Shown: piece after piece, positions 1 to 64,000 of the stretch
How positions within the stretch are numbered: the first letter of the stretch is position 1
Layout: every line of letters starts with the position of its first letter
Virus record (IMG/VR): IMGVR_UViG_2974779332_000001
Coordinates: 32,001-96,000 of that record
From: a virus
Taxonomy: Duplodnaviria; Caudoviricetes
Length of the DNA: 64,000 nucleotides
Direction: 5' to 3' (one strand)
The notes under the pieces: generated by a model
Told to the model about the DNA's origin: nothing
The model's database searches: none
The model's input: the letters and a program-made list of their open reading frames with translations, nothing else
Made by a program: the position numbers and the translations under genes

Positions 1-151
1 GCAAAGTTCATGAGGCGATTCAAGGTCGCCCGGCGCAAAACAGGAAGAATCTCTGTTGCTGACAGCAGAGCCAGTTTTGAGAATGGTGCTCGTCTAGCAG
101 AAGAATTCCTACAGGAAAGACTAAGAAAGAATGTAGCAAGAAGGAGAGGAA

Positions 152-658
152 ATGCCGAACTATAAACTAACAGGGTCACATGCGGTTAACGCATTCACAC
201 AGGCCAAGCTTGTAGAAGCTGGCATTATCAACATGAATGATTACAAGATGTTGACTCCTATCATCCCAGCACAACAGCAGCCAGAATTCACTAACTTGGC
301 CAAGGGAATCCCGTTCATCGTTTACAACTATGCACAGGAAGGCACCTACGAAGATTGGTGGCTTGAGCACGAGCAACTTGCGTACGTGGTATATACCGAT
401 GACGCAAATAAAATCAGAGACATTATTCACTATCTCAATCAGCTCTACAGAAGATATGACTGGTCAGCAGATGAGGTAAACGACTGGCTTCGTGCAAATG
501 GCACAGCAAACCAGAAGGCATTTGAGATGAAGTACATCCGAGTAGTAAACGCAACAAGTATCGAACCGGCAACAGAAGAGGGCGGAAGGCATTCAGCAAT
601 GATTGTTCTTAACGTATGCTTCACTGGCAGTCTAGATAATGACGGTATGAGAGTCTAG
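152..658 (+). CDS. putative tail terminator / head-tail joining protein
   Basis: 168-aa ORF with RBS (GAGGAGG), immediately upstream of the major tail gene; assignment is positional. Confidence 0.55.
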   Translation: MPNYKLTGSHAVNAFTQAKLVEAGIINMNDYKMLTPIIPAQQQPEFTNLAKGIPFIVYNYAQEGTYEDWWLEHEQLAYVVYTDDANKIRDIIHYLNQLYRRYDWSADEVNDWLRANGTANQKAFEMKYIRVVNATSIEPATEEGGRHSAMIVLNVCFTGSLDNDGMRV

Positions 659-749
659 TTTGCTTCATAACCTCGGAGCCATTAACATAATCTTGAGGAA
701 GTGCTCTAGCCAAGCAACACTTTTTCAAGAAAAGAGGTGAAAAGCAAAC

Positions 750-1373
750 ATGGCATATCAGGTAAAGAACATCATTATTGGTGCAGCAGCGGTTTACCTT
801 TCTGCTGAGGACTCAACAGAATGGACCAGCGCGCCAGTCCTTCCAACCGTTTCCGGAACTAACAGCATGACGCCTGCCCTAGATGGTAGCGCTGACTGGA
901 AGCACTCTGGATTTACGTCCGAAGGTGTCGAGGTTTCTTACGAGCCAGACTACGGCGAGGTAGAAGTTGACCAGCTTCTTGACTCTGCGAAGCTATTCAA
1001 GCAGTCCATGAGAGTTATGGTTAACACCACATTCTCTGAGGCTACCCTTGAGAATCTTCTCATTGTTTGGGGTCAGCAGAACAGCAGCTTCTCAACTGAC
1101 GCTACTTCTGAGACTCTGGCGATTTCCGCTGGTGCACTTGGAGACGAGCCAACTGAGCGTTCCGTAGCATTTGTCGGCCCTGCACCACGTGCAGACGCCG
1201 GTACGAAGAGAGAGCGTGTATACCACGTAAGACGTGCTCTATCAATTGAGTCTTCTTCTCACTCACTGAGGAGAAATGAGGCAACGGTATTCCCAGTCTC
1301 ATTCCGACTTCTTCCAGACCCAAGCTTCTCTGGTCAGGAATACGGTGTGATTAAGGACAGGAACATCGCCTAA
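750..1373 (+). CDS. major tail (tube) protein
   Basis: 207 aa; NIIIGAA..YL, GFTSEGVEVSYEP and EVEVDQ motifs typical of siphovirus tail tube proteins; precedes chaperones and tape measure. Confidence 0.85.
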   Translation: MAYQVKNIIIGAAAVYLSAEDSTEWTSAPVLPTVSGTNSMTPALDGSADWKHSGFTSEGVEVSYEPDYGEVEVDQLLDSAKLFKQSMRVMVNTTFSEATLENLLIVWGQQNSSFSTDATSETLAISAGALGDEPTERSVAFVGPAPRADAGTKRERVYHVRRALSIESSSHSLRRNEATVFPVSFRLLPDPSFSGQEYGVIKDRNIA

Positions 1374-1391
1374 TCCAAGACGTTTAGCGTT

Positions 1392-1411
1392 AGCCCCCGA
1401 AAGGGGGCTTT
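1392..1411 (+). terminator. intrinsic terminator after major tail gene
   Basis: GCCCCC-GAAA-GGGGGC hairpin followed by TTT. Confidence 0.75.
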
Positions 1412-1469
1412 CGCATTTTGGATTGTGACAAAGCGTTGATATAATGATTTCAAACACATAGGAGGAAAT

Positions 1470-1811
1470 GTGGCAACAAGCGTATACACAGTCGAAGAGA
1501 TTGTGCTACAGGACGGTAATGAGGTGACACTCAAGCCGCTAAACATTAAGAATCTTCGTAAGTTCATGAAGAAGTTCAAGGAACTAGATGGACTTAAGGA
1601 TGACGACCAGGTAGTTGACTTCCTAATTGAGGTAGGACAGCTATGTCTCTCATCTCTGTACAAGGAGTACGAGGACACCGAGAAGTTTGAGGATGCCGTT
1701 GACATGCCAACAGTCCACAAGATTATTGAAATTTGTGGAGGGGTCAAGCTCAACGACCCGGAACTGATGGCCGCAGCAGCGGCAGCGATGGAACAAGCTG
1801 GGACGAGCTAA
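1470..1811 (+). CDS. tail assembly chaperone (G)
   Basis: 113 aa, GTG start with AGGAGG RBS, between major tail and tape measure genes. Confidence 0.8.
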   Translation: MATSVYTVEEIVLQDGNEVTLKPLNIKNLRKFMKKFKELDGLKDDDQVVDFLIEVGQLCLSSLYKEYEDTEKFEDAVDMPTVHKIIEICGGVKLNDPELMAAAAAAMEQAGTS

Positions 1812-2107
1812 ATCTAGTTAAGCTTGAAGCAGAACTTTTCCTGCTAGGCATTTGGAAGAATTTTGAGGAGATGGAAGAAAACCTCACGTTGGCAGAGCTG
1901 GAAACTCTCCTTGAAGCCAAACGTGATGCAGACTTCCAGCAGAACAAATTTACGGCAGCACTCAAGGGAATTGACCTTGAAGAACCGCAAAGTGATGCAC
2001 CTACCTTTGATGACATCAAGCGCAGAGCAGAAGCCAAGAACAGAGGAGTCTCAACCGAGGTGTTGGAGTTCGCTGAAATTGGCATTGGTATAGAAGGAGA
2101 TGACTGA
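1733..2107 (+). CDS. tail assembly chaperone C-terminal extension (T), probably expressed by -1 frameshift
   Basis: Overlapping ORF in the -1 frame directly before tape measure, no convincing RBS of its own. Confidence 0.65.
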   Translation: MWRGQAQRPGTDGRSSGSDGTSWDELNLVKLEAELFLLGIWKNFEEMEENLTLAELETLLEAKRDADFQQNKFTAALKGIDLEEPQSDAPTFDDIKRRAEAKNRGVSTEVLEFAEIGIGIEGDD

Positions 2108-5100
2108 CAATAGAGAATATTAATATCCGCTTTAGCGCTACTGCGGATTTCCGTGCGGCTTCCAGAGAAATCGAAGCCATTAATGCTCAGCTTGCAGCAA
2201 TGCAGGCTAATTTGGCACGCGGAATGACGCCAGCGGCACTATCAGCAAATCAGGCGGCATTCAGGAATCAGGTTCGCAGTCTTGGTAGCATGACTACCGA
2301 GACTATGCGTGTTGCCTCAGCTTCCGAAATGTACACCAAGGCATTGCAGAAGCAGGATATTTCTCTACGTCAGGCTCTCCGTAATCGCCAGACCTTTAAC
2401 CAGGTTCTTCGTGAGCAGTATCAGCTAAGTCGAGCTGCATCTGTTCAGTGGACGACAGGTACGCGAGGTGCGTCTACTATGGACCTAATCGTCCCTAGAG
2501 ACGCACCAGAGCGCCTAGGTAAATTCAGACAAACACTTAACGCGGTACGCGCAGGAACCATTACTACAAATGCTGCGCTAGGCGAGATGGCCATTAAGAT
2601 GGGTCTCGTCAGCCAGGTCACGTCTTCTGCCGCTGCCAACATGATTAAGTGGGGTAAGAACACTCAGTGGGCCGGACGCCAGCTAATGGTTGGTCTTACT
2701 GTTCCTGTTGTAGCGGCCGGTGCTGCAATGGGTAAGCTTGCATACGATGTAGAATCACAGATGACACGTATTGCAAAGGTATATGACTTCTCTGTATCAA
2801 AGGACACGAATGCAGCGAAGTTTGCTCAGGAGTCAGCATCCCTAAGAGCTAATTCATTCCGAGTTGCCAAGAATGCCGCAGAGCAATATGGTGCTTCAAT
2901 GAAGGACACTCTAAAGGTAGAGGCTGACCTAGCAGCGACCGGTGAAAAGGGTAATGAACTTATCGGTAAGACCAACGAGGTTATGCGTCTCGCCACCCTT
3001 GGTGAAATGGATTACCAGAAGGCTCTTGACACAACCATCACCTTGCAGTCAGTATATGGTGACAATACTTCAAAGCTTGCCGAAGACTTTAACTATATGA
3101 ACGCGGTAGAGAATGCTACCTCACTTTCTATTGAGGACTTCTCTAAGGCTATTCCAAAGGTAGCAGCGCCTATGAAGACTCTTGGAGGTTCACTCCAGGA
3201 CGTAGGTACGCTGCTCGTTGCCATGCGTGCACGTGGTATTAATGCAGTCGAAGGTGCTAACGCAATCAAGGCGTCATTCACCCGAGTCCTCAAGCCTACA
3301 AAGCAGGCAAAGGACATGTTCGAAATTCTTACGCGCCAGTCTCTGACGGAGCTGACTGACAAGACAAAGGGTGAGGTAATCCCTACCTTTGTAGCATTGC
3401 AGAAGGCAACCGCAGGACTGTCCGGTAAGAACAAGCAGAAGCTATTCTCAGCTCTATTCGGAACTCAGCAGACGACACGTCTCCAGGCAATCGTCGAGGA
3501 AATGGCCAATCTTGAGGACACAACGACTCAGGTTGGTAAGGCTTACGCGCTTGCAGGAAAGGAGTCTTCTAGCTGGGCAGACGCAGCCAGCCGAGAGATG
3601 GAAGCATTGCAGAAGTCTCCATCAGGACGACTAAAGATTGCCATTGAGTCTCTAAAGGTTGAGCTGGCAGAGGCAGGTAAGCCATTCCTTACTGTAGCAG
3701 GTGCAATTGTTCAGGCGGTAACAAAGATTGTCTCAGCATTCAATGAGCTACCAGGACCAGTAAAGTCATTCGCAACCATCGCAATTATTGCCGGTGCGAT
3801 TGCAGGTCCAATCATTATGCTAGTCGGTCTATTTGCCAACCTTGCTGGACAGGCTCTTGCAATGGGTGCAGGGCTTCTTGGACTCGTATTCCGATTCCGT
3901 GCACTTCTACCAGAACAGGTGGCATCACGTCTTGCCTCAATGCAGCAGGCAACAGCAATGCAGACTCAGGCTGGTGCCACACAGGCCCTTATCGCAACTG
4001 TTAATGAATTGACAGCAGCCCTTACACGAGCTACAGCAGCTCAGACAGGGCTACAAACTGCTGCCCGCAGAACGGCTCAAATGGGTGTGCAGCCAGGAAT
4101 TGTTTCTGGTGCTCCACTTCCACCAGCAAGGCCAGCTACCCCAACGGTTACCGGCCCAATTACAATGACTGGTGCTGGATACCGCGATGCAACTGGACGT
4201 GCTCTAACACAGGCAGAAGTTAGAAACTGGCAGGCGGCTCAGAACGCGTCTACGCAGATTAACAACAATGCCACAAGAACACGTCGTACATGGCAGCAGA
4301 TGGGAAGCAGTTTCCAGAACGTAGCGCTAGCAGCAGGATTTATGGGAACAATGGTTACCGACTCAGGAACCATGGCTAACAACATTTCCCAGATGATTAT
4401 CCCTCTAGCCCTGTTCGGACCAATGCTTATTGGACCTATCACCAAGTTCGCAGGAGCCATTAAGACAATTGCTATGCCAGCAATCAGTGCCATTGGTAGT
4501 GCAGCCACATCCGTATTCGGAACTGTTGCTACCAGAGGCCGAGCAGCCATGGGCGCAGTACGTAGCTCAATTGGAGGCGCGGTAGCTGCAATGGGTGGTC
4601 TTAGTGCGATTATGGGTACAGCCCTAGCAGTTGCCCTTGCAATTGGTGCAGCCTGGTACATTATCAACAAGAACATTGCAGCCTCTCGAAAGGAACAGGA
4701 AAACATTGAGAGGTCTGCCGATGCATGGTCAAAGACTCTAGGATTTGCCTACACCGAGCAGCAGAAGATTGTTGCTCAGGGTGGAAAGAATGTAGATTCT
4801 CTTAACGACAAGATGAACACCTTCAAGAAGAACAACAAGGACGCATACAACGATATGCAGAAGTTCTACGACGCATCCGAAGCTGAGAAGTGGGGACGTG
4901 CTATTGAAGAGGGTGTAAAGGTTCGTCTTCACGGTGGTACAAAGAGCGCGGCAGAAGAGGCCACGAAGGTTGCTCTTGGTATCATGGGTCAGCGTTATTC
5001 AAAGGCTCAATTTGAGTACAAGCTAAAGGCTCAAATTGACTTTGATGACGTAGAGGCAACCATTAAGAAGAGAATGAAGGACGCAGCTCAGGATATGTCT

Positions 5101-8100
5101 GACGCAACGAATCTAAAGTTCGACCAGTCAAAGTCTGAGAGTTTCGGACGATTTTTTGCCAACCCAGGAACCATTCAGCAGAAGGCCGGTGTTGCAGTAA
5201 GACAGAACGCTAAGGACTTGTGGGATATTTATGACAATACCCAGGAGGCCGAAAAGAAGCGTGTCTTCGCACAGATTGCCGACGCAGCAAACTCTGAATC
5301 AGTAAAGCTATTCGAGACCTATAAGAAGAAGTATTCCAAGGAATTCAAGGAAATGGGTATCGAGACCTTCAAGGACTGGACTGACTACCTCAGTGAAAAC
5401 ACGGGCGGCGGCCAGGAAGGAACTACCCTTGGAGTAAAGCTTGGACTATCTGATGGAGAAATCCACAAGGTCCAGCGTGCTGCTGATGCTGTAAAGGACT
5501 TCAATAAGGAATTCGCAGACCAGCAGGGTATTCCAAAGGGTAAAGCAACCTACAACACAGAAGACCTTAAGAAGTACATCCCAGAACTCAATAAGGTTGA
5601 AAAGCAGACCTGGACTGTAAAGCAGGCTCAGGACATGTACAACTCAACTCTTAGAGAGTATTCACGAGCAGGTGTAAGCATGGATAACCAGACCAAGCTT
5701 AACACTCTTAACACCTATCGTAGAATGGCTGGGCTCGAAGATGCTACTAAGGTCGAGCAGGGATTCCAGAAGGCAATCGATAATTCAACCGATTCCCTAA
5801 GCCAGAACCTTGACGCCATTGAAATGAATTCTGACAATGTTGGTCAGTTTGTAGATGCTTACAAGAGCGCGTTCTCAAACACACAGAGCGACGCTCTAGG
5901 TGAGGCTGAGAACATTATGAACAACCAGCAGGAAGCTGAAATCGACGCCATCAACGCTCGCTCAGAGGCCCGCTCAAAGGCCCTGGACGCTGCTCAGGAA
6001 AAGGCAGATGACAGGTTCGATGCTCGCCAGGAACGAACTGAAAAGCGTTTCGAGGCGAAGCAGGACGCCCTTGATAAGAAGTACGAGAAGAAGCAGAAGG
6101 CGTTCGACAAGAAGTGGGATAACATCATGGAAAACCACGACAAGAAGTGGGAAGGCCGTACTGATGCTATCAACAAGCTATACGACGCACGAGTAAAGAA
6201 GATTGAAGACGCAATCAAGGCTGAGGAAGATGCCGAGAATAAGCGTCAGGAAATCTTCGAGAAGGAAAAGACTCGTATGCAGCGCATGGCTTCTTTGGCG
6301 AATCAGAACATCGATTTCAACATGGCCATCAATTCAGGTAATCTAGATGAGGCTGCCAAGATTGGTAACAACATTCAGGCTGACATGAATGAATGGGCAA
6401 CTGAGGATGCTGCTGCGTCAAGTCAGTCTGCTTCCGACAAGAAGATTGAAGGACTTAACAAGCAGAAGGATTCTGTTGAGGCAGAGCGTGACAAGCGACT
6501 AAAGGTCATCCAGCAAATGGAAGAGGCCGAAAAGAAGCAGCTCGAAAACCGAAAGGAAAGAGAGCAGGAAGCTCTGAATGCTCAGCGTGAAGCTGCAAAC
6601 AAGTCATTGCAGGTTGCCCGTGAAAAGGCCCTAAAGCAGATTCAGATTGAGCGTGAAGCTTACCAGAAGATGATTCAGGCTCAGCGTGAGGCTCTACAGA
6701 AGGAGACTCAGGATAAGACAAAGGCTGTACAGCGCAAGTACGAGGCTGCTAAGCGTGGTCTTGAAAATGAGCTGGCGACATTGAAGGCATTTGTTCCTCG
6801 TAACAAGAAGGAGCTAGATGACCATATCAAGAAGATTGAAGAGGCTTACAAGAAGTATGGTGTAAACCTAAAGGGCAAGGGTAATGACTGGTCCAAGTAC
6901 ATCAAGGAAAGTCTTAACAAGAACATCAAGGCTGCCGCTTCTGACCTAAAGAACACCATCGCTTGGGACAAGCTTGGTAAGTCTGTCGCAAACGAGATTT
7001 CTGAGGGAGCCTTTGGTCTAACTATCGGTCAGTTCTCAACTTGGGTAACTAAGGGAACTCTGCCAAAGTCTGGTCTCAATGAGAAGTCTGGAAAGAATAA
7101 GTCTCTAGACGCTCACCACGAGGGTGGACTAATTGGTGGAAAGGCCGGTGGTTCTGGTAGAACCGGTTACTCTGGTGGACGTGCTCATTCAGAGATTGAT
7201 ATTCGTGCCAAGAAGGGCGAGTTCATGATGAAGGACAAGGCCGTAAAGAAGTACGGTGTTGACTTCATGGAGAATCTAAACTCTGGAAAGCTCGGAACTG
7301 GTGGAATTGGTGGAGCCGAAGGAATGGGTCTCGCTGGTGTCCTTGGTGCTGGAATGTTCGGAATGATGCAGAATGTAATCCAGGCTGGTCTACAGCAGGG
7401 TGCTAACCAGGCAATGATGCTCGGTATTGCAGGAACCGCTATTCCTGGAGCTGCTGGTATTTATGGTGGAATCAACCTAACCGCTGAGCAGCTACAGAAT
7501 GCGGCTACCATTATTGCGACCGGTAAGGGAATGGGTGCAAACAACAATGACCTTATCGTATCCATCATGACTGCAATGCAGGAATCAGGAATCCGAAACC
7601 TCAAGTACGGTGACCGTGACTCCATTGGTCTATTCCAGCAGCGTCCTTCTCAGGGCTGGGGTACAGTAGAGCAGATTCTAAATCCTTCTTACGCAGCAAC
7701 GCAGTTCTTCAAGCACTTGCTTGCAATGAAGGGAAGAGGAAAGCTCAGCCTAACTCAGCAGGCTCAGGCAGTTCAGCGTTCTGGATTCCCTGGCGCTTAT
7801 GCTAAGTGGGAAGACATGGCTCGTGCGGTTGTTTCTGCTACTACGTTCCAGGCTCTTACTGGAAATGGTGGATTCCGTCGTCCAGTTCAGGGACCTGTTT
7901 CCCGAGACTGGGCACACCACAGCAACCTTCCAAGAGCTACTGACTTCGGAGTTCCAGTTGGAACACCAATTGTCGCGGCAATGAATGGTAATGTCACTAC
8001 ATCTAAGGACCTTAAGGGTTCTGGTAATGGTGGATACCGTTCATACGGTAGATACATCACCATTGGAAATGGAATGGACAGCACACTCTACGCTCACCTT

Positions 8101-8505
8101 TCAAGGAGAAGCGTAAGCGCTGGACAGAGTGTTCGTGCAGGACAGCTAATTGGTTACTCTGGTAACACAGGTAATTCAACCGGTCCTCACCTCCACTTTG
8201 AGACCTGGCGCGGTGGAAAGGATATTCCTCCAGGCACCTTTGGAATTCCTGGTCTTGCAGTAGGTGGAAAGATTAAGTACGACAACACCATTGCAAACCT
8301 TCATAGAAATGAGGCAGTTCTTACAGCTCCACTCACAGCAAAGCTTGAGAATGGAATTGACAGAATTGACTCAGGAGGCGGTAACACTTACAATTTCAAT
8401 ATCAATGCAGAAGCTATCAACACTGAGATTGACTTTGAGAAGGTTGTTACCAAGGTTCTTAACAAGGTTGAGAGCAATAAGGGAAGGAGCAGGAAGGTAC
8501 AGTAA
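2104..8505 (+). CDS. tape measure protein with C-terminal lytic transglycosylase-like and M23 peptidase domains
   Basis: Over 2100 aa, Ala/Gly-rich helical with TM segments and coiled coil; AMQES..GLFQQ (SLT-like) and DFG..GTP / YAHL / GPHLHFE (M23). Frame is open from 2104; first ATG at 2200. Confidence 0.95.
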   Translation: MTIENINIRFSATADFRAASREIEAINAQLAAMQANLARGMTPAALSANQAAFRNQVRSLGSMTTETMRVASASEMYTKALQKQDISLRQALRNRQTFNQVLREQYQLSRAASVQWTTGTRGASTMDLIVPRDAPERLGKFRQTLNAVRAGTITTNAALGEMAIKMGLVSQVTSSAAANMIKWGKNTQWAGRQLMVGLTVPVVAAGAAMGKLAYDVESQMTRIAKVYDFSVSKDTNAAKFAQESASLRANSFRVAKNAAEQYGASMKDTLKVEADLAATGEKGNELIGKTNEVMRLATLGEMDYQKALDTTITLQSVYGDNTSKLAEDFNYMNAVENATSLSIEDFSKAIPKVAAPMKTLGGSLQDVGTLLVAMRARGINAVEGANAIKASFTRVLKPTKQAKDMFEILTRQSLTELTDKTKGEVIPTFVALQKATAGLSGKNKQKLFSALFGTQQTTRLQAIVEEMANLEDTTTQVGKAYALAGKESSSWADAASREMEALQKSPSGRLKIAIESLKVELAEAGKPFLTVAGAIVQAVTKIVSAFNELPGPVKSFATIAIIAGAIAGPIIMLVGLFANLAGQALAMGAGLLGLVFRFRALLPEQVASRLASMQQATAMQTQAGATQALIATVNELTAALTRATAAQTGLQTAARRTAQMGVQPGIVSGAPLPPARPATPTVTGPITMTGAGYRDATGRALTQAEVRNWQAAQNASTQINNNATRTRRTWQQMGSSFQNVALAAGFMGTMVTDSGTMANNISQMIIPLALFGPMLIGPITKFAGAIKTIAMPAISAIGSAATSVFGTVATRGRAAMGAVRSSIGGAVAAMGGLSAIMGTALAVALAIGAAWYIINKNIAASRKEQENIERSADAWSKTLGFAYTEQQKIVAQGGKNVDSLNDKMNTFKKNNKDAYNDMQKFYDASEAEKWGRAIEEGVKVRLHGGTKSAAEEATKVALGIMGQRYSKAQFEYKLKAQIDFDDVEATIKKRMKDAAQDMSDATNLKFDQSKSESFGRFFANPGTIQQKAGVAVRQNAKDLWDIYDNTQEAEKKRVFAQIADAANSESVKLFETYKKKYSKEFKEMGIETFKDWTDYLSENTGGGQEGTTLGVKLGLSDGEIHKVQRAADAVKDFNKEFADQQGIPKGKATYNTEDLKKYIPELNKVEKQTWTVKQAQDMYNSTLREYSRAGVSMDNQTKLNTLNTYRRMAGLEDATKVEQGFQKAIDNSTDSLSQNLDAIEMNSDNVGQFVDAYKSAFSNTQSDALGEAENIMNNQQEAEIDAINARSEARSKALDAAQEKADDRFDARQERTEKRFEAKQDALDKKYEKKQKAFDKKWDNIMENHDKKWEGRTDAINKLYDARVKKIEDAIKAEEDAENKRQEIFEKEKTRMQRMASLANQNIDFNMAINSGNLDEAAKIGNNIQADMNEWATEDAAASSQSASDKKIEGLNKQKDSVEAERDKRLKVIQQMEEAEKKQLENRKEREQEALNAQREAANKSLQVAREKALKQIQIEREAYQKMIQAQREALQKETQDKTKAVQRKYEAAKRGLENELATLKAFVPRNKKELDDHIKKIEEAYKKYGVNLKGKGNDWSKYIKESLNKNIKAAASDLKNTIAWDKLGKSVANEISEGAFGLTIGQFSTWVTKGTLPKSGLNEKSGKNKSLDAHHEGGLIGGKAGGSGRTGYSGGRAHSEIDIRAKKGEFMMKDKAVKKYGVDFMENLNSGKLGTGGIGGAEGMGLAGVLGAGMFGMMQNVIQAGLQQGANQAMMLGIAGTAIPGAAGIYGGINLTAEQLQNAATIIATGKGMGANNNDLIVSIMTAMQESGIRNLKYGDRDSIGLFQQRPSQGWGTVEQILNPSYAATQFFKHLLAMKGRGKLSLTQQAQAVQRSGFPGAYAKWEDMARAVVSATTFQALTGNGGFRRPVQGPVSRDWAHHSNLPRATDFGVPVGTPIVAAMNGNVTTSKDLKGSGNGGYRSYGRYITIGNGMDSTLYAHLSRRSVSAGQSVRAGQLIGYSGNTGNSTGPHLHFETWRGGKDIPPGTFGIPGLAVGGKIKYDNTIANLHRNEAVLTAPLTAKLENGIDRIDSGGGNTYNFNINAEAINTEIDFEKVVTKVLNKVESNKGRSRKVQ

Positions 8506-8906
8506 TGCCTATTACATTTGCCAAGCCAAGACTGATGCGTTGGGCTAACAACGCAATTTCTGACCACAATCGTGCGGAACTCTCAATCGACGTTGAGCGA
8601 ATTGAGAAAAAGCAGCGTATGGCAGATGGCACCATGAGAAAGTACATTGTTGCAGACAAGCGTACTTTCGGTGTGTCATGGCAGAACCTACCGCATTCCT
8701 CCTCCTATACGGTAGACGGTTTCTGGGGTGCGCGTCAAATGAAGTCATTCTTTGACGCCACCCCAGGGGCCTTTACACTAGAGCTGACGTATGGAGACGG
8801 AACGGTAGAAACATATCAGGTCATGTTTTCTGACTTCAACATGAACCTAACAAAGAGAGGTCATTACGACTTCTACGAAGTCACAGTTTCATTGGAACAG
8901 GTATAA
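8505..8906 (+). CDS. minor tail protein (distal tail-like)
   Basis: 133 aa directly after tape measure, coupled TAATG. Confidence 0.65.
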   Translation: MPITFAKPRLMRWANNAISDHNRAELSIDVERIEKKQRMADGTMRKYIVADKRTFGVSWQNLPHSSSYTVDGFWGARQMKSFFDATPGAFTLELTYGDGTVETYQVMFSDFNMNLTKRGHYDFYEVTVSLEQV

Positions 8907-11900
8907 ATGCAGACAACGACACTTGAAGTGAACAAGCTATTGAAGGAGGGGCTAGCCGTAAAGGCTCTGCCCCAGCTTATTGCTGAATGGAATATGAATC
9001 GTTATGCTGGGATTCAGACAGTAGACAGCACCCCAACAGAATATGATGAGGGTGACCCAGAATACTACCCAATTGAATCAATTGCCGACCCACTGAGACC
9101 ATCCTCACGAGGAATTGTAAAGGCGCGAGCCAGCGTTGAGGGAATTGTTTCTGAGTACACAGACAGGCCCGGCGATAAAAGGTATTACCTTGCAGACTAT
9201 GATGACCCATATAAGTATTGGTCATCCCCAGTAGCAAGTTCTCTTATTGGTGGGCTCAATGGCTTCTCAAAGACTGTACGACCTTACATCATTTACAAGA
9301 CAGCAAGCTGGACCAACAAGCTGTATTTCCTGTTTGAGAATTCAGCAGCATGGCCTGTGGATTACGATATCGACATCACTACTGACGGTACCAACTGGAC
9401 TACTGTTGGTGGAGACATCATTCCTGATTCCAAGGGGCGTGTTGTTCTGTATCGCCAGGCAAATGGAACTTGGGGTACAGCAGTTTACCGAGACAATCCT
9501 GTAAAGCTAAAGGGTATTCGCCTCAAGGTAAATACGCTTTCATCTGTGGGCAAGTACCTTGAGCTAATCGAGATGTCTTGCCGACTTGAACAGGATTTGA
9601 CAGCAACGTTGATGACTAGCAGTTCTCAGTTCAATATGGGAACAACTTCCTTCATCACGCCTTTGGGCTCAGCTTCATCAAATACTGCAAGCATTCAGCT
9701 TTCAAACATTGATGGACGATACAACAACACCAATGATGAATCCCTGTTTTACGGTCTTGTAGATAAAAACATCAAGTTCACTTATAGAATTGGTTATGAC
9801 ACGACGCCGGTAGGCGGAAGTGGCATGGTCTATGTAACTGAATACACAATGTTCGCAGATAGCTGGGCAGGCCAGGGAGAGGAAATTGCAACAGTTTCCT
9901 TGAAGGACGCATCAAAGTTCTTGCAGGAAATCAAGCCTCCAAAGATGTTCTTCGAGAACATGACTCTTGGACGTATTGTTTGGCAGCTCTGTGACATTAT
10001 TGGATTCAGTGACTATTTCTATGACAAGACTGATGACGACAAGGCAACCATCGTTCCATACTTCTGGACAGATGGAGAAAAGACCATCTGGGAGATTTTC
10101 AGTAGTCTCGCCAGCACGACCCAGTCAGCCATCTACTTTGATGAATTTGGAATTCTACAGATTCTCACCAGAGACAAGGCGTACAACATTGGTAATCCAA
10201 TTGCGTGGCAGCTAGATGGTGTAGTCAATGGAACTAAGCAGCCAGACATTGTTGACGTGGCTCAGAGCTATGACTTCGAAGCAAACAACGTAACTGTCAG
10301 ATATCAGGCTACCAGTATTTCTGATGTCCAGGGTAGAACCCCTGTCATGGACATTGCTTGGCAGCCAGAAGGCGATGTTGTTCTTAGAAGCAGCCAGCTC
10401 AGAGAGTCAATGGATGCTACACAAATGTTCATCAGAATGACCGGCAGCGAAGCATCAGTCTGGCCTTATTCAGGAATCATTGAGTGTGAAGGTGAACTGA
10501 TGCGTTATGACGCAAAGGGCTATTGGTACTACAACAAGTCTGGGGTGGCGACCTTTAAGGCCATCACATCAGCCGATGAAAAGAAGCAGATTGATGAGGA
10601 GCTAAGTTCACCAGAGCTAGCATTCAAGAACTACTTCTCTGGATGGTTCAGAATTGCTGAGCGAGGTCTATGGAACACATATCCAGCAGCACATAAGGAT
10701 GACGCATCTGGATATGGAGTGAAGGTTGCTAATTACAAGGGGGATTACAAGACCTGGACTGGCGGATTCGTTCACAATAAGGACCAGTCAACCATCAGCT
10801 TGAAGGCCACCACATCCACTAACGTCAATACATGTTACGTGGCGTCTCGTGGTAGTGAAACTGATAAAAGCATTTGGTACGTGGGCACCAGGCTTCGTTT
10901 CAGGGACACTGGATACAACCACGGAATGGCTGGCATCGCCTTCAATCTCGGCAGCAAGGACAAGGGCTACTACATGGAGATTTGCCGAACAGACAGACTT
11001 CCAGGTGGGCGAAAGTATCAGAATGAAATCAACTTCTATATCCGTAGAAGCAATGGAAAGCTGGAGCGATTCGGCCCAAGCTCTGGTAAGGGTGTTGCCA
11101 TGGCCATTTCAAAGAATATTTGGTACGACATTGACATCGCCATCAGAATGGAGAACGGTGTTTATGGAGACCCAGGTGCATTTGTTGGTCACGTTATTCA
11201 GGTAAGCATCAATGGTAATTCAGTCATGACCTTCACTATTCCAGTATCAAAGAAGGAGCCTTTGACAGGACGCTTTGGTGTCTTTACTCGTGGAAGCACT
11301 CACGCTGACTTTGAATATCTGTATGGAAATGGAACAACAGAAGACCTGCACATCGATACCACTGATATGTTCGATAGAATTCGCGGCGGCATTGTAAGTA
11401 GCCAGGCTGATTCAGAGTGGATTTACAAGTGGCACTACACAAGTCACATCGTAAAGAAAAAGAAGAAGTATCTGTGGGCCAGATATGCTCAGAGATTCTT
11501 TGATGACTTCGGTCCTATCTGTCATGAGCTTAGAGAGTATGACGTGCAGTTTGATAAGTTCCCTGCCGTTCACTCAAATATCTATTTCTCAAATGACACA
11601 CAGGTCGTCTGTCCTGAATACAATGCCAATCCATTTGGTGCCAAGTTCATTCTTGCAAATGCTTACAGGAATAATGCTATTGTCAACGGTGAAGACACTT
11701 TGACGTTTGGTGCAGATAATCCTGTTGAGCAGAAGCTCATGATTTATGGTCGAACAGTAAACAAGGAAGATGAGAAGACAATTGTTTCCAAGAACGACGA
11801 TGCTATTCGTCGTCGTGGAAGCGTAGAAACAGAAGTCTCCTCTGACTGGATTCAGACAGAGAGTGCTGCTCAAGCCCTCGCAGACTGGATTACTTATCAC

Positions 11901-12098
11901 TGGGCAGATGGTTGTGATGAGGTGGAGGCTGAAATCTTTGGTAACCCATTGATTCAGCTTGGAGACATCGTGTCCATCAATTATCCACAGAAGGATTTTG
12001 ACCCGGTACATCATAGGTACTTTGTCGTAGAACTCAATAGAGGATATGACACTGGATATGACACGACGAAGCTCACGTTGCGCAGAGTCAAGGCTTAA
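8907..12098 (+). CDS. minor tail / baseplate hub protein
   Basis: 1063 aa; C-terminal GNPLIQLGDIV motif typical of hub/Tal proteins. Confidence 0.75.
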   Translation: MQTTTLEVNKLLKEGLAVKALPQLIAEWNMNRYAGIQTVDSTPTEYDEGDPEYYPIESIADPLRPSSRGIVKARASVEGIVSEYTDRPGDKRYYLADYDDPYKYWSSPVASSLIGGLNGFSKTVRPYIIYKTASWTNKLYFLFENSAAWPVDYDIDITTDGTNWTTVGGDIIPDSKGRVVLYRQANGTWGTAVYRDNPVKLKGIRLKVNTLSSVGKYLELIEMSCRLEQDLTATLMTSSSQFNMGTTSFITPLGSASSNTASIQLSNIDGRYNNTNDESLFYGLVDKNIKFTYRIGYDTTPVGGSGMVYVTEYTMFADSWAGQGEEIATVSLKDASKFLQEIKPPKMFFENMTLGRIVWQLCDIIGFSDYFYDKTDDDKATIVPYFWTDGEKTIWEIFSSLASTTQSAIYFDEFGILQILTRDKAYNIGNPIAWQLDGVVNGTKQPDIVDVAQSYDFEANNVTVRYQATSISDVQGRTPVMDIAWQPEGDVVLRSSQLRESMDATQMFIRMTGSEASVWPYSGIIECEGELMRYDAKGYWYYNKSGVATFKAITSADEKKQIDEELSSPELAFKNYFSGWFRIAERGLWNTYPAAHKDDASGYGVKVANYKGDYKTWTGGFVHNKDQSTISLKATTSTNVNTCYVASRGSETDKSIWYVGTRLRFRDTGYNHGMAGIAFNLGSKDKGYYMEICRTDRLPGGRKYQNEINFYIRRSNGKLERFGPSSGKGVAMAISKNIWYDIDIAIRMENGVYGDPGAFVGHVIQVSINGNSVMTFTIPVSKKEPLTGRFGVFTRGSTHADFEYLYGNGTTEDLHIDTTDMFDRIRGGIVSSQADSEWIYKWHYTSHIVKKKKKYLWARYAQRFFDDFGPICHELREYDVQFDKFPAVHSNIYFSNDTQVVCPEYNANPFGAKFILANAYRNNAIVNGEDTLTFGADNPVEQKLMIYGRTVNKEDEKTIVSKNDDAIRRRGSVETEVSSDWIQTESAAQALADWITYHWADGCDEVEAEIFGNPLIQLGDIVSINYPQKDFDPVHHRYFVVELNRGYDTGYDTTKLTLRRVKA

Positions 12099-12134
12099 TT
12101 TTGCCTTTGTGCAACTGTGAGATATAATCAATCC

Positions 12135-12509
12135 ATGAGCATTAACAGCAATCAAATCATCAAGAAGCCTGATGTCGTCATCAACCCCAACTTCTTTCTT
12201 CCACCTGGGGTTGTTGATGCACGCTATCCAAATGATGAAGAGGTCACCACTGGTGATGTCGATATCATCAGCGATATCACGGATACAACCGATGATATTG
12301 TAAATACCGATGGTGACACAGTCACTGATGACCCAAGTGATGTTGGTGAAGAAAATGACACCGACAAGCTCTATCCACCTGACACGGTAATCGTAGTGAG
12401 CCAAACAATTCGTTTTAGCGAAACTGGCCAGCAGGTAGTAGATGTAATTCTTGAGGTTCCAGACGTGCAGGACTCAATTCAGGTAGACGTTAGGATGACA
12501 AAGGCATGA
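12135..12509 (+). CDS. minor tail protein / acidic hypothetical protein
   Basis: ORF in tail module overlapping the next gene (ATGA). Confidence 0.55.
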   Translation: MSINSNQIIKKPDVVINPNFFLPPGVVDARYPNDEEVTTGDVDIISDITDTTDDIVNTDGDTVTDDPSDVGEENDTDKLYPPDTVIVVSQTIRFSETGQQVVDVILEVPDVQDSIQVDVRMTKA

Positions 12510-13303
12510 TAACAACTCAAGGAAAGTCTGTAATCTTTAGATACCTGGCAGGAAACCTACCTCGCATCGCAGATTCAATTGCTATCGGTATTGGCGCATC
12601 AGCCGAAAATGTAAACGATACAGCATTGGACTTCGAGGCGGACAGGGTTCCTGTCTCTTTGGTGTCTGCTGATATTGTCAACGACAAAATCGTATTCAAG
12701 GGAACCATTCCACAGGAATACGTTGGAACAATTTATGAGGTTGGTCTGTGGTTCGGAACTCCACCACAAACGGCTGGTAATAGTTCTGTGATTGTAAGCT
12801 TTGATTCCACTACAGAAGACTGGTCTACGCCAACATGGAATACCAGCCTAGCAAGAATTGGAACAGATGCCTTGCAGGTAGCTGGAGGGGCTAGCTCAAC
12901 TCTGACAGACATTGTTCTTGACCTCTCTGTATTCTCAGATTCAGACTTTATGTCTCTGGCTTACAATGCAGATGCAGCCATTAACAATGTAGCTGTCAGA
13001 TTCAGCACAGACGACACAAACTATTACGAATATAGCTTTGCTGCTGCCACAGGGTATGAAATCAAGACTATGGGCAAGACGGCATTTACGGCTACTGGAA
13101 CACCAGATTGGGCAAACATCACCAAGATTACTGTTTCAGCGACCGGCACAGGAAACGCAGTATTTGATGGTATTAGAGCAGAAGACGCTGACACACTAAG
13201 TGTAGATTACTCACTTGTTGCCAGAAGCGTATTGCCATCACCAAAGCTAAAGACTGCGGATACTGAGATGGATATTGAGTACGCATTGGAAATCACTATA
13301 TGA
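12506..13303 (+). CDS. minor tail protein (tail-fiber/collar N-terminal-like fold)
   Basis: 265 aa; ITTQGK...IAIGIG...IYEVGL pattern; position in tail module. Confidence 0.65.
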   Translation: MITTQGKSVIFRYLAGNLPRIADSIAIGIGASAENVNDTALDFEADRVPVSLVSADIVNDKIVFKGTIPQEYVGTIYEVGLWFGTPPQTAGNSSVIVSFDSTTEDWSTPTWNTSLARIGTDALQVAGGASSTLTDIVLDLSVFSDSDFMSLAYNADAAINNVAVRFSTDDTNYYEYSFAAATGYEIKTMGKTAFTATGTPDWANITKITVSATGTGNAVFDGIRAEDADTLSVDYSLVARSVLPSPKLKTADTEMDIEYALEITI

Positions 13304-16300
13304 GAATTCTTCTAAGAGACTTGACCCCAGGAACGGATTACAATATTCAGCTCCGTTCAAACGACGGAACGAATGTTTCTGACTGGAGCCGTATCTTTGA
13401 ACTGACAACGATTCAGGATACGCTTCCTCCAGCCGCTCCAACTGGGCTCACATGGGTAGTAAACCGAACCGCATTTTCCGCTAAATGGAATGCGGTTACT
13501 CAGAATGCCGATGCATCCGACCTACTGGATTTCTCTCATTACCTAGTCCGCATCGCAATTCCGGGCGGTAGCTATGTTGAGGTAAAGACGACCAACACAT
13601 TCTATGACCTAGCCTTCGAAACCAATAAAGCTTTCTTTGGCACGCCAAAGGCCACTCTGGAATGCACCATTTATGCTGTAGACCTTACTGGTAATATCTC
13701 ATTGCCATCTGCAACTGTTACAGCAACGAACCCACCACCACCAGACCCAACCGGTGTAGTTGCGGCCGGAATTGTGGGTGGCGTCAGCATGCGTTGGGAT
13801 GTACAGGTAATTGATGACCTAGCAGCTTATGACGTATACATGAGCACATCAGGTTCAGGATTTACCCCAAGCAATGCAAACAGGGTATACAGCGGTACTG
13901 GAAATACTCTGGTATATGACTCAAGCTCCCTAGGTGTAGTCCACTACTTCAAGATTCGCTCTCGTGACGTGTTTGATAGTATTTCAAACTATGTCACTGT
14001 TTCAGCGACTCCAATTTCACCTACTGATGTAGACACGACAGCCCCAGGGCTTCCAACAGGTGTTAGTGCTTCAATGGCTGTAGATTCAAATGATTCAGCG
14101 TTTGCCACGGCCACAGTTTCTTGGACCGCTCCATCAGATACTGACCTTGCAGGATATGTTGTCAGATACAAGCAGACTGCTGGAACTAATTACAACTATG
14201 TAAACGTTCCTGTAGGCACGACCACGATTACTATTGGTGGTCTAGTTGTTGGCGTCCAGTACGACTTCTCAGTGCAGGCATTTGACCGAAGCACCAACAG
14301 AAGTGCATTTACCACAGCCGTAAATGCGACGGCGGCAAATACTGCCCCTTCTACTCCTGCTGCACCTACTGCTGTAGCTAATGTGCAGAGCATCCAGGTA
14401 AGCCACTCCTTGCAGAAGTCAACCTCTGGACGACTAGAGGCAGACGTTACTTACTTCGAGGTTCACCTAGGAACCACCTCTACATTCACTGCAAGCGACT
14501 CCACAATGATTGGACAATTGCAGGTAGAGTCTGGCAGCACATTCGTTTCTGAAATTTTCCCAGCGCCTGCTATTGACTCTGCTCTGGCTCGTTGGGTTCG
14601 AGTGATTGCTGTGGACCGTGGTGGACTAAAGTCTGCTGCTTCCGCAGTTGCCTCAGTCACTGTTGGATTGGTAAGTAATGCATACATCGCTAACGCAACC
14701 ATTACCTCTGCCAAGATTAACAATGTTGATGCTAACCAGATTACGGCCGGAACGGGTATTGTCAACAATCTACTCATCAAGTCCTCCTTGACCGTAGATA
14801 CTGGCGGTATTATCAAGAGCACCAATTACTCATCAGGCACAGCGGGATACCAGCTAACCAACAACACCCTTGAAATCAATCAGGGTGTAATCAAGGCTGC
14901 CGCATTGCAGCTACAGGATAGCCAGAATGTTTGGTTGACACCTTACTCTGACTTTGAATTTGCATCTAGTTGGTACACAGGAAAGATTACTACATCTACT
15001 CCAACAGGAACTGTTACTTGGTCAATTGCCACTGCTCCAGAAATAACTTCAAAGTACGGAAACCAGTGCCTAAAGATTGTTAGAGCGGGGGCAACAGCAG
15101 GTGATGACTCAGACGTTTGGTTCAGTTCTTCATTTTCAACAGGATACAATCTAACTCTTGAATCAAACACTACATACATCATGTCAGCGTGGATTTTCAA
15201 TCCTTCTGGCTCTGGTTCAAAGAATTGCCAGCTAAAGATTAGAACAAATGACGGAACCTACAGAGCATTTACTCCGATGGTTGCAGTTACTGACAATGGC
15301 GTCTGGACAAGATATTCTGGCGCTCTAAATGTTGGTGCCAACACAGCCGGAACTGTTGGATTCTCAATTGAGACAAATGGAACCGTATATGTTGATGGCA
15401 TTCAAATAGAAATTCAGTCTGCTGGTTCCGGTAGCCCATCACCATGGAGAGCACCAAGCTCAACGACAATTGATGGTGGAATTATTCGTACTGGTGAAAT
15501 TCGTTCATCTGCGTTGGCAGATGGCCTTTCAGGGCAGCCAGCATGGTCAATTAACATGACTGGTGGGGCCCAATTTGGTGATGCCACGGTTCGAGGACGC
15601 ATTGTAGTCGGAGACCCAACCAATCCATCTGCTGACGGAGTGAATTCACGCATTCACTCTGCGAATTATGTGGCCGGTACGAGTGGTTGGATTATCCGTA
15701 ACGACGGATATGCCGAATTCCGTAACCTTGCTGTCAACTCAATTAAGGTAACTGCACTGGACTCTCCAATGCAGAACAATACCTATGCAAAGCTGTTTGA
15801 CTACATGCAGGACGGAAACCTGTGGCTACAGTATGGTTCTGTAACTCAGAAGACTGACCCCGGTGCCTACTCCGCTGAATCCCTCTTTGAATTCGCGGGC
15901 TCCGGCCTTGTTCTTAGAAATGCAGTTGGTGTTACCAAGGTTGCTTATGACCCTACCATTCTGTACCGCATCTCAGCTCGTATTCGCGCATACACTGTAG
16001 CGACTCTCAACAGCAATCCAGGCTTTGAAACAAACACGACTGGATGGTACTCCTACGGCACAAACAGCATTACCAGAGACACCACTAAGAAGTTCGCTGG
16101 AACTGCTTCCGTTCGTTGGGACCAGGTGGGCTCATCCGTAGGTTCCTATGGTATGGGAACTAATGTTACGGTCAAGGCTGGATACACGTACACCTTCGGA
16201 TGCCGTGTTCTTCCTAACAACGCTCTGATTCGAGACAATCTAAAGATGAATATTGTCTGGAAGAATTCTGGTGGAACAACCATCAGTACAACTTTCAATG

Positions 16301-19300
16301 ACATGGCACCACCAGTTGACTCAAACGGTACGGTAATTCCTATTGACGGAACGACCTGGAGCCAGTTTTCAGTTCAGGCAACTGCGCCAGCAGGCGCGGT
16401 AACTGGAGCGTTTGAAGTTCAGGCTGGTGCGTCAGGTGTGGCTATTGCCGGAATTCAGGGATGGTTCGATGAAGTAACAGTCACTACGCCACCACGTATC
16501 AAGGTTGGCCTATTCGGATTCGACAATGCGAATAACATCATTGACTGGGACTACGTTGACGATGCAACAACGCCTACAAAGAAGCACTCCATGCCAACAG
16601 ATTACAGCCTGCTTTCTGGATATTCTGCAAACCAGTATATGATGGTTCAGAACAATTCAGAAGTCCAGATTGCGACCGGTAGCTCAACGACTACGGCTGA
16701 CTGGATTACCGTTACTGGATATCTACGTGGTCGTGGTGGAGCAGGAACAACTGGTGTGCTAGGAACTCAGGGTCAGTACAATGACCCATATAATCCAGCA
16801 TCACTTAACCAGGCCGTCCGTTACCTTGTCCCTTATGTTGAATGGGACATTGCAACTGGCTCAATTGCTCAACTTGACCAGTTCTCTGTTGAGGCTTATG
16901 AGAATGGTGCTCCTGCAAAGGTTGCAACCACTGATGTTAATGGTGAGAAGGCTGTCTCTGTTGAAAACATTCAGGGCAGCCTATTTGACCACGCAATCAG
17001 ATTCTACACTGGTGAACCAGACGAAATCTATCCAGGTATGATTGGTCATATCATGGATGGTGACTGGAATGACGCAGCTCATCTCAGAATCTCTCCACCA
17101 CTCATTAACAAGAATTCTGATTACGGAAATGTTTACATCGGTATCTATGACCGTAACCCTAACTACATCTACGATGCTTCATTCGAAGATGGAATTGCTG
17201 GATGGACCGGAATGGCAAATACCACTCTGGCTCAGGAAACAACTGTTGGACGAGAGGATACAAACTCTCTAAAGATTACTGCTACTGGAACCATCTCAAG
17301 CCCTTCAACGACTGAGCTTCTAGGTAAGTACAGCGTAAGCACTTTGGTGAATCAGGAACTTATTGGCCAGCTCGTAACTGTATCTGGCTATGCAATGATG
17401 GGAACGGCGACCGGCAGAAATGTACGTCTTGTTGTTAAGTTCCTTGACGAAGCTGGTGCAATGATTCAAGGATACTTCGTAGAGAAGGCAGTAACAAATG
17501 CTGCTTGGGTGCCTTACACATTCATCTCTCCGATTGTTATTCCAGATACCTGCTACTCAGTTGAATTCTCATTCTCATGGTTCAATGGAGCTACTGGTGA
17601 CATTGTTTATGTTGATGATGTTCAGCTTGAAATGGGTACAAAGTCTGAATTCCGTACAGCATCTGCTAGCCGAATCTATCTACAGTCTGACGTTGTTCGA
17701 AGCAATGGTACAATCATTGTTTCAACATCTGAGCTTGACCTTCCTACTAACGTTCTTGGTGCGAATGCCCGTCTGGATGCTCCACTTTATCCAGGTGTCA
17801 TTCTCCAATCCGAAGGTGGAACGGCGGCATTCAGATACGTCAACTACACAGACTCTGCTGGCAACCGTTCAAGCACTCAGTTCACCAACTTCTCTCCATC
17901 AGGGGCGGAAGAGCATGCGCTGAGACTTTACGGAATGAATGATGCTACGTATCCTGGTCGATGGGTTCTCACAAATGCCACGGGCCAGTTTGTAATGTCC
18001 TCATACGCTAACGCAGACGAAGACATGACGACTGCAAGGAATGTTCGTGTCTACGGCCACCTTGACGTAGATGGCGACCCGCCTTGGGAAGCTATGACAC
18101 TGCTTAATGGAACTGGCATTGTATCAGGTGCATACACTCCTTCTGTATTCACTAGCAATGGTAATACATACATGCGAGGCTCTGTAACTGGATGGACAAA
18201 GGGTTCTGGTACTCCAATCATGACTCTTCCAACCGCATACAGACCAGCTAAGGTTGTTTATCTATCCACAGTTTCATATACAACTACTTCTGACGCTCAG
18301 GCAACAGTATTGGTTGTTAACACTGCTGGCTCTGTGTATGCATACTCTGCTGTAGCAGCGAAGACAAACATTATGCTCGACGGTTTGTCATTCTCTAATG
18401 CACCAGACACCTATGTAGCTCCACCAAGCGGTGACACGACGGCTCCAGGAACTCCTTCTGGATTCAAGATTACACCACTATCCTCAAGTACATCAACAGG
18501 TACTTATCGTCTGAACTGGACTAACCCAACAGCAACAGACACGGCTGGTGTAAAGGTCATCTGGAGAAGCGACAGGTACCCTACTGTAACAATTGCAGGA
18601 AGCGGAGTGAAGACTCTGACCACAGATGGAAAAATCATTACTGTAACCGGTGGCGCAAGCGCTGCAAAGCAGTACGACCACTCAGGTCTACCAGTGAACA
18701 AGACCATCTACTACCGAGTTGTTTCCTACGACACAAGCGGAAACCACTCAACATATGTGTCAGCTTCTCGATACTTGCTAGCTTCACCAGTCACAGTAAC
18801 GGCAAACTCATCTGGTTCATACCGTCTTGGATATGGCGGTATGTGGAGAAACGACGGTGACGACGTTTATCAGGGTGACTGGACAGGAAATGACAATCAC
18901 AGAGGATTGTATTTCTATGGAACAAAGATTTATGATGCTCTAAACAAGGGCGGTGTTGTTAGAACCCCTACAAAGGCGACTATCTATCTCAAGAGAGAAA
19001 GCACTGCTCATGGTAACAATGCTGGAGTTGGAATCAATCTAAGAGGACATCTCTACCAGACAAAGCCATCTGGTGACCCTGTTGGAGGTATGACAAATGA
19101 AGGTTCTGACGGAGATGACATTGTATTCCTGTCAAGAGGAGAGGCGGCTACAGTAACAATTCCATCAAGTTGGTATAACAATATTGTGGACTCAACTGCC
19201 GCAAATAGAATTGAAGGAATCGGTGTTTATGGAAGTGCTACAGCCGACTACGCAGTAATGTATGGAGTCAGCTCAGGTTCTTCTTACGGAAAGATTACGC

Positions 19301-19317
19301 TCTACCACAAGGGCTGA
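13300..19317 (+). CDS. large tail fiber / host-specificity protein with Fn3 repeats and carbohydrate-binding modules
   Basis: 2005 aa; repeated DTTAPGxP..W..P Fn3 signatures, NPGFE/DASFEDG CBM-like starts, IANATITSAKI gpJ-like segment. Confidence 0.85.
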   Translation: MRILLRDLTPGTDYNIQLRSNDGTNVSDWSRIFELTTIQDTLPPAAPTGLTWVVNRTAFSAKWNAVTQNADASDLLDFSHYLVRIAIPGGSYVEVKTTNTFYDLAFETNKAFFGTPKATLECTIYAVDLTGNISLPSATVTATNPPPPDPTGVVAAGIVGGVSMRWDVQVIDDLAAYDVYMSTSGSGFTPSNANRVYSGTGNTLVYDSSSLGVVHYFKIRSRDVFDSISNYVTVSATPISPTDVDTTAPGLPTGVSASMAVDSNDSAFATATVSWTAPSDTDLAGYVVRYKQTAGTNYNYVNVPVGTTTITIGGLVVGVQYDFSVQAFDRSTNRSAFTTAVNATAANTAPSTPAAPTAVANVQSIQVSHSLQKSTSGRLEADVTYFEVHLGTTSTFTASDSTMIGQLQVESGSTFVSEIFPAPAIDSALARWVRVIAVDRGGLKSAASAVASVTVGLVSNAYIANATITSAKINNVDANQITAGTGIVNNLLIKSSLTVDTGGIIKSTNYSSGTAGYQLTNNTLEINQGVIKAAALQLQDSQNVWLTPYSDFEFASSWYTGKITTSTPTGTVTWSIATAPEITSKYGNQCLKIVRAGATAGDDSDVWFSSSFSTGYNLTLESNTTYIMSAWIFNPSGSGSKNCQLKIRTNDGTYRAFTPMVAVTDNGVWTRYSGALNVGANTAGTVGFSIETNGTVYVDGIQIEIQSAGSGSPSPWRAPSSTTIDGGIIRTGEIRSSALADGLSGQPAWSINMTGGAQFGDATVRGRIVVGDPTNPSADGVNSRIHSANYVAGTSGWIIRNDGYAEFRNLAVNSIKVTALDSPMQNNTYAKLFDYMQDGNLWLQYGSVTQKTDPGAYSAESLFEFAGSGLVLRNAVGVTKVAYDPTILYRISARIRAYTVATLNSNPGFETNTTGWYSYGTNSITRDTTKKFAGTASVRWDQVGSSVGSYGMGTNVTVKAGYTYTFGCRVLPNNALIRDNLKMNIVWKNSGGTTISTTFNDMAPPVDSNGTVIPIDGTTWSQFSVQATAPAGAVTGAFEVQAGASGVAIAGIQGWFDEVTVTTPPRIKVGLFGFDNANNIIDWDYVDDATTPTKKHSMPTDYSLLSGYSANQYMMVQNNSEVQIATGSSTTTADWITVTGYLRGRGGAGTTGVLGTQGQYNDPYNPASLNQAVRYLVPYVEWDIATGSIAQLDQFSVEAYENGAPAKVATTDVNGEKAVSVENIQGSLFDHAIRFYTGEPDEIYPGMIGHIMDGDWNDAAHLRISPPLINKNSDYGNVYIGIYDRNPNYIYDASFEDGIAGWTGMANTTLAQETTVGREDTNSLKITATGTISSPSTTELLGKYSVSTLVNQELIGQLVTVSGYAMMGTATGRNVRLVVKFLDEAGAMIQGYFVEKAVTNAAWVPYTFISPIVIPDTCYSVEFSFSWFNGATGDIVYVDDVQLEMGTKSEFRTASASRIYLQSDVVRSNGTIIVSTSELDLPTNVLGANARLDAPLYPGVILQSEGGTAAFRYVNYTDSAGNRSSTQFTNFSPSGAEEHALRLYGMNDATYPGRWVLTNATGQFVMSSYANADEDMTTARNVRVYGHLDVDGDPPWEAMTLLNGTGIVSGAYTPSVFTSNGNTYMRGSVTGWTKGSGTPIMTLPTAYRPAKVVYLSTVSYTTTSDAQATVLVVNTAGSVYAYSAVAAKTNIMLDGLSFSNAPDTYVAPPSGDTTAPGTPSGFKITPLSSSTSTGTYRLNWTNPTATDTAGVKVIWRSDRYPTVTIAGSGVKTLTTDGKIITVTGGASAAKQYDHSGLPVNKTIYYRVVSYDTSGNHSTYVSASRYLLASPVTVTANSSGSYRLGYGGMWRNDGDDVYQGDWTGNDNHRGLYFYGTKIYDALNKGGVVRTPTKATIYLKRESTAHGNNAGVGINLRGHLYQTKPSGDPVGGMTNEGSDGDDIVFLSRGEAATVTIPSSWYNNIVDSTAANRIEGIGVYGSATADYAVMYGVSSGSSYGKITLYHKG

Positions 19318-19325
19318 CCTTGAAC

Positions 19326-19355
19326 TTGACAGGTCAGCCCGGTATGGGCTAGAGT
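19326..19355 (+). promoter_or_regulatory. sigma70/HrdB-type promoter
   Basis: TTGACA-18 bp-TAGAGT. Confidence 0.65.
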
Positions 19356-19392
19356 AGGATTACACTAGAGAAAAGAAAGAGAAAAATATAAA

Positions 19393-19617
19393 TTGAATCA
19401 CAAAGATACTCTAAAGGTTCTTGCTCTTAAAGAAAGAATAGCAGAACTTACTGCTGGATATGAAGACAAGATTGCGGATATCCGTGCTGACTTCACCCTT
19501 GCCGTAGAAGAGTTCCAAGAGCGAATCAAGAAGCTTGAAGATGAGAATAAGCTCATCAAGGATGCGAATGCTGGATACTTGGAGAAACTTGATGGTGTGG
19601 TGGAAGAGACGAACTAA
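19393..19617 (+). CDS. small coiled-coil protein
   Basis: 74 aa with heptad pattern, downstream of promoter. Confidence 0.6.
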   Translation: MNHKDTLKVLALKERIAELTAGYEDKIADIRADFTLAVEEFQERIKKLEDENKLIKDANAGYLEKLDGVVEETN

Positions 19618-20038
19618 GCCACTCCTTCCAGCGCCTACAGTCCCTGTGGATTATCCCACAGGGACTTGTGTGCAGACTGAGAATGGAGTATTCTTCATCA
19701 AGGGCAAGTTCAGGTTCCGAGTCACTTCTGACAGGATTCTGTCAAGCTGGCAATTCCCCCTTGTGATTCGTTCAACAGAGTCAGCTTGCTCCAAGTACAA
19801 GATTGCTGGTAAGCTAGGTTTCCGTCAAGGAACTTTGGTTAAGGATATGTCCAATGGTAAAATGTATCTGATATCAGAGAACCTTCGACGACAGATAGTC
19901 TCACCAGACTTCTTTGATGTCATGCTATTTCCTCGTGAAGCAATGATTGAAGCTTCACCAGACGAACTAGCTCTACACAAGGAAGGAGAGAACATAACTT
20001 GGCAACTACCCCCTACAAGCCTACAAGCTGGTCAGTAG
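19592..20038 (+). CDS. hypothetical protein
   Basis: ORF with GGAG RBS, overlapping both neighbours. Confidence 0.6.
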   Translation: MVWWKRRTKPLLPAPTVPVDYPTGTCVQTENGVFFIKGKFRFRVTSDRILSSWQFPLVIRSTESACSKYKIAGKLGFRQGTLVKDMSNGKMYLISENLRRQIVSPDFFDVMLFPREAMIEASPDELALHKEGENITWQLPPTSLQAGQ

Positions 20039-20439
20039 GCGAACAGATTACTCGTGAGAAGCTGAACCAGATGACTTCTAACGACCAGTATATCTTCGAG
20101 AACCAGCCAAACGCATTCTATAATGCTCATGGAATTAAGAAGACTTCTGGCCTAAAGATTATGGCTGGTTACGTTTACATTGCGGGTGGAAAGGCCCGGC
20201 ACTACGAGAAGGCTGTATACTTTGGTAACTTCTTCTCAGTAGGATGTAAGCCAGTAGTGGTAACAGGACAAGTCATTCAGAAGCAGTCACGAATCCATTG
20301 CATCATTCGTGGATTGACTGGAGAATACTGGCCGGACCACAGAGGCTTCACGGCTGTCGTTGACTCAGATGAACTAAGCTCAAAGTCTAACTATTTCCAC
20401 TATGGCGTAAACGTTCAGTTTATCGCAGTTGGATATTAA
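19999..20439 (+). CDS. putative minor structural protein
   Basis: 146 aa, TTG start with GGAG RBS; W..GE.IT.EKLN motif and C-terminal ..FIAVGY typical of tail-associated proteins. Confidence 0.5.
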   Translation: MATTPYKPTSWSVGEQITREKLNQMTSNDQYIFENQPNAFYNAHGIKKTSGLKIMAGYVYIAGGKARHYEKAVYFGNFFSVGCKPVVVTGQVIQKQSRIHCIIRGLTGEYWPDHRGFTAVVDSDELSSKSNYFHYGVNVQFIAVGY

Positions 20440-20735
20440 TGTACAGACCTATCCGTAATTGGCACAACCGAAAGAGAATGCTTTCCGAGGATGGATATAC
20501 GTTGGTATTTGCGCCGGAACATCCAAAGAGCTTCAATGGAGGATGGTACTATGAGCATCGGATGGTCTTTGAGGCTAGACTAGGAAGACTTCTTAAGAGC
20601 GATGAAACTGTTCATCATATAGGATGCAAGACAGATAATACTCGAAAGAATCTCTTCCTGTGTACGTGGGCAGAGCATGAACGTCTCAATCGCCAAGAGC
20701 ACATGGCCTTGACACAGCGTCAGCGTATGTGTTAG
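20439..20735 (+). CDS. HNH endonuclease
   Basis: EHRMV...LGR.L...E.VHH...DN...NL...EH...H motif. Confidence 0.8.
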   Translation: MYRPIRNWHNRKRMLSEDGYTLVFAPEHPKSFNGGWYYEHRMVFEARLGRLLKSDETVHHIGCKTDNTRKNLFLCTWAEHERLNRQEHMALTQRQRMC

Positions 20736-20738
20736 GCT
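20709..20738 (+). promoter_or_regulatory. sigma70-type promoter
   Basis: TTGACA-18 bp-TAGGCT. Confidence 0.55.
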
Positions 20739-20766
20739 TGTCCGTACAACAACGAAAGGAACAAGC

Positions 20767-21522
20767 ATGTCTGACATGACATGGCTCTTTGCGTCTGACA
20801 TTCACTTTCCGTATCATGATGAGCGGATGGTGTCTCTATGGTTTCAGGTGCTAAAGTATCTAAAGCCAGGAGCTATTGACCTTCCAGGAGATATTGATGA
20901 CGCAGAAGAGACGAGCCGGTGGGCAGAAGGAACGTCCTCCGAGGGATTCTCACTGAATTATCCAGGAATCCAACTGACACGCAAGTTCCTCGCAGACATT
21001 CATGAGGCTGCTCCGAATGCTGACAAGCATTTCCACGATGGAAATCATGGTTGGCATCGCCACGTAAAGTGGCTGGATAAGAACGCCCCATTTACCTTGA
21101 CAGACAATCTCTACAATCCTGATGTACTATACGAGTACAAAAAGTCAGGATTCGTATGGCATGAGTACAAGGACCAGGCGGTTCATCGCTATGGTGACAT
21201 GTATGTACATCATGGCGATGCAATCTCAAAGCACGCTGGCCAGTCCGTCATGGCAGACTGTGAGAACTGGGGAGTATCCCTTGTACGAGGGCACTCCCAC
21301 AGGCAGGCAGAATGGTTTCGTACCTTTGACCTGACTGGGCGAGAGTACCGAGGTTACGAAATTGGTCACATGTGTGACGTGTCCAAGATGGACTATGACC
21401 GAACTCGTAACTGGCAAGCAGGATTCGCCTATGGTGTTGTAAGTGGAGATGAAGTCTTCATCGACACCGTAGAAATTCACAACTACACATGCAATATCGG
21501 AACGAAGGTATTCCGAGCATAA
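20767..21522 (+). CDS. calcineurin-like metallophosphoesterase
   Basis: SDIH, GD..D, GNH, HG and GHSH motifs. Confidence 0.85.
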   Translation: MSDMTWLFASDIHFPYHDERMVSLWFQVLKYLKPGAIDLPGDIDDAEETSRWAEGTSSEGFSLNYPGIQLTRKFLADIHEAAPNADKHFHDGNHGWHRHVKWLDKNAPFTLTDNLYNPDVLYEYKKSGFVWHEYKDQAVHRYGDMYVHHGDAISKHAGQSVMADCENWGVSLVRGHSHRQAEWFRTFDLTGREYRGYEIGHMCDVSKMDYDRTRNWQAGFAYGVVSGDEVFIDTVEIHNYTCNIGTKVFRA

Positions 21523-21575
21523 AGATAAGACCTCCCATGCTATAATGAAAGAAAAAGCAAGGGAGGTTAAGTCTT

Positions 21576-21923
21576 TTGGGTAAGTACGCCAAGTTCGCCC
21601 TAGCTGTCGTTGCCACTGTTCTAACTGCTGTGGTAGGATTCGCTGGCGGAGGCATTACTGATGTCGAATGGGTTAACGTTGCTATCGCTGGTGTAGGTGC
21701 ATGCTCTGTATTTGCTGCTCCTAATGTTCCAGGCGCACGTTACACCAAGTCCATTCTCGCAGTTCTTGCAGCAGTTCTGGCATTCCTTACTTCTGCCATC
21801 ATCGGTGGGGTCTCCCCTGTTGAATGGGGTCAGATTGGAATTCTAGCACTGGGTGCTCTAGGTATTTACGCTGTCCCTAACAAGGTTGGCGATTCAGTAC
21901 AGGGAGTACGACTTGAACCATAA
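21576..21923 (+). CDS. holin-like membrane protein
   Basis: 115 aa with 4 hydrophobic helices in two internal repeats (..EW..I.I..LGA.....PN). Confidence 0.7.
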   Translation: MGKYAKFALAVVATVLTAVVGFAGGGITDVEWVNVAIAGVGACSVFAAPNVPGARYTKSILAVLAAVLAFLTSAIIGGVSPVEWGQIGILALGALGIYAVPNKVGDSVQGVRLEP

Positions 21924-22092
21924 GAAGTGCGGTGGACGAGTGTTCATCGATAGAGTCTTCTCAGACAGGACTCATCTTGAATTGGCCTGCATTGAATGCG
22001 GTGCCAGATGGATGCTAGACAAAACCAAGAATAAGCTTGCCGCGTGGCTGACTGCTAGAGAGAAGTCTCACTCAGCACAGTTTGCTCGGTGA
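21886..22092 (+). CDS. small zinc-ribbon protein
   Basis: HKKCGG...CIECG. Confidence 0.55.
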   Translation: MAIQYREYDLNHKKCGGRVFIDRVFSDRTHLELACIECGARWMLDKTKNKLAAWLTAREKSHSAQFAR

Positions 22093-22137
22093 AGAACAGA
22101 ATGCTATACTCGACATAGCGCTCCCCTGCGTACGCAA

Positions 22138-22650
22138 GTGCGCAGGGGCATTATTTATTTGGAGACCATTTTGGGTAAAAAGAAGGGCGGCCCTCGTAAG
22201 GCCAAGAAATACTTCTTTCTAGATGGGATTCCTCACAAGAAACTACAAGTAAATCATGGCGCAGACATTCTGATTGCCTGGAACTATGTTGACAAGAAGA
22301 GTGTTGCCTATGTATGGTCTGTAGCCAGAAGAAACATGGGTCGAGCTTTCCTAGGGCCAGAGGTTCAGAAAATGCTCGGCAGACATAGAAACAGTCTTCG
22401 CAATTACATTACTCAAGGACAGATACGAGAGCCGTACAAGACTTACTCTCTTGATGGCAGATTCAGTCCAGGTATGTATCTCTGGTCTGAGAAGGATATC
22501 CTTGACCTGCACGAGATGCTTGTGCATCGCAAGTATGGTGCGCTACCATCTAGAGCAGAGCTGCTAGCGATGATGCGTAATGATGTGGTTCTATACACAA
22601 AGACCCGTGATGGTGAGTTCACACCAGTGTGGCAAGAGAAAGATTGGTGA
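22138..22650 (+). CDS. putative HTH DNA-binding protein
   Basis: EVQKMLGRHRNSLRNYI MerR/excisionase-like HTH; true start may be TTG at about 22171. Confidence 0.55.
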   Translation: MRRGIIYLETILGKKKGGPRKAKKYFFLDGIPHKKLQVNHGADILIAWNYVDKKSVAYVWSVARRNMGRAFLGPEVQKMLGRHRNSLRNYITQGQIREPYKTYSLDGRFSPGMYLWSEKDILDLHEMLVHRKYGALPSRAELLAMMRNDVVLYTKTRDGEFTPVWQEKDW

Positions 22651-22653
22651 GAC

Positions 22654-22935
22654 ATGGCGACAGCCAAATACACTCCATTTGGAGATAGACTTAATCCTGC
22701 AATTGCTATCATTCAGGCAGCTAACGCTTTGGACGTTGCAGCAAAGATGGCTGTAGAATGCAAGGATGCTAGGACTCTCATTGAGGTCGCCAAGGAGTGG
22801 GTTGAAATCAGCGGCCATCTGGCGTATGATGACGAAGAAGAGAGCGACGCCCCGGAAGACAACGAGGAGCGTCGTTCATTTGGTTTCTCAGTGACGAGTG
22901 ACATTGGAGAGGAGGAAGATAGTGACAACGATTAG
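22654..22935 (+). CDS. hypothetical protein
   Basis: 93-aa ORF in operon, acidic tail. Confidence 0.6.
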   Translation: MATAKYTPFGDRLNPAIAIIQAANALDVAAKMAVECKDARTLIEVAKEWVEISGHLAYDDEEESDAPEDNEERRSFGFSVTSDIGEEEDSDND

Positions 22936-23113
22936 AGGTAGCATGACCTACACACATAACCTTGGTAACTTCCAGAGTGTTAAGGTTGACGTAGGTATCG
23001 AAGACACGGTTCGCGAAGGCGAGACGGTAGACTCAGCGTTTGATAGACTCTTCAAGAAGTTGGAAGACCAGCTTGGAGAGCGTGTTGAGAAGGCGGTGCG
23101 TGAGCTAGGATGA
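22922..23113 (+). CDS. hypothetical protein
   Basis: GTG start after GAGGAGG; NLGNFQSVKVDV motif common in phage replication regions. Confidence 0.6.
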   Translation: MTTIRGSMTYTHNLGNFQSVKVDVGIEDTVREGETVDSAFDRLFKKLEDQLGERVEKAVRELG

Positions 23114-23475
23114 CCAGGAAGCAGAAGAGTCCAAGGGCAAGAGCATTCGAGCTGATTGGCGTCTACAAAAAGCTCTATCGTGAGAAGTATGGCAAGAACC
23201 CCATGCTAAACAGCAATGTTCTACAGTGGGGTTTCATGGCTGCTATCGATGACCTTGAGTACAGTAACGCAAGGAAAGCTCTGGAATACTTTTTCACTTG
23301 CGACTCTCCTGGTCACGATGTTCAGGTCTTCTTGAACAAGTATGATAAACTCCACGAGAATCGTCTCAAGGTGGAGGAAGACGCCCGGAAGAGTAGGGAA
23401 CGTCTCCGTAAGACGGCAGCTCTAGTAGCTGCACTAGAAAAGAAGAATGAGGAGGCAATAAGTGGCGAACACTGA
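23110..23475 (+). CDS. hypothetical protein (possible helicase loader)
   Basis: 121 aa coupled to the DnaB gene. Confidence 0.55.
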   Translation: MTRKQKSPRARAFELIGVYKKLYREKYGKNPMLNSNVLQWGFMAAIDDLEYSNARKALEYFFTCDSPGHDVQVFLNKYDKLHENRLKVEEDARKSRERLRKTAALVAALEKKNEEAISGEH

Positions 23476-24682
23476 GTCAAAGCTAATCAACGCTGTTTGT
23501 CGTTCAAAGCAGGTTTCAGCCCTACTCGCTGACAACGTCGATGACCTATTCATTTCACACAAAGATGTCTGGCTTGGACTGCGTAAGTATTACATGCAGT
23601 TCAAGGCAATTCCGGACCTTTCTGTGTTGCAGGAGCGTTATGCGCTTCTTGAGGAAGTCGATGTAAAGGGCGAGCCAGAGTTCTACCTTGACGAGCTTAA
23701 GGGAGAATTCCTTCGCACTCGAATTGATGCAATCATGGGTAAGGCCGATGAGGCTCTATCCAGAGAAGCACCAGCACGAGTTCTGGCAAAAATGACCGCA
23801 GAGCTTGGTAAGCTTAACAAGTTCACCAACAATGTGCGAGACCTTAACCTGACAGATTACGAATCTGCTGAGACATACTTCCAGCAGGTTAAGGAAAAGG
23901 CGGCGGCAAATGGTAGTCCTGGTATTCCTACAGGTATCAAGGCCATCGACGCAGCATACCCAACAGGCATGGCACCTGGTCACCTAATCGTGGCTATCGG
24001 TTGGCCTGGTAAGGGAAAGACTTGGTTCACTTCCTACCTTGCCGTAAAGGCATGGGAACGTGGATTCAAGCCTATGATTGTCAGCCTTGAGATGAGTCCT
24101 GAGAACATGCGTGACCGAATTTATACTCTTATGGGTTCTGGTTTGTTCTCAGCAACTGACTTTGCTCGTGGCCAAGTAGACATTGACAACTTCCGTGCAT
24201 GGGGACAGAAGAAGCTTTCTGACCGCCCAGACTTTGTCATTGTTTCAAACGAGGGTGTTGGCGATGTTACACCAAACACTGTTCAGGCTAAGATTGAACA
24301 GCACAGGCCAGACCTGGTAATCTGTGACTATCACCAGCTATTCACCAACAACAACCGTTCAAGCTCTCCTACAGAGCGTGCAATGGGCGTGTCTCGTGAG
24401 TTCAAGCAGCTTGCAATCACGAATAACATTCCTTTGATTGACATCACCGCTGCTACTGCCGATGACACTTCAAGTAGCAAGACTGCTCCGATGCTGAACC
24501 AGGTTGCCTGGTCCAAGGCTATCGAGTATGATGCTGATATGGCGTTCGCGGTTCACCGTGACCCTGACAGCGGCCTGATGCAGGTTATTTGCCGAAAGAA
24601 CCGTCATGGTTCTGATTTCGAATTTGAAATTGATGCAGACCTGGACAAGGGTGTCTGGAAGGAATCATACGGCGGTTTCTGA
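23462..24682 (+). CDS. dnaB: DnaB-like replicative helicase
   Basis: GIPTG, Walker A GWPGKGKT, SLEM, DYHQL, IEYDAD, KNRHG. Confidence 0.93.
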   Translation: MANTESKLINAVCRSKQVSALLADNVDDLFISHKDVWLGLRKYYMQFKAIPDLSVLQERYALLEEVDVKGEPEFYLDELKGEFLRTRIDAIMGKADEALSREAPARVLAKMTAELGKLNKFTNNVRDLNLTDYESAETYFQQVKEKAAANGSPGIPTGIKAIDAAYPTGMAPGHLIVAIGWPGKGKTWFTSYLAVKAWERGFKPMIVSLEMSPENMRDRIYTLMGSGLFSATDFARGQVDIDNFRAWGQKKLSDRPDFVIVSNEGVGDVTPNTVQAKIEQHRPDLVICDYHQLFTNNNRSSSPTERAMGVSREFKQLAITNNIPLIDITAATADDTSSSKTAPMLNQVAWSKAIEYDADMAFAVHRDPDSGLMQVICRKNRHGSDFEFEIDADLDKGVWKESYGGF

Positions 24683-24978
24683 TGCACAGCAATGTCAAAA
24701 AGTTTCAGGTGGACGGTGTCATTCATGATGATGCTGATTTTCCACGTCTGAGGTCACAATTCGAAGACATGCTGGTAAAAGAAATGCGCGGTAGTGGATA
24801 CATTCCGGTCCTTGACCTAGGTCCATACTTTTCAACTGAATATCGTGAAGACAGCAGATATAACTTTGTAATAACGGCCTATGGGACATACGTTGGGAGG
24901 AGAAAAGCTTGGGAGATTCAAGGGATATGCAATGGGCAGCCAATCTCAATGACTACACCGAAGAACAAATTGAAGTAG
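24682..24978 (+). CDS. hypothetical protein
   Basis: 98-aa ORF coupled between helicase and primase. Confidence 0.6.
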   Translation: MHSNVKKFQVDGVIHDDADFPRLRSQFEDMLVKEMRGSGYIPVLDLGPYFSTEYREDSRYNFVITAYGTYVGRRKAWEIQGICNGQPISMTTPKNKLK

Positions 24979-25973
24979 TCATTCAGGGTCTTGGCGTAGA
25001 GGTTGAAGGCGAGACGGGAAACGACTTTCTCTGTTATTGTCCGTTCCATGGAAATACGGATACCCCAAGCTTCTCCGTATCCAAGAGGAACGGTACGTAC
25101 ATCTGCTTTAACGCTGCCTGTGCAGAACAAGGAAATCTGACTGGACTAGTTCAGCGGATTCGTAAGTGCAATTTGATGGAAGCCCTTCGCTTCGTCATGA
25201 AGCACAAGGAGACACGACGTGTGTCCCTTGCAGAACGCAGAGCCAAGCGTGCTAAGATGGCTGGAGACTTCACCATCTTTCCTGATGGACCATTTGACCG
25301 AATGCATGATGACTTTTGGAATTATCCAGAAGCAGTTCGATACATGGTAGAAGATAGGGGCTTCGAAGAGGAAACTCTAGAGAAGTTTCGTATTGGTTAC
25401 TCAGCAAAGAATGATATGGTGATTGTTCCAATGCATTCACCAGAAGGTCAGCACGTTGGCCTGATTGGACGTTCTTTGGAGGGGAAGAGATTCAAGAATT
25501 CCCCCGGCCTCCCAGTAAGTCGTACCTTGTGGAACCTTCACAGGGCAAAGGCTGCTGGAGATACCGTAGTAATTACAGAAGCATCTTTCGATGGTATGCG
25601 AGTAGACCAGGCTGGCTATCCTTGTGTGGTAGCATTGCTTGGTGGACATCTAAGCCTGCTGCACATCGATTTTCTTGACCGCTACTTCAACACCATCATT
25701 ATCATGACAGACTTTGATGACAAGGAGCAGCACAGGTCTCCAGTATGTAAGAAGTGTCGTGGTAAGTGTGTTGGACACAATCCAGGGCGTGACCTTGGAG
25801 TTGCTATAGTAGAAGCACTTCCTCGCAAGCGAGTGAAGTGGGCTTCATATGGCTACAAGGAGGTCTATCCAAATGGAGCAAAGGATGCTGGTAATCTCAC
25901 CGACAAGGAGATTAAAATCTGCATCCAGAACTCTGTGAGTAATTTTGAGTACAGGAGATGGGGCTTGTACTAA
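24927..25973 (+). CDS. dnaG: DNA primase (Zn finger + TOPRIM)
   Basis: CPFH..TDTPSF..CF..C zinc finger; E..FD, DFD and KD TOPRIM motifs. Confidence 0.92.
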   Translation: MQWAANLNDYTEEQIEVVIQGLGVEVEGETGNDFLCYCPFHGNTDTPSFSVSKRNGTYICFNAACAEQGNLTGLVQRIRKCNLMEALRFVMKHKETRRVSLAERRAKRAKMAGDFTIFPDGPFDRMHDDFWNYPEAVRYMVEDRGFEEETLEKFRIGYSAKNDMVIVPMHSPEGQHVGLIGRSLEGKRFKNSPGLPVSRTLWNLHRAKAAGDTVVITEASFDGMRVDQAGYPCVVALLGGHLSLLHIDFLDRYFNTIIIMTDFDDKEQHRSPVCKKCRGKCVGHNPGRDLGVAIVEALPRKRVKWASYGYKEVYPNGAKDAGNLTDKEIKICIQNSVSNFEYRRWGLY

Positions 25974-26047
25974 AGCCCCTCACCTGCTACAATATACATT
26001 AGTAGGTTCTAGGTAGCCTCAAATTCATACAGGAGATAATAAACTAA

Positions 26048-26821
26048 ATGGGAACTCTTAAGGGTCTAGCTGCAATTCGTGCCTTCGGTGAGAAGCAGGC
26101 ACAGGCGGCAAAGGAGCGCGAAGACCGTCTCAATGCACCAAAGGTTGAGTATCTAAACCTTAACGATGGTCAGAGCGTCCGGGTCCGTTTCCTCCAGGAA
26201 ATGGATGCCGAATCAGAGAACTACGACAAGACTCGTGGAACCGGTACACTTGCCGTTGAGCACGTAGTCTTCGTAAAGTCTCTGCGAAGGATGTATCGAG
26301 CAACTTGCACCATTGAAGACGAGGGTCGCTGCTACGGCTGCGAGCGTGCTCGTGCTGGTGACAAGGAATTCGCTCAGAAGCGTAACTACTACATCAATGC
26401 ACTTGTTGACTTCATGGATGGCGAAGCGCCAAAGACCATGATTGTCTCCCGAGGAATGGGTTCAACATTCTTCGCTCAGCTTTTTGAGGAGGCCGAGGAA
26501 GGTACCATCACAGAGTCCAACTACAAGATTACTCGTAAGGGTTCTGGTACCGACACCAAGTGGCTTCTAAAGGTTCTTCCAAAGGATGAACCTCTGGACG
26601 ACAGCGAGGCCACTGTTCACGACATTGACGACGAGAAGAACGGCATCATCAGGAGCTTCCCTTACGAGGCTACGAATGACAAGGCTTCTCAGGAGCAGTA
26701 TTTCTCTGGTGAGACTTACAACGACACCAAGAGCGACGCTGGTTCAGAGTCCAAGGATGCAAATGTTAAGGCAGCGCCAATGAATGGCGGCTCTGGCTAC
26801 AACATGGACGAGTCCTGGTAA
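26048..26821 (+). CDS. single-stranded DNA-binding protein (gp32-like)
   Basis: VRVRFL, H..C..CYGC Zn site, KITRKGSGTDT, acidic tail ending in W; between primase and polymerase. Confidence 0.7.
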   Translation: MGTLKGLAAIRAFGEKQAQAAKEREDRLNAPKVEYLNLNDGQSVRVRFLQEMDAESENYDKTRGTGTLAVEHVVFVKSLRRMYRATCTIEDEGRCYGCERARAGDKEFAQKRNYYINALVDFMDGEAPKTMIVSRGMGSTFFAQLFEEAEEGTITESNYKITRKGSGTDTKWLLKVLPKDEPLDDSEATVHDIDDEKNGIIRSFPYEATNDKASQEQYFSGETYNDTKSDAGSESKDANVKAAPMNGGSGYNMDESW

Positions 26822-26834
26822 GACAAACAAGATT

Positions 26835-26857
26835 GCCCCGCTTCGGCGGGGCTTCTT
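26835..26857 (+). terminator. intrinsic terminator
   Basis: GCCCCGC-TTCG-GCGGGGC-TTCTT. Confidence 0.8.
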
Positions 26858-26912
26858 GCGTCTCTGGACCACATCTGATAGAGTTGACCTACAACAACGA
26901 GGAAGGGAATCA

Positions 26913-29900
26913 ATGAAGCAGAACGTTGAACTTCACCTTCATGACCATTATTCATCCATGGACGGAACCAATACCGGAGCAGAGTATATGGTTCGTGCCA
27001 AGGAACTGGGAATGACGCACCTTGCCCAAACAAATCACGGAACCCTTGCAGGTCACCGTGAGTTTCAGCAGGCTGCGAAGGATGCAGGTATTGTTCCGAT
27101 TCTGGGAGTAGAGGCTTATATCTCTCCCACAGACCGTTTCGACAAGCGCTCAAAGGCGTCACGCTCAGACGGTACAAACGCATATAACCACCTAATCGTT
27201 CTTGCTCAGAACGAGACTGGTCTACAGACTCTCAACCGAATTAACCGTGTTGGATGGACCGAAGGCTTTTATTCAAAGCCTCGTATCGACATGGAGGTTC
27301 TGGAAAGCGACAATGAGGGTCTGATTGTTCTTTCAGGATGTCTTAACGGACTTATCTGTAAGGCGATTGAGCGAGGTGAGCTTGATGAGGCTATGGCTAT
27401 TGCCGACCGATTCAAGTCTATGCTTGGTGACCGATTCTTCATCGAGGTTCAGGGTCACAACCCTGTCGAGATGAATGAGGCATTGTTCCACATTGCTGAC
27501 ACAAAGGGAATCCTTCCTGTTGTCACAAGTGACTGCCACTACGCTCGCAAGGAAGACCTATGGATTCAGGAAGCAATGCTCATCCTGAGCACGAATCCAA
27601 AGAAGAACAAGGATGCTGAGTTCTCCAAGTCTCAGAAGATGGAGATGCTTGAGCGATTCAATTACCTGTACCCTGACCGCAAGATGACGTTCGAGAAGAT
27701 TGAGATTTACCTTCACGACGCTCAGGAGCACATGGATGCTTTTAGGGCTCAGGGATTTGACCGTGAGGACATCATCACCAATACGCATGTTGTAGCAGAC
27801 ATGATTGGTGATTATCCATTCCATCAGGGACTTGACCTGCTTCCTCGTCCAAAGGACATTAGTCCTGATGACTTGCTGGAAGAAAAGGCCCGGCAGGGAT
27901 TGAAGGACAAGGGCTTTGCAGATAATCAGAAGTACGTAGAACGACTTGAAGAAGAACTAGAAATCATCAAGTCAAAGGACTTCTCAACCTACTTCATCAT
28001 TGTCGAAGACATGATTACGTGGGCAAAGAGTCAGGGCATTCTGGTTGGTCCTGGTCGTGGTTCCGGTGCTGGTTCCCTTGTGAACTACGTTCTTGGTATC
28101 ACTGACATTGACCCAATTGCTGAGAACCTTCTGTTCTTCCGATTCATTAACCCTGAGCGAAATGACTTCCCTGACATTGACACCGACTTCGAGGATGCTC
28201 GTCGTGGTGAGGTCAAGGAATACCTTCGTAAGAAGTACAAGAATGTAGCATCCATCGCTACATTCGGATACTTCAAGGATAAGGTGGTAATCAAGGACGC
28301 TGCTCGTGTATTCTGCGTTCCTGTTGGTGAGGTCAACCGTGCTCTTAAGTACGTTGACAACTGGGACCAGTTCATGTCATCATCTACCACTGAGGAGTTT
28401 CGTAAGAAGTATCCAGAAGTGCTCAAGCTGGCAGACAGGCTTCGTGGCCGAATCCGTCAGTCTGGCATGCACGCGGCTGGTGTGGTAATTGCAAATCAGC
28501 CTCTGGCCAACTTCGCACCGATTGAAACTGCAAAGGACCCGAACGACCCTGATGGTCCTCGTATCCCCCTTGTGGCTATGGACATGGACCAGGCTGCCGA
28601 CCTTGGGCTCGTAAAGCTTGATGCTCTTGGTCTAAAGTGTCTCAGCATTATCAAGGACACTCTTCGCATGATTGAGGAGCGACACGGAAAGAAGGTTGTT
28701 CTAAACGACATTCCTCTGACTGACAGCCGTGTGTACGGAATGCTTTCTGATGGATACACCAAGGGTGTCTTCCAGTGTGAGGCTACCGCATACACCAAGC
28801 TGATTATCAAGATGGGTGGAGTTAGCAACTTCGATGAGCTAGCAGCGTCCAACGCTCTTGTTCGTCCTGGTGCAATGAACACCATTGGTGCTGAGTACAT
28901 CGCTCGAAAGAACGGAAAGTCTCCTGTAAAGTACCACCACTTTGAGATGAAGCCATTCACCTCAGAGACCTATGGTGAGATTCTGTACCAGGAGCAGGTC
29001 ATGCAGACCATGACGGAATTGGCCGGAATGGGAATGGCCACTGCTGACAAGGTTCGTAAGATTATTGGTAAGAAGAAGGACGCTAGTGAGTTCGATGCCT
29101 ACCGTGACGAATTCATGGAAGGTGCGAGTAAGAAGGTTCATCCTGCTGTTGCTGAAAAGCTCTGGCACGACTTCGAGGCTCACGCTGGCTATTCCTTCAA
29201 CAAGTCTCACGCTGTTGCCTACTCACGGCTTAGCTACTGGACTGCATGGCTCAAGAAGCATTACCCACTTGAGTTCATGTGTGCTACGCTTCGCAATGAG
29301 GGCGACAAGGATGCTCTGACCGAATACCTGATTGAGACAAAGCGCATGGGCATCAAGATGCTTCTGCCTCACGTCAATATCTCAGGAGTCAACTTCGAAA
29401 TTGAGGGTGACGCAATTCGGTTCGGTCTCACGAATATTAAGTTCATTCGTGAGAATGGTGCTCGTCAGCTCATGGAGTATCGTCCATTCACGTCATACAC
29501 TGACCTTGAAGAGAAGGTCAAGGAAAAGGGTAATGGTCTGACGGTACGTACACTGACCGGTCTAAACGCCATTGGTGCAGCGGCCTTTGAGGACCATCCT
29601 CGTACAGGAAATGAGCGTGAGAACTTCTACGAGTATCTTCGCATTCCTGCTTTCGAATTGAAGTTCATTCCACCAAAGGTCAGGGCTCAAATGACTGATT
29701 TGGAAGACTTCAAGGACAAGGGTGCATTCTGTGTCCTTGCCATGGTTCGAGGAATCAAGCGTGGTGAAGGATGGGCTCGACTGGATATGATTGATGAGAC
29801 TGGCACTGCTGGTGTCTTCACAAATCCAGAGACTCCTATTGAGTCTGGCCAGATGTATGCTATCCTGGTATCTGACAACAGGGTCGCGAGGTTTGCGACT

Positions 29901-30197
29901 ATGGATGAACTAATCCACAAGATTCCAAATGGCTTCGTGGAATACCTTTACGCAAGTGAGTACGGTGACATTCCGGAAGGAATGTACAAGGTTCTCGCTT
30001 TTCAGAGGTACAAGACGAAGGCCGGTAAGATGATGGCGTACACAACAGTATGTGATTCTGAAAAGAACATGTATCCTGTTATGGCCTTCCCTACCATGTT
30101 CCATAAGGCATATGGTAAGTGCAAAGATGGTGCAGTAATCGATGCAGTCCTTAAGCAGACGCAGGAAGGTAGCTGGTTCTACGACAATATCCTGTGA
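26913..30197 (+). CDS. dnaE: DNA polymerase III alpha subunit
   Basis: PHP HLHDHYS, GRGSGAGS, FPDIDTD, GMHAAGVV, KLDALGL, YSFNKSH; no intein seen. Confidence 0.97.
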   Translation: MKQNVELHLHDHYSSMDGTNTGAEYMVRAKELGMTHLAQTNHGTLAGHREFQQAAKDAGIVPILGVEAYISPTDRFDKRSKASRSDGTNAYNHLIVLAQNETGLQTLNRINRVGWTEGFYSKPRIDMEVLESDNEGLIVLSGCLNGLICKAIERGELDEAMAIADRFKSMLGDRFFIEVQGHNPVEMNEALFHIADTKGILPVVTSDCHYARKEDLWIQEAMLILSTNPKKNKDAEFSKSQKMEMLERFNYLYPDRKMTFEKIEIYLHDAQEHMDAFRAQGFDREDIITNTHVVADMIGDYPFHQGLDLLPRPKDISPDDLLEEKARQGLKDKGFADNQKYVERLEEELEIIKSKDFSTYFIIVEDMITWAKSQGILVGPGRGSGAGSLVNYVLGITDIDPIAENLLFFRFINPERNDFPDIDTDFEDARRGEVKEYLRKKYKNVASIATFGYFKDKVVIKDAARVFCVPVGEVNRALKYVDNWDQFMSSSTTEEFRKKYPEVLKLADRLRGRIRQSGMHAAGVVIANQPLANFAPIETAKDPNDPDGPRIPLVAMDMDQAADLGLVKLDALGLKCLSIIKDTLRMIEERHGKKVVLNDIPLTDSRVYGMLSDGYTKGVFQCEATAYTKLIIKMGGVSNFDELAASNALVRPGAMNTIGAEYIARKNGKSPVKYHHFEMKPFTSETYGEILYQEQVMQTMTELAGMGMATADKVRKIIGKKKDASEFDAYRDEFMEGASKKVHPAVAEKLWHDFEAHAGYSFNKSHAVAYSRLSYWTAWLKKHYPLEFMCATLRNEGDKDALTEYLIETKRMGIKMLLPHVNISGVNFEIEGDAIRFGLTNIKFIRENGARQLMEYRPFTSYTDLEEKVKEKGNGLTVRTLTGLNAIGAAAFEDHPRTGNERENFYEYLRIPAFELKFIPPKVRAQMTDLEDFKDKGAFCVLAMVRGIKRGEGWARLDMIDETGTAGVFTNPETPIESGQMYAILVSDNRVARFATMDELIHKIPNGFVEYLYASEYGDIPEGMYKVLAFQRYKTKAGKMMAYTTVCDSEKNMYPVMAFPTMFHKAYGKCKDGAVIDAVLKQTQEGSWFYDNIL

Positions 30198-30400
30198 GGA
30201 GTATGATGGATGAAGCAATCAGGCCAGAAGACATTCTGCGCCTGTTGCTTATCGCTAATGGCCCTGTCACTATCTCTGCTGATGAGATGGACAGGGCCCT
30301 CGGTGATGCAACACAATATCAAGTAGCTGTAAGCTACGAACCATTCAAAGATGAGTTCACTATACACTTGGAGAGTAATGAACGACCTGTCAATGACTGA
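30194..30400 (+). CDS. hypothetical protein
   Basis: Short ORF coupled to dnaE. Confidence 0.55.
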   Translation: MRSMMDEAIRPEDILRLLLIANGPVTISADEMDRALGDATQYQVAVSYEPFKDEFTIHLESNERPVND

Positions 30401-30728
30401 TTACCAGATGGCTGCTGCTGAAACTGGCATCTATCCTGGACATGGCGAGGCGACCACAGAGGCAATCGGTTATACCGTCCTTGGCCTTGTGGGCGAAGCT
30501 GGTGAAATTGCCAATGGCTTCAAGAAGACCATCCGAGATGAGGATGGAATTGTTACCGCAGAGAAGGCGAAGGCTCTGGCAGCAGAGCTTGGAGATGTTC
30601 TCTGGTATGTTGCCAATCTTGCCAATGAGCTTGGATATCCTCTGGAGCTAATCGCAAAGCAGAATCTCCAGAAGCTCAAGTCACGTCAGGCTCGTGGCGT
30701 AATCAGCGGTAGCGGCGACAACCGCTAG
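30378..30728 (+). CDS. MazG-like NTP pyrophosphohydrolase
   Basis: GLVGEAGE...ELGDVLWY...N..KL..R motif. Confidence 0.9.
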   Translation: MNDLSMTDYQMAAAETGIYPGHGEATTEAIGYTVLGLVGEAGEIANGFKKTIRDEDGIVTAEKAKALAAELGDVLWYVANLANELGYPLELIAKQNLQKLKSRQARGVISGSGDNR

Positions 30729-30743
30729 ATGCTACAATAGAGC

Positions 30744-30944
30744 ATGAGCACAGAAGCATATTTCCTCCGGGGAGTCGAAGACGAACACCTATTGGTATTC
30801 CGAGGCGACGACGCGGAGGAAATTTTGTTTATCATTAAGCGGTTGGCCGCCTGCCGCGATAAAAAAATAAAGGCAATGGCAGAAAAACTTGAAGAGGAAT
30901 GGAACCAAAGAGAATATGGAAATAGAAGAGGAGATTCTAGCTAA
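30744..30944 (+). CDS. hypothetical protein
   Basis: 66 aa directly after TGCTACAAT extended -10 (probably leaderless). Confidence 0.55.
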   Translation: MSTEAYFLRGVEDEHLLVFRGDDAEEILFIIKRLAACRDKKIKAMAEKLEEEWNQREYGNRRGDSS

Positions 30945-31920
30945 GCTGAGTCCAAAGGTTCTGGCAAGAGCCAAGATGGCTTCCGAAGTGCAATTGATGA
31001 AGCAGCCCACTCCAAGCACAGGGCTTAACTCTGCATTGCGTGGTGGCATCGGTTATGGACGGCAGACCCTTATTTGGGGTAGCAAGTCAGCAGGAAAGTC
31101 AACATTCTGTCTGGGAACGTTGGGAATTGCTCAGGCGTCCGGAAAGCGGGCGGCATTTATCGATGCAGAGCAGTCCTTTGACCCTTCTTGGGCAGAGCGT
31201 CTAGGAGTAGATACTAGAAAGCTTATCTACACAGACGTAAAAACCATTGAGGATATGGTAAGTGCAGGCGTCGAATTCATGAAGGCTGGCGTGGACATTG
31301 TCACCGTAGACTCAATCTCAGCACTATTGTCCTCAGCGTATTTTGAAAAGGACAAGAAGAATGACGAACTAAAGGAACTTTCTGGAACAAAGCAGATTGG
31401 TTCTGAGGCTCGTGAGTTGGCTAACGGCGTAAAGATGCTGAACTACGCTAACAAGCAGACTGCTCTGATTCTTATCTCTCAGGTTCGTAACAAGATTACG
31501 ACTTATGGAGCAATGCATCAGGCAACTGGTGGTCACGCAGTAGATTTCTTTAGCTCTACAGTAGTAAAGCTATGGAGTTCTGCCAGGGATGATGACCAGA
31601 TTAAGGGTGAAGTCTACAACGGCGACCTTGTTCTAAAGCAGCCAATTGGCCGTAAGGTCATCTGGAATATCGATAAGAACAAGCTTGGGCCTCCAAACAG
31701 GTCTGGCGAATACAGCCTCTTTTACGATGGAGACTTCATCGGAATTGACCAGGTTGGAGAAGCAGTGGACGTGGGTGTAGCTCTAGGCATCGTCAATAAG
31801 TCAGGAAACTGGCTTACGTATGAAGACCTCAAGGTCAACGGTAAGGACAGCTTCACCATTCAACTGAGACAGCAGCCAGAATTGGCAGAAAAGCTGGTGA
31901 AGGAGGTAGAGGCTTCATGA
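30916..31920 (+). CDS. recA: RecA-like recombinase
   Basis: GSKSAGKST Walker A, AFIDAEQSFD, VDSISAL, ISQVR, TGG, KNK. Confidence 0.93.
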   Translation: MEIEEEILAKLSPKVLARAKMASEVQLMKQPTPSTGLNSALRGGIGYGRQTLIWGSKSAGKSTFCLGTLGIAQASGKRAAFIDAEQSFDPSWAERLGVDTRKLIYTDVKTIEDMVSAGVEFMKAGVDIVTVDSISALLSSAYFEKDKKNDELKELSGTKQIGSEARELANGVKMLNYANKQTALILISQVRNKITTYGAMHQATGGHAVDFFSSTVVKLWSSARDDDQIKGEVYNGDLVLKQPIGRKVIWNIDKNKLGPPNRSGEYSLFYDGDFIGIDQVGEAVDVGVALGIVNKSGNWLTYEDLKVNGKDSFTIQLRQQPELAEKLVKEVEAS

Positions 31921-32117
31921 TTAATCCATTTCTACAGCCGCCACAGAAGCCCGTCGATGATGTACCTCAAGGTATTCTCATCGACGGTACCTTTGTCTGC
32001 ATGACATGCAATGAGTCTTGTGATGAGGCAGAGTATTTCCCTGTCGAAAAGATTCTGGTGTGGCTATGCACAAACGAACATCGGTCAGCGATTGAAGGGT
32101 TTAGTCTAGGTGTCTGA
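31917..32117 (+). CDS. small zinc-binding protein
   Basis: CMTC...C..EH. Confidence 0.55.
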   Translation: MINPFLQPPQKPVDDVPQGILIDGTFVCMTCNESCDEAEYFPVEKILVWLCTNEHRSAIEGFSLGV

Positions 32118-32424
32118 GGAAAACGAAATCAAGAGGGATGGCGGTAGGGCTCAGAAGAATTCAGGTCGTGGCAAAATTCAAAAGGGTGACGCTACTCTGG
32201 GCCCATTCTGTTACGACATTAAGGAGTATGCTAGCTCTTTCAGTGTTAGCATCTCCAACTGGGGTAAGGTTTGCACAGATGCCTTCAAGTCTGGTAGGAT
32301 GATACCTGCCTTCAAACTCGTGTTGGGGGCCGGTAATCGAAAGGTACGTCTCTGGGTTATTGGAGACGACATGTTCAAAGAAATGCTAGAAGCATGGGAG
32401 GAGAAGTATGGCGAAGCTAATTAG
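32110..32424 (+). CDS. PD-(D/E)XK nuclease / Holliday junction resolvase-like protein
   Basis: NSG.G..KGD....DIK pattern. Confidence 0.6.
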   Translation: MSEENEIKRDGGRAQKNSGRGKIQKGDATLGPFCYDIKEYASSFSVSISNWGKVCTDAFKSGRMIPAFKLVLGAGNRKVRLWVIGDDMFKEMLEAWEEKYGEAN

Positions 32425-32617
32425 GCTCCAGTTTTTCAGGAGCGACAACGGACTCCTTGCATATCGTGAGTATGACGACGGTAGCTCAAAGGGAGGACGA
32501 GTAACTGATGAAGAGGCCAAGCGCCTTTCAGCTCAGCTATTCGATGAAGAGACTCTTGGTCTATATGAGGCCACAGACCTTGTGAAGGATGAAGATGAGC
32601 GACCTGACTCCACTTGA
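32408..32617 (+). CDS. hypothetical protein
   Basis: 69-aa ORF with GGAGG RBS. Confidence 0.5.
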   Translation: MAKLIRLQFFRSDNGLLAYREYDDGSSKGGRVTDEEAKRLSAQLFDEETLGLYEATDLVKDEDERPDST

Positions 32618-32930
32618 GCATATTTCCAAGATTGGTGAGTTTCAGGAACTTCATGACTTCATGGCAGACCCGGAACTAGATGAGGCAATGGCTATTATGG
32701 TTCAGCTTATGGTTAATCCAAACCTAAAGCCAGAAACAAATCAGCGTCTTATTGTTCAGCTCCAGGCTTATGCTGCCAAGTTCAGCATGCTTGCATCAAT
32801 CTACAGCACCATCAAAAAGGCTCCAGCAGGTAGTCCAAACAATTTCAAAAAGAATATCTACTACACAACTGCGGAGTCCATCGACAAACTAGTACAGGCA
32901 TTGAAGTACACCTTCAAGTTGCCTTACTGA
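32589..32930 (+). CDS. hypothetical helical protein
   Basis: 113-aa ORF in operon. Confidence 0.6.
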   Translation: MKMSDLTPLEHISKIGEFQELHDFMADPELDEAMAIMVQLMVNPNLKPETNQRLIVQLQAYAAKFSMLASIYSTIKKAPAGSPNNFKKNIYYTTAESIDKLVQALKYTFKLPY

Positions 32931-32971
32931 TGTGATACAATTAAATCACTAAGAGAAACGGATTACAACAA

Positions 32972-33745
32972 ATGTCTGATGGACTACTAAAGATTGCTCG
33001 GCTGGGCAACAAGGCTGATTTCGATATCAACCGCCTCGTGCAGGTTCTCGAAGAGGCTTATGTCAATTCCAGGCCGAAGGAAAGATATTCCAAGAAGGTC
33101 TCATTTAGTCCGTCCTCTCTTGGCTATGGTGCCGGTACCTGTCCTAGGTACTGGTATCTGGCTTTTGAGGGCGGAACATTTGTCGATACCTTCGATGGAC
33201 TAAGCGTCGCCAATATGGCAAACGGAACAGCAGCACACACACGCATCGAAAAGCTATTCGGTGACGCAGGAGTGCTTGAAGCGGCAGAAAAGGAGATTAC
33301 GAACGTTGACCCACCAATTCGTGGATTCGCTGACGTAATCATTAATTTTGAGGGTCGTACGGTTGTTGGCGAGTTTAAGACAACTCGCCAGGAGTCATAC
33401 ATACATCGTGAAGCCAATGGAACTCCCATTGACTATCACAAGGTGCAGGTACTCATTTATATGAGAGTGCTTGGTCTGGATGACGGATTCCTTCTCTACG
33501 AGAACAAGAACACACAGGAACTCCTTCTGGTCCCAGTGACCATGGACGAAGCAAACTCAGAGTACACCAATTACATCTTTGACTGGATGCGAGAGGTGCG
33601 AGCACTTTGGGAAAACAAGACCCTGCCAACCCGACCATTTACAAAGAAGAATAAGGCATGCAAGTCCTGTGCCCTATTCAATGTGTGTTGGAACGAATCT
33701 CCAGAAGGCGACGTCGATTATGCACCATTGGAGGTGAGGAAGTAA
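32972..33745 (+). CDS. Cas4/RecB-family exonuclease
   Basis: SPS..CPR, GT..H, G..D, EFK, QV.IY, C-terminal C..C....C (Fe-S cysteines). Confidence 0.85.
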   Translation: MSDGLLKIARLGNKADFDINRLVQVLEEAYVNSRPKERYSKKVSFSPSSLGYGAGTCPRYWYLAFEGGTFVDTFDGLSVANMANGTAAHTRIEKLFGDAGVLEAAEKEITNVDPPIRGFADVIINFEGRTVVGEFKTTRQESYIHREANGTPIDYHKVQVLIYMRVLGLDDGFLLYENKNTQELLLVPVTMDEANSEYTNYIFDWMREVRALWENKTLPTRPFTKKNKACKSCALFNVCWNESPEGDVDYAPLEVRK

Positions 33746-34027
33746 TTGATTTGCGCCTACGGAGAATGCGGTAACATGTTTGAACCCAAGACTCATAATC
33801 AGAAGTTTTGCAGTTCAGCATGTTGCCGTAAGGCGACCAACGCAAGAATTATGGAGAAGTATTACGCTCGCAGAGCACGTCAAAAGGGAGTTTCAAGGAC
33901 GTGCAGTGAGTGCCCCACAGTGCTCTCCAGATATAACAGCTCAGATAAGTGTGAGGGCTGTAAAGCGGAGCAGCGCCGGAAGGAACGAGTAGAGCTATTG
34001 GAGTTGATTGGTAGTGCCTCTGTCTGA
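33746..34027 (+). CDS. zinc-finger protein
   Basis: C...C..F.P....QKFCS..C plus CxxC...CxxC. Confidence 0.65.
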   Translation: MICAYGECGNMFEPKTHNQKFCSSACCRKATNARIMEKYYARRARQKGVSRTCSECPTVLSRYNSSDKCEGCKAEQRRKERVELLELIGSASV

Positions 34028-34580
34028 TATACATAAGACACAGGCTCAGAGAGTCATGGGAATCGACTGCTCTACCAAGTCCATAGCATTCACCATCTTT
34101 GATGGAGAAGACTTCTTGAAGTGTGGAGAAGTCTTTTTCAATGGAGCGACAGTTTTCGAAAGAGTGCATGATGCGAACGTGAAAACCCTCGCACTCTTCG
34201 AACACTTTTCTCCAGAGTTTGTTGCAATTGAAGCGGCCATTATGGTTCGAAGTACATCAGTCGCTATCAAGATGGCTTATGTGTTTGGTGCCGTGATTGC
34301 CGCTCTCTTGAAAAAGGGAGCAAAGGTAATTGAAGTCCCACCGATTTCATGGCAGTCTTTCATTGGCAATAAGAACCTCACCCTAGCGGAGAAGAATGCT
34401 ATAAAGCTGGAATTTCCCGGCAAGTCTGCAAGCTGGTATCAGAACAAGGGCAGACTGATAAGGAAGCAGCGAACCATTGATTTCGCCAAGCGAGAGTTTG
34501 GTATTGAGCTTGAAAGCGATAACGTAGCAGACTCACTGGGCATTGCTTGGTGGGCAGTTAAGAACAAGACTAGGAGATAA
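34008..34580 (+). CDS. RuvC-like resolvase
   Basis: MGIDCS, VAIE, W...IG, DN.ADS.GIA. Confidence 0.85.
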   Translation: MVVPLSDIHKTQAQRVMGIDCSTKSIAFTIFDGEDFLKCGEVFFNGATVFERVHDANVKTLALFEHFSPEFVAIEAAIMVRSTSVAIKMAYVFGAVIAALLKKGAKVIEVPPISWQSFIGNKNLTLAEKNAIKLEFPGKSASWYQNKGRLIRKQRTIDFAKREFGIELESDNVADSLGIAWWAVKNKTRR

Positions 34581-34582
34581 GC

Positions 34583-35074
34583 ATGATTGTTGCGGGAACA
34601 GGTCATAGAGAATTGAGGGACCGCGACTGGATTGCTGCCGAAACTGAGCAGGCCCTCATGACAATGGGGGCCTCTTTGGTTTATACAGGCATGGCATCTG
34701 GTTTCGACCTGCTATTGGCTAAAACAGCCTGGGGTCTGGGGATTCCCTTCATTGCTGTAAAGCCGTGGAGGGGTCACAAGCCTAGGAAGGCAGATGAATA
34801 CGACTACTACAGGGCTTTGGAGTTGGCAGAGGATGTGGTGAACGTTTTTCCAAATGATAACTATCCTGGTGCTTGGGCATATCAGAAGCGAAACGAATAC
34901 ATGGTTGACCATGCAGAAGCTGTCCTTGGCATGCTTGAGGCTGGCAAGACTGGGGGAACCTATAATTGCCTAAAGTACGCTTCTGGCAAGATGCCCATCA
35001 GAATCATTGACCCTCTAATGAGGGAGGTGTGGCACGTTGGCATTGACTCTGTACCGAAGCGAAAACTGGCTTAG
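34583..35074 (+). CDS. SLOG-superfamily protein (YspA/DprA-like)
   Basis: TGHR, TGMASGFD, KRNEYMVD, GGT.N. Confidence 0.8.
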   Translation: MIVAGTGHRELRDRDWIAAETEQALMTMGASLVYTGMASGFDLLLAKTAWGLGIPFIAVKPWRGHKPRKADEYDYYRALELAEDVVNVFPNDNYPGAWAYQKRNEYMVDHAEAVLGMLEAGKTGGTYNCLKYASGKMPIRIIDPLMREVWHVGIDSVPKRKLA

Positions 35075-35189
35075 GCTCAAATACAGAACCATGACAGCCA
35101 AGGAGATAGCTGAGCTTTGTGGCGTTTCAGAGATGACAATCACTCGTTATCTTGAGAAGTTTGACATCAGACGTAGACGCAGCCGCTGA
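35037..35189 (+). CDS. small HTH protein (below ORF-track cutoff)
   Basis: TTG start after GGGAGG; MTAKEIAELCGVSEMTITRYL HTH. Confidence 0.7.
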   Translation: MALTLYRSENWLRLKYRTMTAKEIAELCGVSEMTITRYLEKFDIRRRRSR

Positions 35190-35209
35190 CCTGTGCTATG
35201 CTGTCCTCT

Positions 35210-35827
35210 ATGATGAAGATTGGCATGATGGGCGCTCATGGAACGGGGAAAACCTCTATGGCAGAGGCCATGCTCAGTGGTCCTTTCAGTACGTTTTCCC
35301 TAGTTCCATCAACGGCCCGGCAGATAAAAGCATATGGTTATCCCATCAATAGGGAAGCCACAGAACTAAGTCAGATTCTTGTACCACTACTCCGTATGGT
35401 GGATGAAGCAGAGGCATTCACTGATAAGCGTAATCGAATGTATAAGCAAGGGCTGATTTCAGACCGAACACTGGTTGACTCCCTTGCGTACACGATGTAT
35501 CAGAATGCCAACGTGTGGGATAATGGTGCTCTTATTGAGCATGTGACTATGCGTCTCGCACAGATGCACATCAACACTTACGCAATTCTTCTATACTTCC
35601 CAATCTACTGGGACAATGTGGATGATGGAGTGCGTGACCCCGACGAGCAGTACCGACGAGAAATCGACAACAACATCAAAACAATCCTGGAGCTTCTTGA
35701 CATCAGGTATTACACCGTTCCCAATGTTGCTCCCGAAGTAAGAGCAGACTGGCTCGTGCAAAAGATTTTCCGTGCAAACGAGGAAAATGCCGAGCAATGG
35801 ATGTCTGCATTCCAGGGCATGCTATAA
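35210..35827 (+). CDS. P-loop nucleotide kinase (NadR/AAA_28 or thymidylate-kinase-like)
   Basis: GAHGTGKT, ISDRTLVDS.AY, DDGVRD. Confidence 0.8.
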   Translation: MMKIGMMGAHGTGKTSMAEAMLSGPFSTFSLVPSTARQIKAYGYPINREATELSQILVPLLRMVDEAEAFTDKRNRMYKQGLISDRTLVDSLAYTMYQNANVWDNGALIEHVTMRLAQMHINTYAILLYFPIYWDNVDDGVRDPDEQYRREIDNNIKTILELLDIRYYTVPNVAPEVRADWLVQKIFRANEENAEQWMSAFQGML

Positions 35828-35851
35828 TTATCTTGAAAGTGAGGAGATATA

Positions 35852-36172
35852 ATGGGAACACCGACACGACGCAGACGAGGCGAAAAGAATCCTGACGCCT
35901 GGTGGCAAGGAGCTTATGCCGGAATCCCACACATCATCGCTTCATATGAATTCACAATTGATGGAGATGAGATTCTTCCAAAGGCTCTCATCAAGTTCAA
36001 GAATACGCGAGGCTCATTCAAGTTCCGATGTGTGGCAACAAATATCAAGACTGGCAAGACCTGGATTGACTGCATCAACGCAGACACAGGTGAATGGAAG
36101 TCTTTCTATGTGGAAAAACTCAAGGGACTGGTGAAGCCAAGGCGTCCACGTAGGAGGAGAAAGGTTGCCTAA
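35852..36172 (+). CDS. hypothetical basic protein
   Basis: 106-aa ORF with GAGGAG RBS. Confidence 0.6.
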   Translation: MGTPTRRRRGEKNPDAWWQGAYAGIPHIIASYEFTIDGDEILPKALIKFKNTRGSFKFRCVATNIKTGKTWIDCINADTGEWKSFYVEKLKGLVKPRRPRRRRKVA

Positions 36173-36692
36173 AGAACTAGACACGCTCGACCGAATTGAA
36201 CAAATGAATCAGGTCGTAGCTGCGCTTCTAAAGGGCGACAATGCAACTGTAATCGCCCGGAACACAGGGTTGAAGCGTGTCCAGGTTCTCGAATATATCG
36301 ATGAATGGAAGGCACTAGCTCAAAACAATAAGGCAATTCAGGCACGTGCTCAGGAAGCCCTTGTGGGTATGGACGAGCATTACTCCATGATTATCAGAGA
36401 ACTCTGGGGAGTCCTAGAGGAAGCTGATATGAACAATGACCTCAGAACCAAGACTACCGTCTTGAAGAATCTTGCTGATGTTGAGGGCAAGAGAGTAGAC
36501 CTGCTGCAAAAGGCTGGCCTGCTTGACTCTCAGCAAATGGGAGAAGAGGTCGTTGAGATGGAACGAAAGCATGAAATCCTTATTAGTATCCTGCGAGAAG
36601 TGACCTCTGAATGTCCTCACTGTAAGGTTGAGGTAGCTCGAAGGCTCAGCAAGGTTACTGGTGAAACAGAAACGATTGTCGTCACAAATTGA
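36165..36692 (+). CDS. HTH protein, probable terminase small subunit
   Basis: N-terminal HTH, helical core and CPHC; directly upstream of terminase large subunit. Confidence 0.55.
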   Translation: MPKELDTLDRIEQMNQVVAALLKGDNATVIARNTGLKRVQVLEYIDEWKALAQNNKAIQARAQEALVGMDEHYSMIIRELWGVLEEADMNNDLRTKTTVLKNLADVEGKRVDLLQKAGLLDSQQMGEEVVEMERKHEILISILREVTSECPHCKVEVARRLSKVTGETETIVVTN

Positions 36693-36738
36693 TTAAATCC
36701 CTTCATGATATACTTTATATCAATGAAGGGATTTAGTT

Positions 36739-38559
36739 TTGTCTAATGGTTTTGCCGAGTTCTTCAACGCTCTGTCTGATGATGACTTTGAGGAAATCCC
36801 GGTAGATATTGAGGTCTTCGTACAGAGTGAAGACTATCTTGGCATGCCTCATTTGTCTGAGTATCAGTACCAGCTCATTAGGGCCTCTAGCCAGATTTAC
36901 AAGCAAAGCACTCTGCACAATCTGTTCAGTTCAGAAAAAGCAGAGAAGCGCTGGAGAGAAACATGCAATGAAGTAATTGCGATGCTTGGTAAGGGTAGTG
37001 GTAAGGACTTCACATCCACCATTGCTTGTGCTTACATTGTGTATCTTCTGCTGTGTCTACGTAATCCAGCAAAGTATTTTGGCAAGCCTGCTGGCGACAA
37101 CATCGACATTTTGAATATCGCCATCAACGCAGCACAGGCCAATAACGTTTTCTTCAAGGGCTTCAAGAGCCGCATTGATGGCTCCCCATGGTTTGCAGGA
37201 AAGTATACCACTAAGTCTGGTCACATCGCCTTTGATAAAAACGTCAACGTCTACTCAGGACACTCAGAGCGTGAAGCCTGGGAGGGTTACAACCTCATCT
37301 ACGTGGTACTTGACGAGATTTCAGGTTTTGCGCTAGACTCCACATCAGGCAACGAACAGGCCAAGACGGCTGATGCCGTCTATAAGATGTATCGAGCATC
37401 TGTGGACTCTCGTTTTCCAAGTGAAGGTAAGGTAGTTCTTCTATCATTCCCTCGCTTCAAGAACGACTTTATTTCACAGAGATATGACGCGGTAGTTGCT
37501 GAAAAGCAAGTCATCGAACGTAGTCATACATTCAAGCTGGACCCTGACCTACCAGATGACATTGAAGCAAACAAGTTCATGATTAAGTGGGAAGAGGACC
37601 ACATTATCTCTTACCACATTCCTCGTGTATTTGCTTTGAAGCGTCCAACCTGGGAAGTTAATCCAACTCGTAAGATTGAAGACTTTACTACTGCATTCTT
37701 TACTGACCCTATAGATGCATCAACGCGTTTTGCCTGCATGGCCCCAGACGCCATTGATGCTTTCTTCAAGGACAGAGAGAAGGTAGAGGCTTCATTTGTC
37801 AGACCTAATGGTGTTGACGAGGATGGCTCTTATCGTGCAGACTTTACACCAAAGGAAGGCACGCGCTACTATATTCACGTGGACCTTGCGCAGAAGCATG
37901 ACCACTGTGCTGTGGCACTAGCCCATGTTGAGAAGTTTGTCCAAAAGAAAATCGGCGGGCAACTCAATGAGGTATTGCCATTTGTTGTAGTGGATGCTGT
38001 ACGTTGGTGGACACCAAAGCCCGGTAAGGATGTTGACTTTGCCGATGTAAGAGAGTATATTACAGGATTGAAGCGTAGAGGCTTCGACCTGAGACTAGTC
38101 ACCTTTGACCGCTGGAACTCTAATGACCAGATGAAGTATCTGCGAGGAGTCGGTATTAATTCCGAGGTTCTTTCAGTGGCAAAGAAGCACTATGAAGATT
38201 TGAGCTGGGTAGTCTATGACCAGAGACTTATTGGTCCAGACGTTCCATTGCTCAGGAAAGAATTGCTCCAGCTACGTATTATGCCAAATGACAAGATTGA
38301 CCACCCAAGGTCAGGCTCTAAGGACTTGGCAGACGCTACGTGTGGCGCAGTTCACAACGCAATCACATATACACCACGCGATGATTACGGTACCATTGAG
38401 GTACAGACGTATGAGTCAATCAGGCGGGCAGAGATTGAGGCCGAGCGTGAAGAACTTGACAGCATGCGTGAGCGTGATAATGTGATTGAAGCACCTCGTG
38501 AGAAGCGTGTGATGCCAGATGAGCTAGCAGATTTCCTCACGAAGCTAGAAATTATTTGA
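36739..38559 (+). CDS. terminase large subunit
   Basis: GKGSGKD Walker A, VVLDE Walker B, HVDLA..HD nuclease, FDRWNS, KDLADA. Confidence 0.88.
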   Translation: MSNGFAEFFNALSDDDFEEIPVDIEVFVQSEDYLGMPHLSEYQYQLIRASSQIYKQSTLHNLFSSEKAEKRWRETCNEVIAMLGKGSGKDFTSTIACAYIVYLLLCLRNPAKYFGKPAGDNIDILNIAINAAQANNVFFKGFKSRIDGSPWFAGKYTTKSGHIAFDKNVNVYSGHSEREAWEGYNLIYVVLDEISGFALDSTSGNEQAKTADAVYKMYRASVDSRFPSEGKVVLLSFPRFKNDFISQRYDAVVAEKQVIERSHTFKLDPDLPDDIEANKFMIKWEEDHIISYHIPRVFALKRPTWEVNPTRKIEDFTTAFFTDPIDASTRFACMAPDAIDAFFKDREKVEASFVRPNGVDEDGSYRADFTPKEGTRYYIHVDLAQKHDHCAVALAHVEKFVQKKIGGQLNEVLPFVVVDAVRWWTPKPGKDVDFADVREYITGLKRRGFDLRLVTFDRWNSNDQMKYLRGVGINSEVLSVAKKHYEDLSWVVYDQRLIGPDVPLLRKELLQLRIMPNDKIDHPRSGSKDLADATCGAVHNAITYTPRDDYGTIEVQTYESIRRAEIEAEREELDSMRERDNVIEAPREKRVMPDELADFLTKLEII

Positions 38560-38572
38560 CCGGAGGTATGCC

Positions 38573-39103
38573 ATGTTACAACGTAAGCCAAAGGGTATTT
38601 CAAGAGCGGAAATCTCTGAGATACTGGCGAAGCGTGATGGCTACAAGTGTCAGTTCCCAGGCTGTGACCTTCCATTCGTGAAGGATAACGGACCTACCAT
38701 CGACCACTGGATTCCTTTGAGCGGTGGAGGTACATGGGCTCTTGATAACTTGAAGCTAATGCACAAGAAGTGCAACTCAGCCAAGGGTGATAGAATGCCA
38801 CTTGACGACGGTTCACTTCCTGTGATAGAAAAGAAGCCGAGGCAAAGCAGGGCTGTGAAGCGCAGCGAACGCCCGGTAGTCTGTGAGCAGTGTCAGTCTG
38901 GTAGACTGTTGAATGTTGATGAGGAATGTGAGGTCTGTGGAAGTGGACCCATGCCACCAAATTACCCTCAATGGTCTAAGGTCAAGCCAAACGAATGTAC
39001 ACACGAAGGCATCTGGTGGTGCTGGGCATGTATGAGCGGTGTGGTTGACAGGGTGCCTGCTAGCAGGATAGTATTTGATGGAGGAGAGCCGGGGATAGAC
39101 TAG
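38573..39103 (+). CDS. HNH endonuclease with C-terminal Zn ribbons (terminase-associated)
   Basis: RDG..CQ..C..TIDH..P...GG....NL...H..CN..K. Confidence 0.85.
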   Translation: MLQRKPKGISRAEISEILAKRDGYKCQFPGCDLPFVKDNGPTIDHWIPLSGGGTWALDNLKLMHKKCNSAKGDRMPLDDGSLPVIEKKPRQSRAVKRSERPVVCEQCQSGRLLNVDEECEVCGSGPMPPNYPQWSKVKPNECTHEGIWWCWACMSGVVDRVPASRIVFDGGEPGID

Positions 39104-39130
39104 TCCCCGGCACCTCCAAAAAGGAGAGTA

Positions 39131-39733
39131 ATGACTGACGTAGATATTGTTTTGATTGTTGACCGCTCTGGTAGTATGGCTACTATCCAGATGGAGGCGG
39201 AGACAGCAATCAATCAGTTCCTCAAAGACCAGAAGGCCGTTGAGGGCGACGTGTTCGTTACTTTCGTGCAATTCGACAACAAGTATGACCTGGTATTCGA
39301 GAAGGTAAACCTTCCGAACATCCCTAGAGTTCAGATTGAGCCTCGTGGTATGACAGCTCTGCTTGACGCAATCGGTCGAACCGTAGTAAACTATGTACCA
39401 CGAACTGAGAAGACTATCTTCGTCATCATGACTGATGGCCTTGAGAATGCTTCTCAGGAATGGACTAACACTGCGGTGAAGAACCTGATTGACGAGGAGA
39501 AGCAGCACGGAAGTGAGTTTGTCTATCTTGGTGCAAACCAAGATGCGGTGGCAGTAGGTGCTAAGATGGGGATTCCTGTCGCGAGCAGCCTCACCTTCGC
39601 AGCGGACAAGGCAGGACTTGACGCAGTGTCTCGCAGCATGACAAGCTATGTAACAGCGACTCGCTCTGGACTCGCATACGAGTTCACTGATGAGGACCGC
39701 AAGAACGCCACAGGCTTGACAGACAGCGAGTGA
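39131..39733 (+). CDS. von Willebrand factor A domain protein
   Basis: MIDAS DRSGS, TALLDA, MTDG.EN.S. Confidence 0.9.
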   Translation: MTDVDIVLIVDRSGSMATIQMEAETAINQFLKDQKAVEGDVFVTFVQFDNKYDLVFEKVNLPNIPRVQIEPRGMTALLDAIGRTVVNYVPRTEKTIFVIMTDGLENASQEWTNTAVKNLIDEEKQHGSEFVYLGANQDAVAVGAKMGIPVASSLTFAADKAGLDAVSRSMTSYVTATRSGLAYEFTDEDRKNATGLTDSE

Positions 39734-39744
39734 GCTGCTAAAGT
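39716..39744 (+). promoter_or_regulatory. sigma70-type promoter driving Y RNA-like 1 and tRNAs
   Basis: TTGACA-17 bp-TAAAGT; predicted +1 at about 39751 coincides with the ncRNA 5' end. Confidence 0.7.
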
Positions 39745-39750
39745 AGTAAA

Positions 39751-39834
39751 TGTGGGTCGAACGAAGGTTGGTTATCTTTCAAATGGTGAATACGCTCCGA
39801 TAGGGGCTCTCCGACTTTCAAACACTTATCCACA
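39751..39834 (+). ncRNA. Y RNA-like 1 (minimal Ro60-binding stem, no T arm)
   Basis: TGTGGGT/ATCCACA terminal helix, CGAAC internal loop, GAAGGTTGG/CCGACTTTC helix, GGTTATCT motif shared with two other copies. Confidence 0.75.
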
Positions 39835-39838
39835 AAAT

Positions 39839-39909
39839 GCATCGGTAGTTTAATGGTAGAACGAGAGACTTCCAATCTTTCGGCGCGGGTTCGATTCCCG
39901 CTCGGTGCT
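39839..39909 (+). tRNA. tRNA-Gly(UCC)
   Basis: Cloverleaf, anticodon loop CTTCCAA, GGTTCGATTCC. Confidence 0.92.
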
Positions 39910-39914
39910 CTCTA

Positions 39915-39985
39915 TCCCGTATTGTGTAATGGTAGCACAAAGGTCTCTGAAGCCTTTAGTCTTAGTTCGAATCTAGGTGCGGGAG
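39915..39985 (+). tRNA. tRNA-Gln(CUG)
   Basis: TCCCGTA/TGCGGGA acceptor, loop CTCTGAA. Confidence 0.92.
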
Positions 39986-39987
39986 CT

Positions 39988-40152
39988 GGTCCGACTTTAC
40001 GATATCGGCGGAAATAACTGAATCGGAACTCACATAATAACCATGGTAAAAGTGAGGAATGAGGAAGGGAAATATGCGGGAAGCGATGGGTAAAACCTCC
40101 TCGGACCGACAACGGGGTTTCTGGATGCTCTTTCCCAAGAATAAGATGCACC
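39988..40152 (+). ncRNA. putative structured ncRNA (unknown family)
   Basis: Spacer with no credible ORF; GGTCCGA/TCGGACC closing stem, CTCAC/GTGAG, GAGG/CCTC, GGGAAA/TTTCCC. Confidence 0.4.
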
Positions 40153-40154
40153 AT

Positions 40155-40225
40155 ATGTCCTTCGTATAATGGTAGTACAAGAGATTCCAAACCTCTTAGC
40201 GTGGGTTCGATTCCTACAGGACATG
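40155..40225 (+). tRNA. tRNA-Trp(CCA)
   Basis: ATGTCCT/AGGACAT acceptor, loop TTCCAAA. Confidence 0.9.
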
Positions 40226-40232
40226 CTTTGAT

Positions 40233-40410
40233 GAGTCTCGCCTTAGCAGGCATGAACGATAGTGTTCAGCATAAACTATCAAGTAAGCCCAAGAGACAAA
40301 CTGAAAGGGGTAACCCATGCTGAGGGTTCCTGATTAAGGAGTAGGGGATAAGGTCCCAAACAGTGTCAAAACCATTTAAAAAACGCCCGGTATCGAAAAG
40401 GTACCGGGCA
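40233..40410 (+). ncRNA. putative double-pseudoknot ncRNA (unknown family)
   Basis: GTCTC/GAGAC crossed by CCTTAGCA/TGCTGAGG; nested TGAAC/GTTCA + GATAGT/ACTATC pseudoknot; 3' GCCCGGTATC/GGTACCGGGC hairpin. Confidence 0.55.
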
Positions 40411-40430
40411 CAATAATATCCGGAGGAAAT

Positions 40431-40874
40431 ATGGGATACTACACAGACTTCACTCTAAGAGCGGAAGGCCGTGGAGCTGTCTATGACAAGATGATGAGAG
40501 ACAGGTCCAAGATTACATTCTCCTATAGCAACTACGACTTTACCCTCGGAGACTGGCTTGACAGAGACTACTCTGAGAACCTAAAGTGGTATGAATGGGA
40601 GAAGGACATGAAGCAGCTCTCAAAGGAGTGGCCAAACGTCCTATTTATTCTTGATGGAGATGGCGAAGAGACTGGTGACCTCTGGAGAGCATGGTTTCGA
40701 AATGGTGCCATGTACAAGCTTGAGGCAAAGATTGTTTTCGAGACAATCAAGCCAGATTTGGACAAGCATCTTCCATATGACCATGACCTTGACAAGCGTC
40801 TCGGTGAGCAGTACAAGGAAGAACTCAAAGACGAGATTGCCAGATTGCAGAAGCAGCTTGACTCACTAGACTGA
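40431..40874 (+). CDS. hypothetical phage protein
   Basis: 147 aa, GGAGG RBS; MGYYTDF...KWY.W..DM...S..WP...F.L.G.GEE motif seen in phage proteins. Confidence 0.75.
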   Translation: MGYYTDFTLRAEGRGAVYDKMMRDRSKITFSYSNYDFTLGDWLDRDYSENLKWYEWEKDMKQLSKEWPNVLFILDGDGEETGDLWRAWFRNGAMYKLEAKIVFETIKPDLDKHLPYDHDLDKRLGEQYKEELKDEIARLQKQLDSLD

Positions 40875-40885
40875 GAGGTGTAGGG

Positions 40886-41037
40886 TGGCTCTTACAGGCA
40901 CAAACGGACAGTGTTGGTTCCAAAGATGTTCTCGCAAGGCGACAACGACAATTCGGTATTACAACAAGTCAGTTGTCGTCTGTAATGGACACAAGAACCT
41001 TGATGGTGTAGGCTGTCCTTCAAGTAGGCGGAGACCA
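40886..41037 (+). ncRNA. putative long-hairpin/pseudoknot ncRNA (unknown family)
   Basis: Nested GGACAG/CTGTCC, GGTTC/GAACC, TGTTC/GGACA, GACAAC/GTTGTC; crossing TTACAGGC/GTCTGTAA. Confidence 0.55.
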
Positions 41038-41042
41038 AAGAG

Positions 41043-41071
41043 TTGACACTACTCAGAGGGTCTGCTAAGAT
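41043..41071 (+). promoter_or_regulatory. sigma70-type promoter
   Basis: TTGACA-17 bp-TAAGAT upstream of tRNA-Pro. Confidence 0.7.
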
Positions 41072-41099
41072 TAAGTACAACGGCAGGGAAACCTGCTAT

Positions 41100-41171
41100 C
41101 AGGCTCGGGGAAGATGGTAATCCGTTGGCTTTGGAAGCCTAAGACACTCGGTTCGATTCCGAGGGGCCTGA
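41100..41171 (+). tRNA. tRNA-Pro(UGG)
   Basis: CAGGCTC/GGGCCTG acceptor, loop TTTGGAA. Confidence 0.85.
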
Positions 41172-41202
41172 CCGAACATAGGAGGCATCCTATGCGTCTT
41201 GC

Positions 41203-41270
41203 GGCGGTGAATGTAGGAACCACAGGTTATGCAGCCAAGGTGGTCAAGGTTCGACTCCTTGCATCGAGCG
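41203..41270 (+). ncRNA. degenerate tRNA-like element (T arm present, no canonical anticodon arm)
   Basis: CAAGG-TTCGACT-CCTTG T arm; CGGTG/CATCG partial acceptor; ACCAC/GTGGT helix. Confidence 0.45.
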
Positions 41271-41302
41271 TACTGGGGCTGATACGATAACTCAGCATTT
41301 AA

Positions 41303-41377
41303 CGGGATATAGCTCAGCTTGGTCAGAGCGCGCGGTTTGGGACCGTGAAGTCGTCAGTTCGAATCTGACTATCCCGA
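41303..41377 (+). tRNA. tRNA-Pro(UGG)
   Basis: Canonical CGGGATA/TATCCCG, loop TTTGGGA. Confidence 0.95.
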
Positions 41378-41380
41378 CAA

Positions 41381-41529
41381 TTTGGGTCGAAAGAGATACG
41401 GTTATCTAACAATGGATAATAGGTTCGATTCCTATCGGTGGGTATAGCCCGCTGTGTAAGGCCATCCGAGATGCGTGTGGTAGGATGGCATTGGAACTAC
41501 ACGCTCTCCGTTCTCATCACTTATCCAAA
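41381..41529 (+). ncRNA. Y RNA-like 2 (YrlA-type: Ro stem, T arm, closed acceptor-like hairpin, pseudoknot)
   Basis: TTTGGGT/ATCCAAA, CGAAA, GAGA(T)ACGG/CCGTTCTC; ATAGG-TTCGATT-CCTAT; CGGTGGG/CCCGCTG hairpin; GCCATCC/GGATGGC with loop GCGTGTGGT pairing ACTACACGC. Confidence 0.8.
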
Positions 41530-41539
41530 GGATTTAATC

Positions 41540-42061
41540 ATGACGGTACTTCTAAGAACCATTCATGGTTCACACCTTTACGGTCTCGCTCATGCAGGGT
41601 CTGATAAAGACATCTACGAAGTCATTGCGACTAAGCGTACGAAGCGTAAGCGAAACATCAAGCAGACCATTGCAAATGGTGTTGACAAGACTACAGTTGA
41701 CCTGTCAACATTCATGCATATGGTTGACGAATGCGTACCTCAAGCACTTGAAGCGCTATGGACGCCGGTTGCAGAAATTGATGAAATCAATTCCTTCCGG
41801 ACACAATATCGAGTGAATCGCGCCAAGATGAAGGAAGTATACATTCGAACCGCTCTAAACTTCGCCAAGCATGATGATGTAAAGCGTAAGCGTCACGCTA
41901 TCCGTTTGCTTCTCAATCTTGGAGCAGCTTTGGAATACGGTAAGTTCAATCCCAGACTATCCAATATGGACAAGTTCATTCTCCGCTCATCACTCGGAGA
42001 AACGGGAGCTTATGAGGATGTCTTTCTAGGCGTTCTCGATGAAGTGCAAAAGTGGGTCTGA
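41540..42061 (+). CDS. Pol-beta superfamily nucleotidyltransferase (RlaP/YcgL-like)
   Basis: GSHLYGL...SDKD (GS + DxD) N-terminal motif; K...H..RL helix. Confidence 0.8.
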   Translation: MTVLLRTIHGSHLYGLAHAGSDKDIYEVIATKRTKRKRNIKQTIANGVDKTTVDLSTFMHMVDECVPQALEALWTPVAEIDEINSFRTQYRVNRAKMKEVYIRTALNFAKHDDVKRKRHAIRLLLNLGAALEYGKFNPRLSNMDKFILRSSLGETGAYEDVFLGVLDEVQKWV

Positions 42062-42074
42062 CGGCTCACGCCAA

Positions 42075-42151
42075 TGGGGCGTATACCCTCACTCTGATAA
42101 AGTGTAGAAAGGTTAATCGGTTACATGTGGGTTCAATTCCCACCGTCCCAA
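42075..42151 (+). tRNA. atypical D-armless tRNA-Ile(GAU)
   Basis: TGGGGCG/CGTCCCA acceptor, CACT-CTGATAA-AGTG, T arm GTGGG-TTCAATT-CCCAC; no D stem; D-loop-like TAATCGG lies 3' of the anticodon arm. Confidence 0.65.
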
Positions 42152-42191
42152 CTGGCTCTCTGTGGAGAGCATTCCTAGAAACAACAATAAT

Positions 42192-44009
42192 ATGGTAGAT
42201 TTCGACAAGAGACATTCCAAAGAGATTGTGAAACGCCCTGACTCAGACCTGGAACCCTCCAGGTCTTTTCGGTCTTCCGAGCAGGGTGTATTTTTGCATG
42301 TCAAAAAGGGAATGAAGATAACCACTAAGGCCATTCTGGATTGGGTCTACCTGAATGACTATAAAGAGGAGATTGCTAAGGCTAGAACAGAAGGCAATCT
42401 CGAAAAGGCCCGGAAGTTGAAGATAGAGCAAGAGAAGCGTAGTGAACCAAGACGTAAGAGGTTCTACTCTACCCTTGCTGTACTAATTGCACTTATTGGT
42501 TGGGCCTATGTTACATGGGCCATTGTTCCAATTGTTGTGGTGTTGGTTGTGAGCCTCCTTGCCATGTGGTTTGTAGGTAGCGGCGTCAAGCCTCAGCAGC
42601 TCGTATCAGCAATTACCGGAAAGGAGGAAGAGGAGCTAGACCCAATGGAGCCTTTTCCAATTTCCGATGCACGCAACAGAGACGAGGCTCAGGAATGCTT
42701 GAGGAGAGCCCTTCTTGCTGAGGGAATCACTCCCAGGGTTATCTTGGAACCAACTCGTTACAATTGGGGTTGGGAAATCCCGGTAGTTCTGAGAAAGGGA
42801 ACTCCTGATGATGTAATGTCTAAGGCTAAGAAGATGGAGACACTACTAAGACTTCCTACTGATGGAATGCTAGTAGCTGCTACTCGATTCCGGGCCGAAG
42901 TAATTATTCGTCTCATGCAGACCGACCCATTTGCCGACATGAGAAACGAACCAAGGGCTGAACCACTCTCACGTTCAATCAAGAAGAAGTACAAGATTGC
43001 ACAGAGAATGGATGGTCAGTCCCTTGAAATCAGCTTGCTGAGAAATCACGCAGTTGTTATTGCAGCGCCTGGTGGTGGAAAGTCTATGTTCATGCGTAAG
43101 CTAGCAGACATCACCACTAGCTGTAGAGATTGTGTAACCTGGGACATTGACCCTGGTGGCAATGGACTCGAAGTCTTCGGAAGTGCTATCGCAAGGCGTG
43201 GTAGGACAGAAGAGGAAATTGAAGAAATGCTAACCGAGGCTCTAGAGTACACCAAGATTCGTGCAAAGAAGCTGACGAAGCTTCGCATGGGTGACAACTG
43301 GCAGCCAAGCAAGGAACATCCTGCTCTTATCATCTTCATTGATGAGTTTATTCAGCTAAACAAGAAGTGCAAGGAACTGGCCATTGACATTATCCGCAAT
43401 GGACGTAAGTCTGCTATTACTGTTGTGCTAGCTGCGCAGCAGGCTACAAAGGACCAACTTGGTGCCGCCATTGCAGATGCAGTGTCTATCAAGGTTATGT
43501 TTGCTTCTCGTCACGCTGACGTACCTCTAGTATTCGGAGAGGGTATGTTGTCCCAGGGCTGGAGACCTGATAAGCTACATCCAGCATCAGGTGAGGACGT
43601 GGAAGACGCTGGTAAGTGTTACATTTTGGGCGGTGGCTCAAGGGAACCTTATCTATACAAGGTAACTCCAATAGAACCTGATGAGGCTATCGAGATGGGT
43701 GATGAGCGTGAAGCAGAGGGCATGCCCGAACTTGACAGTGATACCTACCTAGATGTTACAGTTACAGACACAACAGACAAGCGCCTCTTGGAGGACGTGC
43801 TTGACATCTTTGAGAACTTTGACGAGAATGACTGGCTTCCTGCCAGCATCTTGGTCAAGGAACTTAAGGGCTACGGTCACACCTTGACAGCTCGTCAGTT
43901 GCATGAGACTCTAGGAGATACCGGTCGAGAGAGCCGTATTTGGGAAGGGTCCAAGTACAAGGTGGCTGGTTACTTCCGAAAGAACATCGAAAAGCAATTG
44001 GAGAAGTAA
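42192..44009 (+). CDS. FtsK/TraB-like DNA translocase
   Basis: N-terminal TM pair, Walker A APGGGKS, Walker B IFIDE, GRK...AAQ, probable C-terminal wHTH. Confidence 0.85.
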   Translation: MVDFDKRHSKEIVKRPDSDLEPSRSFRSSEQGVFLHVKKGMKITTKAILDWVYLNDYKEEIAKARTEGNLEKARKLKIEQEKRSEPRRKRFYSTLAVLIALIGWAYVTWAIVPIVVVLVVSLLAMWFVGSGVKPQQLVSAITGKEEEELDPMEPFPISDARNRDEAQECLRRALLAEGITPRVILEPTRYNWGWEIPVVLRKGTPDDVMSKAKKMETLLRLPTDGMLVAATRFRAEVIIRLMQTDPFADMRNEPRAEPLSRSIKKKYKIAQRMDGQSLEISLLRNHAVVIAAPGGGKSMFMRKLADITTSCRDCVTWDIDPGGNGLEVFGSAIARRGRTEEEIEEMLTEALEYTKIRAKKLTKLRMGDNWQPSKEHPALIIFIDEFIQLNKKCKELAIDIIRNGRKSAITVVLAAQQATKDQLGAAIADAVSIKVMFASRHADVPLVFGEGMLSQGWRPDKLHPASGEDVEDAGKCYILGGGSREPYLYKVTPIEPDEAIEMGDEREAEGMPELDSDTYLDVTVTDTTDKRLLEDVLDIFENFDENDWLPASILVKELKGYGHTLTARQLHETLGDTGRESRIWEGSKYKVAGYFRKNIEKQLEK

Positions 44010-44012
44010 AAC

Positions 44013-44228
44013 ATGTGGACAGCAGGTGTAATTTTCTACCTGGTTGTCTGTGCATATCTCTGTAAGAAGAAGGGCTGGCAGATTCATTATCTCGCCTGGG
44101 GTGCCGTTGGTGGGCTTCTTCTAGCCACCATCGTTCCTACCCTCCCTGCACAGACAAAGACTACTATGGAAAACACTGCTCAGGTAGTCGTTTCCATCTT
44201 TAACAGCACGGGCATCGGGCAGGGTTGA
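44013..44228 (+). CDS. small membrane protein
   Basis: 71 aa, two hydrophobic segments, directly after the FtsK-like gene. Confidence 0.65.
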   Translation: MWTAGVIFYLVVCAYLCKKKGWQIHYLAWGAVGGLLLATIVPTLPAQTKTTMENTAQVVVSIFNSTGIGQG

Positions 44229-44253
44229 CAGTAGCCCTGCTACGATGTAGCAT
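44225..44253 (+). promoter_or_regulatory. sigma70-type promoter
   Basis: TTGACA-17 bp-TAGCAT. Confidence 0.65.
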
Positions 44254-44286
44254 AGATTTAAACCTAGCCCTTGTGGGGCTAGACGA

Positions 44287-44359
44287 GCGCCAGTAGCATA
44301 ACGGTCGATGCAGCAGGCTTATATCCTGACGATAGAAGGTTCAATTCCTTCCTGGCGTA
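44287..44359 (+). tRNA. tRNA-Ile(UAU)
   Basis: GCGCCAG/CTGGCGT acceptor, CAGG-CTTATAT-CCTG. Confidence 0.85.
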
Positions 44360-44390
44360 CGCTATATCACTACAATTAGATGGAGCTAAA

Positions 44391-44555
44391 GTGGCTCTTT
44401 CCCATCCTGACGGTACTAAAATCGTCATTACCAGGGGCCAGTACAGGAACAAGCAAGGCACAGTTACCGTCGTCGGTAAGATTAAGCTGGTTGTTCTTGA
44501 CGATGGCACTGAGCTTATGGCTGTTTCTGACGAAATGGCTCGGAAAGTACAGTGA
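44391..44555 (+). CDS. small KOW/SH3-like protein (not in ORF track)
   Basis: GTG after GGAG; GTKIVITRGQYRNKQGTV KOW-like motif. Confidence 0.6.
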   Translation: MALSHPDGTKIVITRGQYRNKQGTVTVVGKIKLVVLDDGTELMAVSDEMARKVQ

Positions 44556-44556
44556 C

Positions 44557-44730
44557 ATGGAAAGCAAGAAGTATCTCTCAGTAGGAGACATTGTATTTGT
44601 TCTCCAGACTCGTGCGGAGGTTTACGACCTCGTAGATACAAATACTTCACTTCTAAAGGTACGTTTCCTTGAGGGACCGGCCCAAGGTGAAGTAAGTCTA
44701 GTAGTTCTTAAGCAGGTTGAGCGCGACTGA
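44557..44730 (+). CDS. small SH3-like protein
   Basis: LSVGDIV...AEV...KVRF pattern. Confidence 0.55.
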   Translation: MESKKYLSVGDIVFVLQTRAEVYDLVDTNTSLLKVRFLEGPAQGEVSLVVLKQVERD

Positions 44731-44739
44731 GCGCTCTTT

Positions 44740-44826
44740 GGAGAGTAAGCGATTGGCTAGCGGGCATCCTGGAAAGGTGCTAAGAGGTATCCCCTCGGCT
44801 GGGTTCGATTCCCAGGCTTTCCTCCA
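44740..44826 (+). tRNA. tRNA-Ser(GGA)
   Basis: Long variable arm, loop CTGGAAA, encoded CCA. Confidence 0.88.
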
Positions 44827-44872
44827 ACTGTTCAATTTTGCATTAGGAATTGAACAGAGATATAATTCTGTC

Positions 44873-45292
44873 ATGAATACATTTAAGACAGATATTATTC
44901 GCCTTCGTGATGAGGGCAAAACGTACGCAGAAATTGTCAGTGAACTTGGATGTTCTAAGGGTACTGTTGCTTACTATTGCGGTGCAGACCAAAAGGCGAA
45001 AATGCTCTCGCGTCAAAGAGACAGAAGGAACAGAGTTCGTAAGTTTCTTCAAGAGCACAAGCAAGCCTCTGGCTGTGTCGATTGTAAGGAAATGTATCCT
45101 TACTGGATTCTTGAGCTTGACCATTGTCGCGGAGAAGCTAAGGTAGGAAATGTATCAGAGATGATAGGTAGCCATAGCTTTGAAGAGATTATGAAAGAGG
45201 TCGAGAAGTGTGATGTTGTTTGTGCTAATTGCCACAGGCAGCGCACATGGGAACGTATGGTTAAATCCAGTGGAGAGGTTATCCTAGACTAG
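44873..45292 (+). CDS. HTH-HNH endonuclease (homing-type)
   Basis: N-terminal HTH, CVDC, ELDH, CANCH..RT; inserted between two tRNA-Ser genes. Confidence 0.85.
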   Translation: MNTFKTDIIRLRDEGKTYAEIVSELGCSKGTVAYYCGADQKAKMLSRQRDRRNRVRKFLQEHKQASGCVDCKEMYPYWILELDHCRGEAKVGNVSEMIGSHSFEEIMKEVEKCDVVCANCHRQRTWERMVKSSGEVILD

Positions 45293-45308
45293 ACGCAGGA
45301 GGTGCAGA

Positions 45309-45527
45309 ATGATAATCTGTGGTGACACAGTTAAAGTAAAGCACGACCGTCCTAATGTGGACCCCGCCTATTATGGAAAGCGTGGTAGGATTCATAAGAG
45401 GACTCGTATTCTTGGCGCTCTAGGTGCTGGGCAATACGAAATTATGTTCTTCGAAAGAGAACTCAATCACCCAATCGTGGGTGTTATGGGTGGCTTCAAC
45501 GAAGATGACCTGGAAGTCGAACGCTGA
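45309..45527 (+). CDS. small KOW/SH3-like protein
   Basis: GGAGG RBS; GDTVKV...YYGKRGRI. Confidence 0.6.
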   Translation: MIICGDTVKVKHDRPNVDPAYYGKRGRIHKRTRILGALGAGQYEIMFFERELNHPIVGVMGGFNEDDLEVER

Positions 45528-45536
45528 CTTCCCTAT

Positions 45537-45627
45537 GGAAGGTTAAGCCGAGTGAGGACTAACGGCAGCAGTCTTGAAAACTGTTTAGGTGTAAAAGCCT
45601 GTGTGGGTTCGAGCCCCACACCTTCCG
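45537..45627 (+). tRNA. tRNA-Ser(UGA)
   Basis: GGAAGGT/ACCTTCC, loop CTTGAAA, long variable arm. Confidence 0.92.
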
Positions 45628-45628
45628 C

Positions 45629-45838
45629 ATGAGCCTAATTAAAAAGTATAAAGTAGGTGATAGGGTCGTTCTTACTGACGGAGAAGGTGTTGGTAATGTT
45701 GGCGACCTTGGTACAGTCTCACAGGTGAATTGGATTGCCAAGAAGCGATTTTGGTGGTACGGGGTAACTCTCGATAATCCGCCAAAGGGCAAGGCATCCA
45801 GTTACATGTTCAGGGACTATATGATTCGAAAGGCATAA
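45629..45838 (+). CDS. small SH3-like protein
   Basis: KYKVGDRVV...GDLGTV...YGV.LD. Confidence 0.65.
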   Translation: MSLIKKYKVGDRVVLTDGEGVGNVGDLGTVSQVNWIAKKRFWWYGVTLDNPPKGKASSYMFRDYMIRKA

Positions 45839-45839
45839 G

Positions 45840-46028
45840 GTGCCCAAGAACAAGGAAGAACTACAACGACAGCTAAACGCTTTCAAGCAGGAGCTTAAGG
45901 ATTATGAGGCTAAGCTTGAAAGGGCGAAGCAGACCAATAACAGAGACGACGTGGTGAATTATGCCATGACTGTTGCTGGTCTAAAGAACTCCATAAAGGA
46001 AATCGGCACTCAGTTGAGGTCAATGTGA
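45840..46028 (+). CDS. small coiled-coil protein
   Basis: 62 aa, helical hairpin. Confidence 0.6.
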   Translation: MPKNKEELQRQLNAFKQELKDYEAKLERAKQTNNRDDVVNYAMTVAGLKNSIKEIGTQLRSM

Positions 46029-46417
46029 GTGCAGTCCTTATAGGAGTTCTTCTTCATTTTGTGGGTGACTATCTAATCCAGACGGATTGGATGGCACAAC
46101 TTAAGACAAAAAGGTGGGCACCTGCCATTGTCCATGGTGTCACATACGGTGTCCCCTTCATATTTGTCACAATGTCACCAATAGCATTGGCTGTCATCAT
46201 TGTCACTCACATTGTCATTGACCATTACAGATTGGCCCGGCATGTAGTATGGGCCAAGAATCAGCTAGCTCCAAAGGAATGGCGGTATCCTTGGAGCGAA
46301 GGCAACCTAACAGGCTATAGAAATGATGCACCTGTATGGCTTACCACCTGGCTGATGATTATCGCTGACAATACAATTCACATTGCTATCAACACTTTAG
46401 CCATCCTCTTTCTCTGA
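46025..46417 (+). CDS. membrane protein, DUF3307-like
   Basis: H..GDY..Q..WMA..K, H...Y, H..ID, D.T.H motifs. Confidence 0.75.
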   Translation: MSAVLIGVLLHFVGDYLIQTDWMAQLKTKRWAPAIVHGVTYGVPFIFVTMSPIALAVIIVTHIVIDHYRLARHVVWAKNQLAPKEWRYPWSEGNLTGYRNDAPVWLTTWLMIIADNTIHIAINTLAILFL

Positions 46418-46454
46418 GGATGGCTTTTAGTGTTTTTGGTGATAAAATAAATGC

Positions 46455-48410
46455 ATGGCTAATTCAACACCTTTGCTCGGAGCCGGTAATGTAACGACTG
46501 CCAGCAATTCAAATGCGACATCAATCACCGTTAACAAGCCAGCTAATCTGGCTGACGGTCATTATATGTTTGCGGCTATCCTTCAAAGGAATGCGGCTGG
46601 TACGTGGACGGTTCCTTCTGGTTGGACTGCCGTAGGGGTAACACAGCAAGACTATGTAGACTGTAAGGTCTACTACAAATACGTACCAAGCGCGGCAGCG
46701 GAGAGCGCCACAAACTACACCTGGACGACCAATAAGACGGCCGAGAGAATTGTAGCAATAGTCTGGCTACAGACGAACACTGATGGCGTTTCTCCAATTG
46801 ATGCGCTGGGCACTGGAGTAGCTACAGCACCCAACAGAACAAGCATGAACTTCACCTCTGTTACTGCTGTCAGCTCACATGCCACCTTGATTGCTGTAGG
46901 ATATAGCACAATTGCTGGAGGAGCATCAGCACCAATTGGTTCTACGCCAACTGGTATGACGGAGATTACTAACGTCAATATTGCTAATGCCACTCCTAAT
47001 GCATTGGACTTGAAGGTATCTTATCAGATACTTTCTGTTGCTGGCGCAACAGGCACAAGGACTACCAACTTCTCACCGGCCGCTTCTGGTTCTGGTGGAT
47101 TCACATTCACTATCAATCCTGTCGGTGACGCACCTCCAACGACTGTTGCCATGAGACAAGGACTTTGTGACAAGGACAAAATCCGTGTCCTCGCGAGGAC
47201 AAGTTCCACGTCATCTGTCCGTCTTGCTGTGTCACTGTCCAGTGACATGTCATCTCCTGTGTACTCATCATCAGTGACACCAGACAGTGACGGATATTCC
47301 AAGCTGACTGTCACTGGATTGTCCAGTGACACGAAGTATTGGTATTGTCTTGAGCTTAATGGTGTCCTCAACACGAGTGTCACTGGAGTTTCAAGAACCT
47401 TCCCAGTGAATGGTTCATTCAGCTTCCTTGCAGCCTCATGTTCATTCACAGCATCCAATCATGCAGTCTTTGATGGGATGAGAACCAGAACTGGACCTGA
47501 TAGCTTGCCAGCAAGATTCTTTGCTCATCTTGGTGATGTGCACTATGAGCATGCTAGCTACAGCTCCAATCCAATCGCTCCAAATGACCCTGTAGAGCAC
47601 CGTACGAATTACGAGAATAGTCTGATGACCGCCAGACAGCAGGCGCTTTGGAGAGATATTCCTGTGAGCCATACGTACTCAGATAACGACTTCTGCGGAA
47701 GCAATTCTGACTCAACGTATGCCGCTCGTCCTGCCATTATCAGTGTGCGTCATCAGATTATGATTGACCCGCCTCTGCCTGACTCTGGAGGAAATGGTCT
47801 TTGGAGAACGTGGGTAGTTGGCCGAGTACGTTTTATACAAACCGACAGCCGTACCTACATGTCTGCAAAGGGGTCTACAGACAACAGCTCTAAGACTATG
47901 CTTGGAGCGGAACAGAAAGCTTGGCTCAAGACACAACTTCTACAGCCAGAGCTTCTTAAGGTATGGTTCCATGACCAAGCATGGGGAGGAGTAGCAACAA
48001 ACCCCGGCAACAATGATACTTGGCAAGCATTCAATACTGAAAGAGTAGAGATAGGAAACTTCATCTCTTCTAATCAAGTGAAGGTTGTGTATATTCATGG
48101 AGACAGCCACAGGCTGTCTGCCGATGATGGAGTATTGAATACAAGAGGAGGCTTTCCAACTATCTCTTGTGCTCCTATGGACCAATCAGCACAAGGAGGA
48201 GATTCAACAGGTGAAGCTAATTCAGCAGGAGTTTATCCAGCTTATGGTGTTACTCAGCAAGGAAATCATTATGGTTGGTTTGATGTAGACGATGATGGTT
48301 ACCAGCTCTCCTTGATATTCAAGGGATATGACTCAACAGGAACACAAAGGGTAACAATGACAGTTACAGTCAGTCCTACTGTAGCTACTGGTTGGGGTTA
48401 TCCTCTCTGA
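46455..48410 (+). CDS. phoD: PhoD-like alkaline phosphatase/phosphodiesterase with N-terminal beta-rich domain
   Basis: F.F.AASC, HLGD.HY, DND, TD.R, MLG.EQK.WL, W..F..ER, GDSH; Fn3-like middle region. Confidence 0.8.
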   Translation: MANSTPLLGAGNVTTASNSNATSITVNKPANLADGHYMFAAILQRNAAGTWTVPSGWTAVGVTQQDYVDCKVYYKYVPSAAAESATNYTWTTNKTAERIVAIVWLQTNTDGVSPIDALGTGVATAPNRTSMNFTSVTAVSSHATLIAVGYSTIAGGASAPIGSTPTGMTEITNVNIANATPNALDLKVSYQILSVAGATGTRTTNFSPAASGSGGFTFTINPVGDAPPTTVAMRQGLCDKDKIRVLARTSSTSSVRLAVSLSSDMSSPVYSSSVTPDSDGYSKLTVTGLSSDTKYWYCLELNGVLNTSVTGVSRTFPVNGSFSFLAASCSFTASNHAVFDGMRTRTGPDSLPARFFAHLGDVHYEHASYSSNPIAPNDPVEHRTNYENSLMTARQQALWRDIPVSHTYSDNDFCGSNSDSTYAARPAIISVRHQIMIDPPLPDSGGNGLWRTWVVGRVRFIQTDSRTYMSAKGSTDNSSKTMLGAEQKAWLKTQLLQPELLKVWFHDQAWGGVATNPGNNDTWQAFNTERVEIGNFISSNQVKVVYIHGDSHRLSADDGVLNTRGGFPTISCAPMDQSAQGGDSTGEANSAGVYPAYGVTQQGNHYGWFDVDDDGYQLSLIFKGYDSTGTQRVTMTVTVSPTVATGWGYPL

Positions 48411-48411
48411 G

Positions 48412-48441
48412 TTGACAGCCTCCTTGAGACCATGCTAGTGT
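48412..48441 (+). promoter_or_regulatory. sigma70-type promoter
   Basis: TTGACA-18 bp-TAGTGT. Confidence 0.55.
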
Positions 48442-48517
48442 GTAGTTACACTAGAAAATATAAAGAAAAAGATAGTTAAAAGAATCCAGAAACGGATTAG
48501 AATAGGATAGTAATTAA

Positions 48518-48805
48518 ATGAGACTCTTTGAACTTCATAGAGACGTTGATTCATCTGGCGTCTCTGGAACAGGAGTCGTTGCGCAGGGTGTCGAGTTTGA
48601 CAACCGGCAGTGTTGTATGACATGGTTGACCGAATGGAACTCAGTGGCTGTCTATCCTGACATCACTACCCTTGAAGCCATCCATGGACACAACGGCAAC
48701 ACTCGTGTAGTATGGGTTGAAGGCCCGGCAACCGAAAGATATGTCGAAGTAGCTGGTAAGAAGGTTCCTGTCCACACAGTTGACAGGTTCTCCGAGAACC
48801 GCTAG
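48518..48805 (+). CDS. conserved actinophage hypothetical protein
   Basis: F.L.R..D.SGVSGTG.VA.GV.F...HGH.G.T motif. Confidence 0.75.
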   Translation: MRLFELHRDVDSSGVSGTGVVAQGVEFDNRQCCMTWLTEWNSVAVYPDITTLEAIHGHNGNTRVVWVEGPATERYVEVAGKKVPVHTVDRFSENR

Positions 48806-48808
48806 AGT
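48780..48808 (+). promoter_or_regulatory. promoter of the tRNA-Asp / Y RNA-like 3 / Ro60 unit
   Basis: TTGACA-17 bp-TAGAGT. Confidence 0.7.
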
Positions 48809-48886
48809 AGAACGTAGAGCAGGTCGGCAAGCAGGTAAGTGAGGAACACAGGAGCTTGAACCACAACCCCTCCGCCTAGCTCTCTT

Positions 48887-48962
48887 GCGTCTGTAGTATA
48901 GTCTGGTCTAATGCACCTGATTGTCAATCAGGAAATCGCGGGTTCGAATCCCGTCAGGCGCG
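48887..48962 (+). tRNA. tRNA-Asp(GUC)
   Basis: GCGTCTG/CAGGCGC, loop TTGTCAA. Confidence 0.92.
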
Positions 48963-48967
48963 CACAT

Positions 48968-49040
48968 CCCGGCGTGGTGAACTGGTTTATCACACTTGTC
49001 TGTCGAACAAGAGTAGAGGGTTCAATTCCCTTCGTCGGGG
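48968..49040 (+). tRNA. tRNA-Asp(GUC)
   Basis: CCCGGCG/CGTCGGG, loop CTGTCGA. Confidence 0.9.
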
Positions 49041-49043
49041 CTT

Positions 49044-49155
49044 TGTGGGTCGAAAGAGTAATCGGTTATCTTCCCTTTGAAATGAGAAAATGGTAGGTTC
49101 GAATCCTACGTAGGCCAAGGAGCGGCCAACTCCGATTCTCACCAATATATCCACA
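49044..49155 (+). ncRNA. Y RNA-like 3 (Ro stem, T arm, short hairpin)
   Basis: TGTGGGT/ATCCACA, CGAAA, GAG(T)AATCGG/CCGATTCTC, GGTTATCT, GTAGG-TTCGAAT-CCTAC, GGCC/GGCC; 770 bp upstream of Ro60. Confidence 0.82.
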
Positions 49156-49160
49156 CCAGT

Positions 49161-49484
49161 ATGAACACTGATGAGAAGATTGCACGAATTAAGGAACTCT
49201 GGAAAGAGTACACTTATCCTGATGACACAATCCACACACTACAAGACGAGACTCCCGAAGGGGAGTTCAAGCCTGTCTGGGTGGAAACCGTCGAGGAAGG
49301 TGAGTCTCGCTGGATGATTCATACCCTTGAGGTATTTGAAATCGAAGAAGGTGTATACGTAGGTGTACGCTGGGAGCGAGGCAAGACAGAGATGCAAGAG
49401 AATCTATTCGAAGATAACAACGTCTATCGCGTAGACAAGGAGATTGTTCAGCGCGTAGACTGGAGCGCAAAGGAAGCTCTGTGA
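49161..49484 (+). CDS. hypothetical acidic protein
   Basis: 107-aa ORF; SRW......VF....G.Y....W..G.TE.QE motif. Confidence 0.65.
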   Translation: MNTDEKIARIKELWKEYTYPDDTIHTLQDETPEGEFKPVWVETVEEGESRWMIHTLEVFEIEEGVYVGVRWERGKTEMQENLFEDNNVYRVDKEIVQRVDWSAKEAL

Positions 49485-49894
49485 AGAATTGGCTCGGGCA
49501 CGATATTGTTGTTGGAGCAATTGTTTTTCGTGGTGGACGACAGGGCGACAGTTCATCCTTCCGGGTAGGCATTGTGGATGATTTTGATACGTCCAAGGCA
49601 CGCCCGGCAAGGGTTGACTGGAGGTTCGATGCAGGAACCAGACGAATTTGGTTTGGTGAGACTGCATGGGAGAGGCATCCAGATGACTATTCAGTTATGG
49701 GTCCTCACAAGTCAAGTACACAACGAACACGATACGAAATTAACGATTTGGTACGGCTGGATAATGACCAGCTTGAATACCTAGAACAGCGTGATAAGCT
49801 GTGTACACTTGCCCAACACTACAAGATTCGCAAGGAAGACTTCACTGCATTCGAGCAGGACTTTCTTGCAGGAAATGTCCCTGACATCAATTAA
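49481..49894 (+). CDS. hypothetical protein (SH3-like N-terminus)
   Basis: 137-aa ORF coupled to the previous gene. Confidence 0.6.
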   Translation: MKNWLGHDIVVGAIVFRGGRQGDSSSFRVGIVDDFDTSKARPARVDWRFDAGTRRIWFGETAWERHPDDYSVMGPHKSSTQRTRYEINDLVRLDNDQLEYLEQRDKLCTLAQHYKIRKEDFTAFEQDFLAGNVPDIN

Positions 49895-49923
49895 TATGCC
49901 CAAAAGGGCCGGAAGGAAAAGTA

Positions 49924-51570
49924 ATGTCAAACGCACTTAACAACGCTGCCAAGAGTCTGAACAAGACTCCTCAGTCTCAGAAGGCTAAGGCAAGTCAGGT
50001 CAAGAACAACGCTGGTGGATTCGTCTTCCAGGTTTCTGACCAGGCTCGTCTAGAGCGATTCTTGATTCTGGGTGTCGATGGCGGTACGTATTACGTCAGT
50101 GAGGTCAATCATGCTATGAGCAATGTTGGCTTCCTCAACGAGATGATTGAGCGAGACGAAGCCTCTGTTCTGCGCACCATTGTAGACGTGTCTACAAGTG
50201 GTCGTGCGTACAAGCAGTCTCCTGCCCTGTATGCTCTAGCCTCTGTTATTGCCAACGGCAAGGACAAGCAGGCAGTTAAGGCAGTATTCAATCGTGTCGT
50301 TCGTACAGGTACCCACTTGTACGAGGTCATGAACTACCTCACCTCTCTCAAGATTGGTTGGGGTCGTTCAAAGCGAGAGATTGTTGCTTCTTGGTTCGAC
50401 AAGGATGCTGACAAGCTGGCTTACCAGGCGGTCAAGTACCGTTCTCGTAAGTTTGGAGAGCAGACCTGGACGCTCCGAGACGTAATGCGTCTTTCACACC
50501 CACGAGATGTGAACACATCTGTTGTGGACTTTGTTCTTGGCAAGTCTCATGATTCTATCGATGACCTTCGGGTTATCGAGGGATTCAAGAAGATGCAGAG
50601 GGCTCAGTCTGTTGACGATGTTCACGCTGTTCTTCGTGAGTACGAGATGCTTTCATGGGAGACAATCCCAACTCAGTTCCTCAAGGATGTGAGTGTATGG
50701 AAGCGAATCTTTGCTAACGGACAACTTCGTGGCCAGGCTCTGGTTCGAAACATCACTCGCCTAGCGCGAATTGGTGCTTTCCAGGACATGCGCTTTGCTG
50801 CTGCTTATGCAGGACAGCTAACGAATCAGGAAATGATTGTACAGACTCGTCTGCACCCAATTAACTTCCTGAACGCTACTGTCGTGTATAACGAAGGCCA
50901 GATGAAGACCGTAAAGGACCGATATGGCTGGGACCGCGAGCAGCGAGTAAAGGACTGGACAACTGAGAGTGTTATCGTGGATGCCCTCAACGAGGGATTC
51001 CACAAGGCATTCAAGGCTGTTGAGCCTGCTGGAAAGCGAACGATGCTAGCCATCGACGTTTCAGGTTCTATGAGTGCAAAGGCTAACGGTCTCGACCTTA
51101 GCTGTGCTCAGGTTTCTGGCGCAATGGCAATGACCATCGCTCGTACCGAGCCTGCTCACATCATCCGTGGATTCACGTGTGATGGTTACAGCTACAGGAA
51201 CAGTGGTCTTACCAACCTAGGCATTTCTGCAAACACCGACCTTGCTACGGTAATGCGTAAGGTGCAGCGAAGTAACTTTGGTGGCACAGACTGTGCGCTT
51301 CCTATGGTTTGGGCCAAGGACAACAAGGTTGAGGTTGACACCTTTGTGGTTATCACTGATAACGAGACATGGGCTGGCAACATTCATCCTTTCCAGGCCC
51401 TCAAGGACTACAGGAAGGCTACGGGCATTGACGCTCGTTTGGCTGTTCTTGGTGTTGCGGCAACGCCGTTTACCATTGCAGACCCAAGCGACTCAGGCAT
51501 GATGGATTTCGTTGGCTTTGATAGCAACGCACCTCGTGCGCTCGCAGATTTCTCTGCTGGTCGTATCTGA
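49924..51570 (+). CDS. rsr: Ro60 / TROVE-vWA RNA-binding protein
   Basis: NNAGGF.F, RLERFLILG..GGTYY, YQAVKYR.R, D.MRLSHP, RLHP, DVSGSM, GGTDCALP, ITDNETWAG, GFD. Confidence 0.95.
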   Translation: MSNALNNAAKSLNKTPQSQKAKASQVKNNAGGFVFQVSDQARLERFLILGVDGGTYYVSEVNHAMSNVGFLNEMIERDEASVLRTIVDVSTSGRAYKQSPALYALASVIANGKDKQAVKAVFNRVVRTGTHLYEVMNYLTSLKIGWGRSKREIVASWFDKDADKLAYQAVKYRSRKFGEQTWTLRDVMRLSHPRDVNTSVVDFVLGKSHDSIDDLRVIEGFKKMQRAQSVDDVHAVLREYEMLSWETIPTQFLKDVSVWKRIFANGQLRGQALVRNITRLARIGAFQDMRFAAAYAGQLTNQEMIVQTRLHPINFLNATVVYNEGQMKTVKDRYGWDREQRVKDWTTESVIVDALNEGFHKAFKAVEPAGKRTMLAIDVSGSMSAKANGLDLSCAQVSGAMAMTIARTEPAHIIRGFTCDGYSYRNSGLTNLGISANTDLATVMRKVQRSNFGGTDCALPMVWAKDNKVEVDTFVVITDNETWAGNIHPFQALKDYRKATGIDARLAVLGVAATPFTIADPSDSGMMDFVGFDSNAPRALADFSAGRI

Positions 51571-51574
51571 GATT

Positions 51575-51598
51575 GCCCCTCTTCGGAGGGGCTTTCTT
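51575..51598 (+). terminator. intrinsic terminator after Ro60
   Basis: GCCCCTC-TTCG-GAGGGGC-TTTCTT. Confidence 0.8.
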
Positions 51599-51603
51599 GG
51601 TTC

Positions 51604-51632
51604 TTGACACAGCTCTGTTGATGCTGTAGCTT
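51604..51632 (+). promoter_or_regulatory. sigma70-type promoter (leaderless gene follows)
   Basis: TTGACA-17 bp-TAGCTT; ATG 6 nt after the -10 box. Confidence 0.6.
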
Positions 51633-51638
51633 AGACAC

Positions 51639-51818
51639 ATGAAGGACGACGAGCCTGGCGTTTCAATCCTAAGTCTGTTGAGAATGCTAAGGCGAAGAAA
51701 GATTCGGCCGGTAGTTCAAATGTCTACCTGTGGCCACTGTAAAACCAAGTACGATGTTCATAAGGGCCACATGTGTCCTTATGTAAAGGAACTCTATTCA
51801 AAGGTGGAGAAGTCATGA
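51639..51818 (+). CDS. small Zn-finger protein (not in ORF track)
   Basis: 59 aa, CGHC...H.C; ATGA overlap with next gene. Confidence 0.55.
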   Translation: MKDDEPGVSILSLLRMLRRRKIRPVVQMSTCGHCKTKYDVHKGHMCPYVKELYSKVEKS

Positions 51819-52021
51819 GTTACAGGGCAGAGACCTTCACTCGTACTGGCAACGGTAAGATGGCCAACAGCATCAAGGCTTTGGCTACGAGTTGCCACTT
51901 GAAGGTAAACAGTTTCAGTGCCCCTGGTTGGGTACTCAAGACCATTACCATTACGGTATACGGTCACGTAGATGACATTGCTCGCTTCGAGAGCCAGCTT
52001 CCGGAAGGTGTCCAGTCTTGA
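51815..52021 (+). CDS. hypothetical protein
   Basis: GGAG RBS, coupled ORF. Confidence 0.55.
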   Translation: MSYRAETFTRTGNGKMANSIKALATSCHLKVNSFSAPGWVLKTITITVYGHVDDIARFESQLPEGVQS

Positions 52022-52410
52022 GCAACAGCTTTTATCATGCTCAAAGCTCTGCACGGAAGTGGGGAGGTGAGCCAGAGGATTACATTGCCATTCACGAATG
52101 GATTGATGCATCCAAGGCTCACTTCGGAGACGCCCGGCACAGAGCATTGCGTCATCACACAGAAGGATGTTGGGAGGCTGAGAGAGTCTTTGGCCTCACC
52201 ATCACAGTAAAGAAGAAAAATGGCATGGGCGAACTACGTGTCCCTGTTCGTGAAATTGCTGAGCAGCATGTCTTTGAGGACTTGGGGTACATTCCCTCTC
52301 TTGCCGACTGGCTTGAGAACATGACTCTTAAGACATGGATGGGCGGCAAGGTAAAGAAGTTCATGGGACGTGAAGACGTTCTCAACACTGTTAAGAAAGA
52401 GGCAAAGTGA
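52018..52410 (+). CDS. His-rich putative metal-binding protein (DUF6915-like)
   Basis: HA.SS..KWGG..EDY..IH.W.D.SK....D.RHRA.RHH...EQHV.EDLG. Confidence 0.65.
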   Translation: MSNSFYHAQSSARKWGGEPEDYIAIHEWIDASKAHFGDARHRALRHHTEGCWEAERVFGLTITVKKKNGMGELRVPVREIAEQHVFEDLGYIPSLADWLENMTLKTWMGGKVKKFMGREDVLNTVKKEAK

Positions 52411-52937
52411 CTAACGAAGTATTCGGTCGTCCAATCAAGGGTGACATCAATCACTACACTGGTGCGCTTCCTGAGCAAGAGAATCCAGAGAAGTTCATCG
52501 AAGCTCTTGATAAGCTGCTTGACCATCCGATGGTCTCTAAGGTACGCTGGACGCAGTACACACCGTACTTCAACGACGGTGAGGCTTGTGAGTTCAGCTC
52601 ACATGGTGCCGAGGTCTCTCTAGTTGGTCTTGAGGCTGGCGAAGAGGGCCTTGAAACTGATGAGGGCAAGTGGTACGATGAGGGCGACGAAGTGTTCCTC
52701 GGTGAATATGACATGTACACCTACAAGTATGGTGACGATGGTCGTATTGACTATGACGCCGGTAGGCAGTATGTTGTAGGTGGCGTTGATACTACCGACG
52801 TTGCCACAGCACTTGCTGAATTCGAGGGTGCACTTAACGCACATCACTACGTATGGCTCAACGAGACCTTTGGAGACCCGGCAGAAGTGACGGCAACCAA
52901 GGACGGTTTCGAGGTAGAGCATTACGAGCACGACTAA
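52407..52937 (+). CDS. hypothetical acidic protein
   Basis: W.QYTPYFNDG..C.F motif; coupled to the previous gene. Confidence 0.65.
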   Translation: MTNEVFGRPIKGDINHYTGALPEQENPEKFIEALDKLLDHPMVSKVRWTQYTPYFNDGEACEFSSHGAEVSLVGLEAGEEGLETDEGKWYDEGDEVFLGEYDMYTYKYGDDGRIDYDAGRQYVVGGVDTTDVATALAEFEGALNAHHYVWLNETFGDPAEVTATKDGFEVEHYEHD

Positions 52938-52945
52938 GGAGATAA

Positions 52946-53131
52946 ATGTCTTTGGACCACATTGATGCAGAGCGTGTTCTTGACCTAATTTCCGGCACTA
53001 TAGATGGTGGCTGGAATGATGGAATAGAGGCGTTTGTTGGTGCGTCAAATGACGGAGAGACCTTGACTGTCGAAGTTGAAGACGACGACGGTAATACAAA
53101 GAAGTTCTTTCTGTCAATAGAACAAGCCTAG
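52946..53131 (+). CDS. hypothetical protein
   Basis: AGGAG RBS, 61 aa. Confidence 0.6.
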   Translation: MSLDHIDAERVLDLISGTIDGGWNDGIEAFVGASNDGETLTVEVEDDDGNTKKFFLSIEQA

Positions 53132-53187
53132 GCCAAAGCCTTCATAATTACTAGTCCTATATAATGATTATGAAGGCGAGGTGAAAC

Positions 53188-53466
53188 ATGGCTTACTACC
53201 AGATTTCTCAGTTCTACTACAATTCAGAGACCAACAACATCATTGTTCAGTTTGCTCTAGTTGGGGAGCCACCAGAGTATGATACACTAGCTGGTGACCT
53301 TCCATACGATGTGTATGAGGCAGAAATCTTCCTTGATGCTGGTCAGAATAAGGTAGGACAGTACATTCCAGGCTCCTCAGATGGTACGATTGAACCACAG
53401 ACCCTAGGTCGCGACATTGGTCAGTCTCCACAGGAGATTCCTGACGTTCCACTACCACCAGCTTGA
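53188..53466 (+). CDS. hypothetical protein
   Basis: GAGGTG RBS, 92 aa. Confidence 0.6.
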   Translation: MAYYQISQFYYNSETNNIIVQFALVGEPPEYDTLAGDLPYDVYEAEIFLDAGQNKVGQYIPGSSDGTIEPQTLGRDIGQSPQEIPDVPLPPA

Positions 53467-53491
53467 CAGGCTCAAGCTAGTCGGCTAGACT
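53463..53491 (+). promoter_or_regulatory. sigma70-type promoter
   Basis: TTGACA-17 bp-TAGACT. Confidence 0.7.
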
Positions 53492-53530
53492 AGTAACACA
53501 ACGCAGGACGGAGCGTTCAAACCGTCATAT

Positions 53531-53601
53531 GCCGCTATTGTCTAAGGGTAGGATACAAGATTCTCAATCTTGTGGTCGGAGTTCAACTCTCCGTAGCGGT
53601 G
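53531..53601 (+). tRNA. tRNA-Glu(CUC)
   Basis: GCCGCTA/TAGCGGT, loop TTCTCAA. Confidence 0.92.
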
Positions 53602-53647
53602 CGCAACTTCCTTACCAAAGTCAAGATGACAACCGAGGAGGTAGTAA

Positions 53648-53832
53648 TGGAAAACTGCACATACTGTGGCAAGCAACTGGTTGACAGCGATGCTGGAGAC
53701 TGGTACGGTGATAGTGAGTGCACTGGAGAGCTTCGTTACGACGAAGACCCCTTCGCTGCTGAGATATACGATGACCACACATTCGTTTGGATGTGCGATG
53801 GTCAGAGGTACGAAAGCAGCATGGACATCTGA
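53648..53832 (+). CDS. small Cys-containing hypothetical protein
   Basis: GAGGAGG RBS; CTYCG...DPF..EI..D....W.C; start approximate. Confidence 0.55.
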
Positions 53833-53852
53833 TGTCCGCCCGTCAGGGCAAT

Positions 53853-53927
53853 GCCCCGTTGGTCTAGTGGTTTAGGATACCGGACTTTCAATCCGTGTGA
53901 ACGTCGGTTCGAATCCGACACGGGGTA
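53853..53927 (+). tRNA. tRNA-Glu(UUC)
   Basis: GCCCCGT/ACGGGGT, loop CTTTCAA. Confidence 0.92.
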
Positions 53928-53959
53928 CTCCAAAAAAAACAAACCGAAAGGTACAAAAA

Positions 53960-54163
53960 ATGTCTTGTCGTATCGCTGTCGTTCTCAAGGGTCAGCCGCA
54001 GGGTGTTCCGATTACCGGCCTTCGAGACCGTGAGCAGTACCGTGAGGCTTTCACCAAGGCAATTCAGGAGAAGGCTTCAACCATCACCATCGTTGACCAT
54101 GAGGGCGACCTTTACATCTTCGTGGTTGACCAGATTCAGGCGTTTGCTGTAGAATCTGAGTAA
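53960..54163 (+). CDS. hypothetical protein
   Basis: GAAAGG RBS, 67 aa. Confidence 0.6.
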   Translation: MSCRIAVVLKGQPQGVPITGLRDREQYREAFTKAIQEKASTITIVDHEGDLYIFVVDQIQAFAVESE

Positions 54164-54184
54164 GAGCAAGGCCGGAAGGCCGAT

Positions 54185-54255
54185 GCCCGCTTAGCTCAAT
54201 GGGAGAGCGACGGTTTTACACACCGTATACGGGGGTTCGATTCCCTCAGTGGGTA
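54185..54255 (+). tRNA. tRNA-Val(UAC)
   Basis: GCCCGCT/AGTGGGT, loop TTTACAC. Confidence 0.92.
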
Positions 54256-54342
54256 CGAGTCCCCGTCAGAGGCTAGAGGATGACGACCTACATTCTGACA
54301 GCGATTGGGCACACCATAGTTAGGATAGCCACGAATCGCATT

Positions 54343-54419
54343 GGGTTTGATTGGTATAAGGTTAGTGAAAGCCGACAATGGACCGCTGACTGTAGAGGGT
54401 TCGAATCCCTCCAAATCCA
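54343..54419 (+). ncRNA. tRNA-like RNA with Ala identity (G3-U70, A73), no D stem; tmRNA-TLD-like
   Basis: GGGTTTG/CAAATCC-A acceptor, unpaired ATTGGTATAAG, GTTAGT/GCTGAC helix with 18-nt loop, GAGGG-TTCGAAT-CCCTC. Confidence 0.6.
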
Positions 54420-54598
54420 CGTGGAAGGTGTTGAGGTGAGAGAAAAGTTGGTCACTCAGTATCTCTGCTCATTGTGTAAGGTCTAACCAACCATCACACC
54501 AGGCACGAATCTGGCCCTTCCGTAGACTTGATGATAAAGACCCCTAAGCTGATATTCCATATCAGCCGGACACTTGGCGGTGACGCCCTTCATCATAT

Positions 54599-54673
54599 GC
54601 TCCCATAGACCAATTGGCAGGAGTCGCACGGCTTAGACCCGTGAATGTGTCGGTTCGAATCCGACTGGGAGTA
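54599..54673 (+). tRNA. tRNA-Leu(UAG), short variable arm
   Basis: GCTCCCA/TGGGAGT, loop CTTAGAC. Confidence 0.88.
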
Positions 54674-54688
54674 CGTAAGAAATATAAT

Positions 54689-54762
54689 GCGCCGGTAGCC
54701 CAATGGCAGGAGGCACCAGTCTTAGGAACTGGACAGTGTGAGTTCGAGTCTCACTCGGCGTA
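54689..54762 (+). tRNA. tRNA-Leu(UAG), short variable arm
   Basis: GCGCCGG/TCGGCGT, loop CTTAGGA. Confidence 0.88.
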
Positions 54763-54814
54763 CGTTGGCTTTGTTCGCGACATAGCCAAATGCATATAGG
54801 GTCGCTCCCTATAT

Positions 54815-54941
54815 GAGGAACATAGTTTAAATGGGAGAACGGCGAAATGCGCTGTCGAACCAGAGGTGCTGCTGAGCTAAAGGCGGGTCCTCCTAGTAGA
54901 TAACAGAGTAGTCAGTGTCGGTTCGAATCCGACTGTTCCGC
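54815..54941 (+). ncRNA. tRNA body with a large structured insert replacing the anticodon arm
   Basis: GGAACA/TGTTCC acceptor, TAGTTTAAATGGGAGAAC D arm, GTCGG-TTCGAAT-CCGAC T arm; about 75 nt between D and T arms containing CTGT-CGAAC-CAGAGG...CCTC...ACAG. Confidence 0.65.
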
Positions 54942-54942
54942 T

Positions 54943-55082
54943 AGCCTGCGGTAGATACGGGAATGTAAGACGGCAAGGGAGTGTACAATCCTAAACCGCA
55001 TTGTCTCAACGGCCTTGCAAGGGGTATCTAGCTACAAGGTGAGAGCGTCTTGGTTGTTCCGGCTCATAACAGGAACCTCCCC
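54943..55082 (+). ncRNA. putative multi-pseudoknot ncRNA
   Basis: TGCGGT/ACCGCA, TAGATAC/GTATCTA, AAGACG/CGTCTT, GCAAGG/CCTTGC, GTTCC/GGAAC. Confidence 0.5.
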
Positions 55083-55084
55083 AA

Positions 55085-55155
55085 TCCGTAGTGGTGTAGT
55101 GGTAACATACTTCCTTGCCAAGGAAGCGTTGCGAGTTCGATTCTCGTCTACGGGA
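55085..55155 (+). tRNA. tRNA-Gly(GCC)
   Basis: TCCGTAG/CTACGGG, loop TTGCCAA. Confidence 0.9.
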
Positions 55156-55160
55156 CTCTT

Positions 55161-55235
55161 GCCCTAGTATTGGCCCGGCCTTCTAAGCCAGAGGCGCATA
55201 ACGGAAAGATGCAGGTTCGAATCCTGTCTAGGGTA
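55161..55235 (+). tRNA. atypical D-armless tRNA-Arg(UCU)
   Basis: GCCCTAG/CTAGGGT, GGC-CTTCTAA-GCC, TAACGG after the anticodon arm, GCAGG-TTCGAAT-CCTGT. Confidence 0.65.
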
Positions 55236-55251
55236 CGTGAAGGTAAGAAAG

Positions 55252-55404
55252 ATGGTCGTGTATTACAGCGGCGTCAGTGATGAAGAAGAGGACAAGCTTA
55301 TGGAAGCTGTTGAAAATGTCCTCTGTCCAAAGGCTGACGAGGAAGACCACGAATGCCGAATGCACTTTATGGCTTGGCGCACTGTTGACGACTACGATGA
55401 ATAA
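55252..55404 (+). CDS. small acidic hypothetical protein
   Basis: 50 aa, AAGG RBS. Confidence 0.5.
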   Translation: MVVYYSGVSDEEEDKLMEAVENVLCPKADEEDHECRMHFMAWRTVDDYDE

Positions 55405-55413
55405 TGAAAATGT

Positions 55414-55695
55414 ATGGTCGAAGGGTCTGGAGAGGACAGACTTATGAGGACTCTCCAAGAACTAATAAACAGTGGAGGGCTCATGAGAAGCGACAATGGC
55501 GAAGAGAAGCCCGTCTCCATGACCGACCTAGTAATGGCCGGTGTGCTGGTACTTGACGGAGCTGACGAAGAAGGTATATTCTTCGAGATAGATTGGGATA
55601 AGCTCCAAGCATATAGCATGGAATTGTATCTATACTTCCGGGAAGCCGAGATGATGGGCGAGCTAATTCCTGGTGATGATACAATGGAGGCATGA
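55414..55695 (+). CDS. hypothetical protein
   Basis: 93-aa ORF. Confidence 0.55.
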   Translation: MVEGSGEDRLMRTLQELINSGGLMRSDNGEEKPVSMTDLVMAGVLVLDGADEEGIFFEIDWDKLQAYSMELYLYFREAEMMGELIPGDDTMEA

Positions 55696-55847
55696 AGACA
55701 TATACAATCGCAGTAAGCCTTCTATTGTCAGTGGAAGCTCCTGACCAATCCGATGCTCTTGAAGCAGTCAAAGATACTTTCGGAGAAGGCGAAATCTGCG
55801 GCATAGATATAAAAGATGTCGAGGTTGAAGTAATTGATGAACTTTGA
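55692..55847 (+). CDS. small hypothetical protein
   Basis: GGAGG RBS, ATGA overlap, 51 aa. Confidence 0.55.
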   Translation: MKTYTIAVSLLLSVEAPDQSDALEAVKDTFGEGEICGIDIKDVEVEVIDEL

Positions 55848-56025
55848 CATGCTGTCCAATGTTCCTGGCATTGAGTTTAGACTTAAGTGCTCATTTTGCC
55901 CGGAGGAAGCAGACGGTGACTTGACAGTAGAGCTTGAACCTGGTATGTTTATACCACTGCCAATCTGTGAGTCTTGCCTAGTTGAACAGGCTAAGAACTT
56001 CAACATGATTGAGAGTCCTGAATAA
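55837..56025 (+). CDS. small Zn-binding protein
   Basis: CSFC...ICESC. Confidence 0.55.
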   Translation: MNFDMLSNVPGIEFRLKCSFCPEEADGDLTVELEPGMFIPLPICESCLVEQAKNFNMIESPE

Positions 56026-56032
56026 GGACTAT

Positions 56033-56104
56033 GGGCGATTAGTGTTAATGGGAGCACGTCAGTTTTGCACACTGATAGAGGGGGTTCGAGTCCCCCATTG
56101 TCCA
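56033..56104 (+). tRNA. tRNA-Ala(UGC)
   Basis: GGGCGAT/ATTGTCC with G3-U70, loop TTTGCAC. Confidence 0.92.
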
Positions 56105-56130
56105 CAACTCCTGCGCAGGGAGGTGCTAGA

Positions 56131-56205
56131 ATGAGTGTGGAACGTGCAATCGTAATCGTGATTCTAGTTGTACTAGCTGTATTCCTAATCACGACGCTTC
56201 TATAA
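56131..56205 (+). CDS. 24-aa single-TM peptide
   Basis: GGGAGGT RBS; MSVERAIVIVILVVLAVFLITTLL. Confidence 0.6.
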   Translation: MSVERAIVIVILVVLAVFLITTLL

Positions 56206-56270
56206 AAAAGAACTGGCTGGCCGATACGAACCCCATCGTATCCTTGCCCAAGGGTTAGGGACCAGCACTA

Positions 56271-56344
56271 GATTCAGTCGCAGAATTGGTACTGCAAAAG
56301 ACTCTTAATCTTTGAGGATGTGGGTTCGAGTCCCACCTGAATCA
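56271..56344 (+). tRNA. tRNA-Lys(CUU)
   Basis: GATTCAG/CTGAATC, loop CTCTTAA. Confidence 0.9.
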
Positions 56345-56401
56345 CGTTGGGTTAGGGGACGCACACCTGGCGAGGTGCCCGCCCAGCTCCACTTAAAACC
56401 C

Positions 56402-56429
56402 ACCCCAGTCCTCGTGGCTGGGGTTTTTT
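56402..56429 (+). terminator. intrinsic terminator
   Basis: ACCCCAGTC...GGCTGGGGT hairpin plus TTTTT. Confidence 0.75.
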
Positions 56430-56446
56430 ATGCTACAATAACTAGT

Positions 56447-56998
56447 ATGACTACACCAAAGAAGTACACTCCAAGGCCAGGCGATATTGGGCTCACCAGA
56501 ATTGGTGGCCTGACGGGCGTCCTAGTAGGTCTGGGGCAATTCATCATTCGAGACGCAAGCAGATACACTCATGCGTTTGTTGTTTTGGACAACGGGGAAG
56601 TTGTAGAAGCCATGCCAGGTGGAGCAATCATCAGCCCACTGGACAAGTATGCTGGAACTACCAAGTATGGAAGTCCACTGGCAGTCTATCTAGACATCAA
56701 GTTGACACCAGAACAGCGAGACGCTATCGTAAGAGAAGCCCGGCAGCTAGAAGGAACGCCATACAGCTTCCTTGACTATGTAGCCTTGGCTATGGAAAGA
56801 TTCGGTTTGAAGTGGAAGTGGGTAGAGAACAGAGTCACTTCCTCTAAGCACATGATATGCTCACAGCTAGCTGACGAAGCATACAATCGTGCTGGCGTCC
56901 ATCTCTTTGAAGATGGTAGACTATCCCAGAAGGTTACTCCAGGAGATTTGACCTATGTCGGATTTGACCAACGAGAAGATGAAGTGCTGGGGCTGTAA
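56447..56998 (+). CDS. permuted papain-like NlpC/P60 amidase (YiiX/YebB-like)
   Basis: PGD...THA...VEA (His first), G.PY, ICSQL...AY (Cys later), TPGDL. Confidence 0.8.
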   Translation: MTTPKKYTPRPGDIGLTRIGGLTGVLVGLGQFIIRDASRYTHAFVVLDNGEVVEAMPGGAIISPLDKYAGTTKYGSPLAVYLDIKLTPEQRDAIVREARQLEGTPYSFLDYVALAMERFGLKWKWVENRVTSSKHMICSQLADEAYNRAGVHLFEDGRLSQKVTPGDLTYVGFDQREDEVLGL

Positions 56999-57176
56999 GG
57001 CTGACAAGCCCAAGGACCAGTTCGACAAGAATCCAGCCTTGTGCAGAACATGCGTAGGTGGTACAGTAGTACCAAGAAGCACAAAGCGAGGACGCTCAAG
57101 AGGAAGCGGTGGCGGATTCGCTGATGCAGTTGGTGATTTTGTAGAAGGAATCATCGACGCAATCACAGGCAATTAG
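56978..57176 (+). CDS. small Zn-finger protein
   Basis: KCWGCK..KP...F.....CRTC. Confidence 0.55.
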
Positions 57177-57197
57177 TAAGACGCCCGTAAGGGCTAT

Positions 57198-57273
57198 TCC
57201 GGTGGGGCTACTATTGGCAGTAGCGACGAGCTGTTAACTCGTTTCCCTGTAGGTTCGATTCCTGCCTCCGGAG
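57198..57273 (+). tRNA. tRNA-Asn(GUU)
   Basis: TCCGGTG/CTCCGGA, loop CTGTTAA. Confidence 0.88.
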
Positions 57274-57274
57274 C

Positions 57275-57670
57275 TGGCCGCCAAAGCTTAGGGAAATAGC
57301 TACCCTAGGCACGGATAAACCGGATGGTAGGTCATAGTTTTCTAGATAAGCTATGACTGAGGACAAGGTGGAAACCCGGAGACAAACTGGGGCACGGCCA
57401 ACCATTTATAGATTTGCTAAGGTGCGTAGATTCACAGGCTAGAATGGGTTTTACTGATTTTCAAATCCAGGAGGCGGTGATGAAGAAGGGTTTAGCGGCT
57501 CTACTTACCCAAGAGGAATCAGTTGAGGGTAATCGCGCTAAGTAAAAGAGCGGCTGTTGGGACCGCTTCGAGCATGAGACCCGGCTCAAACGGGGAGTGC
57601 TGCATCCCTTCCAAAGGGTAAGATGGATATCCTATTGATAATAGTGGGTTGGAAATGCCCTCTCCATCAC
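57275..57670 (+). ncRNA. putative ~400-nt large structured RNA between two tRNA-Asn genes
   Basis: No + strand ORF in the ORF track; more than 10 helices including long-range GCCGCC/GGCGGT, ACTGATT/AATCAGT, TTCCAA/TTGGAA. Confidence 0.65.
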
Positions 57671-57672
57671 AT

Positions 57673-57745
57673 TGGCCTATAGTTCAATTGGTAGAGCAGA
57701 TGGTTGTTACCCATCAAGTTGCTGGTTCGAATCCAGCTAGGTCAG
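57673..57745 (+). tRNA. tRNA-Asn(GUU)
   Basis: TGGCCTA/TAGGTCA, loop TTGTTAC. Confidence 0.92.
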
Positions 57746-57776
57746 CGCAAAGCGATTACATCAATCTGCTTACGTC

Positions 57777-57801
57777 AAGTCACCCTTAATGGGTGACTTT
57801 T
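57777..57801 (+). terminator. intrinsic terminator
   Basis: AAGTCACCC-TTAAT-GGGTGACTT-TT. Confidence 0.75.
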
Positions 57802-57825
57802 GGCGTTTTATGGTACCATCGTTTT

Positions 57826-59130
57826 ATGTCAATCGAGATAATTAAGGACGTCACTGTTGAAACTGTGGAAGTTCCCACAGTTGAAGAGTTCGACGCATTG
57901 AAGCAAAAGGTCGATGCTATTCCAACGAGTAGCACATCTGTAAAGGAGCGTCCGTGGGAAGTAGTTGTTACTGAGGGATTCAATGATGCTGCCATAAAGG
58001 CTGGACTGGACAAGGTTCTTTCTGGTCGTAATGGTAACGCAGTTCAGAAGACACTTATTCTTCCACCAGGCGACTTCCATCTAAAGAATCCCCTGCTGAC
58101 TCAGGCAAAAGACAATGGTTCTCAAATTGAAGGACTTAGCATACGGGGGCAGGGCAAGCGAGTAACCAAGGTATTTGTCGATTCAAGCCCGGCAGCGAGT
58201 AGCGACCCTTGGGCCAATAACTTCATCACAGCTCATGGTCTAAGATACTTTACTCTAGAAGACTTCACAGTAGTATCAGGTGGAGAGAACAACAACTTCG
58301 CCTATCTATGGAGTCTAGCCACAGGGCCATACAACCAGGAGTGGAACGTTCAATCCCTTGAATTCCAGGGAGCCTGGAATAGAGTATTTGGGTTTGATGG
58401 AGATGCTACAGCTAACCTCAATTCAGAGTTTGTTATTGATAGAATCTCAACAGCAACAAACTCAAGATTTAAGGACGCGTTCATGCGTCTTGGTGGAATT
58501 GGACAGACTACAAACCAGCAAAACCAGTTTCTCAACTACTGGATTACTAACAGCCAGTTTGTACTGACATCAGGAACAGTCTTCCGATTTGACCGAGGTG
58601 GAAGCGTTCGTATCGCACGTGGAAGCTGGAGTGCAGCCAACAAGACTGATGGACCTATCACGTTCCTCAGCATGCCTGTCAGCGATTTCAACAACAGGTC
58701 AGCCACTCAGGTGTCCGTCAGAGATATCCGCTTTGAGCCAAAGGCTGCCAACCATCGTGTCATCGACTGTGCTTGGGGCAACGGAAGCATCACCTTCGAT
58801 GACTGTGCTGACCTGGGAAGCTTGCAGAACGACGCAGCCATGGAGTATGCTACTCACAGATACGTCGGACAGTCTCCTTGGGGATTTGGTGTCATGCCAA
58901 CCGTGAGGTATCGCAACTGTCAGCTTGTAGGGTATCATCTGTATGAAGGCCCGGAAGTGAAGAGAGGCAACATTGTCTATGATGGTTGCTACTTCTACCG
59001 TGGTGGGTCTGGACAGAAGGCTCCAGCAGTTGCTACGCTAGGACCGAAGACGGCACTGAGCTGGACATCAGGAGCACCAAAGTTCAGATTCAGTGAATGT
59101 GAGAATGTAGACAATGCAACTAACGTGTGA
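57826..59130 (+). CDS. right-handed beta-helix protein (pectate lyase-like / putative depolymerase)
   Basis: D.AI.AG.D, LILPPG.F.L, L.I.G.G...T N-terminal cap; beta-rich repeats. Confidence 0.7.
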   Translation: MSIEIIKDVTVETVEVPTVEEFDALKQKVDAIPTSSTSVKERPWEVVVTEGFNDAAIKAGLDKVLSGRNGNAVQKTLILPPGDFHLKNPLLTQAKDNGSQIEGLSIRGQGKRVTKVFVDSSPAASSDPWANNFITAHGLRYFTLEDFTVVSGGENNNFAYLWSLATGPYNQEWNVQSLEFQGAWNRVFGFDGDATANLNSEFVIDRISTATNSRFKDAFMRLGGIGQTTNQQNQFLNYWITNSQFVLTSGTVFRFDRGGSVRIARGSWSAANKTDGPITFLSMPVSDFNNRSATQVSVRDIRFEPKAANHRVIDCAWGNGSITFDDCADLGSLQNDAAMEYATHRYVGQSPWGFGVMPTVRYRNCQLVGYHLYEGPEVKRGNIVYDGCYFYRGGSGQKAPAVATLGPKTALSWTSGAPKFRFSECENVDNATNV

Positions 59131-59161
59131 TACCCTTAAAAGACTATTTTAAGGAGTCACC

Positions 59162-59326
59162 GTGAGATTTGCTAGTGGTTTGAGGCCCGGCAGTAAGACG
59201 AAGTATGGTACTGTCGTAGCAGCCCAACGTACCCTTGATGGCAAGAAGATACAGTTGACACTGTCAGGCCGTCCTGGTAACGTAGTAATCAGCAAGTACG
59301 CAATCGTCCGAACACTTTGGAGATGA
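59162..59326 (+). CDS. small basic SH3-like protein
   Basis: AAGGAG RBS, GTG start; ASGLRPG....GTVV. Confidence 0.55.
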   Translation: MRFASGLRPGSKTKYGTVVAAQRTLDGKKIQLTLSGRPGNVVISKYAIVRTLWR

Positions 59327-59328
59327 AG

Positions 59329-59730
59329 ATGGCTGTTAATCTTGGCGATGACGCTGCCAAGGAAGCCGAAGAGGACATCAAGGAAGACCTTGATGATGGT
59401 CGCCCTATCAAGGAGATTGTCAAGGACGCTGCCAAGGCATATGCTAAGGCCAAGGGTCGTCAGGCTTTCTTCGCTGCTGTGAAGCTAATGAAGGCTAAGC
59501 AGAAGGAGCAGGGCAAGAGCAACACATCTGGAGTAAAGGCAATGCAGAAGAAGGCTTCTCAGCTTCGTGTCGGTGACATCACCTCTGATGGTGAGGTTCT
59601 GACTGTTGGCAGGTCTCCTGTTGACAAGAAGCAGTATGAGGTTGTTTTCATGGGTTCCTCTGGCTCCGACCGTCAAATTGTTGACCAGAACACCAAGTAC
59701 GAAGTTGTTGAGCGTCGAAGCATTCGCTGA
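59329..59730 (+). CDS. hypothetical protein with SH3-like C-terminus
   Basis: ASQLRVGD....EVLTV, similar to the preceding ORF. Confidence 0.6.
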   Translation: MAVNLGDDAAKEAEEDIKEDLDDGRPIKEIVKDAAKAYAKAKGRQAFFAAVKLMKAKQKEQGKSNTSGVKAMQKKASQLRVGDITSDGEVLTVGRSPVDKKQYEVVFMGSSGSDRQIVDQNTKYEVVERRSIR

Positions 59731-59749
59731 ACAACGGCCTTCGGGCCAC

Positions 59750-59821
59750 GTCCCTATAGTTTAGAGGATAGAACGGTTGCCTCCTAAGCAACAGACGCAG
59801 GTTCGATTCCTGCTGGGGACA
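59750..59821 (+). tRNA. tRNA-Arg(CCU)
   Basis: GTCCCTA/TGGGGAC, loop CTCCTAA. Confidence 0.92.
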
Positions 59822-59822
59822 C

Positions 59823-60071
59823 ATGGCAAATGATGATAAGGTCTATCTGGTATGGACCTACACCGAAAGCACCGACCCTGACACTGAGGGTCAAATTGAA
59901 TACCTTGGCGTGGCAATGTCAGAAAAGCGTGCCAAGGAAATTGCCGACAGTTACGAGCCCGGCAGTGAGTGGACAAAGGAAGAGGATTACTACTGGACCT
60001 ATAAGTCTGACTCACGGTGGGGTCATAACGCAACTCACGAGGTCTGCTACGAACCGCTTGACGTACTGTGA
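59823..60071 (+). CDS. hypothetical protein
   Basis: KVYLV...LGV..S...A motif. Confidence 0.55.
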   Translation: MANDDKVYLVWTYTESTDPDTEGQIEYLGVAMSEKRAKEIADSYEPGSEWTKEEDYYWTYKSDSRWGHNATHEVCYEPLDVL

Positions 60072-60086
60072 GCGACGTAGTAGAGT
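60058..60086 (+). promoter_or_regulatory. sigma70-type promoter
   Basis: TTGACG-17 bp-TAGAGT. Confidence 0.6.
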
Positions 60087-60140
60087 AGAACCTAGAACGA
60101 CACCTCCTAAGTGTCTTGGGTACACAAACTAGGAGGAAAA

Positions 60141-60284
60141 ATGATTTACATCGTAACTGACGGAGTCTGCTGCTGCGGCATCGAGATTCTAGGAGTCTTC
60201 ACCACAAAGGAAAAGGCTCAGAAGTTCATTGACGGCGACGAGAAATACAAGTACGCTGACATTGAAGAACACGAAGCAGAATAA
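60141..60284 (+). CDS. small hypothetical protein
   Basis: AGGAGG RBS; IYIV...ILGVFTT.EKA, paralogous to the previous ORF. Confidence 0.65.
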   Translation: MIYIVTDGVCCCGIEILGVFTTKEKAQKFIDGDEKYKYADIEEHEAE

Positions 60285-60299
60285 GCCCGAAAGGGTTTT

Positions 60300-60372
60300 G
60301 GGGTTGTAGCTCAACTGGAAGAGCATCTGCATGGCATGCAGAAGGTTGTGGGTTCGAGTCCCATCTTCTCCA
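60300..60372 (+). tRNA. tRNA-Ala(GGC)
   Basis: GGGGTTG/CTTCTCC (G3-U70, two U-U mismatches), loop ATGGCAT. Confidence 0.88.
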
Positions 60373-60382
60373 CAAGTTTTTA

Positions 60383-60540
60383 TCAGTTTTCAACGGAACG
60401 AAAACTGAACGGTGCTCAGCTCTAGCAGGCTGAATTCGGTAGCAAGGTATAGCCCGTAGACCCCTTGCAGCGTACAGACCACATGTGCTAGCATGGTACG
60501 TATTGGGGGAGGGCGAGGTTGGTCGCTTCAAACTCCCATC
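60383..60540 (+). ncRNA. putative multi-hairpin/pseudoknot ncRNA
   Basis: TCAGTTTTC/GAAAACTGA, TCAGC/GCTGA with loop CTAGCA pairing TGCTAG, GCAAGG/CCTTGC, CGTAC/GTACG, GGGAG/CTCCC. Confidence 0.5.
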
Positions 60541-60585
60541 ATATATATAATAGATAAAAGCCCTAGGGTACCCTAGGGCAACCAA

Positions 60586-60658
60586 GCTCCGGTAGCTCAG
60601 TTGGTAGAGCAGGCGGCTCTTAACCGTCGTGTCGCTGGTTCAAGTCCAGTTCGGAGTA
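60586..60658 (+). tRNA. tRNA-Lys(CUU)
   Basis: GCTCCGG/TCGGAGT, loop CTCTTAA. Confidence 0.93.
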
Positions 60659-60661
60659 CAA

Positions 60662-60772
60662 AGGATGATTGCAAGCATCCTCAATCACATTGGGGTTCGA
60701 CTCCCAGTGGTAAACAATGTGGTGTAATCGAGAAGAAAAGGCGAGGTCGTTGGACCTGCTGTCTAGCTTCTC
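60662..60772 (+). ncRNA. putative ncRNA with pseudoknot and T-loop
   Basis: AGGATG/CATCCT + TGATTG/CAATCA; CATTGGG-GTTCGACT-CCCAGTG; GAGAAG/CTTCTC. Confidence 0.45.
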
Positions 60773-60778
60773 CCTTAT

Positions 60779-60853
60779 GGTCCAGTCGCACAGTCTGGTA
60801 GTGCAATTGACTTTTAATCTTTGTGGACGTGGGTTCGAATCCCACCTGGACCA
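60779..60853 (+). tRNA. tRNA-Lys(UUU), mismatched anticodon stem
   Basis: GGTCCAG/CTGGACC, ATTGA-CTTTTAA-TCTTT. Confidence 0.85.
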
Positions 60854-60854
60854 C

Positions 60855-61007
60855 ATGAAACAGTGGAGTGCAGGCGAAAAGGTAATTCGTAACAACAACA
60901 CTGATGCTGGTGAAGTCATCAGCCAGAATGGAAAGCAAGTAACTGTCAAGCTTGACAGTGGCGGTACAAAAGTTCTTGGGGCCAATGACCTCAAGCGTAG
61001 GCGCTAA
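60855..61007 (+). CDS. small SH3-like protein
   Basis: W.AGEKV......GEV.....VTVKLD.G....L...DL. Confidence 0.6.
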   Translation: MKQWSAGEKVIRNNNTDAGEVISQNGKQVTVKLDSGGTKVLGANDLKRRR

Positions 61008-61016
61008 GGCGCTTTT

Positions 61017-61089
61017 CCCTCTGTGGCGCAACGGATAGCGCAGCGGTCTTCGAAGTCGTTGGTTGGGGGTTCGAATCCCTCCAGAGGGG
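61017..61089 (+). tRNA. tRNA-Arg(UCG)
   Basis: CCCTCTG/CAGAGGG, loop CTTCGAA. Confidence 0.9.
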
Positions 61090-61298
61090 CCTTGACATAG
61101 CCAAGATGGCATGTCAGAATGTTAACAGGACGCAGCGGACAAGGCTTAGGCGGATGAAACAAGCCGGTGGGATGCGAGTGGCTGACCAGTCCTGTTGACA
61201 CAAGCGGGGAACGTTGAGTATGCTAACCTCATAGAGGAACGACGACTAACAAGTTCCCCGCTTTTCATTAAACAAATCTAGTAACTAGGAGTTACAAC

Positions 61299-62108
61299 AT
61301 GGGTTTCTTCGGCAACAAGTCCAAGCCTGCTTTCGTTCGGTCTCGGACTCTTACGCCTAAGAAGACTGTTCGACTGACGTACTTCTCCAACAGTGGTCCG
61401 GCTGTCAGTCTCCAGAAGATTTCCAATGTGAGTCTTCGCAAGGAGGTTGAGGACACTGCTAAGGTCATCAAGAAGGGTGGAGCCCTCGGTGTCAAGTGGG
61501 CCGTTCTCGGTGCCGTTGACACTTCTGGTTCAATGGGTGGCCTTTACCAGAGTGGTGCTGTTCAGACGGTAACTGACCGTGCGCTAGCTTTCACGCTTTC
61601 AATCGATGAGGATGGGTTCATTCCCTTTGCCACATTCGGTGAGCGCTTCAAGTGGCGCAAGGAAGTTGGTCAGGCTGACTACCAGAACCTCGTTCGTACT
61701 GAGGGCTGGGACCGAGGTCTTGAGTATGGCACTGTCCTTGCCAAGACTGTTCGAGAGATTACCGCTCTAGCCAAGGGTGCCGACACTCCTGTCTATGCGT
61801 TTATCATCACTGATGGTGAGCCTACGGACGGTAAGGAGAATGTCTTCAAGGCCATCCAGGAGGCTTCTCAGTACCCCATCTTCTTCAAGTTCCTTGCGGT
61901 TGGTGGAAACCGAGGTGCCATTGCATTCCTCAACGAGCTTGACGACATGGAGCGCACTCGTCCTGGTTCACGTCTGTTTGACAACGTGGACACGGCTGAG
62001 ATTCCTGACCCCAAGCGCGTGTCAACTGAGCAGTTCGCTGCTATGATGACTGAGGAGATGGCGAACACCATCCAGGGCATGAAGGATGCTGGTCTAGTCA
62101 CTGGTTGA
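61299..62108 (+). CDS. vWA domain protein (TerF-associated vWA-like)
   Basis: DTSGSM..LY..G.VQ, D.DG, ITDG.P, YPIFF.F..VG, L.ELDD, R.FDN. Confidence 0.85.
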   Translation: MGFFGNKSKPAFVRSRTLTPKKTVRLTYFSNSGPAVSLQKISNVSLRKEVEDTAKVIKKGGALGVKWAVLGAVDTSGSMGGLYQSGAVQTVTDRALAFTLSIDEDGFIPFATFGERFKWRKEVGQADYQNLVRTEGWDRGLEYGTVLAKTVREITALAKGADTPVYAFIITDGEPTDGKENVFKAIQEASQYPIFFKFLAVGGNRGAIAFLNELDDMERTRPGSRLFDNVDTAEIPDPKRVSTEQFAAMMTEEMANTIQGMKDAGLVTG

Positions 62109-62133
62109 CAGACACGCTCTGATGATGTAGAGT
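62105..62133 (+). promoter_or_regulatory. sigma70-type promoter
   Basis: TTGACA-17 bp-TAGAGT. Confidence 0.7.
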
Positions 62134-62144
62134 AGTAAACATCA

Positions 62145-62337
62145 GGGAAACCCGCTCAAACTTGGCCGAAGGCCCGGTGGCGTTCAGGGAAGCGGGGATG
62201 TAGGATAGAGTGAACGTACTCCTACAACAGCAAAGACTAAAATCCCAGTCTGAGGCTGATTATGATAGGGTAGTGCTAAAGGTGAAGAGGTGGAGGCGAA
62301 AGCCAGAGAAGCTTAGGACTCACCCCAAAGCACTATA
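62145..62337 (+). ncRNA. putative ~190-nt structured RNA at the 5' end of the tRNA-Met transcript
   Basis: CCCGCT/AGCGGG, TGTAGGA/TCCTACA, loop-loop CGTTCA/TGAACG, AGACT/AGTCT, TAGTGCT/AGCACTA, GGTGA/TCACC, GGC-GAAA-GCC. Confidence 0.6.
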
Positions 62338-62339
62338 AT

Positions 62340-62411
62340 GGCAGTGTGGTGAAACGGCTATCACGTTCCCCTCATAAGGGAAAATCGAAGGTTCGATTCC
62401 TTCCATTGCTA
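62340..62411 (+). tRNA. tRNA-Met(CAU)
   Basis: GGCAGTG/CATTGCT, loop CTCATAA. Confidence 0.9.
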
Positions 62412-62413
62412 CT

Positions 62414-62485
62414 TGCAGGTTAGTGAAACGGTATCACGTAGGGCTCATAATCCTAAATTCCTGTTCGAATCAGGGCCTGCCCCCA
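62414..62485 (+). tRNA. tRNA-Met(CAU), initiator-like
   Basis: 1-72 mismatch, GGG in anticodon stem, encoded CCA. Confidence 0.75.
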
Positions 62486-62520
62486 CGTAGTACAAAAATA
62501 AAAACAACAAGGAGAATCAA

Positions 62521-62652
62521 ATGCCTGGTCCGATGTCTACCCCCAACTCCCCGAAGCGTCCGACTCTCGCTGAGAAGGTTCAGCGCGGAATGGACCTGAT
62601 GAAGGGTAAGCTTCCGAAGTCTGGGAAGACTGCGAAGGTCCACGGCCGGTAA
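62521..62652 (+). CDS. small basic peptide
   Basis: AAGGAG RBS, 43 aa. Confidence 0.55.
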   Translation: MPGPMSTPNSPKRPTLAEKVQRGMDLMKGKLPKSGKTAKVHGR

Positions 62653-62667
62653 CCTCAAGGAGGTTTA

Positions 62668-62847
62668 GTGGCTGACAAGTATAGCGTTAAGGAACATCTT
62701 GAGACGGTCTATGATAAGACCATATTGCAAGACAGAATTAACGCTCTCCAAGAGATAGTTGACAAGCGCCGTAGAGGTGGTAAGATTATCTCAGAGCACA
62801 AGCAAACCGGTAGAGTTCACCAATGGTTGCTCTACTACGTAAAATAA
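62668..62847 (+). CDS. small hypothetical protein
   Basis: AAGGAGG RBS, GTG start, 59 aa. Confidence 0.6.
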   Translation: MADKYSVKEHLETVYDKTILQDRINALQEIVDKRRRGGKIISEHKQTGRVHQWLLYYVK

Positions 62848-62862
62848 GCCCTTCGGGGTTCT

Positions 62863-62934
62863 GCATGTAAGCCAGGGACAAGCTAGGCGGGTCTGTAAAA
62901 CCCTACCTCGGAGGTTCGAATCCTCCTACATGCA
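62863..62934 (+). tRNA. tRNA-Tyr(GUA), short variable arm
   Basis: GCATGTA/TACATGC, GGGT-CTGTAAA-ACCC. Confidence 0.8.
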
Positions 62935-62937
62935 CTT

Positions 62938-63019
62938 GTAGGTGATAGGCCAATGGATGGCTCAAACGCATAAGCGTGGATACCCTGAAAAAGCACGGTT
63001 CGATTCCGGCATCACCCAC
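62938..63019 (+). ncRNA. aberrant tRNA-like element
   Basis: GGTGAT/ATCACC closing stem, GCCA/TGGC, ACGC-ATAA-GCGT, CGG-TTCGATT-CCG. Confidence 0.45.
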
Positions 63020-63125
63020 ATTAGACCGGGTTACATCCTACCTGGAAGCTTACAGCTTGACATTCTGTCTAAGGGCCCTTAGAGTTAACACAGAACGTCC
63101 GGCCGAGGAGCAAAGGATGTCCTAT

Positions 63126-63200
63126 GGTGGCTGTATCATAAAAGTAATGTACTAGGCTGTGAACCTAGGTAAGAGGGGGCGGTACCCTCCAGTCACCCCA
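63126..63200 (+). tRNA. tRNA-His(GUG), G-1:C73, non-canonical T loop
   Basis: G-GTGGCTG/CAGTCAC-C-CCA, loop CTGTGAA, T loop GGCGGTA. Confidence 0.8.
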
Positions 63201-63223
63201 AGTAGGTTTAAACCTACATCGAT

Positions 63224-63299
63224 GGGGTTGGTAGCTCAATTGGATTAGAGCGCTGCGTTGTGGTCGCAGTGGTTGAGGGTTCGAGTCCCTTCCTTCCCA
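63224..63299 (+). tRNA. tRNA-His(GUG) anticodon with atypical acceptor (A73, two U-U)
   Basis: GGGTTGG/CCTTCCC-A, CTGCG-TTGTGGT-CGCAG. Confidence 0.75.
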
Positions 63300-63305
63300 C
63301 CTTAA

Positions 63306-63391
63306 GCTGTCGTAGCTCAAGCTTCTGCCTAAAGCAGAAAAGAGCAGGCTAGCGTGGAGCTAGCAAGATACTGAATTAACAGTCGATGGCG
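63306..63391 (+). ncRNA. tRNA-shaped element with hairpin in D loop and degenerate T loop
   Basis: GCTGTCG/CGATGGC, TA-GCTC..GAGC with TTCTGC/GCAGAA insert, GCTAGC/GCTAGC, ACTG-AATTAA-CAGT. Confidence 0.5.
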
Positions 63392-63394
63392 CAT

Positions 63395-63466
63395 GGGCAT
63401 GTAGCTCAGTTGGTAGAGCTTCGGTGTGAAGTACCGAGTGCGAGGGTTCGATTCCCTACTTGCCCA
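63395..63466 (+). tRNA. tRNA-Phe(GAA)
   Basis: GGGCATG/CTTGCCC, TCGGT-GTGAAGT-ACCGA. Confidence 0.85.
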
Positions 63467-63467
63467 C

Positions 63468-63803
63468 ATGAATAGAATGAGAAAGGTAGCAAGTGCTAGC
63501 CTTCTTCTCGTTCTTGTTGGATGTGCTCAGCATGATGACAAGATAGAACTTACAAAGACAGACAGAGCGTTTGTTAAAGTAGTGCGAGAAGAAATCACTG
63601 GCGTCGAAGACAAGAGTGACGAATATCTCGTCATCAAGGGACATCATGTTTGCACTTATGCTGAGAACATGGAAACATTCCCAGTAGTCATAGCCTGGAC
63701 AAAGAGGGATACTGGCCTTACGGCGTCAGATTCCTCTTACTTCTCTGGGGCTGCGATTGCTGCGTATTGCCCCCAGCACGTAAATATGATTCCAGGAAGA
63801 TAA
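63468..63803 (+). CDS. lipoprotein (DUF732-like)
   Basis: Signal peptide with lipobox LVGC; D.AF, G..VC, F..AA..AYCP. Confidence 0.75.
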   Translation: MNRMRKVASASLLLVLVGCAQHDDKIELTKTDRAFVKVVREEITGVEDKSDEYLVIKGHHVCTYAENMETFPVVIAWTKRDTGLTASDSSYFSGAAIAAYCPQHVNMIPGR

Positions 63804-63805
63804 AC

Positions 63806-64000
63806 ATGATGCAAATCGATATACACTATTCTTTTGGTGAAGGTCCATACATCGTAGGAGGAGAGATTGATGAAATCCCCTTCGAGATGAAGTATCACCA
63901 AGGAACGGCGTATCTCGTGGTTCTGACAGACAATTTCGTCATTAGGACGGCTGCTGGATATGGACCGTATCATGAGGACAAGCTAGACCAGTTGATGGTT
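63806..64000 (+). CDS. hypothetical protein (truncated by window end)
   Basis: Open frame from ATG 63806 to the end of the window. Confidence 0.5.
   Translation, partial: MMQIDIHYSFGEGPYIVGGEIDEIPFEMKYHQGTAYLVVLTDNFVIRTAAGYGPYHEDKLDQLMV

What the first reader, a model, noticed from the sequence alone, without database searches (positions are those of the whole stretch)
39751..51570. Phage Ro60 with three dispersed Y RNA-like genes: same Ro-binding handle, different cargo domains
Seen: three loci (39751-39834, 41381-41529, 49044-49155) share 5' GGGTCGAA(A/C)GA...GGTTATCT and 3' TCCG...TTC...ATCCA. Both helices flanking the CGAA loop keep pairing through substitutions: GAAGGTTGG/CCGACTTTC, GAGA(T)ACGG/CCGTTCTC and GAG(T)AATCGG/CCGATTCTC. 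Interiors differ. Copy 1 has one small hairpin and starts at a predicted +1. Copy 2 has a T arm, a closed acceptor-like hairpin and a pseudoknot where the D arm would be. Copy 3 has a T arm plus a short hairpin, ends ...A-CCA, and shares a promoter-to-terminator unit (48780-51598) with Ro60. Known: bacterial Y RNAs (YrlA) carry a GNCGAA motif in the Ro60-binding stem, mimic tRNA and can tether Ro60 to effectors such as PNPase; some phages encode Ro60 plus a Y RNA. Inference: this is a modular phage Ro60 RNP system in which interchangeable Y RNAs redirect Ro60 to different partners or act as decoys.
Basis: partly seen in the sequence, partly recalled or inferred. Interest (0 to 1): 0.9.

Follow-up and report, generated by a model that had tools for sequence, protein, structure and literature searches.

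The report
Three phage Y RNA genes beside tRNAs
A large Streptomyces phage that encodes the RNA-binding ring protein Ro60 also carries three unannotated small-RNA genes with the Ro60-binding signature of bacterial Y RNAs; this adds new members to a known kind of system.

Summary
The three loci (39751-39834, 41381-41529, 49044-49155, all + strand) share a lower stem, a CGAA bulge, an upper stem and an invariant GGUUAUC. Their interiors differ.

A covariance model built from 19 short relatives finds exactly these three sites in the whole 133-kb phage genome. Both stems covary: 97-98% of cells pair, against 31-49% in slid controls.

The same handle tracks Ro60 elsewhere:
- In IMG/VR, 14 of 18 model-positive stretches hold Ro60, against 1 of 100 model-negative ones.
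- In 45 of 80 bacterial Ro60 loci, 52 of 54 hits lie 30-469 nt upstream of Ro60 on its strand.

The motif matches the published GNCGAAN0-1G of YrlA/YrlB. It also matches the CGAA bulge shown to bind a phage Ro60 (papers).

These are therefore very probably Ro60-binding Y RNAs, and GenBank relatives do not annotate them. Each abuts a tRNA by 2-4 nt, which suggests release by tRNA-processing enzymes.

The idea that the different interiors recruit different partners is the field's standard model and is untested here. The "A-CCA" end of copy 3 is not conserved. No expression data were found.

Verdict: new members of a known kind, of moderate interest.

The parts
39716..39744 (+). Promoter-like site (TTGACA, 17 nt, TAAAGT, with TG before the -10 hexamer). 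It ends 6 nt before copy 1.
   Evidence: The same hexamers and spacing are present in 15 of 15 sources, including the distant L030.
39751..39834 (+). Y RNA-like copy 1 (class A, 84 nt). It has the handle plus one small inner hairpin and no T arm, so it is YrlB-like.
   Evidence: 77.7 bits. The inner hairpin and both stems covary in 12 relatives. No Rfam family matches it at E<=10.
39839..39910 (+). tRNA-Gly(UCC), starting 4 nt after copy 1. Cleavage by RNase P at its 5' end would set the 3' end of copy 1 (inference).
   Evidence: Spacing of 2-5 nt in 13 of 14 class A elements listed (530 nt in L020).
41043..41071 (+). Promoter-like site upstream of the unit tRNA-Pro, tRNA-Pro, copy 2.
   Evidence: a consensus match only.
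41303..41378 (+). tRNA-Pro(UGG), ending 2 nt before copy 2.
41381..41529 (+). Y RNA-like copy 2 (class B, 149 nt). After the handle come a 4-bp hairpin that uses the UAUC, a T arm (41419-41435), a closed hairpin, and a long hairpin whose loop (41483-41489) can pair with 41461-41467 as a pseudoknot. There is no D arm.
   Evidence: 44 pairs, 97.2% of cells paired, pseudoknot paired in 9 of 9 sequences with 1 compensatory pair. One search scores it at 38.9 bits. Homologues are in 81 GenBank Streptomyces phage records, with no feature under the match in the 12 rows listed.
41540..42061 (+). RlaP-like nucleotidyltransferase gene, starting 11 nt after copy 2. It is context, not shown to be a partner.
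   Evidence: Pfam PF10127 RlaP, E 1.6e-5, 25.2 bits against a cut-off of 23. phrog_388 nucleotidyltransferase, E 5.8e-21.
48780..48808 (+). Promoter-like site of the unit tRNA-Asp, tRNA-Asp, copy 3, two small ORFs, Ro60.
48968..49041 (+). Second tRNA-Asp(GUC), ending 2 nt before copy 3. The first tRNA-Asp is at 48887-48963.
49044..49155 (+). Y RNA-like copy 3 (class C, 112 nt). It has the handle, a T arm (49093-49109) and a short hairpin, and lies 769 nt upstream of Ro60.
   Evidence: 58.1 bits, E 4e-11, and not in the training set. Three of the 5 T-stem pairs show changes on both sides in 11 relatives. Homologues are in 48 GenBank records, with no annotated feature under the match in the 12 rows listed (one of them a record with no annotation at all).
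49161..49894 (+). Two small ORFs (107 and 137 aa) between copy 3 and Ro60. Their function is unknown.
   Evidence: No Pfam match. phrog_13073 and phrog_2596, both of unknown function.
49924..51570 (+). Ro60 (TROVE plus vWA), 548 aa.
   Evidence: Pfam TROVE 1.8e-32 and vWA_Ro60 1.6e-59. PDB 2NVO at 4.5e-98, 1YVP at 4e-79, 9NEN at 1e-78.
51575..51592 (+). Terminator-like hairpin (7 pairs, 6 of them G-C) followed by a T-rich tail, directly after Ro60.

Best explanation
The three loci are genes for Ro60-binding Y RNAs of the actinobacterial YrlA/YrlB type.

Anatomy (shown from sequence):
- Each RNA closes its 5' and 3' ends into a lower stem.
- The lower stem is followed by an unpaired CGAA(N), an upper stem and an invariant UUAUC.
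- Together these form the site that the phage's own Ro60 ring binds (inferred from relatives, not tested here).
- The variable interior is the effector end. Copy 1 has one hairpin. Copy 2 has a T arm, a closed hairpin and a pseudoknotted hairpin. Copy 3 has a T arm and a hairpin.

Biogenesis (inferred):
- The genes sit inside tRNA transcription units.
- Copy 1 starts at a conserved promoter's +1 and ends 4 nt before tRNA-Gly.
- Copies 2 and 3 start 2 nt after a tRNA.
- The tRNA-processing nucleases, RNase P and a 3' tRNA endonuclease, probably cut them out of the precursors.

Function (by analogy only): the Ro60-Y RNA particles engage host RNA-decay or tRNA-handling proteins during infection, such as PNPase as shown for Thermus phage phiLo. 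They would do so within a phage module that also holds about 44 tRNAs, a tmRNA, an RlaP-like nucleotidyltransferase and, in relatives, an RNA ligase and a polynucleotide kinase.
For: Motif. All three copies carry G-N-CGAA-N-G near the 5' end. This is the motif Chen 2014 defined for YrlA/YrlB (passages read). In phiLo Yrl2, each CGAA nucleotide contributes 3-4 fold to Ro60 affinity (passages read).

Structure.
- In 19 short elements, 12 pairs in 2 helices are 97.8% paired, against 31-46% when slid. Seven pairs change on both sides, and 0 of 500 shuffles reach the observed score.
- In 75 model hits from 29 sources, 97.1% of cells pair and 10 of 12 pairs change on both sides. That alignment is fitted to the model.

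Specificity. There are only 3 hits in the window with filters off, and only 3 in the whole genome.

Association with Ro60, which was not used to find the elements.
- Of 118 IMG/VR stretches that match a 15-base pattern, 18 have a model hit.
- 14 of those 18 hold Ro60, at 32-86% identity. Only 1 of the other 100 does. Fisher p = 8e-14.
- The 4 exceptions are either cut at the edge of the stretch or are class A sites about 10 kb from Ro60.
- In 80 bacterial Ro60 loci, 45 have hits. Of the 54 hits, 52 lie on Ro60's strand, 30-469 nt upstream.

Link to published YrlA.
- Mycobacteriophage ET08, used in Chen 2014's alignment, has the same handle on three elements upstream of Ro60.
- Class E, a fourth paralogue in relatives that bears the same handle, matches Rfam YrlA over its full length at 33.1 bits, E 6e-6. 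The ET08 YrlA itself scores 37.4 bits.

Conservation as separate paralogue classes in relatives, with covarying interiors.

Biogenesis.
- The spacers to same-strand tRNAs are 4, 2 and 2 nt in the window.
- 36 of 75 hits lie within 25 nt of a same-strand tRNA. 52 of 75 lie within 25 nt of a tRNA or another element.
- The promoter before class A is conserved in 15 of 15 sources.
Against: - There is no evidence of transcription, of RNA ends or of Ro60 binding for these RNAs.
- Rfam's YrlA model (RF02553, gathering score 69) matches none of the three copies, even at E<=10 on short stretches. The published ET08 YrlA also fails that cut-off, so this test is weak.
- No Rfam family at all matches copy 1.
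- Copies 1 and 2 lie 10.1 and 8.4 kb from Ro60. This is outside the 4-kb criterion of Chen 2014.
- Fold z-scores are modest.
- The model and the IMG/VR pattern both contain the motifs, so the measured invariance of CGAA and UUAUC among hits is partly ascertainment.
- In some relatives class B reads CGAUU instead of CGAA. Either the motif tolerates change or those copies bind less well.
Confidence: 0.85

Rival explanations
1. The elements stay in cis. They are structured leaders or spacers within the tRNA and Ro60 transcripts. Copy 3 could be an autoregulatory Ro60-binding site in the 5' untranslated part of the Ro60 operon, and copy 2 a leader of the nucleotidyltransferase gene. On this view they are not free Y RNAs.
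For: Copy 3 lies between a promoter-like site and Ro60 with no terminator in between. Copy 2 ends 11 nt before the ATG of the RlaP-like gene. No RNA data exist to show separate molecules (searches were uninformative).
Against: Copy 1 is followed by tRNAs, not by a coding gene. In relatives and in distant contigs the elements stand head to tail with tRNAs and with each other at spacers of 1-20 nt, like separately processed RNAs. In M. smegmatis, YrlA and YrlB are processed from one precursor upstream of Rsr and are bound by Rsr as free RNAs (Chen 2014, passages read).
Confidence: 0.08
2. They are tRNA-derived relics or tRNA-like decoys that act without Ro60. They might soak up host tRNA-cleaving defence nucleases or tRNA-modifying enzymes. 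The shared ends would be a processing signal and not a Ro60 site.
For: Copies 2 and 3 have canonical T arms. All copies sit in tRNA arrays. A dimeric-tRNA origin of YrlA has been proposed (Wang et al. preprint, passages read).
Against: Copy 1 and the 68-nt class D have no tRNA-like part, yet they keep the whole handle. The handle is found beside Ro60 in bacterial loci: 52 of 54 hits are within 469 nt upstream of Ro60. The CGAA bulge is a demonstrated Ro60 contact in another phage.
Confidence: 0.05
3. The similarity is chance, or a repeated sequence with no RNA function.
For: The short GNCGAANG motif alone is common. One-mismatch matches to the 11-mer occur at control level.
Against: There are three full-length model hits and no others in 133 kb. 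Compensatory changes occur in both stems and in the interior helices across relatives. The classes are positionally conserved in 43-81 GenBank records each.
Confidence: 0.02

Closest known systems
YrlA/YrlB of Mycobacterium smegmatis and of mycobacteriophages such as ET08 (Chen et al. 2014, RNA 20:1715; passages read)
   Same: - The GNCGAAN0-1G motif sits near the 5' end, and the 5' and 3' ends pair.
- There is more than one Y RNA per genome, one with tRNA-like parts and one without a full tRNA domain.
- They are encoded upstream of Ro60 on the same strand.
- ET08 shows the same CGGUUA(U/C)C after the upper stem.
- The phage-trained model hits 45 of 80 actinobacterial-type Ro60 loci just upstream of Ro60.
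   Different: - Copies 1 and 2 lie 8-10 kb from Ro60 and are scattered through tRNA arrays.
- None of the window's three copies has the full T arm, acceptor-like stem and D arm domain. Copy 2 has a pseudoknotted hairpin where the D arm would be.
- None matches Rfam RF02553.
- These are Streptomyces phages. I could not see Chen's Supplemental Table S2, which lists their 22 phages.
Thermus phage phiLo Ro60 with Yrl1 and Yrl2 (Nucleic Acids Res 2025, gkaf470; abstract and passages read)
   Same: A phage-encoded Ro60 with several phage-encoded Y RNA-like genes upstream. The anatomy is stem, CGAA bulge, stem. This system provides the experimental precedent for binding and for a ternary complex with host PNPase.
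   Different: - phiLo has two RNAs, both next to the gene.
- 'tRNA' occurs only twice in its main text, and none of the passages shown describes a tRNA-like module or a tRNA neighbour.
- The phiLo Ro60 is too distant to appear in my PDB sequence search (3 hits only).
- Nothing here is tested at the bench.
Deinococcus radiodurans Yrn1/Yrn2 and the Ro60-Y RNA-PNPase machine (RYPER), as described in Chen 2014 and Kowalski and Krude 2015 (passages read)
   Same: The Y RNA acts as a tether between the Ro60 ring and an effector, and as a gate. There are two or more Y RNAs per genome. The window's Ro60 is closest in sequence to D. radiodurans Rsr among solved structures.
   Different: Yrn1 keeps both strands of the metazoan-type helix and orders its tRNA-like parts differently (Chen 2014). 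No PNPase-binding module can be recognised here.
Vertebrate Y RNAs and nematode stem-bulge RNAs (Kowalski et al. 2015 J Cell Sci; Kowalski and Krude 2015 review; passages read)
   Same: Lower stem, bulge and upper stem, then a conserved UUAUC at the 5' end of the variable loop domain. This is the same place where the phage and bacterial elements have UUAUC or UUACC.
   Different: No Rfam Y RNA or stem-bulge RNA model matches. The review states that bacterial Y RNAs are not homologous to the vertebrate clades. In animals UUAUC is tied to DNA replication activity, not to Ro60 binding.

Membership tests
YrlA/YrlB-type bacterial Y RNA (Chen 2014 definition) | GNCGAAN0-1G motif near the 5' end | tested here: met
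   All three copies read G-U-CGAA-(A/C)-G at positions 6-13 of the element. The motif definition comes from passages of Chen 2014.
YrlA/YrlB-type bacterial Y RNA (Chen 2014 definition) | The 5' and 3' ends pair into a stem that holds the motif (stem, bulge, stem) | tested here: met
   Folds. Covariation gives 97.8% of cells paired and 7 of 12 pairs changed on both sides, against 31-46% paired when slid. The same holds on 75 hits.
YrlA/YrlB-type bacterial Y RNA (Chen 2014 definition) | Encoded within about 4 kb of Ro60 on the same strand | tested here: inconclusive
   Copy 3 meets it (769 nt upstream, same strand). Copies 1 and 2 are on the same strand but 10.1 and 8.4 kb upstream.
YrlA proper (tRNA-like Y RNA; Rfam RF02553) | tRNA-like domain with a T arm, a closed acceptor-like stem and a D arm | tested here: not met
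   Copy 2 has a T arm and a closed hairpin but no D arm. Copy 3 has a T arm only. Copy 1 has none. Class E of relatives, which the window lacks, does have all three.
YrlA proper (tRNA-like Y RNA; Rfam RF02553) | Score at or above the Rfam gathering cut-off (69 bits) | tested here: not met
   The three copies give no match even at E<=10. In the control, the published ET08 YrlA reaches only 37.4 bits and class E reaches 33.1 bits, so the cut-off also excludes accepted actinophage members.
Y RNA in the functional sense (an RNA bound by Ro60) | An intact Ro60 gene in the same genome | tested here: met
Y RNA in the functional sense (an RNA bound by Ro60) | A discrete stable transcript physically bound by Ro60 | not testable with these tools
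   No RNA run on record holds the stretch. The contigs that were laid cannot show RNA ends.
Metazoan Y RNA / stem-bulge RNA (Rfam models) | A match to the curated covariance models | tested here: not met
   No such family appears at E<=10 on 9.9 kb or on the short stretches around copies 1 and 2. Only the shared UUAUC position is seen.

The most novel reading that the evidence does not exclude
Large actinophages carry a panel of 3 to 6 Y RNAs that tRNA-processing enzymes cut out of tRNA precursors. Each would steer the single phage Ro60 ring to a different host or phage factor, such as PNPase, tRNA-elbow-binding enzymes, the adjacent RlaP-like nucleotidyltransferase or the RNA repair enzymes. 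The purpose would be to guard the phage's own tRNA pool against host RNA-targeting defences. In addition, the UUAUC at the entry to the variable domain, shared by phage, bacterial, nematode and vertebrate Y-type RNAs, would be an ancient part of the Ro60/Y RNA signature and not a coincidence.
Probability: 0.2. Interest if true: 0.75.

Novelty: new member of a known kind. Interest (0 to 1): 0.5.

Why it matters
Ro60 is conserved from bacteria to humans, where it is an autoantigen. What its Y RNA partners do in bacteria and phages is still largely open.

- About 110 sequenced Streptomyces phages annotate the protein but not the RNAs.
- Marking 3-4 Y RNA genes per genome, with a model that also finds them beside Ro60 in other phages and in actinobacteria, gives a ready set of natural handle-plus-module variants for binding and pull-down work.
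- The tight tRNA abutment suggests a simple, testable route of biogenesis.
- The finding also shows that Rfam's YrlA model misses this large branch of the family.

Tried and rejected
- **Rfam.** The only YrlA row in the window (23.1 bits, 39850-39962) lies on tRNAs. One search found none at the gathering score in 12 related loci.
- **My first regular-expression scan.** It suggested that class B is absent where class E is present. This was wrong. BLAST and an alignment show class B there with CGAUU in place of CGAA. I dropped the idea that the two classes exclude each other.
- **My closure heuristic.** It mis-closed several long elements, so I used class alignments and the covariance model instead.
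- **The CCA end of copy 3.** Rejected as a conserved feature.
- **Expression.** No RNA holder was listed. Four runs guessed to be RNA, kept as contigs, were laid on the stretch. They cover coding and non-coding parts alike at low depth and cannot show ends or strand. They are no evidence either way.
- **Papers.** Two reviews were not held: the 2020 Annu Rev Microbiol review and the 2019 Crit Rev Biochem Mol Biol review. Supplements were not opened. Chen 2014 Supplemental Tables S1 and S2 may already list some of these phages.
- **Prior description of Y RNAs in Streptomyces phages.** One search used the terms 'Streptomyces phage', 'Ro-like' and 'tRNA'. In the one paper that held all three, Y RNA is not mentioned. 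Searches found nothing on Streptomyces phages. This is not proof that none exists.
- **Not attempted.** Whether Streptomyces hosts encode Ro60. No structure prediction or complex prediction was run, because they would not bear on RNA binding.

Full report
**What the window is.** The window is bases 32001-96000 of a 133,090-bp phage genome with terminal repeats. Its nearest GenBank relatives are Streptomyces phages such as Evy, Warpy, Paradiddles and Jay2Jay. They are about 83% identical over 72-79% of the 13-kb region: 111 records match, 109 of them Streptomyces phages. The window holds 29 tRNA genes, all on the + strand. ORF 49924-51570 is a full-length Ro60. It has the Pfam TROVE domain (1.8e-32) and the Ro60 vWA domain (1.6e-59). 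It aligns end to end with D. radiodurans Rsr (2NVO, 4.5e-98) and with Xenopus and human Ro60.

**The observation.** Each folds into a terminal stem of 6-7 pairs, an unpaired CGAA(A/C), a second stem of 8-9 pairs (with one bulged base in copies 2 and 3), and then GGUUAUC at the start of an interior that differs between copies. The fold z-scores are modest (-2.5, -2.0, -1.3), so the case rests on comparison with relatives. The exact 11-mer occurs three times in the genome, only at these sites. One-mismatch matches are at control level.

**Relatives and paralogue classes.** A search with the neighbouring FtsK-like protein gave 14 IMG/VR loci (59-93% protein identity), each spanning all the sites. 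The elements are conserved there as positional classes:
- Class A is copy 1. It is present in 15 of 15 sources.
- Class B is copy 2. It is seen in 14 of the 15 sources; L018 was not checked directly, but its GenBank twin EGole has it. In L017, L020, L021 and L029 it reads CGAUU in place of CGAA.
- Class C is copy 3. It is present in 14 of 15 sources; the distant locus L030 had no class C hit.
- Class D is a 68-nt minimal copy directly after class C, in six loci.
- Class E is a 145-nt copy after the FtsK-like gene, in four loci.

The window's phage therefore has three copies and many relatives have four. In GenBank phages, homologues of A, B, C and E are found in 43, 81, 48 and 49 records. In the 12 rows listed for each class, no annotated feature lies under the match, with two qualifications: one Microbacterium phage row has a hypothetical protein there, and one class C row is a record with no annotation at all. 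In phage Evy the three sites are unannotated gaps.

**Covariation.** I aligned 19 short elements (classes A and D plus four distant ones) and tested a structure of 7 + 5 pairs.
- 97.8% of cells pair, against 31-46% when the partner is slid.
- Seven of the 12 pairs change on both sides.
- 0 of 500 shuffles reach the observed pairing or covariation score.
- On 75 hits from 29 sources, 97.1% of cells pair and 10 of 12 pairs change on both sides. That alignment is fitted to the model.

The interiors are also structured:
- The class C T stem changes on both sides in 3 of 5 pairs, with an invariant T loop.
- The class A inner hairpin covaries.
- Class B has 44 pairs at 97.2% paired. The proposed 7-bp pseudoknot is paired in 9 of 9 sequences, with one compensatory pair and one G-U/G-C pair. 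That is consistent with the pseudoknot but is thin support.

**Specificity.** The covariance model R1, run with filters off on both strands of the window, reports only the three loci at E<=5. The whole genome gives the same three. Copy 3 was not in the training set and scores 58.1 bits.

**Association with Ro60.**
- A 15-base pattern scan of IMG/VR returned 118 stretches, most of them expected by chance.
- R1 hits 18 of them.
- 14 of those 18 hold a Ro60 gene, at 32-86% identity to the window's. Only 1 of the other 100 does, and that one has a marginal hit in a smaller search. Fisher p = 8e-14.
- The four exceptions are elements at the cut edge of a stretch, or class A sites whose Ro60 would lie about 10 kb away.
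- A scan of one genome per prokaryotic species with a Ro60 alignment kept 80 loci, mostly Actinomycetota.
- R1 hits 45 of these 80 loci. Of the 54 hits, 52 are on Ro60's strand, 30-469 nt upstream of it.
- The handle is therefore the general Ro60-linked RNA signature of this part of the bacterial and phage world.

**Comparison with the literature.**
- Chen et al. 2014 defined GNCGAAN0-1G near the 5' end of YrlA/YrlB and reported candidates in 254 bacteria and 22 phages. They found at least two Y RNAs in each species they studied, one of them tRNA-like, and suggested that the others widen the range of partners.
- Mycobacteriophage ET08 has the same handle on three elements upstream of Ro60.
- For Thermus phage phiLo, a 2025 paper shows Ro60 binding to two phage Y RNA-like RNAs through a stem, CGAA bulge, stem. 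Each CGAA base matters, and a ternary complex forms with host PNPase.
- Rfam's YrlA model does not recognise the window's copies. It also gives the published ET08 YrlA only 37.4 bits against a cut-off of 69. It matches class E of the relatives full length at 33.1 bits.
- So I file the three RNAs as Y RNAs of the YrlA/YrlB kind by their handle, and not as YrlA proper. None has the full T arm, acceptor-like stem and D arm domain.

**Biogenesis (inferred).**
- A promoter-like site ends 6 nt before copy 1. Its hexamers and spacing are kept in 15 of 15 sources.
- Copy 1 ends 4 nt before tRNA-Gly. Copies 2 and 3 begin 2 nt after tRNA-Pro and tRNA-Asp.
- Across 75 hits, 36 lie within 25 nt of a same-strand tRNA, and 52 lie within 25 nt of a tRNA or another element.
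- The simplest reading is co-transcription with the tRNAs and release by RNase P and the 3' tRNA endonuclease.
- This fits the proposal that YrlA arose from dimeric tRNA transcripts (Wang et al. preprint, passages read).

**Function (by analogy).** The RNAs most likely bind the phage Ro60 through the handle and present different interiors to other proteins. The neighbourhood is an RNA-maintenance module. It holds tRNA arrays and an RlaP-like nucleotidyltransferase 11 nt after copy 2. In phage Evy it also holds a tmRNA, an RNA ligase and a polynucleotide kinase. Which partners are engaged, and whether any copy acts as a decoy, cannot be read from the sequence.

**A point worth a test.** UUAUC follows the upper stem in all three copies.
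- Among 42 hits from distant contigs the five positions are kept in 42, 42, 41, 37 and 39 cases.
- Among the 54 bacterial hits the motif is UUA(U/C)C.
- Both sets were found with a model that contains the motif, so this invariance is partly ascertainment.
- Papers on nematode stem-bulge RNAs and vertebrate Y RNAs describe a conserved UUAUC at the 5' end of the loop domain, which is the same place.
- The Wang preprint notes a conserved UA there in YrlA.
- No Rfam animal model matches. This is therefore a lead and not a homology claim.

**Verdict.** The Y RNA reading is well supported by motif, covariation, specificity and Ro60 association. The functional inference is plausible but untested, and it is already the standard model. 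These are new, unannotated members of a known kind.

Noticed in passing
L043:796-1360 (-), L099:452-1132, L110:709-1880, L086:140-830 (-), L145:1995-2574, L150 (Streptomyces phage Beuffert):9412-10789: Other Ro60-encoding phage contigs, with Ro60 33-55% identical (L086 without a Ro60 hit in the stretch fetched), hold arrays of 4 to 6 handle-bearing elements. The elements are often 5-20 nt apart and interleaved with tRNAs, next to Ro60. The weakest members of these arrays have E-values of 0.01-0.1.
   Followed up: partly
window 39773-39777, 41402-41406, 49067-49071 (the UUAUC after the upper stem): UUAUC at the entry to the variable domain is nearly invariant in phage hits and is UUA(U/C)C in bacterial hits. 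Papers place a conserved UUAUC at the same position in nematode stem-bulge RNAs and vertebrate Y RNAs. It is not consistently base-paired across the classes.
   Followed up: partly
L017:12179-12323 and the same site in L018, L021, L029: Relatives have a fourth paralogue (class E) with a full T arm, closed stem and D arm. It matches Rfam YrlA at 33.1 bits. The window's phage lacks it: the tRNA-Ile at 44287-44360 is followed by an ORF instead.
   Followed up: yes
L017:9100-9200, L021 and L029 (between tRNA-Pro and class B): In these relatives an extra stretch of about 100 nt, with a hairpin that looks like a T arm, sits between the tRNA and class B. Class B there reads CGAUU instead of CGAA.
   Followed up: no
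L020:8724-8857: The class B copy of this relative has lost the T arm but keeps the handle and the long hairpin.
   Followed up: no
window 42075-42151 (+): A weak tRNA-like match (30.8 bits against a cut-off of 29) lies between the nucleotidyltransferase and FtsK-like genes. ARAGORN does not call it.
   Followed up: no
window 39131-39733 (+): A 200-aa ORF just upstream of copy 1's promoter has weak, sub-threshold von Willebrand A domain matches. It belongs to phrog_7371, of unknown function.
   Followed up: no
window 40230-40430: A non-coding stretch of about 200 nt lies after tRNA-Trp. It has a G+C-rich hairpin near 40386-40410 and only weak sub-threshold Rfam rows.
   Followed up: no
L212:1404-1529 (-) and L209:1002-1117 (-) (Promicromonospora): These are the only two bacterial model hits that are not just upstream of Ro60. 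Both lie about 1.5-2 kb upstream on the opposite strand and carry the full handle.
   Followed up: no

What the first reader, a model, noticed from the sequence alone, without database searches (positions are those of the whole stretch)
39988..63120. tRNA-punctuated repertoire of pseudoknotted ncRNAs
Seen: almost every non-coding spacer in the tRNA region that exceeds about 60 nt folds into several 5-9 bp helices, many mutually crossing. Examples lie at 39988, 40233, 40886, 54257, 54425, 54943, 56213, 56347, 57275, 60383, 60662, 61092, 62145 and 63020. They usually begin within a few nt of a tRNA 3' end or stop just before the next tRNA. They share no obvious sequence with one another. Known: RNase P and 3'-trimming nucleases excise tRNAs and release intervening RNA. 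Inference: the tRNA arrays double as a processing scaffold that releases a dozen or more distinct structured RNAs (ribozymes, nuclease-resistant decoys, protein sponges or Ro60 clients) that standard annotation ignores.
Basis: partly seen in the sequence, partly recalled or inferred. Interest (0 to 1): 0.85.

Follow-up and report, generated by a model that had tools for sequence, protein, structure and literature searches.

The report
Hidden structured RNAs between phage tRNAs

Summary
The window is a cluster-BE Streptomyces phage (133,090 bp genome). Helices of 5 bp or more, and crossing helix pairs, are as frequent in dinucleotide shuffles as in the spacers. Only 5 of 14 spacers fold better than shuffles at z of -3.5 or lower.

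Comparison with relatives still rescues part of the idea. Four spacers show about three times the compensatory changes of coding controls and match no Rfam family. They are 54764-55084, 57420-57612, 60374-60585 and 60660-60778.

Each carries the YrlA hallmark GNCGAAN(0-1)G...YUAY and a covarying closing stem. Each lies 3-5 nt from a tRNA, and a Ro60 gene sits at 49924-51570. The same model finds five such RNAs in tandem beside Ro60 in a cluster-BK phage that was not used to build it.

The other examples are small ORFs, promoter-like sites, terminator-like hairpins or tRNA remnants. Transcription, processing and Ro60 binding are inferred, not shown. This scan has noted YrlA-type RNAs before on other DNA. 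Verdict: partly supported, a new variant of known kinds.

The parts
39716..39744 (+). Sigma-70-like promoter match (TTGACA, 17 nt, TAAAGT, with TG). It would place a start at about 39751, the base of the Y-A stem.
   Evidence: consensus scan only. The -10 hexamer is conserved in relatives in the alignment.
39752..39833 (+). Y-A: a short Y-RNA-like gene ending 5 nt before tRNA-Gly(tcc) at 39839. It has GUCGAACG, GGUUAUC and the closing stem GUGGGU/AUCCAC. It has no T-arm.
   Evidence: Covariation. Model R1 scores 58.2 bits (this is a training sequence).
41382..41528 (+). Y-B: a Y-RNA-like gene starting 3 nt after tRNA-Pro (end 41378) and ending 11 nt before the RlaP-type nucleotidyltransferase CDS. 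It has a T-arm-like hairpin AUAGG-UUCGAUU-CCUAU and further hairpins.
   Evidence: 66.6 bits. The Rfam YrlA model gives no match there.
41540..42061 (+). Nucleotidyltransferase of the RlaP family (RNA repair pathway, DNA polymerase beta family).
   Evidence: Pfam PF10127, 25.2 bits against a cut-off of 23.
49045..49154 (+). Y-D: a Y-RNA-like gene starting 3 nt after tRNA-Asp (end 49041) and 770 nt upstream of Ro60. It has a T-arm-like hairpin GUAGG-UUCGAAU-CCUAC and a second hairpin.
   Evidence: 84.6 bits. The Rfam tRNA model scores only 14 bits and YrlA gives no match. Its Paradiddles equivalent is annotated as a 70-nt tRNA-Ser.
49924..51570 (+). Ro60 orthologue.
   Evidence: Pfam TROVE 1.8e-32 and vWA_Ro60 1.6e-59.
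54764..55084 (+). Composite structured RNA between tRNA-Leu and tRNA-Gly. It holds two covarying hairpins, a tRNA-like domain (54816-54941: acceptor, D-like and T arms, with an insert of about 45-60 nt that is itself a covarying helix) and a multi-helix domain of about 105 nt at about 54944-55046.
   Evidence: 96.2% of cells paired, 34 of 89 pairs compensated, covariation 0.385 against 0.188 shuffled. Found in 87 Streptomyces phage records.
57420..57612 (+). Structured RNA of about 190 nt upstream of the second tRNA-Asn.
   Evidence: 98.4% paired, 17 of 53 pairs compensated, covariation 0.350 against 0.170. Found in 86 phage records. It holds a tiny ORF of inconsistent length whose residues change with the compensatory substitutions.
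60374..60585 (+). Structured RNA between tRNA-Ala(ggc) and tRNA-Lys(ctt), core about 60381-60556. One hairpin has an invariant loop CUAGCAG. Further on lie an invariant GCAAGG/CCUUGC stem and a covarying stem around the invariant CAUGUGCUAGCAUG. A 3' hairpin at 60560-60579 ends 6 nt before the tRNA.
   Evidence: 16 sequences including two BK-type phages, 97.7% paired, 8 of 22 pairs compensated, covariation 0.364 against 0.123. No Rfam match. Found in 90 phage records.
60660..60778 (+). Structured RNA filling the gap between two tRNA-Lys genes. It has a covarying hairpin, a long stem enclosing a T-arm-like GGG-UUCGACU-CCC, and a 3' domain.
   Evidence: 97.2% paired, 10 of 36 pairs compensated, covariation 0.324 against 0.124.
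61092..61298 (+). Conserved leader upstream of the vWA-TerF-like CDS (61299-62108). It holds a palindrome over a TTGACA promoter match (61092-61120), a conserved core closed by the long stem GUUAACAGGAC/GUCCUGUUGAC, a second promoter match (61195-61224), and the hairpin GCGGGGAAC...GUUCCCCGC followed by UUUU. That hairpin is present in Samistivirus relatives only.
   Evidence: z -6.2; 94-96% identity. Covariation is only at the level of the coding control (6 of 48 pairs). No Rfam match.
62109..62339 (+). Leader between a promoter match (62105-62133) and the two tRNA-Met genes. Its structure is borderline.
   Evidence: 9 of 28 pairs compensated, but the RNAalifold covariation term is +0.45.
40885..41046 (+). 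Small protein gene (53 aa, Cys/His-rich), followed by a promoter match at 41043-41071.
   Evidence: tblastn finds 62-94% amino-acid identity in 7 of 7 relatives. It is annotated as a CDS in NootNoot, Warpy, Bartholomune and BoomerJR.
60855..61007 (+). Small protein gene (50 aa) directly after tRNA-Lys(ttt), followed by a G+C hairpin and a T-run.
   Evidence: 74% amino-acid identity in three relatives, 35% in Wofford. Weak SH3-like Pfam hit.
56402..56430 (+). Intrinsic-terminator-like hairpin with T6, after tRNA-Lys and before the CDS that starts at 56447.
62863..63197 (+). tRNA-like genes or remnants that ARAGORN missed at its default setting: 62863-62935 (Tyr-like), 62940-63019 (degenerate) and 63127-63197 (His-like, Rfam tRNA 40 bits). 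A promoter match lies at 63057-63085.

Best explanation
The 24-kb tRNA region of this BE-type Streptomyces phage is a mosaic of short units, all on the + strand. The gaps between tRNAs are not uniformly structured RNAs. They hold promoter-like sites, terminator-like or cap hairpins, small protein genes and tRNA remnants. Embedded among these are real, conserved, unannotated RNA genes.

(1) Three are Y-RNA-like RNAs, the putative partners of the phage's own Ro60. Each has a closing stem made by its 5' and 3' ends, the 5' motif GNCGAAN(0-1)G that is thought to contact Ro60, and then YUAY. Two of the three also carry a tRNA-like T-arm.

(2) At least four are unclassified structured RNAs of about 120-320 nt. 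One of them is built around a tRNA-like domain with a long helical insert.

Each of these RNAs lies within a few nucleotides of a tRNA. The most likely route of synthesis is therefore as part of a tRNA polycistron. RNase P, cutting at the 5' end of the downstream tRNA, and the 3'-trailer nuclease, cutting behind the upstream tRNA, would then define the ends. Y-A would instead start at its own promoter.

The Y RNAs probably act with phage Ro60 and the neighbouring RlaP-type nucleotidyltransferase in surveillance or repair of structured RNA during infection.

Shown here: sequence conservation, compensatory base changes, motifs, tight spacing to tRNAs, the Ro60 and RlaP genes, and clustering of the same RNA model beside Ro60 in other phages. 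Inferred: transcription, processing, Ro60 binding and function.
For: Y-like RNAs. The motif GGGTCGAA-N(4-12)-GGTTATC occurs 3 times in the window against 0 in 100 shuffles. It matches the YrlA hallmarks GNCGAAN(0-1)G and YUAY described by Chen et al. 2014 (PMC4201824, sections 5 and 6 read). On 30 sequences the closing stem is 99.4% paired, and its pairs take the forms GC/AU/UA/CG, UA/CG/AU and UA/CG. The whole core scores covariation 0.427 against 0.234 shuffled and 0.224 or less when slid. A fourth paralogue in relatives, behind tRNA-Ile, shares the same ends and matches Rfam YrlA at 34.8 bits, E 2e-6. Model R1 finds exactly 3 copies in the window and in the whole 133,090-bp genome; the next best hit scores 12.9 bits. 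In Blueeyedbeauty, which was not used to build the model, R1 finds 5 tandem copies at 65769-67143, just upstream of its TROVE gene at 68143-69006. In two unrelated viral records the copies also sit beside TROVE. Ro60 and RlaP are confirmed by Pfam. The gaps to the neighbouring tRNAs are 5, 3 and 3 nt.

Other RNAs, given as compensated pairs of predicted pairs and the RNAalifold covariation term: 54764-55084, 34 of 89, -10.0. 57420-57612, 17 of 53, -6.4. 60374-60585, 19 of 46, -4.3 on 7 phages and 8 of 22 on 16. 60660-60778, 10 of 36, -3.9. Coding controls run through the same tools gave 5 of 82 at +4.9 and 9 of 81 at +0.4. Sixteen scripted coding controls gave 1-9 compensated pairs of 42-62, about the same as their column shuffles.

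Promoter-like sites number 27 against 9.1 +/- 4.1 expected in 53400-63600, and the best ones are all on the + strand.
Against: There is no expression or end-mapping data; the only runs that could be laid were contigs, probably DNA. The Rfam YrlA model does not match Y-B or Y-D even when searched alone, and around Y-A the only YrlA row in the 24-kb search lies on the adjacent tRNAs at 23 bits. Y-A and Y-B lie 10 and 8.4 kb from Ro60, outside the 4-kb criterion of Chen et al. One BK-type phage has 5 R1 hits but no TROVE match. MFE z-scores of Y-B (-1.7), Y-D (-1.3), 54764-55084 (-0.2) and 57425-57612 (-0.4) are unremarkable, so the case rests on comparison alone. Most alignments hold only 6 sequences from 2 genera, and the structures were derived from the same alignments. 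The shuffle test also gave 0 of 500 for a coding control, so only effect sizes discriminate. The structured spacers could act in cis on tRNA maturation rather than as released RNAs.
Confidence: 0.6

Rival explanations
1. The conserved structures are cis-acting parts of tRNA and mRNA transcripts: processing guides, 3'-end 'caps' that protect upstream RNA after RNase P cleavage, attenuators or leaders. On this reading they are not released to act as independent RNAs.
For: Many sit flush with tRNAs. Stable hairpins lie 4-6 nt before tRNA-Lys, at 60560-60579 and 56216-56266. 61092-61298 and 62109-62339 look like promoter-plus-leader units.
Against: Multi-helix domains of 120-320 nt, with invariant loops kept across two phage subfamilies, are more than a cap needs. 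The Y-like RNAs belong to a class known to act in trans with Ro60.
Confidence: 0.25
2. The spacers are evolutionary debris (decayed or duplicated tRNAs, remnants of indels) plus DNA-level signals. The apparent structure is inherited from tRNA ancestry, and none of it works as RNA.
For: Helix density is at chance level. T-arm-like motifs lie in spacers at 41249, 54399, 54921, 60695 and 62998. 54257-54598 is rearranged relative to relatives. Spacer content varies widely: the Lys(ttt)-to-Arg gap is 2-3 nt in Warpy and EGole, 162 nt here and 334 nt in Paradiddles.
Against: Debris does not keep 96-98% base pairing through compensatory changes across genera. Several spacers are better conserved than the roughly 84% regional average.
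Confidence: 0.08
3. One reading: almost every spacer is one of a dozen or more distinct pseudoknotted RNAs (ribozymes, decoys, sponges) released by tRNA processing.
For: Seven to nine conserved structured elements exist. One possible loop-loop pairing (CUAGCA with UGCUAG, both invariant in 16 of 16 sequences) is seen in 60374-60585.
Against: Crossing helices are at chance level. At least 8 of the 14 examples are coding, promoter or terminator signals, tRNA debris, or unsupported. No ribozyme family matched at E up to 5.
Confidence: 0.07

Closest known systems
YrlA / bacterial Y RNAs bound by Ro60 (Rsr); Rfam RF02553; Chen et al. 2014, PMC4201824 (abstract, sections 5 and 6 and matched passages read)
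   Same: 5' GNCGAAN(0-1)G motif followed by YUAY. A stem closed by the 5' and 3' ends. A tRNA-like T-arm in two of the three. The same strand as a Ro60 gene. Several different copies per genome. Already reported in 22 phages.
   Different: The Rfam model does not match the three window copies. None shows the full T-AS-D permuted tRNA domain, which the paralogue behind tRNA-Ile in relatives does show. Two copies lie 8-10 kb from Ro60. All three are wedged 3-5 nt from tRNA genes inside a tRNA array instead of next to rsr. The list of 22 phages is in a supplement that I could not see, so I cannot say whether any Streptomyces phage is on it.
GOLLD and ROOL RNAs of phages and prophages (Rfam; Nature 2025, PMC12286853, matched passages read)
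   Same: Structured non-coding RNAs of unknown function, encoded in phages 'often near tRNA islands'. tRNAs sometimes lie inside GOLLD.
   Different: Those RNAs are about 580 to over 800 nt long and form cages. The elements here are 120-320 nt and gave no Rfam match to either family.
tRNA-linked co-transcripts matured by RNase P and 3' nucleases (established knowledge of bacterial tRNA operons; recalled, not read here)
   Same: An RNA that abuts a tRNA gets its end from the tRNA-processing cut.
   Different: No processing data exist for this phage. The idea is inferred from the spacing alone.

Membership tests
YrlA-type Y RNA (Chen et al. 2014; Rfam RF02553) | GNCGAAN(0-1)G motif near the 5' end | tested here: met
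   GUCGAACG in Y-A and GUCGAAAG in Y-B and Y-D.
YrlA-type Y RNA (Chen et al. 2014; Rfam RF02553) | Conserved YUAY after the 5' strand of the stem | tested here: met
   GGUUAUC (UUAU) in all three copies. TTATC is invariant in 30 of 30 aligned sequences.
YrlA-type Y RNA (Chen et al. 2014; Rfam RF02553) | Nearly invariant T stem-loop resembling the tRNA T-arm | tested here: inconclusive
   Present in Y-B and Y-D (GGUUCGAUUCC and GGUUCGAAUCC). The stem covaries between genera (GUAGG/CCUAC against CACGG/CCGUG). Absent from Y-A.
YrlA-type Y RNA (Chen et al. 2014; Rfam RF02553) | D stem-loop and AS stem-loop after the T-arm (permuted tRNA-like domain) | tested here: inconclusive
   Y-D has only one further 4-bp hairpin. 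Y-B has extra hairpins that I could not assign. Y-A has none. The relatives' copy behind tRNA-Ile has all three, but that copy is absent from the window.
YrlA-type Y RNA (Chen et al. 2014; Rfam RF02553) | Score at or above the Rfam gathering threshold (69 bits) | tested here: not met
   No YrlA match at E up to 10 for Y-B or Y-D when searched alone. The only YrlA row in the 24-kb search, 23.1 bits, lies on tRNA-Gly/Gln. The relatives' copy behind tRNA-Ile scores 34.8 bits.
YrlA-type Y RNA (Chen et al. 2014; Rfam RF02553) | Within 4 kb of the Ro60 gene, on the same strand | tested here: inconclusive
   Y-D meets it (770 nt upstream, same strand). Y-B and Y-A are on the same strand but 8.4 and 10.1 kb away.
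YrlA-type Y RNA (Chen et al. 2014; Rfam RF02553) | Binds Ro60/Rsr | not testable with these tools
   Only co-occurrence could be examined. R1 hits lie beside TROVE genes in 3 of 4 other viral records.
tRNA (Rfam RF00005), for the domain 54816-54941 | Cloverleaf with a 7-nt anticodon loop and a normal length | tested here: not met
   The Rfam tRNA model scores 31.3 bits, but the match is 126 nt long. ARAGORN accepts it only at a lowered threshold, as an 'intron'-bearing tRNA with a poor anticodon stem. The insert is a covarying helix.
Any Rfam 15 family, for 54764-55084, 57420-57612, 60374-60585, 60660-60778 and 61092-61298 | Match to a curated covariance model | tested here: not met
   Apart from the tRNA-like domain, nothing appeared at E up to 5 in the 24-kb search. 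Searched alone, 60374-60585 gave only weak hits on its 3' hairpin and one 11-bit row on its core. 61110-61298 gave none.

The most novel reading that the evidence does not exclude
BE and BK Streptomyces phages carry a whole RNA toolkit threaded through their tRNA arrays. It would comprise several divergent Y RNAs for a phage Ro60-RlaP RNA-repair module, plus at least four new families of structured RNA. These include a tRNA mimic with a helical insert in place of a normal anticodon arm, and an RNA with two invariant, mutually complementary loops. All would be released by the host's tRNA-processing enzymes and would act as decoys or cofactors against host attack on tRNA and other RNA.
Probability: 0.3. 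Interest if true: 0.8.

Novelty: new variant of a known kind. Interest (0 to 1): 0.6.

Why it matters
Cluster BE phages are described as carrying 43-48 tRNAs and one tmRNA (PMC5764925; a term search of it found no mention of Ro, Y RNA or non-coding RNA). Their annotations leave these intervals blank, or call them hypothetical proteins or odd tRNAs.

Seven or more conserved RNA genes hidden there would have three consequences. They would correct about 90 public annotations. They would give Ro60/Y-RNA biology a tractable phage system in which Y RNAs are physically tied to tRNA processing. They would also supply several candidate new RNA families, with good covariation, for structural and functional study.

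The case also carries a caution: counting helices by eye says nothing, and only comparison with relatives separated signal from noise.

Tried and rejected
- Expression data. No listed holder is on record as RNA. The four runs laid were contigs, 'probably DNA', from mixed relatives, and say nothing about expression or ends.
- Exact 15-mer scan of bacterial genomes for the invariant core of 60374-60585. It returned 120 rows and stopped at its limit. After filtering for a second motif, only one unrelated hit was left. The pattern was too short, so this is not evidence of absence.
- The IMG/VR scan with the Y motif gave mostly chance hits. Of 123 matches, 23 passed a crude filter, and about 15 of those looked like real Y-like RNAs by eye.
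- ARAGORN at a 70% threshold gave over 100 spurious tRNAs and was not used beyond the T-loop check.
- Full column-shuffle z-scores for alignments were inflated in gappy alignments, so I relied on compensated-pair counts against coding controls.
- The 0-of-500 shuffle result of the count of structure pairs also occurs for a coding control. It is not used as proof.
- A tmRNA reading of 60374-60585 was considered because a BK record lists a tmRNA near a match. It was rejected: that tmRNA lies elsewhere in the record, and in that phage the element lies between tRNA-Cys and tRNA-Asn.
- Riboswitch reading of 61092-61298. The architecture fits (a conserved core with a terminator hairpin in one genus only), but there is no Rfam match and covariation is only at control level. 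It is left as a lead.
- Literature. Searches found no paper on Y RNAs or spacer RNAs in Streptomyces phages. Supplementary Table S2 of Chen et al. 2014, which lists the 22 phages, could not be seen.

Full report
**What the window is.** The region matches cluster-BE Streptomyces phages (Samistivirus and Karimacvirus) at about 84% identity over about 60% of its length. The window is bases 32001-96000 of a 133,090-bp virus record with direct terminal repeats. ARAGORN finds 29 tRNAs between 39839 and 63467, all on the + strand. Rfam adds tRNA-like hits at 42075-42151, 55161-55235 and 63127-63197, and at 54816-54941, a 126-nt match. A Ro60 orthologue (TROVE plus vWA_Ro60) lies at 49924-51570. An RlaP-type RNA-repair nucleotidyltransferase lies at 41540-42061.

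**Checking the observation.** I defined 16 spacers and counted every maximal stem of 5 bp or more.
- Stems of 5 bp or more: 2326 observed against 2260 +/- 49 in dinucleotide shuffles.
- Stems of 6 bp or more: 829 against 811 +/- 35.
- Crossing helix pairs: 120,187 against 123,402 +/- 9,477.
- None of the three is above chance.

MFE z-scores were -3.5 or lower in 5 of 14 spacers and between +0.1 and -1.9 in the other nine. Forty coding segments of the same window averaged -1.30, with a minimum of -4.16. The strong scores come from single long hairpins, a palindrome and a small ORF with a hairpin. So 'several 5-9 bp helices, many crossing' is true of any sequence of this length and composition.

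**What fills the gaps that are not structured RNAs.**
- Small protein genes: 40885-41046 (53 aa, conserved in 7 of 7 relatives and annotated in four of them), 60855-61007 (50 aa), 62521-62652 and 62668-62847.
- A 24-codon hydrophobic ORF with a GGGAGG ribosome-binding site at 56131-56205.
- The CDS behind tRNA-Lys starts at ATG 56447, preceded by a terminator-like hairpin with T6 at 56402-56430.
- Promoter-like sites number 27 against 9.1 +/- 4.1 expected in 53400-63600. Those with a perfect TTGACA on the + strand start at 39716, 41043, 44225, 48780, 53463, 55921, 61092, 61195, 62105, 62759 and 63057. These are consensus matches only.
- T-arm-like motifs outside the 29 tRNAs mark tRNA-like genes or remnants at 41249, 42131, 54399, 55215, 62914 and 62998.
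- 54257-54598 is rearranged relative to relatives.
- Spacer content is very fluid between relatives.

**Y-RNA-like genes.** Aligned together, they share the blocks GUGGGUCGAA...GGUUAUCU...CUCCGAyUCUCA...AUCCAC.
- The 5' motif occurs three times in the window and never in 100 shuffles. The third copy is at 41384.
- Chen et al. 2014 define YrlA RNAs by GNCGAAN(0-1)G near the 5' end, a YUAY, and a tRNA-like T/AS/D domain, within 4 kb of Ro60. They reported them in 254 bacteria and 22 phages.
- All three copies have the first two features. Y-B and Y-D have a T-arm.
- Folding gives the same architecture in every relative.
- On 30 sequences (BE paralogues plus unrelated viral contigs) the closing stem is 99.4% paired, with three pairs showing full compensatory variety. 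The core covariation score is 0.427, against 0.234 shuffled and 0.224 or less when slid.
- Relatives carry a fourth paralogue behind tRNA-Ile, with a canonical T-AS-D domain, that matches Rfam YrlA at 34.8 bits. The window lacks it.
- A covariance model of the core (R1) finds exactly three copies in the window and in the whole genome.
- In phage Blueeyedbeauty, which was not used to build the model, R1 finds five tandem copies immediately upstream of its TROVE gene. In two unrelated viral records the copies also flank TROVE. One BK-type phage has five copies but no TROVE match.
- The Rfam YrlA model itself does not match the window copies. I therefore call them Y-RNA-like, not members of the Rfam family.
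- Y-A ends 5 nt before tRNA-Gly and follows a promoter match whose -10 hexamer ends 7 nt before its stem. Y-B and Y-D each start 3 nt after a tRNA.
- Paradiddles annotates its Y-D as a 70-nt tRNA-Ser.

**Unclassified structured RNAs.** I aligned each spacer with its syntenic counterparts from Samistivirus and Karimacvirus. I then compared the results with coding controls run through the same tools. Those controls gave 5 of 82 and 9 of 81 compensated pairs, covariation terms of +4.9 and +0.4, 91.4% pairing and a covariation score of 0.197. Sixteen scripted controls gave 1-9 compensated pairs of 42-62. Four spacers stand well above this.
- 54764-55084: 34 of 89 pairs, 96.2% paired, score 0.385, term -10.0.
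- 57420-57612: 17 of 53 pairs, 98.4% paired, score 0.350, term -6.4.
- 60374-60585: 19 of 46 pairs on 7 phages; 8 of 22 pairs, 97.7% paired, score 0.364 on 16 sequences, including two BK-type phages in which the stems are rewritten but the loops are invariant.
- 60660-60778: 10 of 36 pairs, 97.2% paired, score 0.324, term -3.9.

The shuffle test of the count of structure pairs gave 0 of 500 for the coding control too. I therefore rely on effect size, which is about 2-fold in score and 3-fold in the share of compensated pairs.

54764-55084 contains a tRNA-like domain whose anticodon region is replaced by a covarying helix. 60374-60585 has two invariant segments, CUAGCA and UGCUAG, that could pair. 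This is the one candidate pseudoknot or kissing contact, and it cannot be tested by covariation. 57420-57612 holds a tiny ORF, but its length varies (21, 22 or 46 codons) and the compensatory changes alter its residues.

None of these four has an Rfam match apart from the tRNA-like domain. They occur in 86-90 phage records, all Streptomyces phages, mostly unannotated.

**Borderline elements.** 61092-61298 is 94-96% conserved and has a palindrome over a promoter match, a long closing stem and, in Samistivirus only, a terminator-like hairpin before the vWA-TerF-like gene. That is a leader or riboswitch-like layout, but its covariation is only at control level. 62109-62339 is a promoter match plus a leader before tRNA-Met, with 9 of 28 compensated pairs but a covariation term of +0.45.

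Unsupported or unresolved: 39987-40154 (z +0.1; 1 of 16 pairs), 40227-40430 (one strong hairpin; 5 of 45 pairs, equal to the shuffle maximum), 41174-41302, 54257-54598, 56106-56270, 57275-57419 and 62936-63126.

**Mechanism.** The conserved RNAs sit within a few nucleotides of tRNAs, in one orientation, downstream of promoter-like sites. The simplest reading is co-transcription with the tRNAs and release by RNase P and the 3'-trailer nucleases. This is inference from spacing, resting on established knowledge of tRNA operon maturation. For the Y-like RNAs, the known role of the class (tethering and gating Ro60) and the adjacent Ro60 and RlaP genes suggest a phage RNA surveillance or repair module. 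For the other four RNAs I can offer only candidate roles, such as tRNA mimicry or decoy. The main rival is that they act in cis on tRNA or mRNA maturation.

**Comparison and novelty.** Y RNAs beside Ro60, including in phages, have been known since 2014, and this scan has noted them repeatedly in other genomes, one of them inside a phage tRNA array. Structured phage RNAs near tRNA islands are known for GOLLD and ROOL. I did not find three things in print (searches; term search of the BE1 paper). They are Y-like RNAs dispersed into a tRNA array flush with tRNAs, their presence in BE/BK Streptomyces phages, and the four unclassified RNA families. The supplement listing the 22 phages of Chen et al. 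was not visible. I rate this a new variant of known kinds, of moderate to good interest.

Noticed in passing
L144 record (MH536814.1, Blueeyedbeauty) 65769-67143 and 68143-69006: This BK-cluster phage has five Y-like RNAs in tandem directly upstream of its Ro60 gene, and a sixth at 95933-96023. In the BE window the copies are scattered through the tRNA array instead.
   Followed up: partly
Virus record behind L140 (125,726 bp) 65811-67021: Five matches to the Y-like model but no TROVE/Ro60 match in a record rated complete. Either Ro60 has diverged beyond the profile or these Y-like RNAs work without it.
   Followed up: no
L001 9596-9665 (Paradiddles): The feature annotated as a 70-nt tRNA-Ser(tga) is the counterpart of Y-D, so it is a mis-annotated Y-like RNA.
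   Followed up: yes
L006 9796-9859 and L007 10516-10579 (Karimacvirus): A second, short (64-nt) Y-like hairpin RNA with a GGGCCGAAG...GAUUAUC motif follows Y-D and ends in a U-run. It recalls the short YrlB-type partner. It is absent from the window.
   Followed up: partly
window 42075-42151, 55161-55235, 62863-62935, 63127-63197: tRNA-like genes that ARAGORN missed at its default setting. Relatives annotate tRNA-Leu(UUA), tRNA-Arg(tct), tRNA-Tyr and a second tRNA-His at the matching places.
   Followed up: partly
window 61092-61117: A palindrome (TGACAT AGCCA ... TGGC ATGTCA) overlaps the -35 match directly behind tRNA-Arg and is nearly invariant in six phages. It could be an operator for a DNA-binding protein.
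   Followed up: no
window 56131-56205: A 24-codon, strongly hydrophobic ORF with a good ribosome-binding site between tRNA-Ala and tRNA-Lys. Warpy annotates a 72-nt CDS at the matching place.
   Followed up: partly
window 40385-40409: A 10-bp G+C hairpin between an A-run and the ribosome-binding site of the CDS at 40431. Read on the minus strand it looks like an intrinsic terminator, although no minus-strand gene is evident.
   Followed up: no

Follow-up and report, generated by a model that had tools for sequence, protein, structure and literature searches.

The spacer between two tRNA-Asn genes of a phage related to Streptomyces phages holds structured RNAs, and their structures are conserved among relatives and modular. 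On comparison of the sequences, the spacer reads as a composite of three modules (A, B and C), which is a member of no catalogued RNA family and is neither GOLLD nor ROOL. We propose that the modules are accessory tRNA-shaped RNAs, which would be cut from the tRNA transcript and would bind a tRNA-handling protein as a mimic, decoy or adaptor, a reading whose chances of being right or wrong we judge to be about equal.

The spacer and its flanking tRNA genes

The virus record is 133,090 bp long and has direct terminal repeats; the window, i.e. the whole 64,000-nt stretch that was analyzed, covers its bases 32001-96000. The relatives of this phage are Streptomyces phages of the Stanwilliamsviridae, cluster BE type. 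ARAGORN found 29 tRNA genes in the window, all of them on the + strand. An initial annotation of this DNA had described an RNA sandwiched exactly between two tRNA-Asn genes, and both ARAGORN and Rfam place a tRNA-Asn(gtt) gene directly against each end of the spacer, as follows.

57198..57274, + strand: upstream tRNA-Asn(gtt) (ARAGORN; Rfam tRNA, 36.2 bits), atypical, with a long D arm; CCA not encoded
57275-57672: inter-tRNA-Asn spacer, 398 nt
57673..57746, + strand: downstream tRNA-Asn(gtt) (ARAGORN; Rfam, 65 bits)

The longest + strand ORF of the spacer encodes 43 aa and the longest - strand ORF 64 aa, in keeping with the earlier statement that it holds no substantial ORF. Within the spacer, a consensus scan detected neither a promoter nor a terminator on the + strand. 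Reading by eye, we noted a hairpin with a short T-run at ~57781-57805, 3' of the downstream tRNA-Asn gene.

Searches for known RNA families and folding energy

The 4227 families of Rfam 15 were run over the whole window at the gathering score, and over 57150-57800 at E values up to 10. In the window only tRNAs were matched, and in 57150-57800 the search returned the 2 tRNAs, 2 chance matches and nothing else. The loci of five relatives, scanned at E values up to 5, likewise gave no match to any module, including the Module C of relatives. No tmRNA was found in the spacer by ARAGORN or Rfam, no tRNA was called by ARAGORN or Rfam RF00005 in Module A, Module B, the tail of the spacer or the Module C of relatives, and Rfam gave no match to a group I intron or RNase P RNA in the spacer. 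Split exons, as a group I intron would leave, are absent, each flanking tRNA being complete. Because neither Rfam nor ARAGORN gave a match, the spacer is, by model, not GOLLD, ROOL, OLE, tmRNA, RNase P, a group I intron or YrlA. The annotation had reported an RNA without signatures of RNase P, tmRNA or group I introns, which agrees with their absence among the 4227 families scanned; it had also proposed an Rfam search for GOLLD, ROOL, OLE, tmRNA and RNase P, and that search left the spacer without any family match at E values up to 10. The accessible text of publications on the genomes of these phages mentions tRNAs, one tmRNA and a Ro-like protein, and no RNA in the spacer.

The folding energy of the whole spacer gave a z score of -1.76 on the + strand, where 6 of 100 shuffled sequences folded equally well, and of -0.20 on the - strand. 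Module A taken alone gave a z score of -3.54, a value equaled by none of 200 shuffles, and the helices of its minimum free energy fold were the same as those of the comparative model. Since the spacer as a whole only slightly outperforms shuffled sequences, the case for structure rests on comparison with relatives and not on folding energy.

The spacer is assembled from modules that are inherited independently

The window spacer was aligned with 28 related ones; this comparison set came from 23 deposited phages and from 5 IMG/VR loci, 3 of the latter being named phages. A blastn search matched the spacer in 89 phage records, all of them Streptomyces phages, with coverage of at least 80% in only 2. 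The alignment breaks into blocks that are inherited independently, and these are Modules A, B and C. In the window they occupy the following positions.

57276..57404, + strand: Module A, a cloverleaf-like four-way junction with three arms closed by P1 (comparative fold, covariation)
57421..57612, + strand: Module B, a four-arm domain with kissing hairpin loops (B1), then a 3' two-hairpin domain (B2)
57622..57672, + strand: cut-down Module C, a mini tRNA-like unit (fold; its 3' half matches the Module C of Tomas and Naboo)

Module A occurs in most Boydwoodruffvirinae and is missing from Paradiddles, NootNoot and LilMartin, while its slot is taken by another closed unit in Faust, Sham and TunaTartare. 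Module B is found in nearly all relatives and is missing from Tomas, Naboo and Coruscant. Module C, which is ~105-110 nt long in relatives, is the sole occupant of the slot in Coruscant, replaces A in LilMartin, comes after A in Yaboi and replaces B in Tomas and Naboo. The resulting combinations include B only (Paradiddles), A and C without B (Tomas), C only (Coruscant) and C with B (LilMartin). Because the modules are dispensable within the phage family, no essential role is implied.

Many relatives carry, between A and B, one or two small ORFs with their own TTGACA-17-TAGGAT promoter; these ORF cassettes are missing from the window, Bmoc, LilMartin and Faust. A group I intron reading, with these ORFs in its 'loop', was rejected, because neither tRNA is interrupted and because the inserts are situated between modules that are closed units and bring a TTGACA...TAGGAT promoter of their own.

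Searches of whole records with covariance models agreed with this distribution. The model of Module B (R1) matched the window's genome once and had no match in Coruscant, Tomas or ET08, and that of Module A (R2) had no match in Coruscant, Belfort, ET08, Faust or Paradiddles. In Belfort, B1 alone is present as a diverged, 24-bit copy elsewhere in the genome, behind the tmRNA and away from tRNAs. One metagenome locus (L070) keeps B2 with B1 reduced, and Module B of TunaTartare is followed by an HNH gene instead of a tRNA. When bacterial genomes and metagenome contigs were searched with a B1 pattern of 14 specified bases, no further relatives were present among the matches listed, and nhmmer with a Module B profile on at least 240 pattern loci (at least 120 per collection) recovered only the pattern itself among the matches listed. 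An earlier 14-base collection pattern had given mostly chance matches, as sorted by blastn. With the best candidates of each genome scored, the Module B model was found in 0 of 2 and 0 of 151 genomes of sampled Actinomycetes. In the searches made, the modules thus appear so far to be confined to Stanwilliamsviridae.

Module A is a covarying, cloverleaf-like junction

The elements of Module A in the window are listed below.

57276-80/57395-99, + strand: P1, closing helix
57281-82/57313-14, + strand: P1b
57286-93/57303-10, + strand: P2, GCTTAGGG/CCCTAGGC
57330-40/57348-58, + strand: P4, GTCATAGTT/AGCTATGAC, with the conserved loop UUCUAGA
57375-79/57387-91, + strand: P5, last arm, 5 bp with a 7-nt loop, beside the closing stem
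57400-04, + strand: 3' tail AACCA, ACCA-like

After realignment to model R2, which scores 145 bits on the window's Module A, 17 of the 26 pairs were changed on both sides among 21 sequences, and the covariation score was 0.363, compared with 0.141 for shuffled alignments. The closing helix covaries (GGCCG/CGGCC, GUGACG/CGUCAC and GGAACG/CGUUCC). P4 was misaligned in 12 rows and was therefore folded separately; it forms in all 21 sequences, and its stem is found in five or more sequence versions. Two helices that the initial annotation had picked out by eye thus recur here: the first, GCTTAGGG/CCCTAGGC, is P2, which is kept among relatives, and the second, GTCATAGTT/AGCTATGAC, is P4, with its 21 of 21 sequences and at least 5 stem versions.

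A third helix from that annotation, GCCGCC/GGCGGT, fared otherwise. It was complete in only 2 of the 20 spacers that have both of its sides, and its 5' strand pairs, with covariation, inside Module A. This outcome bears on whether the spacer forms one large and ornate RNA of the GOLLD/ROOL type. GOLLD and ROOL are single RNAs of >500 nt. The spacer resembles them in being phage-borne, structured (with a pseudoknot-type interaction) and located beside tRNA genes, here inside an array of 29 tRNAs. However, it consists of three units of ~50-190 nt, its halves are found apart in relatives, the sole link proposed between them fails in 18 of 20 spacers, and no Rfam match appeared at E values up to 10, so that we give this reading hardly any credence. 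The earlier description of one ornate RNA of ~400 nt, a compact GOLLD/ROOL-like RNA or a new class, therefore stands in that the RNA is structured and non-coding and that Modules A and B represent a new class; it does not stand for GOLLD/ROOL, nor for a single RNA, as there are three units, each with its own closing helix.

Module B combines a kissing-loop domain with a two-hairpin domain

The elements of Module B in the window are as follows.

57421..57539, + strand: domain B1, closed by S7, with hairpins S0, S3 and S2; the loops of S0 and S2 pair
57421-26/57534-39, + strand: S7, closing helix of B1
57445-50/57464-69, + strand: S0, hairpin of B1
57487-92/57497-502, + strand: S3, hairpin of B1, with the invariant loop sequence UUAGCGG
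57505-10/57527-32, + strand: S2, hairpin of B1
57453-59/57517-23, + strand: S1, loop-loop (kissing) helix of B1, 7 bp
57540..57612, + strand: domain B2, with hairpin S4, S5 inside S6, and a single-stranded tail
57548-53/57563-68, + strand: S4, hairpin of B2
57571-74/57598-601, + strand: S6, invariant, encloses S5
57580-83/57591-94, + strand: S5, loop GCUCAAA; 3 of 4 pairs changed on both sides
57602-12, + strand: tail GCAUCC(CUUCC) of B2, invariant, single-stranded

RNAalifold, applied to 28 distinct Module B sequences, predicted 40 pairs with compensatory change in 18. Its 2-pair helix in the S2 loop was exchanged for the loop-loop helix ACUGAUU/AAUCAGU, which gave 45 pairs in 8 helices. In this final structure 98.7% of 1258 cells are paired and 21 of the 45 pairs are changed on both sides, although all sequences come from one phage family, so that the independent compensatory events are far fewer than the cells counted. 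The covariation score was 0.388, compared with 0.166 for shuffled alignments (reached by 0 of 500) and at most 0.066 with slid partners. Changes on both sides affected 4 of 6 pairs in helix 1, 3 of 7 in helix 3 (the kissing helix) and 6 of 6 in helix 5. S1 was fully paired in 28 of 28 sequences and occurs in three versions (UGA/UCA, GUC/GAC and GGC/GCC), while S2 occurs in at least 5. Frequent G-U pairs indicate that the + strand is the folded strand.

Several pairings of the initial annotation were recovered in this structure. The crossing pairing ACTGATT/AATCAGT is S1, which has 3 covarying pairs; TTACCC/GGGTAA is S2, with all 6 pairs changed on both sides and 100% paired; and AGCGG/CCGCT is S4, which is kept among relatives. 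Another crossing pairing, TTTTACT/AGTAAAA, was complete in 4 of 28 sequences and overlaps both S0 and S1, and is dropped. The crossing pair TTCCAA/TTGGAA is specific to the window. A search for homologs with a test for covariation, which the annotation had put forward as a check, thus yielded strong covariation in both Modules A and B.

S3, S2 and S7 are joined by just 2 nt and 1 nt. We model B1 as having the order and spacing of a cloverleaf, with an elbow that would be made by Watson-Crick pairs. The unpaired stretches GUAGA, UUUUAC, AUGAAGAA, UUAGCGG, AGAGGAA and GUUGA of Module B are invariant.

Some candidate features of Module B were discarded. A hairpin between S7 and S0 (~57431-57444) was inconsistent across lineages and was omitted from the model. 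A hammerhead-like reading of the GAUGA core was rejected by eye, the junction after S3 being UAC and not GAAA. The loop of S4, CUGUU, was considered as a copy of the Asn anticodon loop; in the alignment, UGUUGGGA is present in 16 of 28 sequences and is replaced by ACGGA in 12.

The position of Module B also raises the question of a function in cis. The modules might be processing or stability elements of the tRNA/mRNA precursor, which would guide cuts by RNase P or RNase E or cap the 3' ends of upstream messages; in relatives these messages would be the ORF cassettes. In every case, Module B either immediately precedes a tRNA or ends an ORF cassette, and in most relatives 2-3 nt separate its invariant GCAUCC tail from the tRNA. 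However, a simple hairpin would suffice for such a purpose, which leaves a 190-nt four-arm domain, a covarying kissing helix and invariant unpaired bases unexplained; in addition, Module B of TunaTartare precedes the HNH gene with no tRNA, and the B1 copy of Belfort is away from tRNAs. We consider a cis function unlikely.

A short ORF inside Module B is probably incidental

Domain B1 contains a short reading frame in the window.

57480..57545, + strand: 21-codon ORF MKKGLAALLTQEESVEGNRAK, inside B1, behind an AGGAGG box 8 nt before the ATG

On the sequences compared, this ORF is probably incidental. It is not intact in 11 of 28 sequences: its start is ATC in Bordeaux, a TAA occupies codon 11 in Warpy and two metagenome copies, and an early stop or a frame shift is present in the window, TunaTartare, Sham, Elmer, Faust, Navo and Braelyn. 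Columns that vary number 7, 9 and 12 of 21 each at codon positions 1, 2 and 3, respectively, and changes in the stems produce radical residue changes in the ORF (T/V/N/I and G/Y/I/D). The frame is open through Module B in the other 17 of 28 sequences, and one pair of indels nets 3 nt and keeps the frame, so that a short translated leader retains a small likelihood.

That the stretch encodes a small protein, with the RNA pairings incidental, is nonetheless very improbable. The open frame, the net 3-nt indel and the annotation of Module B as a CDS in six relatives (a hypothetical protein of 35-67 aa in StarPlatinum, Enygma, Elmer, Birchlyn, Karimac and Evy) speak in its favor, but the start or frame is lost in the 11 sequences above, the window among them, the compensatory stem changes are radical for the residues, the third-position bias is small, and the annotated CDSs extend into the tRNA gene. 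Several 'hypothetical protein' genes that span Module B in public records, some of them overlapping the tRNA gene, are unlikely to be real genes, which corrects the annotation.

A tmRNA reading of the frame, which begins MKKGLAA, was also tried and rejected, there being no tmRNA call in the spacer, a tag frame that is unconserved, and a phage tmRNA elsewhere. The spacer shares with tmRNA a relation to tRNA, a pseudoknot, a short internal reading frame and a place in the same phage array; it differs in having neither an aminoacylatable end of acceptor and T arm nor a conserved tag frame.

B1 could also be a conformational switch or leader, in which the short ORF, or pairing of UUAGCG with the 3' strand of S7, controls downstream output. 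The AGGAGG box of the window and the first 10 codons, which are open in 28 of 28 sequences (though the Bordeaux start is ATC), are compatible with such a device, as is the pairing UUAGCG/CG(U/C)GCUA-A, which can form in 24 of 28 sequences and is mutually exclusive with S7. This pairing corresponds to the helix TTAGCG/CGCTAA of the initial annotation; no two-sided changes were seen in it and it is incompatible with the covarying S7, and in the aligned sequences it could represent an alternative fold. No terminator or sequestered start lies under its control, sequences of the StarPlatinum type have no Shine-Dalgarno box, and the structure runs 130 nt past the ATG. Overall, a switch or leader seems quite improbable to us.

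Module C and the tail of the window spacer

The tail of the spacer folds into a small unit with the following parts.

57622-27/57663-68, + strand: acceptor-like closing stem, 6 bp
57632-36/57640-44, + strand: small hairpin
57646-49/57657-60, + strand: T-arm-like hairpin, 4 bp with the 7-nt loop UGGAAAU
57669-72, + strand: 3' end ACAT

The tail shares the 3' half of the Module C of Tomas and Naboo, i.e. UAGUG, the T-arm hairpin, the closing/acceptor strand and ACAU. Among deposited phages it had no blastn match, and it recurs with 3 differences in one metagenome contig. The helix GATGGA/TCCATC, proposed initially from the letters, is present and closes the tail in the fold of the window's own sequence. 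The full Module C of three phages folds into an acceptor, a D arm, a short hairpin at the place of the anticodon arm, a long variable arm, and a T arm of 5 bp with a 7-nt loop that abuts the acceptor; in LilMartin the T loop is UACGAAU. As modeled, Module C is a class-II tRNA look-alike in its predicted shape.

Ro60, Y RNAs and the spacer

The window phage encodes a Ro60 protein, and its gene lies upstream of the spacer on the same strand.

49924..51570, + strand: Ro60 (TROVE) gene (Pfam TROVE, 1.8e-32; vWA_Ro60, 1.6e-59), annotated as 'Ro-like RNA binding protein' in relatives

The phage also encodes an RlaP-like nucleotidyltransferase and, outside the window, a canonical tmRNA (G000:97446-97728, 90.4 bits). 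Ro60 is present in 113 Streptomyces phage records and also in mycobacteriophages such as ET08. To our knowledge, the biggest known tRNA arrays are those of large actinophages, which carry Ro60, tmRNA and RNA-repair enzymes.

The Rfam YrlA model (RF02553) matched ET08 (37.4 bits, beside its Ro60), Jay2Jay (39.8 bits), Paradiddles (34.8 bits), Faust (36.5 bits) and Belfort (29.5 bits). By position, the YrlA-like match lies directly behind tRNA-Ile and overlaps no tRNA in Jay2Jay, Faust and Belfort. In these three phages and in Paradiddles, the YrlA-like RNA belongs to the tRNA array that also holds the spacer. The YrlA-like RNA of Jay2Jay is full-length, carries GUCGAAG and is located in the tRNA array, not immediately beside Ro60. 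The ~145-nt stretch that holds it is missing from the Ile-Ser spacer of the window, and across the window's genome the model gave only tRNA artefacts, the best of them (23.1 bits) spanning two adjacent tRNAs. Bmoc and StarPlatinum gave no YrlA match at E values up to 0.001 and keep Ro60. Because Ro60 is present without a recognizable Y RNA, a Y-RNA role for A, B or C retains some likelihood.

According to Chen et al. (2014; PMC4201824), YrlA Y RNAs occur in mycobacteriophages, 22 phages with YrlA are listed in the supplements, some bacteria have more than one Y RNA, a Y RNA consists of a closing stem and a tRNA-like domain, YrlA lies within ~4 kb of Ro60 on the same strand, and the 5' strand of its terminal stem carries the motif GNCGAAN0-1G. 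One or more of the modules might be Y RNAs of a new type, which bind, adapt or gate the phage Ro60 in place of a lost YrlA.

Several features favor this possibility. The RNAs of the spacer, like YrlA, are small and structured, combine a closing stem with a tRNA-like body, and share their strand with a phage Ro60 gene, which here lies 5.7 kb upstream; the window genome lacks YrlA, while Jay2Jay carries a full-length one, and Bmoc and StarPlatinum likewise keep Ro60 without YrlA; bacteria may have multiple Y RNAs of the closing-stem and tRNA-like type (PMC4201824); and the CG-CC-AAAG after the closing stem of Module A resembles GNCGAAN0-1G with 2 additional bases. On the other hand, RF02553 is silent on the spacer, and the motif as defined is absent, Module A having GCCG-CC-AAAG (GACG-CC-AAAG in the Jay2Jay type), with its 2-nt insertion, and Module B GCACG-UAGAU. 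The permuted order of YrlA (T arm, closed acceptor-like stem, then D arm) is not seen in A, B or C, and the 5.7 kb to Ro60 exceeds the ~4 kb of YrlA, although the YrlA-like RNA of Jay2Jay, too, sits in the tRNA array. Nor do the modules track the absence of YrlA, since Jay2Jay has YrlA together with A and B, Coruscant and Tomas have Ro60 without B, and ET08 has Ro60 without A or B. We regard a Y-RNA role as doubtful.

A bolder form of this idea is that A, B and C are interchangeable Y-RNA cartridges, i.e. tRNA-shaped Ro60 adaptors that are swapped among phages and here replace the lost YrlA; we view this form as rather unlikely. If it were true, the Asn-tRNA slot would be a hot spot for diversifying the RNA partners of an RNA-surveillance protein.

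A proposed model for accessory tRNA-shaped RNAs

The reading that we favor is that of tRNA-shaped RNAs made from the tRNA transcript. Because the consensus scan left the spacer without a + strand promoter or terminator and a hairpin and T-run follow the downstream tRNA-Asn, we infer that the modules are made in the tRNA precursor and are released by tRNA processing. Likewise, we infer the mimicry of tRNA by Modules A and B, and any partner.

In this model, A, B and the truncated C would form a chain of separately folding units, which would be transcribed with the flanking tRNAs as one precursor, and the enzymes that mature tRNA would free them, with RNase P cutting at the 5' end of the downstream tRNA-Asn and 3' trimming taking place after the upstream one. 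A terminal helix closes every module, and the arms of each follow a cloverleaf-like plan. In B1, the 7-bp loop-loop helix would take the place of the tRNA elbow, and the last arm abuts the closing stem. As mimics, decoys or adaptors, the modules would then bind a protein whose usual ligands are tRNAs, and their role would lie within the phage programme of tRNA supply and RNA repair. The likeness of A and B to tRNA is in topology only, as the canonical D-loop and T-loop sequences are absent. A good Shine-Dalgarno box with an ATG in B1 of the window and of some relatives counts against this model, and B2 with its invariant single-stranded GCAUCC tail is left unexplained by tRNA mimicry.

This analysis adds two or more RNA folds that are absent from the catalogues and have covariation behind them, one of them including a loop-loop helix. 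They lie among the tRNAs, and close relatives have gained, lost and exchanged them. If the modules are tRNA mimics, they would provide a handle on how the phage Ro60 acts or on how phages respond to host enzymes that attack tRNA.

Structured units and tRNAs 5' of Module B

In Loccivirinae, different closed structured units lie upstream of Module B, as seen in Belfort (L205:17625-17760) and Faust (L139:1050-1190). The Belfort unit has an 11-bp closing stem (AAGAGGUCAGG/CCUGACCUCUU) and the Faust-type unit contains covarying hairpins; neither was detected by model R2, the covariance model of Module A.

The upstream tRNA-Asn (window 57198-57274) is itself atypical, with a score of only 36.2 bits and a 10-nt insertion in the D-loop. 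In Bmoc, the same slot holds a very different tRNA-Asn sequence, and the RNA 3' of the slot is conserved. Three weak tRNA-like Rfam matches were found in the window, at 42075-42151, 55161-55235 and 63127-63197 (30.8, 30.7 and 40 bits, respectively). ARAGORN called no tRNA at any of these positions, and these Rfam-only matches could be odd tRNAs or additional tRNA look-alikes.

RNAs and RNA-related genes of the tRNA array

In the tRNA array of Faust, the sequence 3' of tRNA-Gln (L216:913-1068) matches the manA RNA motif of Rfam at a near-threshold 46.3 bits (cut-off 55.2 bits; E 1.9e-9). No counterpart was detected in window 39700-42200 at E values up to 0.1.

Comparison of window 44361-44739 with the Jay2Jay locus (L214:1487-1995) showed a YrlA-like RNA in Jay2Jay, directly 3' of tRNA-Ile(tat). 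This RNA matches the model over its full length at 39.8 bits and contains GUCGAAG as well as both T and D arms. The corresponding stretch of ~145 nt is absent from the phage of the window, which retains Ro60. The following genes of RNA-surveillance or repair type are interspersed with the tRNAs of the window.

Window 49924-51570, Ro60 (TROVE and vWA)
Window 41438-42061, RlaP-like nucleotidyltransferase
Window 61299-62108, vWA-TerF-like protein
Window 34583-35074, SLOG/YspA-like protein (weak match)

Annotated genes across and behind the modules

Directly 3' of the second tRNA-Asn, most relatives carry a gene for a band-7-like membrane protein, Coruscant an annotated RNA ligase gene (L204:15819-16472), and the window a 445-aa ORF that had no Pfam match. 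Across Module B itself, hypothetical proteins are annotated in deposited records (L002:2007-2147, L005:2219-2422 and similar ones). Several of these CDSs extend into tRNA-Asn, which carries no annotation in Evy. The hypothetical proteins annotated across Module B are probably mis-called genes.
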